47,194 bases of DNA from a virus (taxonomy: Duplodnaviria; Caudoviricetes): positions 1 through 47,194 of the IMG/VR virus record IMGVR_UViG_3300048819_000088, one strand, 5' to 3'. The notes under the pieces were generated by a model. The model did not search any database. It was not told the DNA's origin and saw nothing but the letters and a program-made list of their open reading frames with translations. A program made the translations under genes and the position numbers. Positions 1 through 47,194 of this stretch are shown piece by piece. How positions within the stretch are numbered: the first letter of the stretch is position 1; each line of letters starts with the position of its first letter.

Positions 1-259
1 CAGCGATTCGGTCCTGTTGGCGGTACTCGGAACCGCATCGATTGGTGGTTAAGCGATGCTTGCTCCCAAACGGCTTTAGCCGGTGCGAGGGCTGCAAGAA
101 ACGGGTCGCTCGCATTTACGTCGACCATATTGCAGTTATGGGGCCTATCTTTGGTGAGCGTTACTTAGAGCGTATGGGCTGCGCCTCAACTCAGCTACAA
201 GGCTTATGCGTAAAATGTCACGGCGTTAAAACGAAGGAAGAGCGCAAGGCCGCTAAAGC
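1..259. repeat. Terminal direct repeat, left copy (matches 46936-47194); circular/terminally redundant genome overlap
   Basis: Direct comparison gives 256/259 identical; mismatches at 110/47045, 165/47100 and 167/47102. Confidence 0.97.
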
Positions 260-314
260 CGACTTGAAGGTAGGCATTGGGCACGTACCAAAATCGGACG
301 ATGATTTTTACTAA
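1..314 (+). CDS. HNH endonuclease, 3' part (gene starts at 46851 and crosses the genome junction)
   Basis: CEGC...VDHI...LQGLCVKCHGVKT zinc-binding HNH pattern. Confidence 0.8.
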   Translation, partial: AIRSCWRYSEPHRLVVKRCLLPNGFSRCEGCKKRVARIYVDHIAVMGPIFGERYLERMGCASTQLQGLCVKCHGVKTKEERKAAKADLKVGIGHVPKSDDDFY

Positions 315-326
315 ATTACAATCGTC

Positions 327-355
327 TTTACTTTCGTCTTTACCGGTGCTATTCT
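327..355 (+). promoter_or_regulatory. sigma70-type promoter for the early operon, with operator-like repeat in the spacer
   Basis: TTTACT (327-332), 17-nt spacer, extended TGc, then TATTCT (350-355); CGTCTTTAC at 323 and 335. Confidence 0.65.
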
Positions 356-377
356 TGTATTAACAAGGCGGTAAACG

Positions 378-653
378 ATGAAATTGCAAATCGGACAAAT
401 CGTAGAAAACAAACTCTCAAACGGTAAAGTTATAGTTTGCAGGGTAGTTGAATTCGTCGAGTCGGTAGGCATGTACCGCTTGACCGATGCGCGGGAAACG
501 CGCGACGACGCTTGGTTGATTGAGCATAACCGCACTTGGGCGGCGCCGATGGAAAACATCGGGCCGCATGACGGCGATTGCGTCATTTGCTACAAAGACG
601 GCCTTGTCTGGTTGGCCGGCTCGCAGGCCTCAACCCTTATGAACCGAGGCTAA
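378..653 (+). CDS. hypothetical protein
   Basis: ATG with AAGGCGG upstream; first gene after the promoter. Confidence 0.7.
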   Translation: MKLQIGQIVENKLSNGKVIVCRVVEFVESVGMYRLTDARETRDDAWLIEHNRTWAAPMENIGPHDGDCVICYKDGLVWLAGSQASTLMNRG

Positions 654-654
654 C

Positions 655-846
655 GTGAAATACCTTATGCTCGCTTTTCTCTTTTGCTCGGCCTGCGCGC
701 AAAATGCAGTTGGTAACACCGGCTGTTACACGGTCACGGGTTCGATGCCTCAAAGCCAGGACAACCATAGTCACGGCCCTGTCGAAACCTATATGTGCGC
801 AGGCGGCGACAAGCTTTATCTTTGTGAAAACGGACAATGCCAATAA
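655..846 (+). CDS. small Cys-rich putative lipoprotein (possible superinfection-exclusion protein)
   Basis: MKYLMLAFLFCSAC signal/lipobox-like N-terminus; several Cys in the mature part. Confidence 0.55.
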   Translation: MKYLMLAFLFCSACAQNAVGNTGCYTVTGSMPQSQDNHSHGPVETYMCAGGDKLYLCENGQCQ

Positions 847-860
847 CAGAAAGAGGTTTT

Positions 861-1130
861 ATGAGAACTCAATTTTCGCCCGGTCCTTGGCGTGTGATCA
901 AACAGCACTACCCCTTACGACGCCATTTCATTGTTTTCAATAACTACATTGAGAACGAACTTGATTTAGACCAAGAGGCCAATCGGGCTTTAGTCGAAGC
1001 TGCGCCCGACATGTATGCGGCCTTGAAGACAATCGAGGCGTACATTGAAGCGCGCGGCGAATTGTCAATGATTGGTGAGATTGCGAGAAAGGCTCTTGCG
1101 AAAGCCTGCGGCGAAAGGGATGTCGCATGA
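861..1130 (+). CDS. conserved phage hypothetical protein (PGPW...ANxxLxxAAPD family)
   Basis: FSPGPW and EANRALVEAAPDMYAAL motifs; AGAGG RBS before ATG 861. Confidence 0.75.
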   Translation: MRTQFSPGPWRVIKQHYPLRRHFIVFNNYIENELDLDQEANRALVEAAPDMYAALKTIEAYIEARGELSMIGEIARKALAKACGERDVA

Positions 1131-1453
1131 GATTCCAGTACCACAAAATACCAGTTTCTCAGTTGGTCAAAATTCTTTGTCATGACTGTATTGATAAACT
1201 TTCAGTTGCGGTTCACCGCAATGACCGAGGCTATGCGGAATCGAAATTTGAGCCCTGTCTTGAGTGCAAGGCCAAGTTCGAAAAGCAAGAGCTTGCGATT
1301 TCTGATTCTGGCCCCAATCACGAACTGCACGTGTATAACCGCAAGGACCTCAGTATCGTTTGGCGCAGGGACGCTAAAGGCGACGTCAATTTGCACGATG
1401 AGCTCTTGCACTTAGCGAGTGAAGTTGTGCTTAGAGGTTACGGCGATGAATAG
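1127..1453 (+). CDS. hypothetical protein with two CxxC pairs
   Basis: CHDC and CLEC; ATGA overlap with the upstream gene. Confidence 0.7.
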   Translation: MRFQYHKIPVSQLVKILCHDCIDKLSVAVHRNDRGYAESKFEPCLECKAKFEKQELAISDSGPNHELHVYNRKDLSIVWRRDAKGDVNLHDELLHLASEVVLRGYGDE

Positions 1454-1469
1454 GCTTGAAGGGTACTAA

Positions 1470-1634
1470 ATGGACATGGACAGAAATTGGACGATCATTT
1501 GGTGTACGATCGCGGTGTGCGTGACTTTGCTCATGATGCAAAACTGTCACTACGAGCACGAAGAGGCAATGAAGTGCGTCGACAAGGGCGGCTCATTCGT
1601 TAACAGCCATTGCGAAGTTGAGAAAACGAAATGA
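1470..1634 (+). CDS. small membrane-anchored protein (54 aa, not in the ORF track)
   Basis: MDMDRNWTIIWCTIAVCVTLLMM hydrophobic stretch; GAAGGG RBS; stop overlaps the next ATG. Confidence 0.6.
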   Translation: MDMDRNWTIIWCTIAVCVTLLMMQNCHYEHEEAMKCVDKGGSFVNSHCEVEKTK

Positions 1635-1858
1635 AAAACATTTTCGAGCGCGCGGGCTTCACAAAAAAGAATTACGAAGTGACAGCCCTTGTGCTCGCAG
1701 TTATTGTCACGACCTCGAGTGACGCCAACACCAAACTCAAATGCGCCCGCGCCTTAAAGAGCCTTAGACGCTTGCGTGCGATTGCACTCGTGAAAGGGAA
1801 AACAAAATGCCGAAGAAAAAAGCCTCGACCAAAAAGCCGAAAGCGCCGCCGTTCTTGA
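1631..1858 (+). CDS. hypothetical protein
   Basis: Coupled ATG; basic tail overlaps the next gene. Confidence 0.55.
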   Translation: MKNIFERAGFTKKNYEVTALVLAVIVTTSSDANTKLKCARALKSLRRLRAIALVKGKTKCRRKKPRPKSRKRRRS

Positions 1859-1995
1859 TGAATTTGAAAGTGACAGCCCGCGAACGTGACGTGCTTGAGC
1901 TCCAAGCCGACAAATACGCGAACGGCAACTTGTCGGCGTGGCTGCGTCATGCAGGCCGTCACTACTGTCCCAAGAAAGGCGAGTTTATCCGCTAA
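1807..1995 (+). CDS. ribbon-helix-helix-like DNA-binding protein
   Basis: LMNLKVT strand followed by ERDVLELQADKY and NLSAWLRHA helices; AAGGG RBS. Confidence 0.65.
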   Translation: MPKKKASTKKPKAPPFLMNLKVTARERDVLELQADKYANGNLSAWLRHAGRHYCPKKGEFIR

Positions 1996-2003
1996 GCCTT
2001 TAC

Positions 2004-2074
2004 TGGTGAGGGCGTCCTGGCCTCACCACGACTTGAATCGCGGCGTGTTAAGGTCCAGTCGGGCATATTGCCCG
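2004..2074. promoter_or_regulatory. two inverted repeats in the early/late intergenic gap
   Basis: TGGTGAGG/CCTCACCA (2004-2028) and CGGGCA/TGCCCG (2060-2074). Confidence 0.4.
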
Positions 2075-2121
2075 GTAAATTTTCCTTGGCAGCTTCCTAA
2101 CGCCCCCTGTAGCTTTTGGGG

Positions 2122-3492
2122 ATGCCTGAAAATAGCGCAAAGCAAAACACCATTGGGGGCTTGACTCCCAATCCGAAAAATCCACGCACAATCACTGACG
2201 CGAAGCTTGCGCAATTGCGGAATGCTCTTGTAGAATTCGGCGACCTTGGCGGCTTTGTCTTCAACCGCAAGTCCAAACAACTCGTCGGCGGTCATCAACG
2301 CGCCAAACTCTTCGAAGCCGACACGCCAATCATTTATGAGCGTAAATATAAAAAGCCCACGACTACGGGCACTATTGCCGAGGGTTATGTCGTTCTAAAT
2401 AACGAGCGCTTCAAATACCGCGAAGTGTGGTGGGACAGTGTCACCGAGAAAGCCGCCAACATCGCGGCCAACAAAGGTGCAGGCGATTGGGACGCGACTC
2501 TATTGACTGATTGGTTTAAGGACCTGGACGCGCTCGATTTCAATCTTGACCTCACGATGTTCGACGAGAGTGAGCGCGAGAAATACCTTGGTAAAGAATC
2601 AAAGGCCGGGCTGACCGATGACGACGCCGTGCCGGATAAGGTTCCGGCGCGCGCGAAGCTTGGTCAAATATGGCAATTGGGAGTGCACCGGCTTATGTGC
2701 GGCGACTCGACGAACGAGAAGTGTGTTGCGAAATTGATGATGGGTGAGAAGGCTGAGATGTGTTTCACCTCACCGCCTTACGCGGATCAACGCGATTATG
2801 GCGTTGGTCTTGAATTGCATCCTGACCAACTGGCATCATTTTTAACTGCCTCTTGCCACGTTGTTTCTTATTATGCTGTCAATCTCGGATATTCCCGTAA
2901 AGATGGGGAAGTAAACCCCTATTGGAACTATTATTTGGATAAGGCAAAAGCAAACGGCTTAAAGCTTTTGAGTTGGAATGTTTGGGATAAAGGGGAGTGC
3001 GGGTCGATTGGCAATCAAACCGCGATGTTCGGGATTAGTCATGAGTGGATTTTTGTATTTGGCAGAGAGAAAAAAGAATTAAACCGCACAGTCGATAATA
3101 TCTCGGCTGGCTATTTAGCCAATCGTATTGGGAATAGACAAAAAGACGGTTCAGTAAAGAAACAAAAAGACAGAATAGTCGGAAGCCATTCTCAGCTAAA
3201 AACCATTTATCAATGCACCCCACAAAAAGCAAGAGACGACATAAATCACCCAGCAAGGTTTCCGGTTGAGTTTCCTTGTGGCTACATCGAAGCAATGACA
3301 GACGAGAGTCAGGTTGTCTACGAACCTTTCGGCGGCTCAGGCTCAACCCTGATCGCTTGTGAGAAGACTAACCGCAAATGCTACATGATGGAATTAGATC
3401 CACACTACTGCGATGTCATTGTCGCGCGGTGGGAACAGTTCACGGGCCAAAAGGCAAAGTTGTTAAACAACAAGGCAACAACGCGTGGCTGA
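2122..3492 (+). CDS. ParB-like domain fused to an N4/N6 DNA methyltransferase
   Basis: PNPKNPR...VGGHQR (ParB-like); HRLMCGDS, FTSPPY, HPARFP, EPFGGSGST, MELDPHYCDVI (MTase motifs). Confidence 0.9.
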   Translation: MPENSAKQNTIGGLTPNPKNPRTITDAKLAQLRNALVEFGDLGGFVFNRKSKQLVGGHQRAKLFEADTPIIYERKYKKPTTTGTIAEGYVVLNNERFKYREVWWDSVTEKAANIAANKGAGDWDATLLTDWFKDLDALDFNLDLTMFDESEREKYLGKESKAGLTDDDAVPDKVPARAKLGQIWQLGVHRLMCGDSTNEKCVAKLMMGEKAEMCFTSPPYADQRDYGVGLELHPDQLASFLTASCHVVSYYAVNLGYSRKDGEVNPYWNYYLDKAKANGLKLLSWNVWDKGECGSIGNQTAMFGISHEWIFVFGREKKELNRTVDNISAGYLANRIGNRQKDGSVKKQKDRIVGSHSQLKTIYQCTPQKARDDINHPARFPVEFPCGYIEAMTDESQVVYEPFGGSGSTLIACEKTNRKCYMMELDPHYCDVIVARWEQFTGQKAKLLNNKATTRG

Positions 3493-3865
3493 AAAACCTA
3501 AATACAAAATCAAACCGCGATGGAAAAAAGGCCAAAGCGGTAACCCAAAAGGTCGCCCGCCAGACAAGCTGGGCAAGGTTATGCGGCAACTGACCGCGAT
3601 TGAATTTGCAGAGATTGCGAACCTTATCATCAAAGGCTCAATTCGAGAACTGCGTGCGATTGCGCAAGACGATTCACTCCCTGCGATCAAGGTCATGATT
3701 GCAGCGACAGCCGTCAAAATCATCGCAAGAGGCGACATGCACGCACTCGACATTTTGCTTAACCGATTGGTGGGCAAAGTGAAAGATCAGGTCGAGCACA
3801 CCGGCAATTCGCTCGCAGCTCAAGTAATTCTAACGATGCCGTCAAACGGTAGTGAGGTAAAATGA
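3485..3865 (+). CDS. terS: terminase small subunit (DUF5681-like)
   Basis: WKKGQSGNPKGRP N-terminal motif; lies upstream of terL. Confidence 0.8.
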   Translation: MAEKPKYKIKPRWKKGQSGNPKGRPPDKLGKVMRQLTAIEFAEIANLIIKGSIRELRAIAQDDSLPAIKVMIAATAVKIIARGDMHALDILLNRLVGKVKDQVEHTGNSLAAQVILTMPSNGSEVK

Positions 3866-4924
3866 ATGGCCCTTATCCAAAAACCCAACACTGACAAACT
3901 AACGCCCGGCACGCGCACGACAATCGACTCAATGGAAATCCCGTCATTTCGATTCTTGCTTGGACAGCAGGAGCGAACGTTAAAAAACATTTTGATAAGA
4001 ACGCCACAAGCACTTGGTGATTGTGTATGCGCTGAGCCTGCAATTCGTTATGCGCAAAAGCACTTCAAGGACAGTGAGGTCTCGTTAGTTACGCCATGGC
4101 CTGACCTCTTTCGTCACATACCGAGCATAAAAAAGGTTTACTTCGGAAGCGTTCAACCCGACTGGGACAAATATTATGTTCTAGAGTGCTATCATGCGGC
4201 TGACGCTCTTCAATCGGACTTTGTACACAACTTCAATATGGCCATTGAAGACTACATTTCGGTTTCGCTCTTTAAGGGCATGATGCCGGTCAAGGACCGC
4301 AACATCATCTTGAAGCCAAACGACATTGAGCGCGCATCGGTAGGCCCAAGTCAGCAAGTCGTTATCCACGCAGGCCGCCATTGGATTTCGAAAACGTTTC
4401 CAAAGAAGTGGTGGGACGGCATTATTCAGGCCTTCGTCGCAAAAGGGATAAAGCCTGCACTTGTCGGCGCTAAGATTGCCGGAAGTAACCGCGGCTATGT
4501 GGACGTTGATGCAAATCATTGCCTCGATTTCCGCGATAAGCTTACGGTTATGCAGTCAGTTGCGCTCTTGCAAAACGCGCAAGTCGTTCTCACCAATGAC
4601 AGTGCCCCTTACCATATGGCGTGCTCTTCGGACGGCGAACGCATTGAAGGGCCGTGGGTCGGCGTGTTCTCGACAGTGAGACATTTCGATTTCATCGGGC
4701 ATTGGCGTCCAGGGCGCGGACCTTGGGACCAACTGACAAACGTTTGGAACTCCAAAATTGAAAACTTGGCCAAAGGGCAAATGTGGCAAGACACTGACAT
4801 CACGCCTGGCCGCAATGGCGCAAAGTACGACGTGATTGACCACACCACACTCATGACATGGCTTCCGGAACCCGAAGAGGCTGCGCATTGGGCGCTGACA
4901 AGGGTACTCGGTGGGCGCGCCTAA
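3866..4924 (+). CDS. GT9/heptosyltransferase-like glycosyltransferase, paralog 1
   Basis: ALGDCVCAEP, HAGRHWISKTFPKKWW, LTNDSAPYHMA motifs. Confidence 0.85.
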   Translation: MALIQKPNTDKLTPGTRTTIDSMEIPSFRFLLGQQERTLKNILIRTPQALGDCVCAEPAIRYAQKHFKDSEVSLVTPWPDLFRHIPSIKKVYFGSVQPDWDKYYVLECYHAADALQSDFVHNFNMAIEDYISVSLFKGMMPVKDRNIILKPNDIERASVGPSQQVVIHAGRHWISKTFPKKWWDGIIQAFVAKGIKPALVGAKIAGSNRGYVDVDANHCLDFRDKLTVMQSVALLQNAQVVLTNDSAPYHMACSSDGERIEGPWVGVFSTVRHFDFIGHWRPGRGPWDQLTNVWNSKIENLAKGQMWQDTDITPGRNGAKYDVIDHTTLMTWLPEPEEAAHWALTRVLGGRA

Positions 4925-6296
4925 CCTTATCCGCATAGGCCCGCAAGAGGGGCCACAAACCGATTTCTTAGGCTGTCCGGCTGACATCGGCATTTACGGT
5001 GGGGCCGCCGGCGGGGGCAAATCGTTTGGCCTATTGCTCGACCCTTTACGCCACCATGATGTCGCCGAATTCGGCGGCGTGGTGTTTCGTAAGACCTCAG
5101 TGCAAGTGCGCAACGAGGGGGGCCTTTGGGACGAGTCAATGAAGCTTTATTCGCTCTTTGGTGCGAAGCCTCGTGAGTCGGTGCTCAATTGGCAATTTCC
5201 AAGCGGCATGTCTATGTCGTTTGGAAACCTCGAGCTCGAGAAAGACGTGCTCAACTTCCAGGGCGCGCAAATACCGTGGATTGGTTTCGACGAGCTGACC
5301 CACTTTAGCGAATCGCAATTTTTCTACATGATTTCTCGCAATCGCAGTACATCCGGTGTACGCCCGCGCATTCGGGCCACCTGCAATCCCGACCCCGACA
5401 GTTGGGTCAGAAAGTTCATTGATTGGTGGATTGGGGCCGACGGCTACCCGATCAAAGAGCGCGCAGGCCTTATTCGTTGGTTCGTGCGCATGAACGATAA
5501 AATCATGTGGTTCGATAGCCCCGAGGACGTCTATGCAATTTACGGTAACGGTCCTGAAATCCAGCCAAAAAGTGTATGTTTCATTCCAGCTAAACTCGAA
5601 GACAATAAAATTCTCATGGAAAAGGACCCTGCGTATTTGGGGAACCTACTTGCCCTTAATCGTGTGGACCGGTTACGTCTCAAAGAGGGGAACTGGAATG
5701 TTAGAGCCCAAGCTGGAATGCTTTTTCAGCGCGAATGGTTTCCAGTTATCGACGCGATACCGAGCGGTTGGCTGCAGGTTGTACGTATGTGGGACCGTGC
5801 TGCAACGAAACCCCACGAAGGCAACAAAGACCCCGATTGGACAAGAGGCCTGAAAATGTACAAGTACGCCGACGGTACTTTCGTCGTTGGCGATCTTTGC
5901 TCAATCCGCGATACGCCTGGCCAAGTCGAAAGGCTTATCAAAACCGTGGCAGGCAATGACACGGTACAAGTAAAGATTGTGGCGCATCAAGACCCGGGCT
6001 CAGCCGGCGTTCTTGAGGCCGAAAACTTCACCAAATTGCTCGTCGGTTACTACGTGAAAACCTATGTGGTGCCGCGAGACGTGTCGACAGGTAAGCGCGA
6101 CAAGATCACTAGGGCAAAGCCGGTTTCGGCGCAGTGCGAAGGCGGCAACATCAAGGTCTTGCGCGCGGGTTGGAATGACGACTTCTTTGCCGAGCTTGAA
6201 AACTTTCCGGACGGCGTCCATGATGACATTGTTGACGCATTTTCAGGGGCATTCAATGATTTGAGCGGCGGGCTGTCGCTCGCTGACGTTTTGTGA
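4911..6296 (+). CDS. terL: terminase large subunit
   Basis: YGGAAGGGKS Walker A, IGFDELTHF Walker B, ATCNP, nuclease motifs WDRAAT and HDDIVDA. Confidence 0.97.
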   Translation: MGAPNLIRIGPQEGPQTDFLGCPADIGIYGGAAGGGKSFGLLLDPLRHHDVAEFGGVVFRKTSVQVRNEGGLWDESMKLYSLFGAKPRESVLNWQFPSGMSMSFGNLELEKDVLNFQGAQIPWIGFDELTHFSESQFFYMISRNRSTSGVRPRIRATCNPDPDSWVRKFIDWWIGADGYPIKERAGLIRWFVRMNDKIMWFDSPEDVYAIYGNGPEIQPKSVCFIPAKLEDNKILMEKDPAYLGNLLALNRVDRLRLKEGNWNVRAQAGMLFQREWFPVIDAIPSGWLQVVRMWDRAATKPHEGNKDPDWTRGLKMYKYADGTFVVGDLCSIRDTPGQVERLIKTVAGNDTVQVKIVAHQDPGSAGVLEAENFTKLLVGYYVKTYVVPRDVSTGKRDKITRAKPVSAQCEGGNIKVLRAGWNDDFFAELENFPDGVHDDIVDAFSGAFNDLSGGLSLADVL

Positions 6297-6306
6297 GGGG
6301 GACAGT

Positions 6307-8214
6307 TTGAGCCGTAAGAATCGAAATAAGAACCGTGGGGCCGTAGTACAGCATAATGTGACCACACCCGCACCGGGCGCTATTCAATCGGAAAGGCCTA
6401 CTGACCCCGGCGAGCGCATCATCATCCCCAACATGCGGGAAATCATCATGAACGCAGGCCAACAAAACGCAGCCATTGCAAACGGATTTGGCGAAGCGAT
6501 AGGCTTTAGCGGTGGCCCCGGCATTGGCGGCGGCATCAATCCCTCGGGTTTCGCCGGCGGCTTTCCAGGTGTTCCGGCCATTTCGGACACTACGACCGCA
6601 TTCGAAAACCTTCGTTGGTTCTTGGTCTCGAACTTCCGCCAACTCTTATCGCAGCTCTATGTCGAGATTGGCCTTGTCAAAACCATTTGCGTGGTGCCGG
6701 TCATGGACGGCTTGCGCGGGGGCGTGACGTTTAAGTCAAAGCAAATGGACGAGCAACAGCTCATTGACCTCAAAATCGAAATGGACAAGAAAGACGACAT
6801 CAACACCGCGGGTTGGGGCTCAGTGTGGCAACGCCTTTACGGCGGCGGCGGCATTCTTACTTTGGTGGACGACCAAGACCCCGAAGACGAGCTTGACCTC
6901 GACAACATCAAAGAGGGCGACGAAGTCGGCTTTCGGGCTGTCGACATGTGGGAGCTCTATTGGGACAAACAAAACGTCGAGGGGTACGATGCAGAAATCA
7001 CACGTGAAGACTTTCAGTTTTACAATTACTATTCCGAGCAAGTACACAAGAGCCGCGTTATGCGTCTTAAGGGTCTTGAGGCGCCTTCGTTCATTCGGCC
7101 ACGCTTGCGGGGTTGGGGCGTCAGTGAAGTTGAAACGCTTATCCGGTCCATGAACCAATACATCAAGGCCACCGATCTTGGCTTTGACGTGCTCGACGAA
7201 TTTAAGCTCGACGTTTACAAAATCAAAAACCTCGTGAACACACTTCTTTCACCAAACGGCACGCAGGCAATCCAACAGCGGGTACAACTCGCCAACTGGC
7301 AAAAGAACTACCAACACGCTGTCGTCATGGACAGTGAGGACGATTTCGATCATAAACAGTTATCGTTTTCAGGTCTTGCAGAGGCTATGCAGGGCATTCG
7401 CATGCAGGTCGCATCCGACATGCGCATTCCCGCAATTAAGCTCTTTGGGCAATCGTTCTCGTCAGGCGGCCTTGGCACTTCAAGCGTCGAAGAGATGGAA
7501 AACTACAACGCCATGGTTGAGTCGGAAGTGCGCAACAAGCTCAAATGGCATTTGCTTCGCATGGGCGAAATCCGTTGCCGTCAAATGTTCGGCATGATTC
7601 CGGATGATTTGGAAATTGAGTTTAAACCTTTACGCGAGCTGAGCGCAATTGACCAAGAAACGGTTAAGACGCAAAAGTTTACGAGGCTCGCGCAAGCGAA
7701 AGCTTCCGGCGACCTTACAACCCAAGAATACCGGGATGCGGCCAATAAGGGCCAACTCTTTGACGTGCAGCTCGACACCATTGAAGACGGCCTTAACCCC
7801 AATGACCCCGAAATCGAAGAGGTCGCATCGGGCGAGCGAAGTCAGTCAATGCAAGTTGGTGATGATAACGACGCCGAAGAGGACGACGGCGGAAAAGACG
7901 ACGAGGACGGGGCCAACAAATCCGACACCGCCAAAGTTGCACCAAAGCTCACCGCAGTCAGAAATGAAATCTTACAGTTCAATGCGTTTGATTCGTTGAA
8001 ACGCTTTTTCAACAGCGCTGAATTCGACAAAGCCAGTTACGAGGCCGACGGCGGCGATGATTGGATTGCGACAGGCCGTAAAGAGCTGTTCGGCACTGAC
8101 GAGGCCATGGACAAATCGCTTTATGCGAAATGCATGAGCGAAGCTGAAAAGCTCGGTCTTGGTTGGAAGTTTTGCGTTTGGCTTTATAAGAAACAAGGGG
8201 GCAAGTTCTCATGA
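6307..8214 (+). CDS. portal protein (DUF1073-type) with acidic linker and extra C-terminal domain
   Basis: Follows terL; RLYGGG, HKSRV, GWGVSEV, IPAIKLFGQS, ENYN motifs. Confidence 0.9.
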   Translation: MSRKNRNKNRGAVVQHNVTTPAPGAIQSERPTDPGERIIIPNMREIIMNAGQQNAAIANGFGEAIGFSGGPGIGGGINPSGFAGGFPGVPAISDTTTAFENLRWFLVSNFRQLLSQLYVEIGLVKTICVVPVMDGLRGGVTFKSKQMDEQQLIDLKIEMDKKDDINTAGWGSVWQRLYGGGGILTLVDDQDPEDELDLDNIKEGDEVGFRAVDMWELYWDKQNVEGYDAEITREDFQFYNYYSEQVHKSRVMRLKGLEAPSFIRPRLRGWGVSEVETLIRSMNQYIKATDLGFDVLDEFKLDVYKIKNLVNTLLSPNGTQAIQQRVQLANWQKNYQHAVVMDSEDDFDHKQLSFSGLAEAMQGIRMQVASDMRIPAIKLFGQSFSSGGLGTSSVEEMENYNAMVESEVRNKLKWHLLRMGEIRCRQMFGMIPDDLEIEFKPLRELSAIDQETVKTQKFTRLAQAKASGDLTTQEYRDAANKGQLFDVQLDTIEDGLNPNDPEIEEVASGERSQSMQVGDDNDAEEDDGGKDDEDGANKSDTAKVAPKLTAVRNEILQFNAFDSLKRFFNSAEFDKASYEADGGDDWIATGRKELFGTDEAMDKSLYAKCMSEAEKLGLGWKFCVWLYKKQGGKFS

Positions 8215-8405
8215 CACCAACATGGTGGCTTATCGTAGGTACTGCGGTCATTTGGATTGTGTACGACATTTTGATGTACCTCGAGTACGGCAATAAGGCG
8301 ACCGAAAGTGTGCTCATTGACAAATGGGCGCGCATCAAGCCGTTTTTATTTTTGGCGGGCTTTCTTTGTGGGCATCTTTTCTGGCAAGTCCATATTTGTA
8401 ATTGA
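8211..8405 (+). CDS. small two-TM membrane protein
   Basis: Two hydrophobic segments; GFLCGHLFW ending. Confidence 0.7.
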   Translation: MTPTWWLIVGTAVIWIVYDILMYLEYGNKATESVLIDKWARIKPFLFLAGFLCGHLFWQVHICN

Positions 8406-8415
8406 GGGGGATTTT

Positions 8416-8826
8416 ATGAACGAACAGGTATTTTGGTCGCCGGGCGTAACGCTCGAGGGAATAGAGAAACAGGTCATTCTTATGGCCTTTCGATTTTACC
8501 GTGGAAACAAAACGCAATGCTCAATCTCACTTGGTATCAACGTGAGGACTTTAGAGCGCAAATTAGAGGACTATGAAAATGCCGACAGAAAACAACGAGA
8601 AACCGAAGAGCTTGAAGCCAGTGACCGAACTAGACAACTCGAGCGAGCCCGCGGCGTCTACCAAACGCCGGAAGGCCCACGTCTCTATGGGTCCGCTTCC
8701 GGGGCACACGTGGAACCCACTATTGAGGCTCCCCCGAAACATGCCATGCCCGTGCCGGAGTCAAAAGAAGTTCAAAGTGTGTTGCCTAAGCAAGCTTCCG
8801 CAAGCGGTCAAAATCGAAGACGCTAA
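8416..8826 (+). CDS. Fis-type helix-turn-helix protein (like the DNA-binding domain of sigma54 activators)
   Basis: TLEGIEKQVILMAFRFYRGNKTQCSISLGINVRTLERKL; GAGGGGG RBS. Confidence 0.85.
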   Translation: MNEQVFWSPGVTLEGIEKQVILMAFRFYRGNKTQCSISLGINVRTLERKLEDYENADRKQRETEELEASDRTRQLERARGVYQTPEGPRLYGSASGAHVEPTIEAPPKHAMPVPESKEVQSVLPKQASASGQNRRR

Positions 8827-8971
8827 GACCTACGAAGAGCAAATCGCTAAAGGCGAATTGGTGTTTGTGACAAAAGAGAACGAGCTTGAAATGAGAGTTG
8901 CGGCGGACATGCAGGGGTACTTTAAAGAGCTCGACCGCCGCAAACGTGAAGAGAACCAAGGGGTAAACTAG
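8687..8971 (+). CDS. SEC-C motif zinc-binding protein (start uncertain, ORF open from 8573)
   Basis: PRNMPCPCRSQKKFKVCC matches the SEC-C consensus. Confidence 0.8.
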   Translation: MGPLPGHTWNPLLRLPRNMPCPCRSQKKFKVCCLSKLPQAVKIEDAKTYEEQIAKGELVFVTKENELEMRVAADMQGYFKELDRRKREENQGVN

Positions 8972-10597
8972 ATGCGTACACTAATATTTTTGATTCTACA
9001 AATCGCTTGTGTAATCACACAAAATGCTTATGGCGCGATTGGCAACACCGCAGTTTGGGAAGTCGAGCAAAACGCGACGGCATCGGATGTCAACGGCGGG
9101 GGCTTTGACCCCGGCATCGGAACTTGCGGGACAGACTACTCGCAACAGGCGGCGGCGCAATTTAGTTTTACCGATTTGGCCACGACAACAGGGACTACGA
9201 CTTGTGTGGTCACTTCGGCGTCACACAACTTCGTTTCAACCGACAGCTGTAATGCGGTTCACATAAACAGCGGAACGAGTTGGACAGCGGGTTGGTATTT
9301 TATCACGTCAGTATCGGGCAATGCTGCGACTCTTGACCGCGCGTGCGGTTCAGCGGCCACACTCACAGCGGGGACTTGGCACGAAGGTGGCGCCCTATCT
9401 TGGCAAGCCTCTTCGACTACAACTTGGGCAGCGGCAATTTCCGCAGGCAACACCATTTGGATAAAATACAGCGCAACTCAGTACACGTTCAACGGAAGCA
9501 TTGCAATCACCGACAGTACGGTCACGCATCAAGGTTTGATGTCGGGCTACAACACGGTTCGCGGGGATAACCCGACGGGCGCTAACAGGCCGGTCTTAAA
9601 TTTAGTCGGTAGCTCAAACGACGTGGGCGCCTATACTGTCGTTCAAAATTTAATTTTCACGGGCAATGCCGTCACACCAATGTCGAGTGACGGGTTTACG
9701 ACCTGGCAAAATAACAAGTTCATGAACACGAGTACGAGCTCGGGGCACTTCGGAGTCGGCAACGGGGCCGATGACCTTTTCATTAATAATGAGATTATTT
9801 CGCAAGCGGGCTTTGGCGCATCTAACAATGGTGATTCGACTTTTTACGGCAACTACTTTCACGACACGCCTACCTGTTACCGCTTTAGCGGAACAGCGCC
9901 CATGATGCTCTTATACAATATTTTTGTGGATTGCCCAACTGCGGCTATTTCTATAACTGCGGCTGAAATCGAAACGGCTTTGATTGCCAACAACACGCTT
10001 AAAGGCGGGAACGTCCAAGGCGTTGGCGTAAGTGTGGCCTCGGGCGCAGGCGGCGCTCGCTTGGTGGGCAACATCATAACGGATTTCGCAACTGGCATTT
10101 CGGCCACAACGGCCAATACCAACCAATGGTCGAACTGGAATGACTTCTTTTCGAACACGACCAATCGGACAAACTGGACGGCGGGCGCTTCCGACTATTC
10201 GGCGGACCCCGGTTTTCAAAGTGTAAAGGTGATTTCAGGTTCGGCGGGCACCGTGTCCGGCTCAGTGCTGACCGACGCTGCGGCTGACTTCACGAGTTTC
10301 GTCGACAATACCGACTACGTGATGTTCATCTCGGGATCCGGCCTCACGGTCACGCCTGGCTCAATCTTAGGTACTTCGCACACCACGCATTCGGTAACGC
10401 TTGCGACAGCGCCCGGCGGGTCCGGCTCAAACGTCAACTATGTAGTCGTTACGGGCCACAACTTCTTACCGGGGCCGAATGTAGTCAACAAAGCATTTCC
10501 CGGCATCTTTCCAGGGGCTTTGACGACAGGTTTTCTAAGCTCAGGCGCAGTTCAAAAATTGCCGGGTTTCCCGCGCAAATCCGGGGGGCAACACTAA
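8972..10597 (+). CDS. Ser/Thr/Asn-rich beta-helix-like protein with signal-peptide-like leader (putative head fibre/adhesin)
   Basis: Repeated xNNxF/I beta-helix pattern; MRTLIFLILQIACVITQNAYG leader. Confidence 0.65.
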   Translation: MRTLIFLILQIACVITQNAYGAIGNTAVWEVEQNATASDVNGGGFDPGIGTCGTDYSQQAAAQFSFTDLATTTGTTTCVVTSASHNFVSTDSCNAVHINSGTSWTAGWYFITSVSGNAATLDRACGSAATLTAGTWHEGGALSWQASSTTTWAAAISAGNTIWIKYSATQYTFNGSIAITDSTVTHQGLMSGYNTVRGDNPTGANRPVLNLVGSSNDVGAYTVVQNLIFTGNAVTPMSSDGFTTWQNNKFMNTSTSSGHFGVGNGADDLFINNEIISQAGFGASNNGDSTFYGNYFHDTPTCYRFSGTAPMMLLYNIFVDCPTAAISITAAEIETALIANNTLKGGNVQGVGVSVASGAGGARLVGNIITDFATGISATTANTNQWSNWNDFFSNTTNRTNWTAGASDYSADPGFQSVKVISGSAGTVSGSVLTDAAADFTSFVDNTDYVMFISGSGLTVTPGSILGTSHTTHSVTLATAPGGSGSNVNYVVVTGHNFLPGPNVVNKAFPGIFPGALTTGFLSSGAVQKLPGFPRKSGGQH

Positions 10598-11389
10598 ATG
10601 AGTTTATTTAAGCAATCAACTGCGGCCAACGTCGCCTTTTTGATGATAAGTAATGCCGACAACACGTCGCCGGTCACGGGGCTAACCCCTACGGTGACGA
10701 TTTCGAAAAACAATGCGGCTTTCGCAAGTCCCGGCGGCTCGGTCAGTGAAATCGGCAATGGTTGGTATTCACTCGCATTGAACACAACCGATGCGGGGAC
10801 ACTTGGTGAACTCTTACTGCACGCGACAGGTACGGGCGCCAACAACGTCGATGACCGCCACCAAGTGGTTGTGGACTTGCCAGGCGCCACCGTCTCAAGC
10901 GTAACCGGCAATGTCGGCGGCAACGTCACGGGGAGCGTTGGAAGTGTAGTAGGGGCCGTAGGCTCGGTTACAGGTGCGGTTGGCTCAGTCACGGGCAACG
11001 TTGGCGGTAATGTGGTCGGAAACGTCAACGGCAATGTCGTAGGCTCGGTCGCCTCGGTGACAGCGCCGGTTACTGTCGGCACCAACAATGACAAGACCGG
11101 GTACGCGCTTGCAGTCGCGCAAGTGCCGTTTAAGAAAAACACGGCGCTCGCGGGCTTCACGTTCCCGATGTTCAATTCGTCAGGCGCACCACTTACCGGC
11201 CTTACCGTCACCGCTCAGCGCGTGATTGACGGCGGCGTGATTGCGAGTTGCACGAATGCGGTCACTGAGGTCTCAAACGGCATTTACGCAATCAACCTGG
11301 CTGCAGCCGACCTTAACGGCAATAGCATTACGTTCTTGATGTCAGCCGCGGGCGCAGTTGTAACGACCTTCACGGCGGTCACTCAATAA
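10598..11389 (+). CDS. putative virion fibre/spike: two homologous beta domains flanking G-x-V repeats
   Basis: PVTGLTPTV...EIGNGWYSLAL vs PLTGLTVTA...EVSNGIYAINL; central VTGNVGGNVTGSVGSV repeats. Confidence 0.65.
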   Translation: MSLFKQSTAANVAFLMISNADNTSPVTGLTPTVTISKNNAAFASPGGSVSEIGNGWYSLALNTTDAGTLGELLLHATGTGANNVDDRHQVVVDLPGATVSSVTGNVGGNVTGSVGSVVGAVGSVTGAVGSVTGNVGGNVVGNVNGNVVGSVASVTAPVTVGTNNDKTGYALAVAQVPFKKNTALAGFTFPMFNSSGAPLTGLTVTAQRVIDGGVIASCTNAVTEVSNGIYAINLAAADLNGNSITFLMSAAGAVVTTFTAVTQ

Positions 11390-11925
11390 TGGCGGCAATC
11401 TTTTGGAAAACACCGGGCGGGGGCGGCACGAGCACTGACCCGGGCATTGCGAATGTACTGAGCGGCGTCGCCTACAAGATCAACGGCACCAATTTGGTGG
11501 GTACGCTCATCCAAGTTTTCAACACGATTCAAACGCAGGCCGTTCTTATTGGCCAATCACTTTCAGCTATTTTGACCGCAACAGGGGGCTCAGGCATGTT
11601 GTCATTCACTCAAGGCGACGAAGTTGTTTTAAACCTAACGGCGCAGGACGGGTCAGGCAATCCGATCAATCTCACTGCGGCCACGTTCTCAACACAAATG
11701 CTTGGTGTTGGTGCAGCGGGGCCGGTGACGTTCGGGAACTCACAACACGCCATTGTGAACGCAGCCCTTGGGCAATTCAGCCTTACGCTTGCACCAACGG
11801 ATACGGCGAGTGTGGGCATCGGCAACAACAAGGACATTCTTACGCAAGTCACGCAAAGCGGAAACCCCATGTACGTGCGCGGTACTGCGATCTTGACGGT
11901 CAATCCACCAATCCCGTTGTCATGA
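11389..11925 (+). CDS. putative virion adaptor protein with C-terminal Ig-like/BppU-like domain
   Basis: TQGDEVVLNLTAQDGSGNPINLT...GQFSLTLAPTDT pattern. Confidence 0.55.
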   Translation: MAAIFWKTPGGGGTSTDPGIANVLSGVAYKINGTNLVGTLIQVFNTIQTQAVLIGQSLSAILTATGGSGMLSFTQGDEVVLNLTAQDGSGNPINLTAATFSTQMLGVGAAGPVTFGNSQHAIVNAALGQFSLTLAPTDTASVGIGNNKDILTQVTQSGNPMYVRGTAILTVNPPIPLS

Positions 11926-12917
11926 AATTTTTAAGGGTCATCAAGGAATCGACCGAAGACTACGAGGCCGTGGAAAAGAAAATCCTGGTCCTCTTCAAGC
12001 GCGAGATTTATTTACCGCTTGTCCGTATTATGAAGCCAAATCGAAACGTGCTCACCAACGCCAAGCCCGGTCTACTCGACGCAATTAAGTATGGACGAAT
12101 TCAGTTTTATCGTGGAACCTTTAGTGGACGGTTTAATGCGAGCATTTCGAAAGAGCTGCAAGCACTAGGCGCGCGGTGGGACCGAAAACAAGGAACGTGG
12201 AAGGTTTCATCATCGTCACTTACTCCAGAAATCAAGCTCGCTATTCAAGCGAGCGCTTCGCAGTTTCAGCGGACCTTGGACGCTATCGACAAAAAGCTTG
12301 CGGCAATTTTACCGGGCGAAATTGCTGACCGCCTTAAAGTCGACACACTTTTCGACACCACTTTATGGAAAGTTGAGCGCGAATTTGCCGCAACGCTTAA
12401 AGGTTTGACTGTACCGCCTCAGCTTACGAAATCGCAGCGCGCGAGCATTGCCCGCGATTGGCAAAACAACATGAAGCTATTCATCAAGGACTGGACTCAA
12501 AAAGAAATTGTCGAGCTCCGAAAGAACATGCAAGAGTCGGTATTCGCAGGGAATCGGTACGAAACAGCGGTAAAGACCATTGAAAAATCGTACGGTGTCG
12601 CCACGGGAAAAGCGAAGTTTCTTGCTCGACAAGAGACCGGCCTACTCATGGCGAAGTTTAAGGAAGTCCGGTACAAAGACGTGGGGGTCAGAAAGTTTAA
12701 ATGGCGGTGTGTTTCGGGGACCGCGGCTCATCCAGTCCGGCCCGCGCACAAAGCACTTGATGGAAAAGTTTTCAGTTGGGACAATCCTAGAGAACTCGAC
12801 AAAAATGGCTTCGTCAATCCTAATGGTGCTCACAAACCGGGCGAAAACAAAAACCCCGGTGAAGACTACAATTGTCGATGTACTGCGGTTCCGATAGTCG
12901 AATTTGGGGGAAAGTAA
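11922..12917 (+). CDS. minor head morphogenesis protein (Mu gpF / SPP1 gp7 family)
   Basis: AKFLARQET, FKW, VRPAHKALDGKVFSW, PGEDYNCRC. Confidence 0.92.
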   Translation: MKFLRVIKESTEDYEAVEKKILVLFKREIYLPLVRIMKPNRNVLTNAKPGLLDAIKYGRIQFYRGTFSGRFNASISKELQALGARWDRKQGTWKVSSSSLTPEIKLAIQASASQFQRTLDAIDKKLAAILPGEIADRLKVDTLFDTTLWKVEREFAATLKGLTVPPQLTKSQRASIARDWQNNMKLFIKDWTQKEIVELRKNMQESVFAGNRYETAVKTIEKSYGVATGKAKFLARQETGLLMAKFKEVRYKDVGVRKFKWRCVSGTAAHPVRPAHKALDGKVFSWDNPRELDKNGFVNPNGAHKPGENKNPGEDYNCRCTAVPIVEFGGK

Positions 12918-12919
12918 AC

Positions 12920-13303
12920 ATGGACGTATTGACGAATTTTCTGGCAACTCTTTGCCTACTTTGCATGACCTGTTGCGCGCCGGTACAGGCCGCGACCAAT
13001 ACGACAGCCGTTCTTTCGCTCAATACGGCCACCACAAACGTGACCACGGGCGCCTTTGTCGTACTGTCTGCAAGCCTTCCTTTCGCACCTTCGCAAATCA
13101 TCGTCACCAACGCAACAACTTCGGTTCTCAAGTTCTCATACGGCCCAAGCGGTTCGGAAGTGGACTTTGTCGGAGTTGGCGGCTCGGCCACCATTGTAAT
13201 CGAGCAACTTTCTAAGCATCTCGTCACCGGCACTAGGTTCGCAGTCGAAGCGATAAGTGGAACAGCCTCAAGCGGCTACATCCTAGTGAGTTTGATTCCA
13301 TAA
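12920..13303 (+). CDS. small beta-rich protein with signal-peptide-like leader
   Basis: Hydrophobic leader ending VQA; GGGGGA RBS. Confidence 0.65.
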   Translation: MDVLTNFLATLCLLCMTCCAPVQAATNTTAVLSLNTATTNVTTGAFVVLSASLPFAPSQIIVTNATTSVLKFSYGPSGSEVDFVGVGGSATIVIEQLSKHLVTGTRFAVEAISGTASSGYILVSLIP

Positions 13304-14511
13304 TGAATTTGAGCGACGCACTTAAGAATTCAAAAGGCCAAATTTTCTATGGGATGCATTTTTATCCCGGCGTCGCGCAATATGATACTGACCAAGGCTC
13401 TTACCGCGTTTTCGTGAACGAAGCCACAATAAGACAGCTCAACCCCACCTTTGCAGGCCGCCCGGTCTTTGTTGAGCACGTTGACGGCGTCGACGAAGAC
13501 TTAGCCGTCGTTCGCAATGAAGCCGACGGTTGGGTTATTGAGAGTTTCTATAACGAGGCCGACGGTAAGACTTGGGCAAAATTCATCATAGTAAGTGACC
13601 GGGGCTTAGCTGCGGTCAAACGCGGCTACCGCTTATCGAACGCCTACACCCCCATGCTCGTTGACCACGAGGCCACATGGAACGGCGTCGACTACCAAAA
13701 GACGGTCACGGGGGGCGAATTTGAGCACTTAGCAATCGTCCAAAACCCGAGGTACGAAGAGTCAGTCATTATGACGCCTGACGAATTCAAAGCCTACAAC
13801 GTGAAACTGAAAGCAGACTTGGTAAAGTTCGCAAATTCGAAAGACAAAAAAGGAGACAAGCAAATGGGACTTAAGCTATTTAAGCGCCAAAAATTGGAAA
13901 ATGCTGTCGACATTGAAAACACAATGGTCGAACTTCCAAAATCGAAAAAAGAACTTTCGATTGCGCAACTCGTGAGTGATCACGATGCGATCTTGAACAT
14001 GAACGGGTACGCCAACGGCGACCACATGGTTAAGGTCAACGACAATGACGAAATGTCGGTCAATAAACTCGTCAAGGCTTATCAATCGAAATGCAAAGAG
14101 ATTGAAGCCATGAACGCCAAAGGTGACGAAGGCGGCGAGCCCGGCACCGGCGAAGACGACATCGACCCGGAAGTTTCGAAAAACGAAGCCCTCGAAGATT
14201 CGAGCGCCGATGTTGAACGCGACGACAATGGTGATGAATCTTTGGACAACGTCGAAGACGAAGGCAAAGGCGCCACCAAAGAGGGCGGCGACAACAACGA
14301 AGACGAAGACCAAGGCAAAAAGCGTAACAAGAAAATGAAAAACGCTGCGAAAGAGGCCGCTGAGCTGAAAATTGCTGAGGCCAAAGTGAAAGCCGCTCGT
14401 TTGAAAAATGCTCATTTGAAAAACCGCGATGACGGGGATGAAACTGCACGAGTCGACATGGCCGAAGACCAAGTCGCACGCGGTAAATCTCGTTATGGCT
14501 CAAGCAACTAA
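13303..14511 (+). CDS. prohead protease/scaffold (DUF2213-type)
   Basis: GRPVFVEH, LSNAY, EHLAIVQNPRY; acidic coiled C-terminal scaffold. Confidence 0.85.
   Translation: MNLSDALKNSKGQIFYGMHFYPGVAQYDTDQGSYRVFVNEATIRQLNPTFAGRPVFVEHVDGVDEDLAVVRNEADGWVIESFYNEADGKTWAKFIIVSDRGLAAVKRGYRLSNAYTPMLVDHEATWNGVDYQKTVTGGEFEHLAIVQNPRYEESVIMTPDEFKAYNVKLKADLVKFANSKDKKGDKQMGLKLFKRQKLENAVDIENTMVELPKSKKELSIAQLVSDHDAILNMNGYANGDHMVKVNDNDEMSVNKLVKAYQSKCKEIEAMNAKGDEGGEPGTGEDDIDPEVSKNEALEDSSADVERDDNGDESLDNVEDEGKGATKEGGDNNEDEDQGKKRNKKMKNAAKEAAELKIAEAKVKAARLKNAHLKNRDDGDETARVDMAEDQVARGKSRYGSSN
13864..14511 (+). CDS. putative nested in-frame scaffold protein
   Basis: AGGAG at 13851-13855, 8 nt upstream of in-frame ATG 13864 at the protease/scaffold boundary. 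Confidence 0.6.
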   Translation: MGLKLFKRQKLENAVDIENTMVELPKSKKELSIAQLVSDHDAILNMNGYANGDHMVKVNDNDEMSVNKLVKAYQSKCKEIEAMNAKGDEGGEPGTGEDDIDPEVSKNEALEDSSADVERDDNGDESLDNVEDEGKGATKEGGDNNEDEDQGKKRNKKMKNAAKEAAELKIAEAKVKAARLKNAHLKNRDDGDETARVDMAEDQVARGKSRYGSSN

Positions 14512-14533
14512 CCCAAGGAAAGGAAACTAAGTC

Positions 14534-15298
14534 ATGACTATTACCGCAAGCTCACTCTCTCAAGTCGCAACAGCTTCCACGACAATCACCGTATTGTCGG
14601 GCGCTGCAACGGGCGGTGTCGCCCCCGTTACCTACCAATGGTATCGGTCAACCACTTCGGGTTTCACTCCCGGTGCCGGCAATTCAGTTTCGGGCGGCAC
14701 TGCGCTGACCTTAAATGACTCCGGCCTTATTCCCAACACCAAGTACTACTACGAAATGGTGGCCGCTGATTCGACTGGCTCGCTCGCAAGTTCAAGCCAA
14801 ATCGCAATCGTGACGACGGCACCTGTTCTTTCGCAAAACCAATTTGCGCAAGTTCCCTTCGTAGGCGTTGTTGATTTGTCCGTTGGTTCCACCAATGTGA
14901 TCGCGTGCCAAATCGACGCGAGTGCGGGCACCAATGTGTACTACCCCGGTCAGTTCGTGAAAATCGTCGCCAACACCACGGGCGGTATTCCGAAAGTTAT
15001 TGGCTGCGCGGCCAAGAACGACCAAGCCTTTGGAGCAATCCGGTTCAACGTGAAAGACATCTCTTACGGTGCGGGCACCAACTGCGAAGTTGCGATGTTC
15101 GGAACTGTAATGTGGTTTTACGCAACGGGCGCAATCACGCAAATGGCCGAAGTGTGTCTCGACACCACGAGCCCGGGCGGCGTTCAAGCGACCGGCAACA
15201 CGGCGACTATTGTTGGATTGGCACTCGACGGGGCCGCAGCCGCAGCCGCTTTGATTCGTGTCATGTTAACCCCCAACCCGGCTTTCACAACCGCGTAA
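14534..15298 (+). CDS. capsid decoration/cement protein with N-terminal FN3-like domain
   Basis: Lies between protease and MCP; YQWYRS...LNDSGLIPNTKYYYEMVA FN3 pattern. Confidence 0.75.
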   Translation: MTITASSLSQVATASTTITVLSGAATGGVAPVTYQWYRSTTSGFTPGAGNSVSGGTALTLNDSGLIPNTKYYYEMVAADSTGSLASSSQIAIVTTAPVLSQNQFAQVPFVGVVDLSVGSTNVIACQIDASAGTNVYYPGQFVKIVANTTGGIPKVIGCAAKNDQAFGAIRFNVKDISYGAGTNCEVAMFGTVMWFYATGAITQMAEVCLDTTSPGGVQATGNTATIVGLALDGAAAAAALIRVMLTPNPAFTTA

Positions 15299-15325
15299 CC
15301 AAGGAAAGGTAAAGGAAATATATTT

Positions 15326-16417
15326 ATGCAACTACGTAAATTGAAACATCCAACAATTTTGAATTCAGCGGGAAAGCCGATCTTGCTGACCGAAGAAGAG
15401 CGCTACCATGCGGCTTGGACGCAGAAAATGGTCAATGAGCGTTACGGGGCGGCGTTGAAAAACGCCCTCGGTTACGAAGTGCCAATCACGACACTGACGA
15501 CAATCGTCAAAAAAGTGTCGATGATGAAACTTTATGAAATCGCGCCCGCCGACTACGTACCAATCAAAGTTGGTGAGGGAACTTGGTCTTCGAACCTGAC
15601 CACTTACCGCTCTTTCGACATTGCTGACGTGTTCGAATCTGGAATCATCAACACCGGCGGCAATAACACGCGCCAAAGTGTGGGCGATGCCGGCGTCGAC
15701 GCGCTCAACATCAAAGTCAACAACTGGGTTAAAAACTGCGGTTGGTCGATCTTTGATTTGCAGCAAGCGGCGAAGTCTGGAAACTGGGACCTCGTTACTG
15801 CGAAAGAGAAAACCCGTAAACGGAACTGGGATTTGGGCGTGCAGCGCGCGGCTTTCTTGGGGCTTCGCGGCCTCAATGGTGCCGGCGGACAAGCTCTTGG
15901 GCTCTTGAATCAAGCGGGCATCACGTTCAACACTACGTTGATCACGGCCCCTTTGAACAGCTTGACCCCGACACAATTGTCCACGTTCCAACAAGGTGCA
16001 GTTGCCGCTTACCGCAAAAATTGCAACTACACCGCTTTCCCGACGCATTTCGTAGTGCCCGAGTCGGACTACAACGGTATGGCTGCGCAAGCGTCATCCA
16101 CGTACCCGATCAAAACGATTTTGGAACTTCTTGAAGACGGCTTCAAAGTTATTTGCCGTAACAAGAACTTCAAAATCTTGCCCTTGGCTTATGCTGACGT
16201 TGCAAACGCCGGCGGCTCTTTGGCAACGGGCGCGAACACTGCGCAGTACGCACTTTACAACTACGACGAAGAGTCGGTTCGTATGGACATCCCGCTCGAC
16301 TACACCAACACCTTGGCGAACAGCTTGGACAATTTCATGTTCCAAAACGCCGGTTATGGTCAGTTGACGGGTGTACTCGCTTACCGTCCGCTCGAAATGT
16401 TGTACATGGGCTACTAA
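15326..16417 (+). CDS. major capsid protein (DUF2184-type)
   Basis: Position, size 363 aa, AFLG..GLLN motif, GVLAYRPLEMLY C-terminus, strong RBS, downstream terminator. Confidence 0.9.
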   Translation: MQLRKLKHPTILNSAGKPILLTEEERYHAAWTQKMVNERYGAALKNALGYEVPITTLTTIVKKVSMMKLYEIAPADYVPIKVGEGTWSSNLTTYRSFDIADVFESGIINTGGNNTRQSVGDAGVDALNIKVNNWVKNCGWSIFDLQQAAKSGNWDLVTAKEKTRKRNWDLGVQRAAFLGLRGLNGAGGQALGLLNQAGITFNTTLITAPLNSLTPTQLSTFQQGAVAAYRKNCNYTAFPTHFVVPESDYNGMAAQASSTYPIKTILELLEDGFKVICRNKNFKILPLAYADVANAGGSLATGANTAQYALYNYDEESVRMDIPLDYTNTLANSLDNFMFQNAGYGQLTGVLAYRPLEMLYMGY

Positions 16418-16445
16418 GCCCTTATCAGTCGATGGGCATTTAATT

Positions 16446-16477
16446 CGCCCGAGGACCAAACCCCCTCGGGCGTTTTT
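16446..16477 (+). terminator. rho-independent terminator after the major capsid gene
   Basis: CGCCCGAGG / CCTCGGGCG 9-bp stem followed by TTTTT. Confidence 0.8.
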
Positions 16478-16489
16478 GCAAGAGGGGCT

Positions 16490-16927
16490 ATGGCTTTCAA
16501 CAATCCTGCGGTTTCGGACTTTCAAAACCAGTTTTTTCGGGATTTCCCTTATGGGACAGACCCGAACGTTTCCGTTCTCGCGCAGGACATCGCTAACGCT
16601 TTCGTACAGGTCAACGCAAGCATCAATCAAAGTCTGTTCGGCGACCAAGCGACCTACACGTTTTACTATTTGCTTTTGGCGGCCCATTACATGGTGCTCA
16701 ATTTACGGGCATCGTCTCAAGGCCTTAACGGTCAATGGAATTGGGCTCAAAACAACAAATCAGTTGCCGGCGTCTCGGAAGGGTTTGAAATCCCTGAGCG
16801 CATCAAAGGCAATCCTGATTTCATGGCCTACTACAAAACTCACTATGGTGCTCAGTACATGAACTACTGTTTACCTCAGTTGGCCGGCCAAATGTTCAAT
16901 GTCCGAGGTTCCGGGGGCTTACCTTGA
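16490..16927 (+). CDS. head-tail adaptor (DUF4054-like)
   Basis: LLAAHYM, SVAGVSEGF, THYGAQY motifs. Confidence 0.8.
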   Translation: MAFNNPAVSDFQNQFFRDFPYGTDPNVSVLAQDIANAFVQVNASINQSLFGDQATYTFYYLLLAAHYMVLNLRASSQGLNGQWNWAQNNKSVAGVSEGFEIPERIKGNPDFMAYYKTHYGAQYMNYCLPQLAGQMFNVRGSGGLP

Positions 16928-17451
16928 GTGATGATGCCTTCACACTTCAAACTAAAGGCCTCGACGGCATTTTAAAGGCCCTCAAAAATAATATGTCGCG
17001 CGTACGCGTTGGCGTGCTCGGCGGCAAGACAATCCGCAATCAAGTCAAAGTCGAAGGGGGCAAGTCTGTCAATGCAGCCAATAAACGCCCCAAAGGCAAG
17101 TTCGACGTATCGACGAATGCGGCGGTTGGCGCAATTCATGAATTTGGTTCTGAGAAAATGCCTCAAAGGTCTTTCTTGCGTGTTCCGATTTCCGAAAAAC
17201 TCCAAGAACGACTCGAGTCAGCGGGCGCTTTTACTCCGGATGAATTTTCGAAAGTTGTGAAAGAGGCCTCACTCGTGCCGTGGCTTCACCGCATTGCCAT
17301 TGTAGCCGAGAAAATCGTGGGCGATGCTTTCGCCACCGGCGGCTTTGGCAAATGGCCTAAGTGGAAAACCAAGGGCTATGAAAACAACACCGGCATGTTG
17401 CTCGTGGACACTCAGCAACTTCGAAACAGTATTACCAGTGAGGTCAAGTAA
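16924..17451 (+). CDS. neck/tail completion protein
   Basis: VRVGV, AIHEFG, PQRSFLR, LVDTQQLRNSIT. Confidence 0.8.
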   Translation: MSDDAFTLQTKGLDGILKALKNNMSRVRVGVLGGKTIRNQVKVEGGKSVNAANKRPKGKFDVSTNAAVGAIHEFGSEKMPQRSFLRVPISEKLQERLESAGAFTPDEFSKVVKEASLVPWLHRIAIVAEKIVGDAFATGGFGKWPKWKTKGYENNTGMLLVDTQQLRNSITSEVK

Positions 17452-17855
17452 TGGCCTCAAACTTCACCATTGCAAACGCCTGCAACAAGCCGCTGTTCGA
17501 TAAATCGGGCACTGTCCCTGACGTTTCGGGAGCTCTTCAAGAATACTACCAACCAATGGTGTTTGAGCCTGTTGGCAAAATCGTAAACGGCTTTCAAATC
17601 ACTGAGCAAGGGACGCCGATCAACTTCCGCGGCACCATGCAGCCGTTTAGCGAGCGGGCACTTATATTGAAGCCCGAAGGTCAGCGCGCGTGGTCGTGGT
17701 TTCTCGTTTTCTCAGACCCGGTGCTTACCTTAAACGTTGATGACGTGGTCATTTGGAAGGGCACTCAGACCCGGGTCATGGCCCGCAAAGACTATGCGCT
17801 TTACGGCTACATTGAATACCACATGGTGCAGGACTGGACAGGGGCCGGCCCATGA
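17451..17855 (+). CDS. head closure/stopper protein
   Basis: GTMQP...KPEGQRAWSW pattern; position in neck module. Confidence 0.7.
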   Translation: MASNFTIANACNKPLFDKSGTVPDVSGALQEYYQPMVFEPVGKIVNGFQITEQGTPINFRGTMQPFSERALILKPEGQRAWSWFLVFSDPVLTLNVDDVVIWKGTQTRVMARKDYALYGYIEYHMVQDWTGAGP

Positions 17856-18604
17856 GCGTCACCCTTACGCAAACCCTATCGGCGGTGGGTCCTGGCATCT
17901 CTTCAAGCTTTGGCGCCTCGGGCGGAACGCCGCCATATGTGTATTCGGTGCGCCCGGGCGGCGCAGGCGGCACTATAAACAGCTCGACAGGCGTCTACAC
18001 GGCGCCGGTTAGCGTGCCAACAGTGCCGGCTCAGCAGTACGACACCATTGCCGCAACGGACAGCCTTGGGGCTGTAGGGACGGCTAAAATCTTGGTGGGC
18101 GACCCGCTCTTGCTTTTCTGCGACGTCATTCAAAACGGTCTAGGGCTCGCCAATGGCCGGGTCTACTTGTGGGACCAAAAAATGGGGATGCCCACCGACA
18201 ACGGGCTCTATGTAGCGATTTCGGTACTGTCGTGCAAAGCCTTCGGGAACGACAAAGCTTACACCGGCTCGTCGGGCGGTTTGTCCTCTATGCAGTCGGT
18301 CAACATGTCGGCTATTTTACAAGTCGACATCATAAGCCGGGACAGCTCGGCCCGCGTGCGCAAAGAGGACGTGCTCTTAGCACTTCAAAGCGACTATTCC
18401 GAGCAACAGCAAAATGCCAATGGCTTTTTCATCGGGAAACTACCCGCGGGCGCTCAGTTCACAAATCTTTCGTCACAAGACGGCGCCGCAATCCCTTACC
18501 GCTTCGTGATTTCGGTCATGATTCAATATGTCCACACTGCGACTCAAGCCGCGAACTATATGAGCCCTTCACCCTCACCAACCGTTAACTATGTACAAAG
18601 TTAA
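17852..18604 (+). CDS. tail terminator protein with N-terminal Ig-like domain
   Basis: Immediately precedes the sheath; N-terminal SGGTPPYVYSV...INSSTGVYTAP Ig-like repeat. Confidence 0.7.
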   Translation: MSVTLTQTLSAVGPGISSSFGASGGTPPYVYSVRPGGAGGTINSSTGVYTAPVSVPTVPAQQYDTIAATDSLGAVGTAKILVGDPLLLFCDVIQNGLGLANGRVYLWDQKMGMPTDNGLYVAISVLSCKAFGNDKAYTGSSGGLSSMQSVNMSAILQVDIISRDSSARVRKEDVLLALQSDYSEQQQNANGFFIGKLPAGAQFTNLSSQDGAAIPYRFVISVMIQYVHTATQAANYMSPSPSPTVNYVQS

Positions 18605-18620
18605 AAAGGAGAAATCTTAA

Positions 18621-20375
18621 ATGGCAAACCTAGCACTCTCAAACGTCATCAACATCTCGGCGGCGCAAGCGCAAGCCGGAGTCAATGCGTTCAACACGAG
18701 CAATTTGGCGCTCTTTACCGATGATCAACCGCAAGCCGCAGTCCAAACCGTCACTTTCGGTGCCGTCGCCGCAAGCGGAAGCTTCACACTCGCCTTTGGT
18801 GGAACCACCATTGGGTCGCTTGCTTGGAACGCAACTCTTGCAGCAATTCAAGCCGCAGTCGCCGCAGTGCCCGCGATTGCGCAAGTGACAGTCACGGGCT
18901 CGATTGCCTCACAAAGCCTCGTTTTCACTTGGCCCGGTGTTCTTGGCCCAATTCCTACAATCACCGTAACGGCAAATTCATTGCAAACCTCGGGCTCGGT
19001 CGCAATCACTCTCTCGCCGGTCGTCACTAACGCAGGTTGGTCCGGCGGAACTTTGGGCTATAGCCTTTATGTTAGCCCAACAGGCGTTGCGACTGATTTC
19101 GGCTCAAACTCAAAGACCGCGCAAATGGCGGCCTCGATCTTTTCTCAACAGCCAAACATCTTGGCCGGTAGCGGTGAATTGATTGTGATTCCGTTTGCGA
19201 TTTGCAAGCAAACTCTTACGTTCTCAGCGGCCCCGACGTCGGGCGCTTTTGTTGCGACTTATAATAGCAACAGCTCGGCTTCGATTTCTTGGAACTCGAC
19301 ACCCGCAGCTATTCAAACGATTCTGCAAGCGGTGCCGGGCTTAAGCCAAGTGCAAGTGACGGGCTCGATTGCAAGTACAGTTTTGACCGTTTGGATGTAC
19401 GGCGTTTATGGTGTGAATAGTTTGGCTATTGGCACGTCGTCCAACACCCTTAACAGCTCAATTACAATCACGCAAGCTTACGGCACGACCGGCGAGTCGT
19501 GGGGTACGGCAATCACGCGCACGCAAGGGCTCGTGTCTTACTTCGGATGCATGGTGAATGAGCTTTGCAGTGTGATCGGACAAACCGATTTACTGGCTGC
19601 GGCTGCAATCATTCAGGCGCTCAACAACTCGTGCATAGGCTTCGCGGTCTCAAACCTTTCCGCCGACATCAACCCCGGCGGGATGATTGATTTGCTGCGC
19701 TCGAGCACTGACAACAATACGCGCGGCCTTTACTACGGGGACACGACGGTTGTTGGCGGGATTGCGGGCATCAACGCTTTGCTGTTCATGGCGTCTTATG
19801 TAGGCTTAGGGCTATCGACGAATTTTAACGGCTCAAACACGACCCAAACGATGCATTTGAAGTCACTCGCCACGGTTTCCAATGACCCGACGATGACTCA
19901 AACGATTTTGAATCTTGCCATTGCAGCCGGTGCCGACACTTACCCGTCGTTGCAAGGTGTCCCGAAAGTGTTTTGCTCAGGTGCTAACTCTTACTATGAC
20001 CAAGTGTACAACCTCGGTTGGTTTGTCACGGCACTTCAAGTTGCGGGCTTCAATTACTTGGCGCAGTCGAGCACCAAGATTCCGCAGACTGAGCCCGGCA
20101 TGGACGGCCTGAAAACGGCTTATCGCGGGGTTTGTCAACAAGGTGTCGCCAATCAATATTTGGCGCCCGGCACTTGGACAAGTTCGACGACATTTGGTGT
20201 GCAACAGGACTTCTTAAACAACATTGCGCAAGTTGGTTACTACATTTGGTCACAACCTGTCGCCCAACAATCGGCTGCGGCTCGGGCGGCTCGCCAAGCA
20301 CCACTTGTACAAATCGCAGCTAAGCAAGCCGGTGCGGTTCAAAGTTCGTCAGTAATTGTTTACATCAATGCGTAA
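18621..20375 (+). CDS. tail sheath protein (DUF3383-type) with two inserted domains
   Basis: LSNVINIS N-terminus, KIPQTEPGM, GYYIWS, KQAGAVQSS C-terminal sheath motifs. Confidence 0.9.
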   Translation: MANLALSNVINISAAQAQAGVNAFNTSNLALFTDDQPQAAVQTVTFGAVAASGSFTLAFGGTTIGSLAWNATLAAIQAAVAAVPAIAQVTVTGSIASQSLVFTWPGVLGPIPTITVTANSLQTSGSVAITLSPVVTNAGWSGGTLGYSLYVSPTGVATDFGSNSKTAQMAASIFSQQPNILAGSGELIVIPFAICKQTLTFSAAPTSGAFVATYNSNSSASISWNSTPAAIQTILQAVPGLSQVQVTGSIASTVLTVWMYGVYGVNSLAIGTSSNTLNSSITITQAYGTTGESWGTAITRTQGLVSYFGCMVNELCSVIGQTDLLAAAAIIQALNNSCIGFAVSNLSADINPGGMIDLLRSSTDNNTRGLYYGDTTVVGGIAGINALLFMASYVGLGLSTNFNGSNTTQTMHLKSLATVSNDPTMTQTILNLAIAAGADTYPSLQGVPKVFCSGANSYYDQVYNLGWFVTALQVAGFNYLAQSSTKIPQTEPGMDGLKTAYRGVCQQGVANQYLAPGTWTSSTTFGVQQDFLNNIAQVGYYIWSQPVAQQSAAARAARQAPLVQIAAKQAGAVQSSSVIVYINA

Positions 20376-20394
20376 CTAGAAAGGGACTTGAAAA

Positions 20395-20850
20395 ATGGCA
20401 AAAATAGCGCTTACAGGTTCGGACACGGCAACAATCAACAACAGACCATTGGTGGACTTCGCCGATGGGAACTGTATTGAGTTGACCTTTCCGAACGACA
20501 TCGCAAACGTCAAGACAGGCAAAAACGGCAACTCGATTTTCGGGCTTAACGCTTCCGGCGTACAAGCTGAGTGCAAGATGCGGCTCATCCGGGGCGGAAA
20601 CGATGACAAGTTTTTAAACAACTTGTTAGCCCAACAAAATGCGAACTTCGCGGGCACCGTTTTGTTGACTGGCACTTTCATCAAGAAACTTGGTGACGGT
20701 GCGGGAAACATCACGTCGGACACGTACATTTTGGCCGGGGGCATTTTCCAAAAGATTCCCGAAGGCAAATCAAACGTTGAGGGCGAAACTGAGCAATCGG
20801 TCGCCATGTACATGATCAAATTCGCAAGCGCTGTAAGGGTTATCACCTAA
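20395..20850 (+). CDS. tail tube protein (DUF3277-type)
   Basis: Follows the sheath; 151 aa; KTGKNGN motif. Confidence 0.85.
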   Translation: MAKIALTGSDTATINNRPLVDFADGNCIELTFPNDIANVKTGKNGNSIFGLNASGVQAECKMRLIRGGNDDKFLNNLLAQQNANFAGTVLLTGTFIKKLGDGAGNITSDTYILAGGIFQKIPEGKSNVEGETEQSVAMYMIKFASAVRVIT

Positions 20851-21257
20851 TGGACGAGATGAAAGAGGTAAAACTTGCGTCGGGCAATACGCTTAAAATC
20901 GGCGTGGTGCCCTTTGAACAGGCGAAAGGCCTTTACCAAACCATTTTGGATGAGATGAAACTCGTCAAGCTCAACCCTCAAGATTCGAGGGTCAGCTTGT
21001 TTAAGGACCTTTTTTGCATGGGGTTTTCGAGCAAGCGGGTTGAGGCGAGTTTGGTCGAGTGCTTTAAGCGGTGTCACTATGTGGACAAGCGCGGTGAGTT
21101 GAAAATTGACAAAGACACGTTTGAGCCGGTCGAGGCGCGTGGCGACTACATTGAAGTGTGTATCGCGGTGACGACCGAGGTCGTTGGCCCTTTCTCGAAA
21201 GGCCTCTATGCCGCGTTCACAACGCTGTTCGAGAAAGCGGACAACGTCCTGCAATAG
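20850..21257 (+). CDS. tail assembly chaperone
   Basis: Lies between tube and tape measure; slippery site near the 3' end. Confidence 0.8.
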   Translation: MDEMKEVKLASGNTLKIGVVPFEQAKGLYQTILDEMKLVKLNPQDSRVSLFKDLFCMGFSSKRVEASLVECFKRCHYVDKRGELKIDKDTFEPVEARGDYIEVCIAVTTEVVGPFSKGLYAAFTTLFEKADNVLQ

Positions 21258-21421
21258 AGGCCGAAGACGATGTTTTGTTGATTCATCTCCGGCTTGTGAA
21301 AGCGGGCTATGGCTCCCTCAAAGAAGTCAGGGAGTTTGATGCCCGGACGGTCTTGCAAGCGTTAAACTATGAAGCGTTTTGCGACGACTACGAACGGACT
21401 TATTGGGAGTTGAATAAGTGA
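21188..21421 (+). CDS. -1 frameshift extension of the tail assembly chaperone (G-T type)
   Basis: C CCT TTC heptamer at 21188-21194 in the X XXY YYZ register; the -1 frame is open to 21421. Confidence 0.75.
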   Translation, partial: PFLERPLCRVHNAVRESGQRPAIEAEDDVLLIHLRLVKAGYGSLKEVREFDARTVLQALNYEAFCDDYERTYWELNK

Positions 21422-22578
21422 ACATAGCCGAACTTTTTGTAAATTTAGGCATCAAGGGAGCTGAGAAAACTGTCGGCGCTCTTGGTTCCGTTAAAAAAGG
21501 CCTTGGCGAAATCGGTTCAATGTCCATTGAGGCGAAAGCCGGCATCTTAGGCGCAATGTACGGCCTCGAGCGCATGATGGCGATTTCTGGCCAGGCGGGC
21601 ACCGGCCTCACCAACTTCGCGGCCCTCACCGGCCTTTCCGCCCAAGGATTACAGCAATGGCAATATGCCGCAAGACAAGCAGGCGTCTCGAGTGAAGAGC
21701 TGACCGGGTCACTTAAATCCGTTCAAAACTCAATGACCAACATGCTCTTAAATGGTGATGCACCAAAGGGCATGGCCTTACTCTCAAGAGCGGTCGGCGG
21801 CCTTGACCCCACCAAGTACAAAGACACGTTTTACATGATGACGAAGCTTCAAGAGGGCATCCAAAAGATGAGCCCCGAAATGGGCGCCATGGTGGCCAAG
21901 TCATTTGGGCTTTCTGAGGGCACGATTTCCGCCATGCACCGGAACGTGTTCACTCCGGCCATGTTTGCAAAAGCCCCCACGTACTCGGACAAAGAGGCGG
22001 GCTCACTCGATAAGTCAAACGTCGCGTGGTCAAACCTCGGCAACAAAATCGAAATGGCTTTCGGTCACTTTAACGCCAAACACGGCCAAGAAATGGTGCA
22101 AGGGATTTCGCTCATCGTGACCGAAGTCATCAAGCTTGCGGAAGCGCTCGAGCGGATTGCGGAAAAGTTAAAACTGTTTCAAAAATTCGCAAGCTTCGTT
22201 GGCTTTATCACGAGCGAAGCTAAAGACGCCGGCAAAGGCTTTGAGACAATCGGCAAATTTATCGACAGCGACCACAAAGGCTCGGACCTTTGGGGGGCAA
22301 CTAAGGACATCGGGAGTGCTCTTTATCAGAAATACAATGAAATCCAAGAGCGCAACGCCAAGTATTTAAACCCGGATGACCCCGGCTACCTTGAAGCTCA
22401 CGGCATAGCCCCCAAGGTGCAGCCGCAGCCCCAAGTGGTGAAGGCCGGCGACACGCACACGGTACACCAAACGATTCATCACCATGGGGATGCCAAGGAC
22501 ACGAAAGCGGTCAAGGACACGCACAAGACCGCCACAAACCACGCTTACCGCCAACGCGACCGAAAGCAGGGGTCATAA
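21418..22578 (+). CDS. tape measure protein (short, 386 aa)
   Basis: MNIAELFVNLG start, helical Ala/Gly-rich, LQQWQYAA motif; position. Confidence 0.85.
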   Translation: MNIAELFVNLGIKGAEKTVGALGSVKKGLGEIGSMSIEAKAGILGAMYGLERMMAISGQAGTGLTNFAALTGLSAQGLQQWQYAARQAGVSSEELTGSLKSVQNSMTNMLLNGDAPKGMALLSRAVGGLDPTKYKDTFYMMTKLQEGIQKMSPEMGAMVAKSFGLSEGTISAMHRNVFTPAMFAKAPTYSDKEAGSLDKSNVAWSNLGNKIEMAFGHFNAKHGQEMVQGISLIVTEVIKLAEALERIAEKLKLFQKFASFVGFITSEAKDAGKGFETIGKFIDSDHKGSDLWGATKDIGSALYQKYNEIQERNAKYLNPDDPGYLEAHGIAPKVQPQPQVVKAGDTHTVHQTIHHHGDAKDTKAVKDTHKTATNHAYRQRDRKQGS

Positions 22579-23463
22579 ATGGCAGCCAGTCCTTTAAACC
22601 TTTCAGCACTTGCACCGATCACGACAACGGCGACAGCACTTTCGAATTTGATCTTAGTGAGCCCGCAATCGACAATCGGTTATCAACCGCTTAACCCGCC
22701 AAACCCCGACGGGACACCTTCGACGGCTCAACCGCCGCCGGCGTTTCTTTTCAACTACGAGGGCGAGCAATCGGCAACACTGGAATCGGACATCACTGAC
22801 CATTTCATTGAAGACAACACGGCACTCCAAGATCAAATTGCGCTGAAACCAATCATCATAAGCACTCAAGGCTTTATTGGTGAACTTAACGACATAGCGC
22901 CCCCGGCCTTGGCCGCTGTGAAGGCTATTGCCAATAAGCTTACAATCATTTCGGCCTACACGCCGGCCCTTTCGACGTCGGCACTCATTGCCTACAACGC
23001 CGCCTTTCAGCTTTACCAAGTAGGCCAAAACGCCGTTAACTCGGCGGTGGCTGCATGGTCGTCGATCAACGGCACCGGCGGCACGTCGGTCATTTCCGGC
23101 AATTCGAATTTCCCGATTGCGAGCGAGCCGAACCAAAATAAGCAACAGCTCGCATTCCAACAGCTCTTTGGTTATTGGAATGCAAGAACGCTATTCACGG
23201 TGCAAACGCCTTGGGCGATCTTTCAAAACATGACAATCAAGTCGATGAGACCTATTCAAGAGGCTGACCAAGCCTACATCACGACTTTTGAAATGAGTTT
23301 TAAACAACTCAGGTTTGCCCAAACCACAACCCTTGGTGGAACTATCGGGACAAACCAACAGGGCCGCGCAACGGCCAATGCCGCAGGCGTGGAAAACAAC
23401 GGAACGACGACACCCGTTCAAAGTATCAACTTAGGGCCTCAACTCATTGCGAGCGGGTTTTAA
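22579..23463 (+). CDS. baseplate/tail tube initiator (Dit-like)
   Basis: ITDHFIEDNTALQD, FTVQTPWAIFQNMTI motifs. Confidence 0.8.
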   Translation: MAASPLNLSALAPITTTATALSNLILVSPQSTIGYQPLNPPNPDGTPSTAQPPPAFLFNYEGEQSATLESDITDHFIEDNTALQDQIALKPIIISTQGFIGELNDIAPPALAAVKAIANKLTIISAYTPALSTSALIAYNAAFQLYQVGQNAVNSAVAAWSSINGTGGTSVISGNSNFPIASEPNQNKQQLAFQQLFGYWNARTLFTVQTPWAIFQNMTIKSMRPIQEADQAYITTFEMSFKQLRFAQTTTLGGTIGTNQQGRATANAAGVENNGTTTPVQSINLGPQLIASGF

Positions 23464-23464
23464 G

Positions 23465-23818
23465 ATGTACTTAATTCAACAGTTAACCAGTGCGCCCGCT
23501 CAAACTCAGACACTCATCTTGCCGGCGGGTACGCAGGCCAATCTCACCATAGCCTACTACCCTCAGTGCTATGCATGGTTCATTTTGGCGTTGACTTATC
23601 AGTCGTTCACTTTGAACGGTATGCAAATCACGGCGAACCCGAACATGCTTAACCAATGGCGGAACTCACTCCCGTTTGGGCTTGGCTGTTTCGTGACCGG
23701 AAACCGCGAGCCCACGCAGCAACAAGATTTCCAAAGTGGTGCGGCTCAGCTTTATATTTTGTCAGCGGCGGAAGTCGCCGAGTATGCGGCCTTTTTAAGC
23801 GGGACGGTGACGTCTTAA
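23465..23818 (+). CDS. baseplate plug-like protein
   Basis: Size and position; APAQTQTL...WFI pattern. Confidence 0.65.
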   Translation: MYLIQQLTSAPAQTQTLILPAGTQANLTIAYYPQCYAWFILALTYQSFTLNGMQITANPNMLNQWRNSLPFGLGCFVTGNREPTQQQDFQSGAAQLYILSAAEVAEYAAFLSGTVTS

Positions 23819-24685
23819 ATGCAAAAGTTCGGGCGCAACTATCTTTTGAATGTCGGTACAGCGGGGGGCGGGCTCTTGACCATTGAGCTCCCGTTCACCA
23901 TTGAATTCGACATTACCCGAAACACTTTGACGTCGGCCAACGTGTGCTCGATTCGTATTTACAATTTGTCGAAAAATAACCGCAATCAACTTAGGTTCAA
24001 TCCGATTGATCAAGGGGACTATAGGCCGGTGCAGCTCTTTGCGGGCTATGGCCAAAACCTGTCACAAATCTTTGCGGGCAACATCACGCAGGCTTGGTCA
24101 GTGCGTGAAGGGACCAATTTCATCACGACTATCGAATGCTTTGACGGGGGCTATGCCTTCGTTAACGGCAACGCGCAATTGACGTTCCCGCTCGGCACCG
24201 CGATGTCGACCGTCATTGGCACCTTGGCCGGCGCTTTGCCCAACGTGCAGCCCGGCTACATCGGGAACTACCCGGGCTCTTTAAGCCGCGGCATTGCGGT
24301 CAACGGCAACATCATGAGTGTTTTGCGCGACCTCACCGGGGGCGGCATATTTATCGACAACAACACCGCAAACTGTCTTGGTGATAACGAATGCTTGCCC
24401 GCAAACGGCATAACGGTCATTGACGATTCGACGGGCCTTATCGGAACACCTTTGCTCGAGCAAACCATTTTGCACGCCGACGTGATTTTTGAGCCGAGGC
24501 TCGTGGTTGGTCAGCAAATCAAGTTCAACAGCTCGACCGAGCCTTTTTACAATGGGCTCTATAAAACGACTGCGATCAAGCACCGAGGTACAATTTCCGG
24601 CGCCATTTGCGGCGATGCAATCACTTCATTCGAGTTTTTCGCAGGGACCGCAGCACTCTCAACCACAGTGAACCGAATACCATGA
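23819..24685 (+). CDS. baseplate hub protein
   Basis: IEFDI, IRIYNL, LFAGY, IFAGNI, TGLIGTP motifs. Confidence 0.8.
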   Translation: MQKFGRNYLLNVGTAGGGLLTIELPFTIEFDITRNTLTSANVCSIRIYNLSKNNRNQLRFNPIDQGDYRPVQLFAGYGQNLSQIFAGNITQAWSVREGTNFITTIECFDGGYAFVNGNAQLTFPLGTAMSTVIGTLAGALPNVQPGYIGNYPGSLSRGIAVNGNIMSVLRDLTGGGIFIDNNTANCLGDNECLPANGITVIDDSTGLIGTPLLEQTILHADVIFEPRLVVGQQIKFNSSTEPFYNGLYKTTAIKHRGTISGAICGDAITSFEFFAGTAALSTTVNRIP

Positions 24686-25443
24686 GCGGCCAAACAATCC
24701 CCTTAAACTCAGTGCCGAACGACCCGAACTTGAGCGATCTTTTGAATTTGCTCAAGAAAGAGATTTTTCTAGACCTCAATTGCCACCACGTGGGGACAAT
24801 TCAAAGCTTCAATTCGACGAACCAAACCGTGTACGCGACCGTCAATTACACGAAGACGTTCTTTCAGCTCAACACGGTAACGGGCCTTTACTCGCCCGTT
24901 CAAGTCAACTACCCGACTCTTATCAATTGCCCGCTTATCATCCTTGGCGGGGGCACCGCGCACATGACCTTTCCAGTCGCTAAAGGCGACGAATGCCTGT
25001 TGCTTTTCAATGACCGAGACATCGACAATTGGTGGGCCGCCGGCACGACCACGCAGGCGGTAGCGACCTCGAGGCTTCACTCGTTTTCGGACGCCTTTGC
25101 ATTGGTGGGGGTCAAGTCGACACCTAACGTGCTAACCGCCTACGACGCTGTAAGAGCCCTCTTGACGAACGGTAACGTGAGTGTGGGCATCAACCCGTCA
25201 AACAACAAGGTCACGATTCAAAACACGGCCTCGGGCACGCTCAACACCACACTGCAAAGCATCTTGACGCAGCTCCAAAATCTCACGACCGCGCTCGGCA
25301 CCACTTACGCCTCGAACTTGATTTTGGTGACAGCTTCGCCGGGTAGCCCTTCGCCGATCAATCCGACTGCGGCCACGGCGATTGCGAACGTGGGCACGCA
25401 ACTTTCAACGCTCGCCACGACTCTCGGGGGGTTACTCGAATGA
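24682..25443 (+). CDS. baseplate central spike (Gp138-like OB domain)
   Basis: TFPVAKGDECLLLFNDRDIDNWW, RLHSFSDAFALVG. Confidence 0.85.
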   Translation: MSGQTIPLNSVPNDPNLSDLLNLLKKEIFLDLNCHHVGTIQSFNSTNQTVYATVNYTKTFFQLNTVTGLYSPVQVNYPTLINCPLIILGGGTAHMTFPVAKGDECLLLFNDRDIDNWWAAGTTTQAVATSRLHSFSDAFALVGVKSTPNVLTAYDAVRALLTNGNVSVGINPSNNKVTIQNTASGTLNTTLQSILTQLQNLTTALGTTYASNLILVTASPGSPSPINPTAATAIANVGTQLSTLATTLGGLLE

Positions 25444-25802
25444 GCACAAGAGCAATTGACGTAAATGGCGATTGGGTTTTCGGAACAGGGGCCAACGCCT
25501 ACGTAACCGGCAAAGCCGAAGTCGCCCAAAACATCCAAACTAGGCTTTTGAGTTTTCTTGGTGATTGCTTTTTCGATACAACCGCCGGCATTGACTGGTT
25601 TAATTTGCTCGGCGGTAAGAACCAAGTCACGTTGCAACTTGCAGTTGCGGCGGTTATTTTAAACACTGCAAACGTAACGGGGGGCCTGCAACTTTCGGTA
25701 ACGTACAATGAACAGACCCGAAACCTCGGTATCGTTTACCAAGTTCAAACGACCTATTCGCAGTTGTCGGACAGTTTCGTTTATGACTTGAGCTCAATTT
25801 AG
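25440..25802 (+). CDS. baseplate wedge/sheath initiator
   Basis: RAIDVNGDWVFG, LLSFLGDCFFDTTAGIDW. Confidence 0.8.
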   Translation: MSTRAIDVNGDWVFGTGANAYVTGKAEVAQNIQTRLLSFLGDCFFDTTAGIDWFNLLGGKNQVTLQLAVAAVILNTANVTGGLQLSVTYNEQTRNLGIVYQVQTTYSQLSDSFVYDLSSI

Positions 25803-25814
25803 GGGGATAAAGAC

Positions 25815-27494
25815 GTGCCAAATGCATTGACTACAACAGGCCTAACGATTGTCACGCAAAGCGAGCTCGTGACGAACTTCACCACTAACTATCAGGCCAT
25901 TTACGGCTCGAGCATCAACTTGGCGTCGAACACCCCCGACGGCCAAATGATGATGATCTACATCCAAACCCTTTTGGACAACGCGCAACTGTTGCAGCTC
26001 ATTTACAACTCGTTCGACCCCGACCAAGCGGTCGGCATCCAACTCGACATGCGCGTGGCGATCAACGGCATTCAGCGCCAAGCGGGCACCAACACAATCA
26101 CCAATATTACTTTGGTGATGTCGCAGTCGGTGAACCTCTATGGTCTTGACCAAACGGCGCAATCGGTTTTTACCGTTGCCGACAACGCCGGCAATCAATG
26201 GCAACTCCAAACGACGCAACTTGGTGTCTCGGGCACTCAAGTTTACGCCTTCCAAGCGGCAAACCCCGGCGCGGTTTTGACCACGCCCAATACAATCACG
26301 ATTCCAGTGACCGTTGTGCTCGGTGTGACTTCAATCAACAATCCGACGACTTACACGACTCTTGGAATCAACGCCGAGACCGATGCGGCCTTACGCATCC
26401 GGCGCCTGCAATCCGTTTCGCTCGCAAGCCAGGGCTATTATGCAAGCCTCTTGGCGGCGCTTGAGAACATCAACGGTGTGACCTCGGCTTTCGTTTACGA
26501 AAACACTTCAAGCGGCACCAACGTCGCGGGCGTGCCCGGGCATTCGATTTGGGTCATTGTCGCAGGCTCAGGCTCGGCGGCTGCGATTGCGCAAGCGATC
26601 TACTCCAAGCGGAATGCGGGCTGCGGGATGTATGGCGGGACTACTTATTTAGTGACACAGGTTGATGGAAGTCAGTTTCAGGTCGCATGGGACGTGGTAT
26701 CGACTCAAAACCTCTTTGTCGCCTTCACTGCGACGTCGGTCAACGGAACGGTGCCGCCGAACATCAATGCGGTAAGAACGGCGCTCGCCACAAGCTTCGC
26801 CCCGGGCGTTTTCTCTGAGGTCAACATCAATCAACTTGCGACTTTGGTTCAAGCCATTGACCCGAACACTTTGGTGACAAGCGCAGGCTTTAGCTTGGCG
26901 CTCACGCAAACCCTAGGTCTTTCAGGGGTCGCAGCATCCGGCACTTTCTTAGTCAACTACAACGGCAACGCCTCGGCTGCGATCAATTGGAACGATACGG
27001 CGGCCCAAATTCAAACGAAGCTGCGCGCGGTGACGGGATTGACCGCTTGTACCGTGACGGGCTCAATCGCAAGTCAATCTTTGGTGATTGCACTCGGCGT
27101 GACCTCAGCGCTTGGTTTACTCTATGTGACTTCGAATTCGCTTATGACGGTGGCCCCGGCTGCGATCACTTTCACTTACAACGAAGGCTATACGAACACG
27201 CTAACGCCTACCGCGCAAAATAACCAATTTGCCGTCGCGTCGGCCCGCATCGTCATCGTTGCCTTACAAATTTTACCGTCATCGGCAACAGTCGCGCACA
27301 CCGCCACCAAACAATTTGCAGCGTACGGCGGTTACGGGACCTATGTTTGGTCACTCGCCACCAACGCAAGTGGGGGGTCGATCAATTCAGGCACCGGGCT
27401 TTACACTGCGGGCTCAACCCCGAACGTCACCGATGTCATCCAAGCAACGGATGTCTTCGGCAATTTCATAACCGCGAACATCACGGTGACTTAA
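25815..27494 (+). CDS. baseplate J-like wedge protein with inserted domain and C-terminal Ig-like domain
   Basis: TPDGQ, FDPDQAVGIQLD, ETDAALRIRR, PGHSIWVIV. Confidence 0.9.
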   Translation: MPNALTTTGLTIVTQSELVTNFTTNYQAIYGSSINLASNTPDGQMMMIYIQTLLDNAQLLQLIYNSFDPDQAVGIQLDMRVAINGIQRQAGTNTITNITLVMSQSVNLYGLDQTAQSVFTVADNAGNQWQLQTTQLGVSGTQVYAFQAANPGAVLTTPNTITIPVTVVLGVTSINNPTTYTTLGINAETDAALRIRRLQSVSLASQGYYASLLAALENINGVTSAFVYENTSSGTNVAGVPGHSIWVIVAGSGSAAAIAQAIYSKRNAGCGMYGGTTYLVTQVDGSQFQVAWDVVSTQNLFVAFTATSVNGTVPPNINAVRTALATSFAPGVFSEVNINQLATLVQAIDPNTLVTSAGFSLALTQTLGLSGVAASGTFLVNYNGNASAAINWNDTAAQIQTKLRAVTGLTACTVTGSIASQSLVIALGVTSALGLLYVTSNSLMTVAPAAITFTYNEGYTNTLTPTAQNNQFAVASARIVIVALQILPSSATVAHTATKQFAAYGGYGTYVWSLATNASGGSINSGTGLYTAGSTPNVTDVIQATDVFGNFITANITVT

Positions 27495-28454
27495 ATGACG
27501 CCGCTGCAACTTCTCACCTATTATGCGAACTTGCTCATTCTGCAATACTTGCAAAAGCCGAAAGCTTACGCGACGGCTCAAGCGTTAAGTTCGCAAGCGA
27601 TCTTGCCGCAAACGACAGTGCAGTCATTGTCGTTCACGGGGACGCCGGCGTCGGGCACTTTCCTTTTGAACTGGACACCAAACGGGATAAGCCAAGCGAC
27701 AACTACAAGTGCCGCAATCAACTGGAATGACTCGGCCTCGCAGGTTCAAACGAAAATTCAGGCCATGACCGGGCTTTCAGGCCTAACGGTCGCGGGCTCA
27801 ATCCCCGCAGGGCTTAGCGTGACCTTTACGGGCGTCATCCCCGTGGCCCCGCTCTTTGTCGTGAGCGCAAACTCGCTTGCGACTTCGGGGGCTGTTGCCG
27901 TTCCGATTGCGGTCGCTCAAACTGACGTCGTACTCCCGCTTGCGGTCGCAAACGGCTTTAACATCAACTCGGCCCTTGGGGCTGTTGCCGTCGGTTCTCA
28001 GCTCAACATCTTGGGCAAATATGCAGGCGTCACGCGCATCGGAAATCTTACAGCCGGACAAATCACTTTAAGTGACGCCGATTTCCTTGTGCTCATTCAG
28101 TTCGCGGCCCTCAAGAACAGTGCGGGCTCGGACTTAAAGACGATTCAAACCTTGATCAATCAATTTTTCCCGGGCGAAATTTTGGTGTTCGACTACCAAA
28201 ACATGCAAATGAGCTACCTGATAAGCTCAAGCGTCGGTAGTCAAAACCTTGTGCGCGTGCTTGTCGTGGAAGGCCTGTTATTTAGACCGATGGGGGTTTC
28301 GAGCGGGCTACCGATTTATAACCCGACCATTACAACTTTTTTTGGATTTCGAACTTACACAATCGTCACAATCAATAACACGCCTTTCAATAGCTACACT
28401 TCGTACCAGTCGAACGGACCGTGGTTGAGTTATGCAATGGCATTGACGAATTAA
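27495..28454 (+). CDS. baseplate wedge protein (DUF2612-type) with inserted domain
   Basis: YANLLILQYLQKPKA, AVGSQLNILGKYAG, LSDADF, RPMGV. Confidence 0.85.
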   Translation: MTPLQLLTYYANLLILQYLQKPKAYATAQALSSQAILPQTTVQSLSFTGTPASGTFLLNWTPNGISQATTTSAAINWNDSASQVQTKIQAMTGLSGLTVAGSIPAGLSVTFTGVIPVAPLFVVSANSLATSGAVAVPIAVAQTDVVLPLAVANGFNINSALGAVAVGSQLNILGKYAGVTRIGNLTAGQITLSDADFLVLIQFAALKNSAGSDLKTIQTLINQFFPGEILVFDYQNMQMSYLISSSVGSQNLVRVLVVEGLLFRPMGVSSGLPIYNPTITTFFGFRTYTIVTINNTPFNSYTSYQSNGPWLSYAMALTN

Positions 28455-28463
28455 GGGGGACAA

Positions 28464-29195
28464 ATGGCGAGACTTGCAAGGTACACACAAAGCGTTTTTG
28501 GCTCAACCGCGGGCGCGAATCAAATGGCTGAATTTGGGAGTTTGGCGGCAAGTGCGCCTTTAACCTATTCCGGCACGACAATCACGCCGGCCATTGTGCA
28601 GACCCTTTCCAACTACTTATCGGGTTGGTTTAGCGCCATTGTCGGCGCCAACAGTCCGGCCATTGAGGACATGAACGCGATTTGTTATCTCTTCGCTTAT
28701 CAACTGAGTTATCTTATGGGACTTGGCGTTGCTGAGTGGGACGCAGGGACAACTTACTATGCCGGAAGTATTTGCCAAGACGGGAACGGCAACTTGTTTG
28801 TGTCCCTCACCAATACAAATCTCAACAACGCCTTAACGTCCGCGGCCAATTGGCGCAGCTACACCAAAGGTAACAATTTGGTGGCGGTTAACCCCGCCGG
28901 CGGCACCTATACAAGCCCTTACACCATGACGAGTGCCGACACTGGCAAAGTCTTTCTCGTGAATTCGGCCAATGGCGCTATGACTTTCAACTTGCCAAAT
29001 CCCTCGTCTTTACCGCAAGGTTTTAACTTTGTTGTTAAAGACGCCGCAAATAACTTTGGAGTCAACAACTGCACGATGCATAGGTTTGCGGGTGAGAACT
29101 TTGAAGGTGTTGCAGCCGACTACGTCATTGCGGCGTCCGGCGGCGAATGGGAAATTTCAACAGACCTTACCAACTGGTACATCACGGGGAGATAA
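28464..29195 (+). CDS. tail fibre proximal subunit
   Basis: PAIEDMNA...LSYLMGLGVAEWDAGTTY fibre-attachment motif. Confidence 0.75.
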   Translation: MARLARYTQSVFGSTAGANQMAEFGSLAASAPLTYSGTTITPAIVQTLSNYLSGWFSAIVGANSPAIEDMNAICYLFAYQLSYLMGLGVAEWDAGTTYYAGSICQDGNGNLFVSLTNTNLNNALTSAANWRSYTKGNNLVAVNPAGGTYTSPYTMTSADTGKVFLVNSANGAMTFNLPNPSSLPQGFNFVVKDAANNFGVNNCTMHRFAGENFEGVAADYVIAASGGEWEISTDLTNWYITGR

Positions 29196-29197
29196 AC

Positions 29198-30742
29198 ATG
29201 GGAGCAATTGCAAGAAAAACCTTTACCGCAAATGGGAACTTTACAGCCCCCGCGGGAGTCAATGTTGTCAGGCTCATCGGGTCTTTGCCGGCGCCGACAC
29301 TCGCAGGCTCGACATTTTTTGGAAACCAAACGATGGTTATCGCCCAGGACGGGCTCCTATACGCTTGGGGTACAAACAGCTCGGGCGGTTGTGGAAGTGG
29401 TGGCACGACAAACATAAGCACACCTACACAAGTTTTGAACTCAGCTACAATTAAATTCTTAAATGTAACTGGCACGTATGGCGGCGGGGGTGACTTTGGA
29501 ACATATGGAATCTCACAAACTCTCGACATGTACGCGTGGGGCGGGAATGGAAACGGCAACTTGGGTCAAGGGAACCTCACGCCTTATAGTTCTCCCGTTA
29601 TGATTCTAGGAGGTCTTAAGTTCGTTCAGGTTATTGCTATGCCTGCTGGAGGCGGTTCATATAGCCAGGGTACTTTCATGCTCACGAGTACGGGTGTGGC
29701 ATACGCCATGGGCGCAAACATAAATGGGCAGCTCGGAGTTGGGGATGTCGTATCGCGAAGCTCACCCGTCGCCGTTCTTGGGGGGCTTTCTTTTGCATCC
29801 CTTTACGCAGCTTGGCCGAATCAATCCGCGTTTGGCTTAACCGCAGCAGGGAAACTGTATGCTTGGGGCGGCAACGCCAATGGAAATCTGGGCATCGGAA
29901 ACGTTACGCCTCAAAGTTCGCCTATTGCAGTTCTTGGGTCTTTAAGTTTCTCACAAATAATTCCCGACCAAGCTGCCGCTTCCATGTATGGCCTTACAAC
30001 TACGGGCCTACTCTATGCTTGGGGCCTAAATACCAACGGCCAGCTCGGAGTCGGTGACGTTATTCCGCGCAGTTCACCTGTCGCGGTTCTGGGCGGTCTT
30101 TCCTTTACACAAGTCGTCGCAGGAAACAGTTCCGTTATGGCCCTTGCTACCAACGGCACGACGTATGCTTGGGGCAACAACGCCAACGGGCAACTCGGAA
30201 CCGGAAATGTTACCCCAACAAGCTCACCTGTCGCTGTCTTGAACTCCGCTTCTTTGCTCTTCACTCAAATCGCAAATAACTATAATAGCTCGTCGGTTGG
30301 GGCTTCGGGTTATGGGCTAACCGCTGCGGGGGTACTTTATGCGTGGGGCGTGAATGCGAGCGGGCAACTTGGAACTGGAAACGTTACACCGACAAGCTCC
30401 CCTGTTGCCGTTCTCGGATCTTTAAGTTTCTCACAAATTTTCAGTGCCAATAGTGCCGCTATCGGAACGATGTACGGCTATGCAAACAACCAACTTTACG
30501 CTTGGGGATACAACCTAAACGGCCAAGTGGGCGACGGCACTGCGGTCGCAAAAAGCTCGCCCGTCGCAGTCCTCAACCGCGTCCCCAACCTAGTTTCGCC
30601 GCAGACTGTTATGGTCTTGCCAGTTACTCCAGGTACGACGTATGCAGTCAATATAGGCACTCAAATTCGAACGCCGGCGTCCTTTGGGAGCACGAACCTC
30701 GGGCAAGCGTTCACTTCGGTTGTGGTGGAGTATGAACAGTAA
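29198..30742 (+). CDS. RCC1-repeat protein, putative receptor-binding tail protein
   Basis: Eight YA(W/M)GxNxxGx(L/C/V)G...SPVxV repeats. Confidence 0.9.
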   Translation: MGAIARKTFTANGNFTAPAGVNVVRLIGSLPAPTLAGSTFFGNQTMVIAQDGLLYAWGTNSSGGCGSGGTTNISTPTQVLNSATIKFLNVTGTYGGGGDFGTYGISQTLDMYAWGGNGNGNLGQGNLTPYSSPVMILGGLKFVQVIAMPAGGGSYSQGTFMLTSTGVAYAMGANINGQLGVGDVVSRSSPVAVLGGLSFASLYAAWPNQSAFGLTAAGKLYAWGGNANGNLGIGNVTPQSSPIAVLGSLSFSQIIPDQAAASMYGLTTTGLLYAWGLNTNGQLGVGDVIPRSSPVAVLGGLSFTQVVAGNSSVMALATNGTTYAWGNNANGQLGTGNVTPTSSPVAVLNSASLLFTQIANNYNSSSVGASGYGLTAAGVLYAWGVNASGQLGTGNVTPTSSPVAVLGSLSFSQIFSANSAAIGTMYGYANNQLYAWGYNLNGQVGDGTAVAKSSPVAVLNRVPNLVSPQTVMVLPVTPGTTYAVNIGTQIRTPASFGSTNLGQAFTSVVVEYEQ

Positions 30743-31862
30743 AGACGGCAAAATTCAAGTTCCCGTTCTCGAGGGGACCATGACCCCCGTTCAAGAGGGG
30801 CATCACTACGACGCCACCAAGCGTGTCGCAGTACCCATGACGCACCTTCCGATTTTCCGCACGACCCTTGCAATCCAGGCCGGGGTCGAAAAGAAAATCA
30901 TGCTTAAAACTTGGGGCGGCCTCGGTGATCAAATTTGCGCCGAACCAACTCTTCGTTGGGCGGTAAAGACCTTTAAGGACATTGAGGTTTACTTAGCGAG
31001 CGAGAAACCATTTTTGTTTAAGCATTTAGATTTCAAGAAAGTTTACGACACCCGGGACGTAGTTCCGCATTGGGGTAACTTCCTTTGCTTTGACACGATT
31101 CAACCGCCCGATGACTCAAATCTCGTGTGGCAATTCTTTTCGCACCTACTTACTAACTGCGTGGACTTTCCCTCTATGTGCGCATTTCGGATGCAGCTCC
31201 CCGTTCAAGAGCGGGAAATCATCATGAAACCAAGCATCGCAATTGACCACTACTTGCACGCAGTCGTCCAAAAGCCGACGGTCCTAGTTCATGCAGGACG
31301 CCATTGGATGACTAAGACTTTCCCGAAAGATTGGTGGGACGGCGTTCTTTCCGGGCTCGTCAATCAAGGCCTTACCCCTATTTTAATTGGTGGGGACACC
31401 GACGACAACCGCGGGACTGTCGACGTCGACACGAGCGGTTGTAGGGATTTCCGCAACAAGCTCACCATTGAAGAGTCGCTTTGGCTTTGTCAGCGTGCAA
31501 CGGTTCTGCTCACGAACGACTCGGCCCCGCTTCACATGGCCGCAACTCGCAATCCCGACGACAAAATGACGGGCAATACTTGGATTGGTTATTTCGCAAC
31601 TTGCAAACATTGGGACTACATCACTCATTGGCGCAAACCCTTTGACCGTTATCCAAACGAAAAACTCGCATGGCAATGGCGCGAAGAGAACTTAAGTCTT
31701 GGCGGCATGTGGGACATCACCAATCATTGCCCGAATCAAGAGGCCGACGTCAACGTGGACAAAGTTGACCCGGAAATTTTACGTTCATGGCTTCCGGCCC
31801 CTACGAGTGTTGTCGCTTGGGCGAAAGAGAAATGGGAAACAGGTAGCTCCAATGATTATTAA
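30732..31862 (+). CDS. GT9/heptosyltransferase-like glycosyltransferase, paralog 2
   Basis: GGLGDQICAEP, HAGRHWMTKTFPKDWW, LTNDSAPLHMA. Confidence 0.85.
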   Translation: MNSKDGKIQVPVLEGTMTPVQEGHHYDATKRVAVPMTHLPIFRTTLAIQAGVEKKIMLKTWGGLGDQICAEPTLRWAVKTFKDIEVYLASEKPFLFKHLDFKKVYDTRDVVPHWGNFLCFDTIQPPDDSNLVWQFFSHLLTNCVDFPSMCAFRMQLPVQEREIIMKPSIAIDHYLHAVVQKPTVLVHAGRHWMTKTFPKDWWDGVLSGLVNQGLTPILIGGDTDDNRGTVDVDTSGCRDFRNKLTIEESLWLCQRATVLLTNDSAPLHMAATRNPDDKMTGNTWIGYFATCKHWDYITHWRKPFDRYPNEKLAWQWREENLSLGGMWDITNHCPNQEADVNVDKVDPEILRSWLPAPTSVVAWAKEKWETGSSNDY

Positions 31863-32544
31863 AGAGTACGACTTAGGCTTTAAGGCCCGCATAAAGTTTA
31901 GAGCCTACACCGGCGACGAAGACATCATTCGGGCCGTTCTCATTGACCGCAGCGAGTACCAACTCTTTCTTGGCGTTCATCCGAAAGTGATCTTTGATGT
32001 CGGCGCCAACATCGGCGTGACCTCAATTCTTTTCGCCAACAGCTACCCGCAAGCCGCAATTTATGCTTTTGAGCCTGAGCCCTCAAATTTCAAACTCTTG
32101 GTCGAGAACACGGCGCCTTACGAAAACGTCAAGTGCTTCAATGTAGGGCTCGGCGGCAAGACCGAAAAACGCTCACTCATGAACTCGGACGACGAGTACA
32201 ACCACGGCGGGTTTTCATTTCACGCGCCGGGCTCGGACCCGAGCAAACAACAAACTGTCGACGTGGTCAACATCCTGGACTTTATCGAAAACGAAAAGGG
32301 CCTTAAGATTGACCTTATGAAAGTGGACACCGAAGGCTGCGAATACGAAATCATAGAGCCTCTTTATCTTGACGGCCAGTTACCGCCCTATCTCATGGGC
32401 GAAATGCATGGCAACGAGAACGATTGGCGCATGTTCGACCAACTGTCACACACGCACGACATCCGCATCAACAAAGATTTCTTGCAGCGCTGTTACCCGT
32501 TTTACGCGCTCAAAAAACCGGAAGTAGTCAATGCCGGAACTTGA
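31852..32544 (+). CDS. FkbM-family SAM-dependent methyltransferase
   Basis: IFDVGANIG, YAFEPEP, LMKVDTEGCE. Confidence 0.92.
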   Translation: MIIKEYDLGFKARIKFRAYTGDEDIIRAVLIDRSEYQLFLGVHPKVIFDVGANIGVTSILFANSYPQAAIYAFEPEPSNFKLLVENTAPYENVKCFNVGLGGKTEKRSLMNSDDEYNHGGFSFHAPGSDPSKQQTVDVVNILDFIENEKGLKIDLMKVDTEGCEYEIIEPLYLDGQLPPYLMGEMHGNENDWRMFDQLSHTHDIRINKDFLQRCYPFYALKKPEVVNAGT

Positions 32545-32821
32545 GCGTTTTCTTACTGACAAAGGCGGCCTTGGCGCATTCGGCGCCCTCTTAATTCTTA
32601 AAGTTGGTGAGATGATTTGGCACTATTTCCAGTCGAGGGACGCAAGCCTCCAGAGCTTACAGTGCGCCCTCGAAAAGAACACCGTCACCCTTGTCGCAAT
32701 TCAGGGCGACCTTAAAAAATACAAGGTCGACATCAACCGCGCGTTTACGATTTTAAAAAAGGTTTCGGGCGACAAATGGCCCGAGTACATTCGTGACTTT
32801 GACGATTTAGATTCACACTAG
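32531..32821 (+). CDS. putative holin/antiholin-like membrane protein
   Basis: N-terminal TM plus coiled coil; directly upstream of the endolysin. Confidence 0.45.
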   Translation: MPELERFLTDKGGLGAFGALLILKVGEMIWHYFQSRDASLQSLQCALEKNTVTLVAIQGDLKKYKVDINRAFTILKKVSGDKWPEYIRDFDDLDSH

Positions 32822-32829
32822 GGGGTTTC

Positions 32830-33486
32830 ATGCCGTTATCAGAAGGTGCCGAAGGTACAGGCGTCATCAACTTACAAAAAAACTTGAATCAACTAGGCGT
32901 TGCGCAACTGAAAGTTGACGGCGTCTTTGGGCCTGCCACCTTCGCAGCGGTTGAGGTTTTTCAGTCGGCGCATTCACTCCCCGTGACCGGCGAAATCGAC
33001 GAGCGCACGCAGTACACAATCACCAATGCGTTGACGGCTCAGCTCGGCGACCAACCGATTCCTTGGGTCATGTGGATGCAAAGTCATATTGGTCAAGCCG
33101 AACAGACCGGCGCCCCCGCAACTGAATTCGACAACGAGGTTTTCGCGCACACGAGCTATGGAAATTTAGACGGCATCATGGAAGCGGGTTGTGCTGCGAC
33201 CGCGTGCGCGGCCCTTGAAGAGTCAGGCTACAAGAGCCCGCATAGTGCAGCCGCCGAATCTTTCCGCAATTTCGGTGAAGAGTCAGTGCTGAAACCGGGC
33301 GCAATTGTCGGCTTTAATTGGAAGGGCGAAAAGGGCGTTCACTGCGATCATGTCACATTTTGCGACCATATTATAAGTCCAGACCTAGTCGCATGTCTTG
33401 GTGGGAATCAGGGCCACGAAGTGAAAGTGTCTATATTTTCGCGGAAATTCATCGACTTCGTCCGGTTCCCGATTGAAAAAGCTTGA
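32830..33486 (+). CDS. modular endolysin: peptidoglycan-binding domain plus CHAP/NlpC-like amidase
   Basis: VDGVFGPATFAAVEVFQ (PG-binding); CAATA, HVTF, LGGNQ catalytic-domain motifs. Confidence 0.85.
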   Translation: MPLSEGAEGTGVINLQKNLNQLGVAQLKVDGVFGPATFAAVEVFQSAHSLPVTGEIDERTQYTITNALTAQLGDQPIPWVMWMQSHIGQAEQTGAPATEFDNEVFAHTSYGNLDGIMEAGCAATACAALEESGYKSPHSAAAESFRNFGEESVLKPGAIVGFNWKGEKGVHCDHVTFCDHIISPDLVACLGGNQGHEVKVSIFSRKFIDFVRFPIEKA

Positions 33487-33540
33487 ATTGCCGATAAGGC
33501 GTAAGTGACAATAAATTTGATCAACTACAAGGGGACGACG

Positions 33541-33876
33541 ATGAAAAGCATTTCCATAGTGGTACTTTCTCTTTTGTGTTTCAGTCTTTACGCCTTCGCT
33601 CAAAGCTCACCCGTCGCAGTTCCCGCAGCAAGCGCTGTCGTAAGTGCGCAGCCCGCCGTGACCGCTGCACCTGTCGTCGCCCCGGTAAGCGCCGCCCCCA
33701 TGAGCAACGGCCTGATAGCTATCGTCATCGCCCTAGTCTTAGGCCTCAACACGATCTTGAGCACTGTACAGAAAGTGTTTGGGAGTTTGGCAAAGAGTGA
33801 GCCGGGTTGGCTGACGACGCTGTCCAGTATAGTGCTTGAAATTGCCAAGTTCTTGGGGTCAAATCCTACAGTGTAA
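33541..33876 (+). CDS. membrane protein, holin candidate
   Basis: Signal-like N-terminus, Pro/Ala linker, TM helix; in lysis cassette. Confidence 0.55.
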   Translation: MKSISIVVLSLLCFSLYAFAQSSPVAVPAASAVVSAQPAVTAAPVVAPVSAAPMSNGLIAIVIALVLGLNTILSTVQKVFGSLAKSEPGWLTTLSSIVLEIAKFLGSNPTV

Positions 33877-33894
33877 TAACTGAAAGGGTTTCCC

Positions 33895-34308
33895 ATGAAA
33901 AATCTCGCTCACGTTTGTCAACCTCTTCAAGCCGCAGTCCATACGGGCCGCATGGAATCACATGCCGCCATTGAAGCCGCCTACCGCTATGGGCACGACC
34001 CAAAGCCCGGCATGACGGTCGACACCGTTGTTGACGACGAGGCTCAGCCTGAGCGCAAGAGTGTTCCGAAACTTGAGCACCATTGCGTGCCGCTGAAACA
34101 GCATGTGAGCGAAGGCCGCATGACCGCAGACCAAGCAATCGAGGCCGCCTATAAACTAGGCCTTGAAGAGAGCGGTGCAAGTTCCACGGCCCAAGCCGAA
34201 AATGAAGTTGAGTCGCCGGTCGAGCCCGAGAAAGAGGCCGATAACAGCGGTGACGAGGCTACCCCGAAACGCTCAATTCTTAGGCGCCGCGCCCCCAAGA
34301 AATCGTAA
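33895..34308 (+). CDS. hypothetical protein with two internal ~30-aa repeats
   Basis: HVCQPL...GRM...AIEAAYRYG and HHCVPL...GRM...AIEAAYKLG. Confidence 0.75.
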   Translation: MKNLAHVCQPLQAAVHTGRMESHAAIEAAYRYGHDPKPGMTVDTVVDDEAQPERKSVPKLEHHCVPLKQHVSEGRMTADQAIEAAYKLGLEESGASSTAQAENEVESPVEPEKEADNSGDEATPKRSILRRRAPKKS

Positions 34309-34487
34309 TGTCTGAGGCCTGGACGCTCATCAAGCTTTTGCCGGTGCTCTTAGGGCTCATCAAGAGCATCCAAAAGGGCATCGACGACGCCAAACTCAAC
34401 GCCACCGTGGCCGATCACTTGGCCCAAGTAAAGGTCGCTTTTGATACCAAGAACGCTGACGCTCTTAACGCTATTTTTAACGGTTAG
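34308..34487 (+). CDS. putative i-spanin (59 aa, not in the ORF track)
   Basis: MSEAWTLIKLLPVLLGLIK hydrophobic N-terminus; overlaps a lipoprotein gene. Confidence 0.55.
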   Translation: MSEAWTLIKLLPVLLGLIKSIQKGIDDAKLNATVADHLAQVKVAFDTKNADALNAIFNG

Positions 34488-34644
34488 TTGCGCGTCCACA
34501 CCGCAGCCCCCACCGGTCCCTATTCACTGGGAAATGGTCGACGTGACGCCCTTTAAGCGTGAGGCCTGTCTACCCCTTGAGGACGTCATGTCTCTCACTG
34601 AGCGCCTCGTGCGCTGCGAAGCTGCGGCCCTGAAAGCTCAGTGA
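34441..34644 (+). CDS. putative o-spanin lipoprotein
   Basis: LTLLTLFLTVSC lipobox, Pro-rich linker; overlaps the i-spanin 3' end in another frame. Confidence 0.65.
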   Translation: MIPRTLTLLTLFLTVSCASTPQPPPVPIHWEMVDVTPFKREACLPLEDVMSLTERLVRCEAAALKAQ

Positions 34645-34815
34645 GCGTTTGATTTTCCAGTACCAAGAACAGGACAGGCCGACCCGCTGACAAATCGCCT
34701 TAAGCGGGATGTCGGGGTTGTCCCGCCTGAGCCGTTCAATACGTTCAAAACGTGCCATGGTTCCGGGCTTAAATGACCTCAAATCGACTACGTTCGCCCG
34801 CATTTTGCCGGTCAC
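34570..34815 (-). CDS. helix-turn-helix protein
   Basis: PLKAICQRVGLSCSWYWKI HTH pattern; likely GTG start overlapping the upstream stop. Confidence 0.6.
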   Translation of the reverse strand: MTGKMRANVVDLRSFKPGTMARFERIERLRRDNPDIPLKAICQRVGLSCSWYWKIKRSLSFQGRSFAAHEALSERHDVLKG

Positions 34816-35015
34816 GGTTTCCAACCTTCCGGCGGGTCGAGCAATTGCCACCTTTCCGGGCCGAAAATGAACTGACCTTGCGAATGCGCGATGCGCAATT
34901 CTTTTGGTGAGAGAACGATAAGATCGGTCGGATGACTAAGGTAAAACCACTTGCGCTCGCGTTTGGCGCGCTCGAAAAGAGGTTCTAGTTCGGCCAGGAT
35001 TTGCTCTTCGGTCAT
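34812..35015 (-). CDS. hypothetical protein
   Basis: ATG with GGGG RBS, coupled to the upstream TGA. Confidence 0.7.
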   Translation of the reverse strand: MTEEQILAELEPLFERAKRERKWFYLSHPTDLIVLSPKELRIAHSQGQFIFGPERWQLLDPPEGWKP

Positions 35016-35122
35016 CAGTAAAAATCCCCTATTCTTTCGGCGGCAATCGCAGCGTATTTTCTGTTGAGCTCAATGCCCAAGTACCGCCGGCCGGCCCGGG
35101 TCGCCACAAGCCCGGTTGTACC
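35015..35122 (-). pseudogene. C-terminal remnant of a DNA N4/N6 methyltransferase
   Basis: GTTGLVATRAGRRYLGIELNRKYAAIAAERIGDFY*; no start codon; begins right after the polymerase TAG. Confidence 0.8.
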
Positions 35123-37246
35123 CTATTTTCTGTACCGCGGGCCCTTCCAGCCTTTGGCCTCAACAATCAAATTCGAGTCGCCCCACTTTGGCCTTTGACA
35201 CATTATTTCGGTAAACTCTTCGAGTGAACCTTCACCAATAGGTTTTTCGGTAAGTCCTTCGTCATGAACGGACAGCAACGCTTGGTAGCCTTGCCTTTCA
35301 AGTCTTAACATCGCGGGCATCATAAGGTCGCGCGCGGTCGCCTGCACAATGTTCTCGGTCAAGGTTCCGCCCCACGTCCGCTCAGGCATCCACTTTTTGG
35401 TCTTTGAATTGACGGCCCAAAACTCTAAGGTCTTGCGCGGCCCCCAATCGGTTTCGCGCATAGAGATTTGCGGGTCACGGTAAGCGAGCTTACGCCCCGA
35501 AGGAAGTGTGACCCAAAGAAAGTTGTCCGTAACCGTGAACTGGCATTTTCCCGCAGTTGTATACAATTTCGTATACGGGCCGCCTCGTTCGACGGCTTCA
35601 ATTGCTGCGGCTTCATAGGCCTTCCAAAGCATCGGCACCGCAGCGTTCGCCGTTCGGTAATTGCTGACCGCATTCGTCGATTGCGCGTCGGTCAGTTTCA
35701 AACGGTACTGCGTCCAGGCCGTCGCTTGGAACTTATCCTTGCCCATGCCAAAGCCGCAGCCGAGCACTTGCGCCTTGCCGAGTTGTCGGTCGTTGCCTTC
35801 GTCGGCGATGTCGTCATAGGGGCGCCCGGTGTTGGACGCGGCCATGTACTTGTAGGGGTCGAGCCCCGCTTTCAAAATCTTAAGGCCCGGCACGTTGTCC
35901 GCAAGCCACCAAAGCACTGCGACTTCGATCTTACTGAAATCGGCAACGAACAGCTCTTTGCCAGGGCTTGGTACAATCATGTTGCGAAGTATGCTCGAGA
36001 ACACCATGGTTTGCGTTTCGCCGAAAAGCATCTCGAGCCATTGCGGGTCACTTTCGCGGATTGTGTCGACGTACCAATAGGGATTGTCTTTATCGATTGC
36101 GACAACACCCCGCGGGAAGTTGTGCGGTTGAATGCCGGTGCCGGTATCTCGGCCCGTCGAGGCCCCGTGGTAAAGTAGGATGTCCCGCACCTTATGATCG
36201 TACATAGCCCTGTCAATAAACGATTGATACTTTTTGGTGGATGTTTTCGATAGCGCCTTTCGGATTTCCAAAAGCCTGCGCATGTCGCCGGTTACGTCAC
36301 TGTCTTTGAGCGCGTCGTCAACCGTTGAGGCTTTGATGTCGGGGAGCTCAATACCTTCAAGCGCCAAGAACTCCAAAATGGATTTACGGGCGCCTGGCTT
36401 CGTGACGAGCCCCATGGTGAGCTTGTCTAACTCTTTCAGTTTTTTCGTTGATTCGGTTTCCATGATGCCGACGATTTTCTCAACTGTCGGGATGTCGATG
36501 CCAAGCCCCCGCCAATTGAGCGTTTGATTCAAAAACCAAATCTCTTGCTCTTCGGGGTTTAAGTCAGGGAGTGAGCGGTCAAGTAACTCTTCGGCCTTCA
36601 CGTCGATTTTGCAATAGGTGTAGAGCGTGTCCCACACTTCGCGCGCGTCTTCGTCGTCAGGCTCTAGAAACTCCGGGGGTCTGGTTTTAAGGGCCGCTAT
36701 CCATTTTTGCTGTTTAAGTGTTGGCTCGAGCCCGCGATTTAACCGGTCCTCAATGGCCGTCATCATCTTTCGCCAATCACCATATTGTCTTGTTGGCTTG
36801 CAGGTTTTCATCATAGCGGCGTAACCGCGTTTGTCCTTTTGCACCGCTAACTTCATCGCGGCGCCGGCCCCTTCGAGGTTCCGAGGTAACGCGCACGCCG
36901 CGGCTTTGGCCGCCGTACAGCGGTATTGCCGGAAGGGAATATGCGGCCAACCATATCGCTTCACCAATATGTTCTCGTAAATGCATCTTTCAAAGAACGC
37001 ATTGTGCGCACTGAATTCGTAACCTTTGTCAATTGCCTTCGTCCACATGTTTTGCAGTAAGGGCGGCTGTTTAAGCCAAGGCCGGTTGATTGCGTGAAAG
37101 GGGAGCAAATAGACTTTCTCTTCGTCGTAAAACTTGAACGCGAGACAAGTCGGCTGCGTCGACGGGTCGAGCGAATATTTGTAAGCGCCGGCTTTCTTAA
37201 GCTCGCAGCGTGACCTTGTCTCGAAATCGAAAGTCAATCGTTTCAA
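35123..37246 (-). CDS. DNA polymerase family A (APSE-like) with 3'-5' exonuclease
   Basis: DFETRS, AHNAFFER, YCKIDV, STGR, ADFSKIE, RQLGK, ENIVQATARD, VHDE. Confidence 0.96.
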   Translation of the reverse strand: MKRLTFDFETRSRCELKKAGAYKYSLDPSTQPTCLAFKFYDEEKVYLLPFHAINRPWLKQPPLLQNMWTKAIDKGYEFSAHNAFFERCIYENILVKRYGWPHIPFRQYRCTAAKAAACALPRNLEGAGAAMKLAVQKDKRGYAAMMKTCKPTRQYGDWRKMMTAIEDRLNRGLEPTLKQQKWIAALKTRPPEFLEPDDEDAREVWDTLYTYCKIDVKAEELLDRSLPDLNPEEQEIWFLNQTLNWRGLGIDIPTVEKIVGIMETESTKKLKELDKLTMGLVTKPGARKSILEFLALEGIELPDIKASTVDDALKDSDVTGDMRRLLEIRKALSKTSTKKYQSFIDRAMYDHKVRDILLYHGASTGRDTGTGIQPHNFPRGVVAIDKDNPYWYVDTIRESDPQWLEMLFGETQTMVFSSILRNMIVPSPGKELFVADFSKIEVAVLWWLADNVPGLKILKAGLDPYKYMAASNTGRPYDDIADEGNDRQLGKAQVLGCGFGMGKDKFQATAWTQYRLKLTDAQSTNAVSNYRTANAAVPMLWKAYEAAAIEAVERGGPYTKLYTTAGKCQFTVTDNFLWVTLPSGRKLAYRDPQISMRETDWGPRKTLEFWAVNSKTKKWMPERTWGGTLTENIVQATARDLMMPAMLRLERQGYQALLSVHDEGLTEKPIGEGSLEEFTEIMCQRPKWGDSNLIVEAKGWKGPRYRK

Positions 37247-37551
37247 AGCTTACCCTCGGGTTTGGTCATAAAGCCTTTAAGGGACGTCTCGAGAACGGCC
37301 TTGAAAACTTCGCCGTAAGTCGCTTTCACTTGTACCGCGACTTTCGCCAATTTCTTAATTGCACTCAAGTTGTCCATGGCTTTCATGTACATTGTGGGGT
37401 CGATCATTGGGCCGACCGCTTCCGCATTTGAGATGCACTGTAGAAAAGCGTCAAGGTCGAGACTGTCCGCAATCTTGGCCATTTCCAAAAGACGCATTTG
37501 CGTTTCGATATATTGAGCCGGGGTCATTTTCAATTCGGTGCTCACCCGCAA
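37243..37551 (-). CDS. hypothetical protein
   Basis: Helical ORF coupled to the polymerase start. Confidence 0.7.
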   Translation of the reverse strand: MRVSTELKMTPAQYIETQMRLLEMAKIADSLDLDAFLQCISNAEAVGPMIDPTMYMKAMDNLSAIKKLAKVAVQVKATYGEVFKAVLETSLKGFMTKPEGKL

Positions 37552-37634
37552 ACCCCTACGTGCAAAACAAGCTTAATTACAATCGCAGCCGTGATCATGC
37601 CCGCGCCGAACAGAAAACCGTTAACGTATGTCAT
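37542..37634 (-). CDS. small hydrophobic peptide (30 aa)
   Basis: MTYVNGFLFGAGMITAAIVIKLVLHVGVCG; GAGGG RBS; fills the gap between genes. Confidence 0.45.
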   Translation of the reverse strand: MTYVNGFLFGAGMITAAIVIKLVLHVGVCG

Positions 37635-37906
37635 ACTAAATCCCTCTTACTTTTGATTGCGGCCTCAATAGCGGGCCAAATTGATTCTAAACTAATTTGA
37701 GTTAGGACGTATAGCCCGGAAGGGGCTTCCATGACAAGACAAAGTGAAGGTTGGTCATCAACCGCGCCGTCGGGCTTGACGTGAATTTCCAAAACGCCGA
37801 GCTGAGCGACAACTGGCAACGCGATTTCAATTTGGTGCCCGGCCTTCCAAACCCATGTGTCGCATTCAGGACCGTCATGCACAATTTCGCAGTTGACCGA
37901 TTTCAT
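37631..37906 (-). CDS. hypothetical protein
   Basis: Coupled ORF in the leftward operon. Confidence 0.7.
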   Translation of the reverse strand: MKSVNCEIVHDGPECDTWVWKAGHQIEIALPVVAQLGVLEIHVKPDGAVDDQPSLCLVMEAPSGLYVLTQISLESIWPAIEAAIKSKRDLV

Positions 37907-38073
37907 TTTGGTATACTCCGCCTTGCTCTTGCTTCCAGTTCTTGCCAGTAAATCACTTGTTGTTTCAAATCCGCAATTTGTTGGTCATACTTTGACCCCA
38001 CACTTTCGCGCCCCGTGAAGTACCCGAACACAAAGAGACCAATACCAATTGGGATAAGGAAAAGTGCAATCAC
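37903..38073 (-). CDS. small membrane-anchored coiled-coil protein (56 aa)
   Basis: MIALFLIPIGIGLFVFGYFTG TM segment; overlaps both neighbours by 4 nt. Confidence 0.55.
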   Translation of the reverse strand: MIALFLIPIGIGLFVFGYFTGRESVGSKYDQQIADLKQQVIYWQELEARARRSIPK

Positions 38074-38525
38074 TTTTTCATCTCATTTGGCCGAACGGTT
38101 TCGCGCATGTCGCGCTTGGCTTTCAGTGTTTCAATCCGGCGTTTAAGATACCAAGCGGCTTTTTCCAGGTCTTCTATTTCTTTGGTGGGGTCTTTCTTTC
38201 CAGCCCTGCAAATGTATTTGACCGTGTTGCCTGAGTGATAGTCGAGGCCTTGGTCTTCGATAAATTCAATGACTTCAATTTTGCCTTGGTTGTAATGCGA
38301 AGGGTGATTGACGGCGTCTTTAAATTGCTCGATCGGTACATTTCGAAAGCCGACCGTGTGGTTTTCGCCGGCTATACCTGAGATTTCGTGTTTGAGCGAA
38401 AGGGGCACGTTCGAGTCGGTAAAGATAAGAATGCCACAACTGTCGCTGACCTCGACACGAAAGCAAGAAACTTTACGTTTCATAAGTAGTTTTTCAATCA
38501 AGTCCTTTTTGTCGTCGTTTGTCAT
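38070..38525 (-). CDS. DUF3310 (T7 gp1.7 nucleotide kinase-like) protein with N-terminal extension
   Basis: DAVNHPSHY, GNTVKYICRAGKK, EDLEKAAWYL. Confidence 0.88.
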   Translation of the reverse strand: MTNDDKKDLIEKLLMKRKVSCFRVEVSDSCGILIFTDSNVPLSLKHEISGIAGENHTVGFRNVPIEQFKDAVNHPSHYNQGKIEVIEFIEDQGLDYHSGNTVKYICRAGKKDPTKEIEDLEKAAWYLKRRIETLKAKRDMRETVRPNEMKK

Positions 38526-38545
38526 CCCTCACCCCGTTTAAGTGT

Positions 38546-38621
38546 TGGCTGGGTTGGTAGGGCTCGAACCTACGACCGCACGGTTAACAGCCGCGTGCTC
38601 TTCCAACTGAGCTACAACCCA
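38546..38621 (-). tRNA. tRNA-Asn (GTT), CCA encoded
   Basis: TGGGTTG/CAACCCA acceptor stem, D-loop AGTTGGAA, anticodon loop CTGTTAA, GTTCGAG T-loop, 76 nt. Confidence 0.96.
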
Positions 38622-38627
38622 ACATTT

Positions 38628-38709
38628 AAAAAGCCCCCGAGCCCTTCGAGCCCGCGATTGTCGTTTCGAAGCGACCCCGTTTTTCAGTGCTGTACGGATA
38701 GCCGGGGGC
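38628..38709 (-). other. structured intergenic element/terminator between ssb and tRNA
   Basis: GCCCCCG/CGGGGGC closing stem with internal hairpins, followed by TTTTT on the - strand. Confidence 0.45.
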
Positions 38710-38719
38710 CAAAAATAGT

Positions 38720-39334
38720 TTACATGAAATCAGCTTCGCCGTCGCTTTCGAAATCGCCGTCGTCGTCTTCATTGTCAGGGCCGGCATTGACGGGCGTGAA
38801 CACTTGGTCAGCCGGTTTCTTGCCACCAAACGATTTGCCGTCTCTGAGCTTTTGCACGTGGTCCAGGATAAAACCAACGCCGCGGCCAAATTCGTTGTCC
38901 CAAACGTAGGCGTAAACGTAAGCCCTTGCGAAACAGCCGGGGTAAAACTTGCCGGGCTCGGTGATTGGCTCAACGTTTTCGTCCACTACTCCCGGGCGTT
39001 GGTCTTCGCCGGTTGAGGCTTTAATAGCCCAACAACCCTTGTAGCCCTCTTTGCGCTCGCCGTTGCGGTCAAGACCGGCTTTCCCGTCACCGTCGAGCAC
39101 CGGCGATTCCAGGTCATCCGGCCAGTTCTCTTTCGAGCCGAACGCCGCAATCTTAGCGGCGCGAATTGCATTTTTTATTGGTGTAAGATCGGTCTTTTTA
39201 TCAAAGAGCATCGTCACCGAAAATTTCGGTTTTGAGCCTTTGATTGAATTGGGCTTGAATACGTGAGGGTAACTCACTCTGAATTCAGGGGTTAAGAGCC
39301 TCGACTTTTCTTTGTCTACTTTCTGTTTGGCCAT
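38720..39334 (-). CDS. single-stranded DNA-binding protein (DUF2815/Enc34-type)
   Basis: RVSYPHVFKP, DGD, YPGC, GVGFILDHVQKLRDG; acidic C-terminal tail. Confidence 0.9.
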   Translation of the reverse strand: MAKQKVDKEKSRLLTPEFRVSYPHVFKPNSIKGSKPKFSVTMLFDKKTDLTPIKNAIRAAKIAAFGSKENWPDDLESPVLDGDGKAGLDRNGERKEGYKGCWAIKASTGEDQRPGVVDENVEPITEPGKFYPGCFARAYVYAYVWDNEFGRGVGFILDHVQKLRDGKSFGGKKPADQVFTPVNAGPDNEDDDGDFESDGEADFM

Positions 39335-39377
39335 TTTCGGTCCTTTCGGTTTGTGCGGTATTGCTCGTGTGTACTAA

Positions 39378-39428
39378 CGTCTTTACCGGGTTTTAATTAA
39401 AAATAACCTTCCTCTTCGCCGTCGTCAA
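39378..39428 (-). promoter_or_regulatory. sigma70-type promoter for ssb with operator motif at the start site
   Basis: TTGACG (39428-39423), 17 nt, TATTTT (39405-39400); CCGGTAAAGACG at 39389-39378. Confidence 0.6.
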
Positions 39429-39723
39429 CTTCCACTTCGCATTCTACTTCGTCGTCATCAATCATTGGGATTTCGCCATGCGAGCCGTTATCAACTGTCG
39501 CCGCCGAAATCTCTGTCGACGTGGGGGACACGTCCAAAGACGTCGCTTGGGCTTTTGCGTTTTCTGCGGCCAAAGGAATACCGGCTGCGGGTAGTCTTGT
39601 TTTTCTTTTTCCAGTCTGCTTCGCTTTTTGGGCTTTCACTTTTTTCACGTGCGCTTTTTTGCCGGGTTTTGATTTCTGTTTGCTCGCTTTTCGGTTTTGT
39701 CCAATAACGTTTTTCTTTGCCAT
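39397..39723 (-). CDS. basic N-terminal / acidic C-terminal low-complexity protein
   Basis: AAGGA RBS; Lys-rich half followed by Asp/Glu-rich half. Confidence 0.65.
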   Translation of the reverse strand: MAKKNVIGQNRKASKQKSKPGKKAHVKKVKAQKAKQTGKRKTRLPAAGIPLAAENAKAQATSLDVSPTSTEISAATVDNGSHGEIPMIDDDEVECEVEVDDGEEEGYF

Positions 39724-40468
39724 TTTTTGATTCCTTTAGTGGTATTGTTTTAAAAATTTCAACAGCTTTTTGTGCGCGGTCTTCATAAGTGAGCGGGCAC
39801 CGTATCGTCTTTTTGGCTTTACACCAATGGCAATGCGGGCCTTCCTTAAATGTCGGATTGTTTTCAACCCGGTCAACCGCGGCTTTAAATAGTGGAATGT
39901 AGGCGCGCAGTTCGTCAATCGAGATTTCCCAAAAGGTCGGGCCGTCGTAGCCCCTGACCCTCGGCTGAATTATCCAAAGCCTTACTTTGGTGAAGTTCCA
40001 ATGGTATTTGTGTGCAAGGCCGAGCGCGTAAAATATGAGTTGCAGGTTTTTCTCAGGGCGCACAAGCGACACACCATATTTGAAATCGAAAACGTGCAAA
40101 GTGCCGAAGTGTTCAATCACGCCGCCGTCGAACGTGCCGAAAGCTTGTTGGTGGACGAAAGGTAAATAGATGCGGGTCTCGACAATCACTTCCGCTTTGA
40201 GCCTTTTGCCGAGCGCAAGAATGAAGTCCGCAGCGGCCCGGGCGTAGTTGAGCATTGCGTGAGGGGCGCCGTCTACATATACGGGTCCGGCATTCGGGTA
40301 CTGAAGTAAGTGCAGCATGATTGCTTCGAGCACTGAGTGGGCGTGAGTGCCCTCTTTTGACCACTCGTTCTCTTTATCGGGCAAGCCCTCACACGCGGAA
40401 ACCGAGGCCGAGCATTCAAACCACCGCTCGGCCCCACTTGCTGAAAATTTAGAATGAGCCCGGCTCAA
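39491..40468 (-). CDS. Cas4-like PD-(D/E)XK exonuclease (DUF2800-type)
   Basis: HSKFSASGAERW, EGTHAH, FGTFD, DFKYG, QLIFYALG, IIQPR, CHWCKAK..CP. Confidence 0.9.
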   Translation of the reverse strand: MSRAHSKFSASGAERWFECSASVSACEGLPDKENEWSKEGTHAHSVLEAIMLHLLQYPNAGPVYVDGAPHAMLNYARAAADFILALGKRLKAEVIVETRIYLPFVHQQAFGTFDGGVIEHFGTLHVFDFKYGVSLVRPEKNLQLIFYALGLAHKYHWNFTKVRLWIIQPRVRGYDGPTFWEISIDELRAYIPLFKAAVDRVENNPTFKEGPHCHWCKAKKTIRCPLTYEDRAQKAVEIFKTIPLKESKNGKEKRYWTKPKSEQTEIKTRQKSAREKSESPKSEADWKKKNKTTRSRYSFGRRKRKSPSDVFGRVPHVDRDFGGDS

Positions 40469-40719
40469 GGGCGACCTTTAAGCAAGCGCATCACGCTGTC
40501 TTTCGTCTCAACTAACCGCTCAAGGATTGCACTGCGAGCCGTACCCTCGGGGACATGCTCGCAAAGATCAATTGCGGTGTCGCGGAATCTTATCGCAGCT
40601 CTTTGCGGCGCCCCTCTAAGCTCAGGTCCGACAGCAAAGAATGTCAGGATGCGCGGCTTTTTGTCGCTGACTTGCTCTTGCGCCCCTTCCGGGCCTTCAA
40701 ATGGGTCTTGCTCTTTCAT
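40465..40719 (-). CDS. small helical-hairpin protein, distant Acb2/Tad1-like
   Basis: ILTFF...VPEGTARSAILERLVETKDSVMR. Confidence 0.5.
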   Translation of the reverse strand: MKEQDPFEGPEGAQEQVSDKKPRILTFFAVGPELRGAPQRAAIRFRDTAIDLCEHVPEGTARSAILERLVETKDSVMRLLKGRP

Positions 40720-40940
40720 AACGACGGCGCCGAACCGTTACGCGCAATTTGGTCATCCCGAATCGCCTTACCAACCCACATATAAAACTCTTCAAGTTTG
40801 GTGTTTGCGAGCGACTTCGCGCGGCCGTCCGGCAAAGCGTTGAGCATAGCGCCGAGGCATAGGCATTGGCTTTTCATAGAATCTTGAAGGCCCTGCGCTT
40901 TCTCATCGTACTTTACGTAGTCTAAGCTTTTCTCGGTCAT
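40716..40940 (-). CDS. Acb2/Tad1-like hairpin protein (putative immune-signal sponge)
   Basis: LPDGRAKSLANTKLEEFYMWVGKAI. Confidence 0.7.
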   Translation of the reverse strand: MTEKSLDYVKYDEKAQGLQDSMKSQCLCLGAMLNALPDGRAKSLANTKLEEFYMWVGKAIRDDQIARNGSAPSL

Positions 40941-41440
40941 TGGCTCACCGCCATTGCGTCGATGACTTTGCCGTACTGTTCGGGCTTGATTTCAGAAATG
41001 CTTTCGGTTTTGAAATTCTTTTTCAAGATGCCGAGTACTTCCGCGCGGCCTTTTTTGCCGCCGGCTTGCGCACGGGCTTTGCACGCCTCGTTCACTTGCG
41101 CAATCGTGACCTTTTTGGCTTTCTCGGCCTTTGCTTTCTTTGGTGGGGGCGCCGTGAAATCGTCGTCTTCGTCGTCATCGCTTGCGGCTTCGAAAGATTC
41201 GTCATCGGGCTCGTCGGTGGCGGCGTCAGTTACGAAATCGTCGTCATCGTCGGTATCGACTGCAATGTCGTCATCATCCTCAACGGCCGCGGCCGGTGCA
41301 GCTTTTTTCGACGCTTTCTCTTCGCGGGCTGCAATGCCCGCTTTCTTGCCTTCAACAAGGGCGCCGGTTTCAAGCACCGCTGCGATTGTCCTCAACGCCT
41401 TGCCAATTTCGCCAAGCGCTTTGATCACTTCTTTGTCCAT
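40937..41440 (-). CDS. acidic protein typical of APSE-like replication modules
   Basis: Acidic linker and C-terminal ILKKNF..SISEIKPEQY domain upstream of the DUF2800-type gene. Confidence 0.75.
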   Translation of the reverse strand: MDKEVIKALGEIGKALRTIAAVLETGALVEGKKAGIAAREEKASKKAAPAAAVEDDDDIAVDTDDDDDFVTDAATDEPDDESFEAASDDDEDDDFTAPPPKKAKAEKAKKVTIAQVNEACKARAQAGGKKGRAEVLGILKKNFKTESISEIKPEQYGKVIDAMAVSQ

Positions 41441-41446
41441 GTAACT

Positions 41447-41701
41447 TTACTCCTCTATTGTTTGCGGGAAGTCCCCGCGGTTGTATTGACTAATCTTAAA
41501 CAGTTTACGAAGGGCCACCGCAAACACCAATTCAGGTGAGGGCTCGAGGTCAATGGTGCTCACGTCGGGACTTCGGGCTTTGGCTCGTTCCCAAGCCACA
41601 CGCCGAATAGTGCGGGCTTGCTCAAAGCATTCGTCAACAAGGTCCTTGCCCCAAACCATTTCGAGCTCTTCAATGACGATAGTGACGGCAAGCTTGATCA
41701 T
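41447..41701 (-). CDS. hypothetical protein
   Basis: Coupled ORF. Confidence 0.65.
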   Translation of the reverse strand: MIKLAVTIVIEELEMVWGKDLVDECFEQARTIRRVAWERAKARSPDVSTIDLEPSPELVFAVALRKLFKISQYNRGDFPQTIEE

Positions 41702-41889
41702 TTATCAGTCCGTTCAAGCCAAACGCCAACTTGCCAACCAAACCAGTTTAGGCGCCAATCAAGCCAACCGTCGACTTTCGCGAGACTGAGCCCCACGTCG
41801 TGGGCGTCAAACTGCGTTGTCACGAAGAGGCCCCATTGAGGCAAAATAAAGGAATGCATTTTGTGGTCGGTTGGTTTCTCGTCACTCAT
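41698..41889 (-). CDS. Trp-rich hypothetical protein
   Basis: Coupled to the helicase stop. Confidence 0.55.
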   Translation of the reverse strand: MSDEKPTDHKMHSFILPQWGLFVTTQFDAHDVGLSLAKVDGWLDWRLNWFGWQVGVWLERTDK

Positions 41890-43367
41890 CCAATCACCTT
41901 TCTCACGTTCGAAGCCTTTTTAAAAATCGAATTCAAAACAATTTCGTCCAAAGTACTCGCCACCACAATATAGTCGCACCGGACAATGTCAGCGGTGGCG
42001 CCTTTTCGTGACGCTCGCTTTTCGCATTGCTTGTTAAGTTCGTCGGTCCAACTGTACTCGGCAAAGACGACTCGCTTGGCGCGCTGTAGGTTATGACCGC
42101 GCCCCATGGCGCCGATGTTGCCGACAATGACTCGACAAGTTCCGTTTTGAAAACGTTGAAATATGTGTTCCCGGTCTCTGGAGTTAGTGTCCCCCGTGAC
42201 CAAGCTTGGCCGAAAAGCTCCAAGTCCATTTGCAATTGCCCCACATACCGACCGGTGCCACGCGAATACAAGTATAGATTCGTTTTTGCTTTCAAGCCGC
42301 CCCCTCACGTAGTTCACGACAAAGTCCACTTTCTTTAGTCCAAGCTCTTGCCGGTATTTCGCAATGTCGCCTTGACTCATGTTCTCGTCGATACTGTTCA
42401 AGTTGATCGCCCCTAGATGCTTTTGCTCCCACGTTTTCATTTGGTGAGTGCGCACATCCGCCATAAAGAGCATTGAGCGTTTACGCTCGGGGTGATTTAA
42501 CCGCTCTTCACCGACAACGTGCATGAACTTCTTTTGCAAGCGCCGTTTAAGCTCAGGCAAGTTTGAAGCGCCCCGGTAGTCCCAGTCGTATTTCTCTTCA
42601 CTCCAATGGGCGTCGCAGTACTTAACGCCAAACTCGTGGTGCCCCATAAAGTCGATCACTTCGGGGGCCATGGCGAACGTTGGCGCCCAAAGCTCCATTG
42701 GCCGGTTAGGCATTGGTGAGCCGTCGAGTAACACCGAATGCCGGGCGTTTGCCACAAGACCGTAGTAGGTCCTTTCACCTTTACCCCCAAAGAGCGCCTT
42801 GGTGCGCTCGGACGTGACCTCTTTGAAGCGCGACGCCTCGTCGACCGCAAGCAAGTTGAATTTCATTTTCTCGAGCCGCTCATAAACCCACGGCTTCGTC
42901 AGCATACTATCCGGCACGATGATAAAGTCAGCGCCCCAATCGGCATTGTCTTGGTCCACCGTTCGACCGACCACATATATAGAGGGCCAAATCTTAAACG
43001 TCCATTTCAGGATTTCACGCGCCCAATTCAGGCAAAGACTTGGGGGGACGATAAAGAGCGTTGGACAAAAGGCGCCGACCATTTGGCTTGCGACAATGGC
43101 TTGTGCGGTTTTGCCGGCGCCGGGGGCGTGGGCCAAGTAGGACCGCGACCTTGTCAAAATCCAATTCACTCCCTCTTTTTGGTGAGGGTCGAGAAACTCC
43201 GGTAGGCGGGAGTCAAAAGCGTATTCCTTAACTAGAATGCGGTTTAAAACTTTTTTAGCGCTCAAGTCAGCAAACTCTTTAAACTTTGACGCCCGCCGGA
43301 GTGCGATGTTTTCGGTTTTTCCGTTCCCTGTCAGGCTAAAGTTCCCGTCGTTAAACGTCAACACCAT
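41886..43367 (-). CDS. SNF2-family (SF2) helicase
   Basis: PGAGKT, AVDEAS, DGSPMPN, GRGHNLQ, QCEKRASRKG. Confidence 0.92.
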   Translation of the reverse strand: MVLTFNDGNFSLTGNGKTENIALRRASKFKEFADLSAKKVLNRILVKEYAFDSRLPEFLDPHQKEGVNWILTRSRSYLAHAPGAGKTAQAIVASQMVGAFCPTLFIVPPSLCLNWAREILKWTFKIWPSIYVVGRTVDQDNADWGADFIIVPDSMLTKPWVYERLEKMKFNLLAVDEASRFKEVTSERTKALFGGKGERTYYGLVANARHSVLLDGSPMPNRPMELWAPTFAMAPEVIDFMGHHEFGVKYCDAHWSEEKYDWDYRGASNLPELKRRLQKKFMHVVGEERLNHPERKRSMLFMADVRTHQMKTWEQKHLGAINLNSIDENMSQGDIAKYRQELGLKKVDFVVNYVRGRLESKNESILVFAWHRSVCGAIANGLGAFRPSLVTGDTNSRDREHIFQRFQNGTCRVIVGNIGAMGRGHNLQRAKRVVFAEYSWTDELNKQCEKRASRKGATADIVRCDYIVVASTLDEIVLNSIFKKASNVRKVIG

Positions 43368-43786
43368 GATCGACCTTTAACTACCGCTTGAACCGTAGCG
43401 TGATCGACGCCGAATTTTTGCGCAATTGCCCTGTAGGTAAGCCCTTGTGCGCGAAACCTTTTTATGAGTTTTACTTTATCCAGATTTAACTTGTTGTCCC
43501 GTCGATTGCGGGCTTGCTGCTTATCGCTTTCCCACTGGCAGTTAGACGGGCAATAACCCTTATCGTTTCTAATTCGGCCTACAGAGTGCCGGGACGTCGG
43601 CTTGTCGCCCATGTCCTTTAAGAAGTTTCTAAAGTTATGCCAACGTTTGCAAAGCGTGATGCCCCGCCCCCCATAATGGTGAAAACTAACATCGGATAGG
43701 CATAGGCACCGACTTTTCATCATAGCCCAAGACCGATAAACTGAAGTCTTGGACATACCGTGGAAGTGATTCCTTGCTCGTTTCAG
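43358..43786 (-). CDS. HNH-like homing endonuclease with C-terminal HTH (start uncertain; first ATG at 43756)
   Basis: YRSWAMMKSRC, YGGRGI, FLKDMG, RIRNDKGYCPSNCQW, IAQKFGV. Confidence 0.8.
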   Translation of the reverse strand: MKRARNHFHGMSKTSVYRSWAMMKSRCLCLSDVSFHHYGGRGITLCKRWHNFRNFLKDMGDKPTSRHSVGRIRNDKGYCPSNCQWESDKQQARNRRDNKLNLDKVKLIKRFRAQGLTYRAIAQKFGVDHATVQAVVKGRSWC

Positions 43787-43891
43787 AAAGCCCCCGCTTA
43801 AACCGTCTTTACCGTGATTTATTTTCTTGCGCGAGCAACAGTAAAACTGCAATCATCAAAACCTGTCAATAAAAATTCAACGGGGGTAGTC

Positions 43892-44128
43892 TTGAAGCGA
43901 AAGCAATCTCTTACACTTAAAGCTTGGATTGACGAGCTAAGCGTCAGCAAAGTCGCGCAGAGCTTTTGTCTCGAGCGATCGACCGTGCGCAAATGGCGCG
44001 ACGGGTCGCAGTTGCCGAAAGCGCTGCATATGCGGGCAATCGTCAGACTGTCAAAAGGCAAGGTGAGTTACGACGCCATGATTGAGCCGTGGGCGAAAAA
44101 GCATCCCTTGGACAATATTATTTTATGA
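43892..44128 (+). CDS. Cro-like helix-turn-helix regulator
   Basis: VSKVAQSFCLERSTVRKWRDG..P; divergent from the replication operon; TTG start with GGGGG RBS. Confidence 0.75.
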   Translation: MKRKQSLTLKAWIDELSVSKVAQSFCLERSTVRKWRDGSQLPKALHMRAIVRLSKGKVSYDAMIEPWAKKHPLDNIIL

Positions 44129-46482
44129 GTCAATCACCAATATATAGTGAGGCAAGGCGTCTTTGGCGCCTTGGGGCGGCGGTGCATTGGCTTCATAAAC
44201 GGCAAAAGAGGCCGATTGAAAGCGGTTGGGGCTCAGGCCCTCGTAAAGACTGGGACTACTTAAAGCAAACATATATAGAGGGCTTAAATGTCGGAATCAG
44301 GCTTGGAACTCCTTCGAAAATTAAAGGCGCATTTCTCGCAGTCGTCGACGTTGATGTCAAATCTCAAGATAAGCGACATCGTATCGAAGCCCTCACCGCA
44401 GCGAAATCCCTTCTCGGAAAATCTCACGGTCTATGCCCCGTTGTCACGTCAGGTAGAGGGAACGGAAGTCGTCACTATTATTGCCTCACCGCCGAACCTT
44501 TCAAAACCTGGAATCCTGCGCAGTCTACAGAAAAAGTTAAAGTGTTTATGCCGTCGAAAAAGCCGTCAAAGGCTGAGCTGTCGCAGCTAACTGAAAAAGA
44601 GATTGGTGAAGGTATTCGCATCGGCCCCGCTTGGGAAATAAGTCTTTACTCGGAAGGCCGGCAAGTTGTAATACCGCCAAGCATTCATCCGGACAGCGGT
44701 AAACCATATATGTGGATAAAGCCGTGGATAAGTGTGGACAACCTGACCTTGGTCGAGTTTCCGACACCCACGGCTGCGCCGAGCGAAGCAACTCCCGGTC
44801 GGCTATTTTTGCCGCCCTTGAATGATGACTTCAAGGCTGTTCCGGTTGAGCTTTGGCAAGTGCCTATAAGCGATCAAGTCTTTCAGGCCATTTTACATGG
44901 TAAAGACGTCACTGACCGCTCGGGCTATTTGCTTGTTGCAGCGAGCGCCTTACATTCCGCGGGCTTAAACAAACTTGAAATATTAAGTGTTTTAACTGAC
45001 CGAGACACATTTTTAGGAGCTTGTGCGTATGACCATGCGAAGACGCTATCGCGTGCCAAGGCTGCGGCATGGCTCGAACGATACACGATCACTAAAGTCC
45101 TTAAGGAAAGAGATGCAGCGCTCGCTTTCAAATCAGCGCCGAAGGCGGAATCGGGAGTTAAGACGCTTGAAGGGGCCGAGCTTGATGAGCAAAATAAAGA
45201 GTTGGCTGAGGGCCACAATTGGCGAAAAGAGCTAAGCCGGTGCGGTAAGGACGGTGAAGGCCCGCCAAGATCGACAATCGAAAATGTCGTCTTGATACTA
45301 TCGAACACGGTCGCAAAAGACTTAGTCAAGCGGAATGAATTCGCATGGCGGGATAGCTATATTTGTGACACGCCGTGGGGGTCGAAGGCCGATGCAATCA
45401 TCCAAGACGACGACATGCCTCGAATCGCCTACTGGCTTGGCCACCGGTGGCGCTTTGAGCCGCCTAGGCGCGTGATTGAAGACGCACTCGTGGTGCTCGC
45501 CTGCAAGAACTCGTTTGACCCCGTTAGGGACTGGTTAGACGGTTTGGCCAAATGGGACGGTCAGCAACGGCTTAATACGTGGTTACGAGACCATTTCGAA
45601 GCGCAGGGCGACCCCGTTTATCTCGCACAAGTGTTTGCAAAATGGCTAACGGCTATGGTGCGGCGCGTGTACGAGCCGGGTAGTAAGTTCGACTGGATGC
45701 CGATTTTTGAGGGCTCGCAGGGCGTTGGCAAGAGCTCATTCGGGCGCGTCTTAGTTGGTGATAAGTTCTTTCTCGATTGGCTTCCAAATCTCGCTGACAA
45801 AGATTCCATGCAAAGCCTTCAAGGCAATTGGGCGGTCGAGATGGGGGAGTTGTCGCAGTTCCGCAAGAACGAACTCGAGGCAATCAAGGCCTTCATTACC
45901 CGCACTGTCGACAAGTTCCGCCCGCCTTACGGGCGCAGACTTCAAGATAGTCCAAGGCGCTGCGTGTTCTTTGGGACAACCAACCGCAAAACCTATTTGA
46001 TTGACGATACCGGCAATAGACGATTCAAGCCTGTCGAAGTTGGAAGGCTCGATTTCGAAACGTTACGGGCCGAGCGTGATCAATTGTTTGCGGAAGCAAT
46101 TCACCTTTACCGGACAAAATATAACACCGATTTGGCGTTCGAGTTGACCGGCCAGGCGAAGGTTTATGAGGCAATCATCCACCAAGAAAAAATGGTCGAA
46201 GACGAGTCTGATTTAATGGTCGAATTAATGCGGCATTTTATCGAAAAAGAGCATGAAAAAGAGGGGCCAAAATTCAGCTTCGCAAAGTTCCAAATTTCGC
46301 AGATTTTGGGCGTGACACCTGTTTTCGCAAGCTATCCCCGAAACATCCGAAATGCCATGTTCTTGGCAAAAGCGCTGAAAAAGCTCGGTGGCGTGAAATG
46401 GAAGTCAAATGGCGTCTGTTGGTGGAACTTGCAGTTAAGGGACACTTTTTGCGAAAAGGTGGCACTCGATGATTTCTATTAA
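44125..46482 (+). CDS. primase-helicase: Prim-Pol domain plus VirE/VapE-type helicase
   Basis: NVGIRLG, VVDVD, HYY, PPSIHPD; GSQGVGKS, EMGEL, FRPPYGR, GTTN, TGNRRF. Confidence 0.93.
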   Translation: MSQSPIYSEARRLWRLGAAVHWLHKRQKRPIESGWGSGPRKDWDYLKQTYIEGLNVGIRLGTPSKIKGAFLAVVDVDVKSQDKRHRIEALTAAKSLLGKSHGLCPVVTSGRGNGSRHYYCLTAEPFKTWNPAQSTEKVKVFMPSKKPSKAELSQLTEKEIGEGIRIGPAWEISLYSEGRQVVIPPSIHPDSGKPYMWIKPWISVDNLTLVEFPTPTAAPSEATPGRLFLPPLNDDFKAVPVELWQVPISDQVFQAILHGKDVTDRSGYLLVAASALHSAGLNKLEILSVLTDRDTFLGACAYDHAKTLSRAKAAAWLERYTITKVLKERDAALAFKSAPKAESGVKTLEGAELDEQNKELAEGHNWRKELSRCGKDGEGPPRSTIENVVLILSNTVAKDLVKRNEFAWRDSYICDTPWGSKADAIIQDDDMPRIAYWLGHRWRFEPPRRVIEDALVVLACKNSFDPVRDWLDGLAKWDGQQRLNTWLRDHFEAQGDPVYLAQVFAKWLTAMVRRVYEPGSKFDWMPIFEGSQGVGKSSFGRVLVGDKFFLDWLPNLADKDSMQSLQGNWAVEMGELSQFRKNELEAIKAFITRTVDKFRPPYGRRLQDSPRRCVFFGTTNRKTYLIDDTGNRRFKPVEVGRLDFETLRAERDQLFAEAIHLYRTKYNTDLAFELTGQAKVYEAIIHQEKMVEDESDLMVELMRHFIEKEHEKEGPKFSFAKFQISQILGVTPVFASYPRNIRNAMFLAKALKKLGGVKWKSNGVCWWNLQLRDTFCEKVALDDFY

Positions 46483-46505
46483 CAATCACCAACTTAGGTC
46501 ATATT

Positions 46506-46643
46506 CAGAGACAGTGACACCTATTAACTATAAAGCTATTTTGGTCATTTTATATATGGTATTAAGCGCCGCCTCTGCGAGGGCGTATACGCACGTTTGC
46601 GCGCGCGTAAGAGTTTGGCATATGTGGGTCACTGGTATCTCTG
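46506..46643. other. putative replication origin downstream of the primase
   Basis: Non-coding AT-rich tract and GCGCGCGCG run bracketed by imperfect inverted repeat CAGAGA(-)CAGTGAC / GTCACTG(GTA)TCTCTG. Confidence 0.45.
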
Positions 46644-46678
46644 GGCAAAAACGGGCTTTTTAAAAAGGAGTAAAAACG

Positions 46679-46870
46679 ATGAAAAGTGATGAGCAAACCG
46701 TGATTGAAATGGCGACCAAAATTTATGCCGCAGTTTTGGTGCAAGGACTGTACAAATACGACAACGAAAAGGGGGCGACTGAAAAGGTCTTCAAGCACTT
46801 GAGGCTTTGGTCAATTTCTCAAGCCCGAAAACTTAAAGCTGAGGTTCGCAATGGCGAAACGGAAGGTTAA
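46679..46870 (+). CDS. hypothetical protein
   Basis: AAGGAG RBS and ATG. Confidence 0.7.
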   Translation: MKSDEQTVIEMATKIYAAVLVQGLYKYDNEKGATEKVFKHLRLWSISQARKLKAEVRNGETEG

Positions 46871-47194
46871 ACGGGCCAAAATCAAGTCCGCGAAAATTGA
46901 CGGTTGGAACCGCAAAGACGTTGCTCGATTGAGGTCAGCGATTCGGTCCTGTTGGCGGTACTCGGAACCGCATCGATTGGTGGTTAAGCGATGCTTGCTC
47001 CCAAACGGCTTTAGCCGGTGCGAGGGCTGCAAGAAACGGGTCGCCCGCATTTACGTCGACCATATTGCAGTTATGGGGCCTATCTTTGGTGAGCGTTACC
47101 TTGAGCGTATGGGCTGCGCCTCAACTCAGCTACAAGGCTTATGCGTAAAATGTCACGGCGTTAAAACGAAGGAAGAGCGCAAGGCCGCTAAAGC
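46851..47194 (+). CDS. HNH endonuclease, 5' part (ends at 314 across the junction)
   Basis: GAGG RBS, ATG 46851, MAKRKVK...RLRSAIRSCWRY continues in frame into the repeat. Confidence 0.8.
   Translation, partial: MAKRKVKRAKIKSAKIDGWNRKDVARLRSAIRSCWRYSEPHRLVVKRCLLPNGFSRCEGCKKRVARIYVDHIAVMGPIFGERYLERMGCASTQLQGLCVKCHGVKTKEERKAAK
46936..47194. repeat. Terminal direct repeat, right copy
   Basis: Matches 1-259 with 3 mismatches. Confidence 0.97.

Follow-up and report, generated by a model that had tools for sequence, protein, structure and literature searches.

Two glycosyltransferase genes and a methyltransferase gene lie among the morphogenesis genes of an uncultured phage, which raises the question of what their products modify. 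The 47-kb window, i.e., the whole stretch of DNA analysed here, is the complete genome of a myovirus related to Bdellovibrio phage phi1422 (NC_019525.1), and its host is likely Gram-negative. The morphogenesis operons of the two phages are collinear and their major capsid proteins are 49% identical; in contrast, phi1422 has no match to the GT9, RCC1, FkbM, or beta-helix genes, all four of which are present in the window.

The two GT9-fold paralogs and the FkbM methyltransferase are sited in the late operon (all genes located below are on the + strand). GT_A (3866..4924) abuts a terminase small subunit-like gene (terS-like, 3485..3865, a label suggested by a DUF5681 match and by position) and overlaps terL (4911..6296), the large subunit gene recognised from profile matches and included here as context. 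A ParB-N6/N4 DNA methylase gene stands directly upstream of terS. In the tail module, a proximal tail-fibre gene (28464..29195, named from PHROG tail fibre matches and gene order), whose counterpart stands before RCC1 in most relatives, is followed by the gene of an RCC1 beta-propeller protein (29198..30742, with 29198 the likely start; Pfam RCC1, E 8e-56). GT_B (30732..31862) overlaps the end of the RCC1 gene at 30742 and also the FkbM gene (31852..32544, likely start 31852); it may itself start at 30780 instead of 30732, as the ribosome-binding site is stronger there. The FkbM product is well recognised by profiles (TIGR01444, 94 bits versus a cut-off of 37.7; Pfam PF05050, above cut-off, E 4e-16). 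These ORF abutments and overlaps, with both GT ORFs free of stops, bear out the placement given in the original prediction. The paralogy that it proposed is equally clear, since GT_A and GT_B are 39% identical over 339 aa (E 1e-77) and both contain all eight of the motifs that it quoted.

Its assignment of both proteins to the GT9 family also holds, as they exceed the gathering cut-off of Pfam PF01075 (32.2 and 35.5 bits versus 22), with the match confined to the C-terminal lobe. The closest folds to the GT models are GT9 structures; the GT_A model (pLDDT 81) matches 3tov, WaaF, and TibC, while T4 BGT, another proposed comparison, is absent among the 50 fold matches listed. The fold alone, however, does not distinguish protein from LPS heptosyltransferases. 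In sequence alignments, the GTs possess the catalytic Asp (WaaC D13, TibC D110) and the donor-site Lys, Asp, and His. WaaC D13, D261, and H266 are residues that we take to be the catalytic Asp and part of the donor site; the latter two align with D263 and H268. TibC D110 and K230, whose catalytic and donor-site roles are described in the available text of PMC4358343, align with the invariant D66 and K195. Catalytic and donor-site residues are invariant in 121/121 and 26/26 sequences, the 26 close homologues of GT_A sharing D52, K176, D245, and H250. The GT9 family tied to RCC1 comprises more than 600 proteins, and the full-length close homologues found are all from phage-type contigs. ADP-heptose is a plausible donor; the HldE kinase domain, relevant to donor availability, scores above cut-off in 56/61 genomes of the probable-host family.

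The acceptor is suggested by the gene neighbourhood. In a survey of relatives based on dereplicated tail loci found with a baseplate query, a GT_B-type GT9 gene was present in 13/13 RCC1-positive loci, beside RCC1, versus 2/50 RCC1-negative ones, and in the 50 whole records searched GT9 accompanied RCC1 in 10 of 10 cases. The pair is scattered across the tree (10 and 11 changes) and recurs in phages without any other gene resembling those of the window; RCC1 is among the three preceding genes in 39/59 GT rows. Most relatives carry GT_B without GT_A. A methyltransferase follows the GT in 18 of 35 linked cases and belongs to one of three families; FkbM is optional and replaced by others in relatives; GT8 fusions, GT2, and sulfotransferases are further neighbours.

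The RCC1 proteins themselves display a candidate site. In the window, [S/T][S/T]P occurs in 7/7 detected repeats, six of them having SSP. More broadly, SSP is found in 148/215 repeats of 40 GT-linked RCC1s versus 48/164 repeats of 28 chromosomal ones (x-S-P enrichment, p 2e-8; per protein, p 2e-4), and in none of 17 repeats from five records where RCC1 has no annotated GT beside it. Cultured cyanophages and the chromosomes of Bdellovibrionota also contain similar RCC1 and GT9-like pairs. In probable-host chromosomes, a Tat motif is present on 7/9 [ST][ST]P-rich RCC1s versus 0/10 other RCC1s, and a GT9-like gene follows three of these seven Tat-motif proteins.

Gene coupling and motif enrichment thus make the RCC1 protein, presumably part of the virion, the likely acceptor of GT_B. 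Together with the fold and the intact active-site residues, also direct observations, they lead us to favour, with a probability of roughly 60%, an O-glycosylation that is cytoplasmic and dedicated to the RCC1 protein, the sugar being probably heptose and the methyl cap optional. GT_B would attach the sugar, probably heptose taken from host ADP-heptose, to the SSP serines of each RCC1 blade, and FkbM, predicted to add an O-methyl cap, would then methylate what is presumably this RCC1-bound sugar. This late-infection reaction would take place in the cytoplasm, ahead of tail assembly or while it proceeds, and would yield a glycosylated fibre tip, GT_B serving RCC1 as TibC serves TibA.

GT_A appears to have taken a different path. 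It nests among RCC1-linked GTs in the tree, as a derived, RCC1-independent sublineage that was inserted once, and its sisters adjoin Ser/Thr-rich genes. One complete genome, G001, has GT_A but neither GT_B nor RCC1. The original prediction had allowed for one enzyme per module or a two-step chain: the former agrees with this genome and with the relatives that have GT_B only, while the latter is unlikely because GT_A occurs without GT_B. A gene for a predicted right-handed beta-helix (8972..10597; 541 aa, Ser/Thr fraction 0.23; Atlas feature and structure matches) is found in 3/5 GT_A loci where the region is visible and in 0/62 GT_A-less loci, and the start of its product looks like a signal peptide, as judged by eye and with a crude script. 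This protein is a candidate, not obligate, acceptor of GT_A, which likely glycosylates another set of late proteins, either this beta-helix, which looks exported, or tail proteins in an exposed position. GT_A would thus share the family origin of GT_B, have departed from RCC1, and now act on other late proteins.

Among alternatives to RCC1 glycosylation, the one that survives best, while still improbable, is that the GTs modify the host LPS or surface glycan bound by the RCC1 fibre, masking the receptor for superinfection exclusion or to avoid re-adsorption to debris. A receptor-binding protein would then be paired with a receptor blocker, a logic that also predicts obligate co-occurrence. Every sequence-level match is indeed to an LPS heptosyltransferase model, WaaF ties on fold, and FkbM enzymes can methylate cell-surface sugars. 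However, the GTs reach only 13-24 bits against NCBIfam equivalog cut-offs of 135-569 (about 20 versus 135-185 for the WaaC/F/Q TIGR models) and, in sequence alignments, differ from WaaC, WaaF, and WaaQ (GT9; PDB 2h1h, 1psw) and from the Veillonella GT9 protein (3tov) in lacking the basic N-lobe segment. Net charge is -2.6 +/- 2.4 (0 and -1 in the comparison with the LPS family) versus +5 to +6 for WaaC/F/Q, whose basic surface presumably accommodates lipid A/Kdo. In addition, no membrane or flippase partner was seen among the scanned neighbours. The case for masking as what drives the pairing is further weakened by the recurrence of the pair in very different phages, including cyanophages, and in Bdellovibrionota chromosomes beside Tat-signal RCC1s, where receptor masking has no evident role.

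Slightly less probable again is the originally predicted general virion shield, with both GTs glycosylating a broad range of Ser/Thr-rich proteins of head and tail. The cement, sheath, spike, and DUF2612 proteins of the window have Ser+Thr fractions of 0.20-0.21, versus 0.08-0.12 in the GT-less phi1422, and the four-member clade that includes the window is also Ser+Thr-high (baseplate J, 0.22-0.26 versus 0.195 +/- 0.022). In 29/63 relatives, GT9-like genes are located within the virion gene set, and carriers of GT_A/B-type genes differ nominally in sheath, spike, and gp18 (p 0.005-0.007, uncorrected, 15 genes). Yet the clade signal represents one lineage, GT_A being shown in only two of its four members, and Ser+Thr content is alike with or without any GT9-like gene (all p >= 0.067). 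Nor do the domains inserted into the sheath, baseplate J, and DUF2612 proteins track the GTs (7/17 versus 21/45, 10/17 versus 17/45, and 3/7 versus 6/27; p 0.16-0.78). These results go part of the way towards the refutation that the original prediction had named for itself, i.e., relatives keeping the GTs without the Ser/Thr-rich domains. Of the earlier claim, GT9-fold protein glycosylation with an optional methyl cap thus stands as the best reading, and it is GT_B and RCC1 that co-occur across relatives; the general coat is not supported, the acceptor evidence pointing to the RCC1 propeller instead.

Glycosylation of phage DNA around packaging, by GT_A or, less likely, GT_B, is very unlikely. 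GT_A does lie within the terminase pair, downstream of the ParB-N6/N4 methylase, the pre-terS region of relatives contains Que, Mom, TAGT, and methylase genes, and phage GT-B enzymes able to use host heptose can place it on 5hmC (10.1101/2023.12.21.572611, in the text available). According to the same text, however, these enzymes resemble T4 BGT, which is not among our listed fold matches, and need a C5-methyltransferase and 5mYOX, a context that the window lacks. As previously stated for base-hydroxylating and hydroxymethylase genes, there is no Tet/JBP match in the genome and no hydroxymethylase among the 68 ORFs scanned; conversely, one relative (L261) has Tet/JBP and a GT but no GT9. The position of GT_A within RCC1-linked GTs, with sisters beside Ser/Thr-rich genes, also argues against this role. 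Finally, a chaperone role of the GT9-fold protein in fibre folding or assembly, suggested by a gene position where tail-fibre chaperones usually lie, is the least credible idea, given the invariant catalytic and donor-site residues, the clustering of methyltransferases and further GTs with its gene, and the separate tail chaperone of other RCC1 phages.

How does RCC1 glycosylation compare with known systems? TibC and Aah are autotransporter heptosyltransferases (BAHT) acting on TibA and AIDA-I (PMC4358343, available text; PDB 4rap, 4rb4). Membership of the GTs in this family was considered and rejected: identity is 10-13%, the N-terminal beta-barrel (PF21129) matches TibC but neither GT, the four-Cys iron finger has no counterpart in the alignment, and two of five key residues (D110, K230, T226, R286, W305) are kept, R286 and W305 not being so. 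The partners also differ, an autotransporter beta-helix for TibC versus a phage beta-propeller and a methyltransferase for GT_B. In mycobacteriophages, phage-encoded GTs decorate virion proteins (Freeman et al. 2023, as cited in the available text of PMC12619734 and PMC11256854), as is proposed here. Their glycans are on capsid and tail tube and the genes near the right end of the genome (same sources), in contrast to the window, where a GT9 enzyme is coupled to a single gene of the tail module and the host is likely Gram-negative. In the available text of PMC12619734, PMC12801897, and PMC8066274, the examples of phage virion glycosylation that are cited come from mycobacteriophages, and the usual interpretation of phage GT genes is that their products modify DNA or the host surface. 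The literature searched yielded no description of an RCC1-dedicated GT9 system.

We tentatively suggest, as a possibility that we hold less probable than the RCC1 reaction itself, an undescribed protein O-heptosylation system for RCC1 beta-propellers, which would place methyl-capped sugars on the SSP of each blade in phage tail tips (several hosts) and in Tat-exported proteins of predatory Bdellovibrionota, the re-targeted second copy extending the coat here to other virion or exported proteins. With a GT9 family of this size tied to one tail protein, and with a candidate motif for the modified site, the question of what phage GTs act on can be addressed by co-expressing two genes; the cultured cyanophages with the RCC1 and GT9-like pair offer real virions. 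If true, this would be a protein-heptosylation family outside BAHT, and host-recognition proteins would bear a layer of sugar with possible effects on stability, adsorption, or grazing.

The two heptosyltransferase-like genes of the window are paralogs, as the original prediction had it: GT_A (3866-4924, between terS and terL) and GT_B (30732-31862) are 39% identical, share 8/8 of the motifs on which that prediction drew and both score above the Pfam GT9 cut-off, and the gene at 31852-32544, read as an FkbM methylase, exceeds the cut-offs of that family. GT_B lies in a chain of overlapping genes running from RCC1, a beta-propeller gene of the tail module (29198..30742), through GT_B and FkbM to the next gene. 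GT_B was matched by 608 of 1,838 candidates and GT_A by 87 of 2,141. Close full-length homologues were found at 3 of the best 80 loci from 185,579 prokaryote genomes, all three with phage gene order on contigs of 44-69 kb, and GenBank phages searched for GT homologues gave zero matches. Relatives also contain a compact (~250 aa) GT9-like family with GxGD and DSGPSW motifs and weak Pfam hits (L219:11680-12459, L278:11680-12450 and others), wedged between baseplate J and DUF2612 in 16/63 relatives, with RCC1 present or absent; the window lacks it.

The complete 47,194-base virus record includes a contractile-tail operon. Among cultured phages, its capsid protein matches only phi1422 of Bdellovibrio (48.6%), whose head and tail genes are collinear with those of the window, and a baseplate relative (L366) belongs to a Bdellovibrio sp. 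contig of 177 kb; a host among the Bdellovibrionota is therefore likely. For phage-sized contigs, other MAG labels are mixed. Elsewhere, the window encodes an Acb2/Tad1-family anti-defence protein (40716-40940, minus strand; Pfam E 4e-11), a ParB-N6/N4 DNA methylase fusion before terS (2116-3492) and two overlapping frames (8308-8826 and 8573-8971), one resembling the Fis-like regulator gp46 of phi1422 and the other carrying a SEC-C motif, with homologues in relatives as well.

GT_B is predicted to belong to the RCC1 gene. Among 59 GT rows (57 from dereplicated relatives and two from the window), RCC1 lies within three genes upstream of the GT in 39, including in phages otherwise unlike the window. 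Because selection on the GT was to be avoided, the baseplate gene served as query for a second survey, with a query alignment in which most sequences came from GT-positive phages and phi1422 was also represented; the 88 loci extending 5.5 kb or more downstream were reduced to 63 by dereplication, window and phi1422 included. RCC1 and a GT_B-type GT9 occurred together in 13 (one RCC1, not called as an ORF, was scored present from a separate search), RCC1 alone in 0, the GT alone in 2 and neither in 48, some of which may hide GTs elsewhere in fragmentary genomes (Fisher p 1e-11). This value overstates independence, since in a quick tree, with 10 changes for RCC1 and 11 for the GT, well-supported branches hold only 2 independent pairs (sign test p 0.5). 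Across 50 whole records, six of them chosen as GT carriers, the GT was present in 10/10 RCC1-positive ones and occurred without RCC1 in five, two of these complete. At L019, L083 and L023, a single GT9 serves three tandem RCC1 genes.

A candidate site is the Ser-Ser-Pro (SSP) motif of the RCC1 repeats. In the window, [S/T][S/T]P follows the GxLG motif in 7/7 detected repeats, six times as SSP, and SSP is found in 148/215 repeats of 40 GT-linked RCC1s versus 48/164 repeats of 28 chromosomal ones. RCC1s adjoining GT8-GT9 fusions are rich in x[S/T]P (91/96), but only 16 are SSP, so that motif and enzyme type co-vary, possibly through descent. Where RCC1 has no annotated GT next to it (five records), x[S/T]P occurred in 5 of 17 repeats and SSP in 0; the phage record L377 (ON073792.1) was excluded from this motif control. 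Its RCC1-like gene, amid polysaccharide export and transferase genes, looks cellular.

A SAM methyltransferase lies at most four genes downstream of 18/35 linked GTs: 10 are from a Methyltransf_24-like family, 5 from a second family recognised by motif only and 4 from FkbM. The methyl cap is predicted to be optional. GT8 fusions, GT2, sulfotransferase, aminotransferase and UDP-glucose dehydrogenase genes also occur nearby, consistent with tailoring of a small glycan. The donor sugar is likely heptose: the HldE kinase domain is above cut-off in 56/61 genomes of the probable host family, and GmhA-like genes occur in 3/5 MAGs with scores under cut-off.

GT_A appears to be a second, re-targeted paralog. 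A recent duplication is rejected on phylogenetic grounds, because GT_A is nested in a subclade of 12 members, 11 of them not located after RCC1. All five terS-terL copies included in the tree form one clade, and sisters of GT_A follow either the capsid gene or fibre genes and neighbour Ser/Thr-rich proteins whose starts resemble signal peptides. GT_A is present in 6 of 62 portal-anchored loci; a Ser/Thr-rich predicted beta-helix gene (8972..10597) occurs in 3/5 GT_A loci where the region is visible and in none of the other portal-anchored loci. In the nearest complete relative, GT_A and the beta-helix gene are present and RCC1 and GT_B absent, and a GT2 occupies the GT_A slot in another relative. 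Ser/Thr-rich genes of the morphogenesis operon with signal-peptide-like starts are found at 8972-10597 and 12917-13303 of the window and at L162:40429-42273 and L010:4931-7482; the beta-helix homologue of L038 apparently has no such start. Some of these proteins may undergo export instead of assembly into the virion in the cytoplasm. In another relative, GT2, hexapeptide transferase, UDP-glucose dehydrogenase and FkbM genes lie between portal and head genes (L420:6619-10028).

That these enzymes, which resemble WaaC/WaaF, instead mask host LPS is unlikely. Somewhat less credible is the general coat on Ser/Thr-rich virion proteins that had originally been proposed: the inserted domains do not track the GTs, and Ser+Thr contents of 15 structural genes are alike in relatives with and without a GT9-like gene. 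Such genes, which include the compact one between baseplate genes and a divergent GT9, occur in 29/63 relatives. Carriers of GT_A/B-type genes show small, uncorrected Ser+Thr gains in sheath, spike and gp18, and the clade of the window is Ser/Thr-rich, but is a single lineage. Phage DNA is a very improbable target: DNA-modification genes are frequent before terS in relatives, but the window genome has no Tet/JBP, and the comparison with the phage DNA glycosyltransferases of 10.1101/2023.12.21.572611 also speaks against it. Que, Mom, TAGT or PAPS-reductase genes occupy the region before terS in relatives, and a GT9-negative one has a DNA-modification type cluster of ParB, Tet/JBP and glycosyltransferase (L261:17204-19892). 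A chaperone role for the GT9-fold protein is hardly to be expected.

Glycosylation of RCC1 by a neighbouring GT9 may extend beyond these phages. In the cultured cyanophage BUCT-ZZ01, tail fibre, chaperone and SSP-type RCC1 genes precede one whose 571-aa product shows GT9-like motifs and weakly matches a methyltransferase, and S-SRM01 has a similar RCC1 module. Both Pfam GT9 and our GT profile left the cyanophage partners below detection, and their GT9-like label therefore rests on motifs. RCC1 is also present in 42/61 genomes of the probable host family. From 20 chromosomal regions chosen with the motif already known, 19 had an RCC1 ORF; a twin-arginine motif was found in 7/9 [ST][ST]P-rich RCC1s versus 0/10 others (p 0.0007, on non-independent sequences). 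After three of these seven comes a homologue of that cyanophage protein (E about 1e-67); two of the three are near relatives and one has a methyltransferase next. The other four of the seven have no GT nearby. In loci L498-L504, from genomes of the family of G050, twin-arginine motifs sit on SSP-type RCC1s and the remaining RCC1s mostly have lipobox or Sec-type starts. A Tat-exported protein folds in the cytoplasm and is thus accessible to a soluble GT. No description of the RCC1-GT9 pair was found in the open-access literature searched, where Freeman et al. 2023 was represented through citing papers. The window contributes a putatively re-targeted second paralog, a negative result on the general coat and a link to Tat in host chromosomes.
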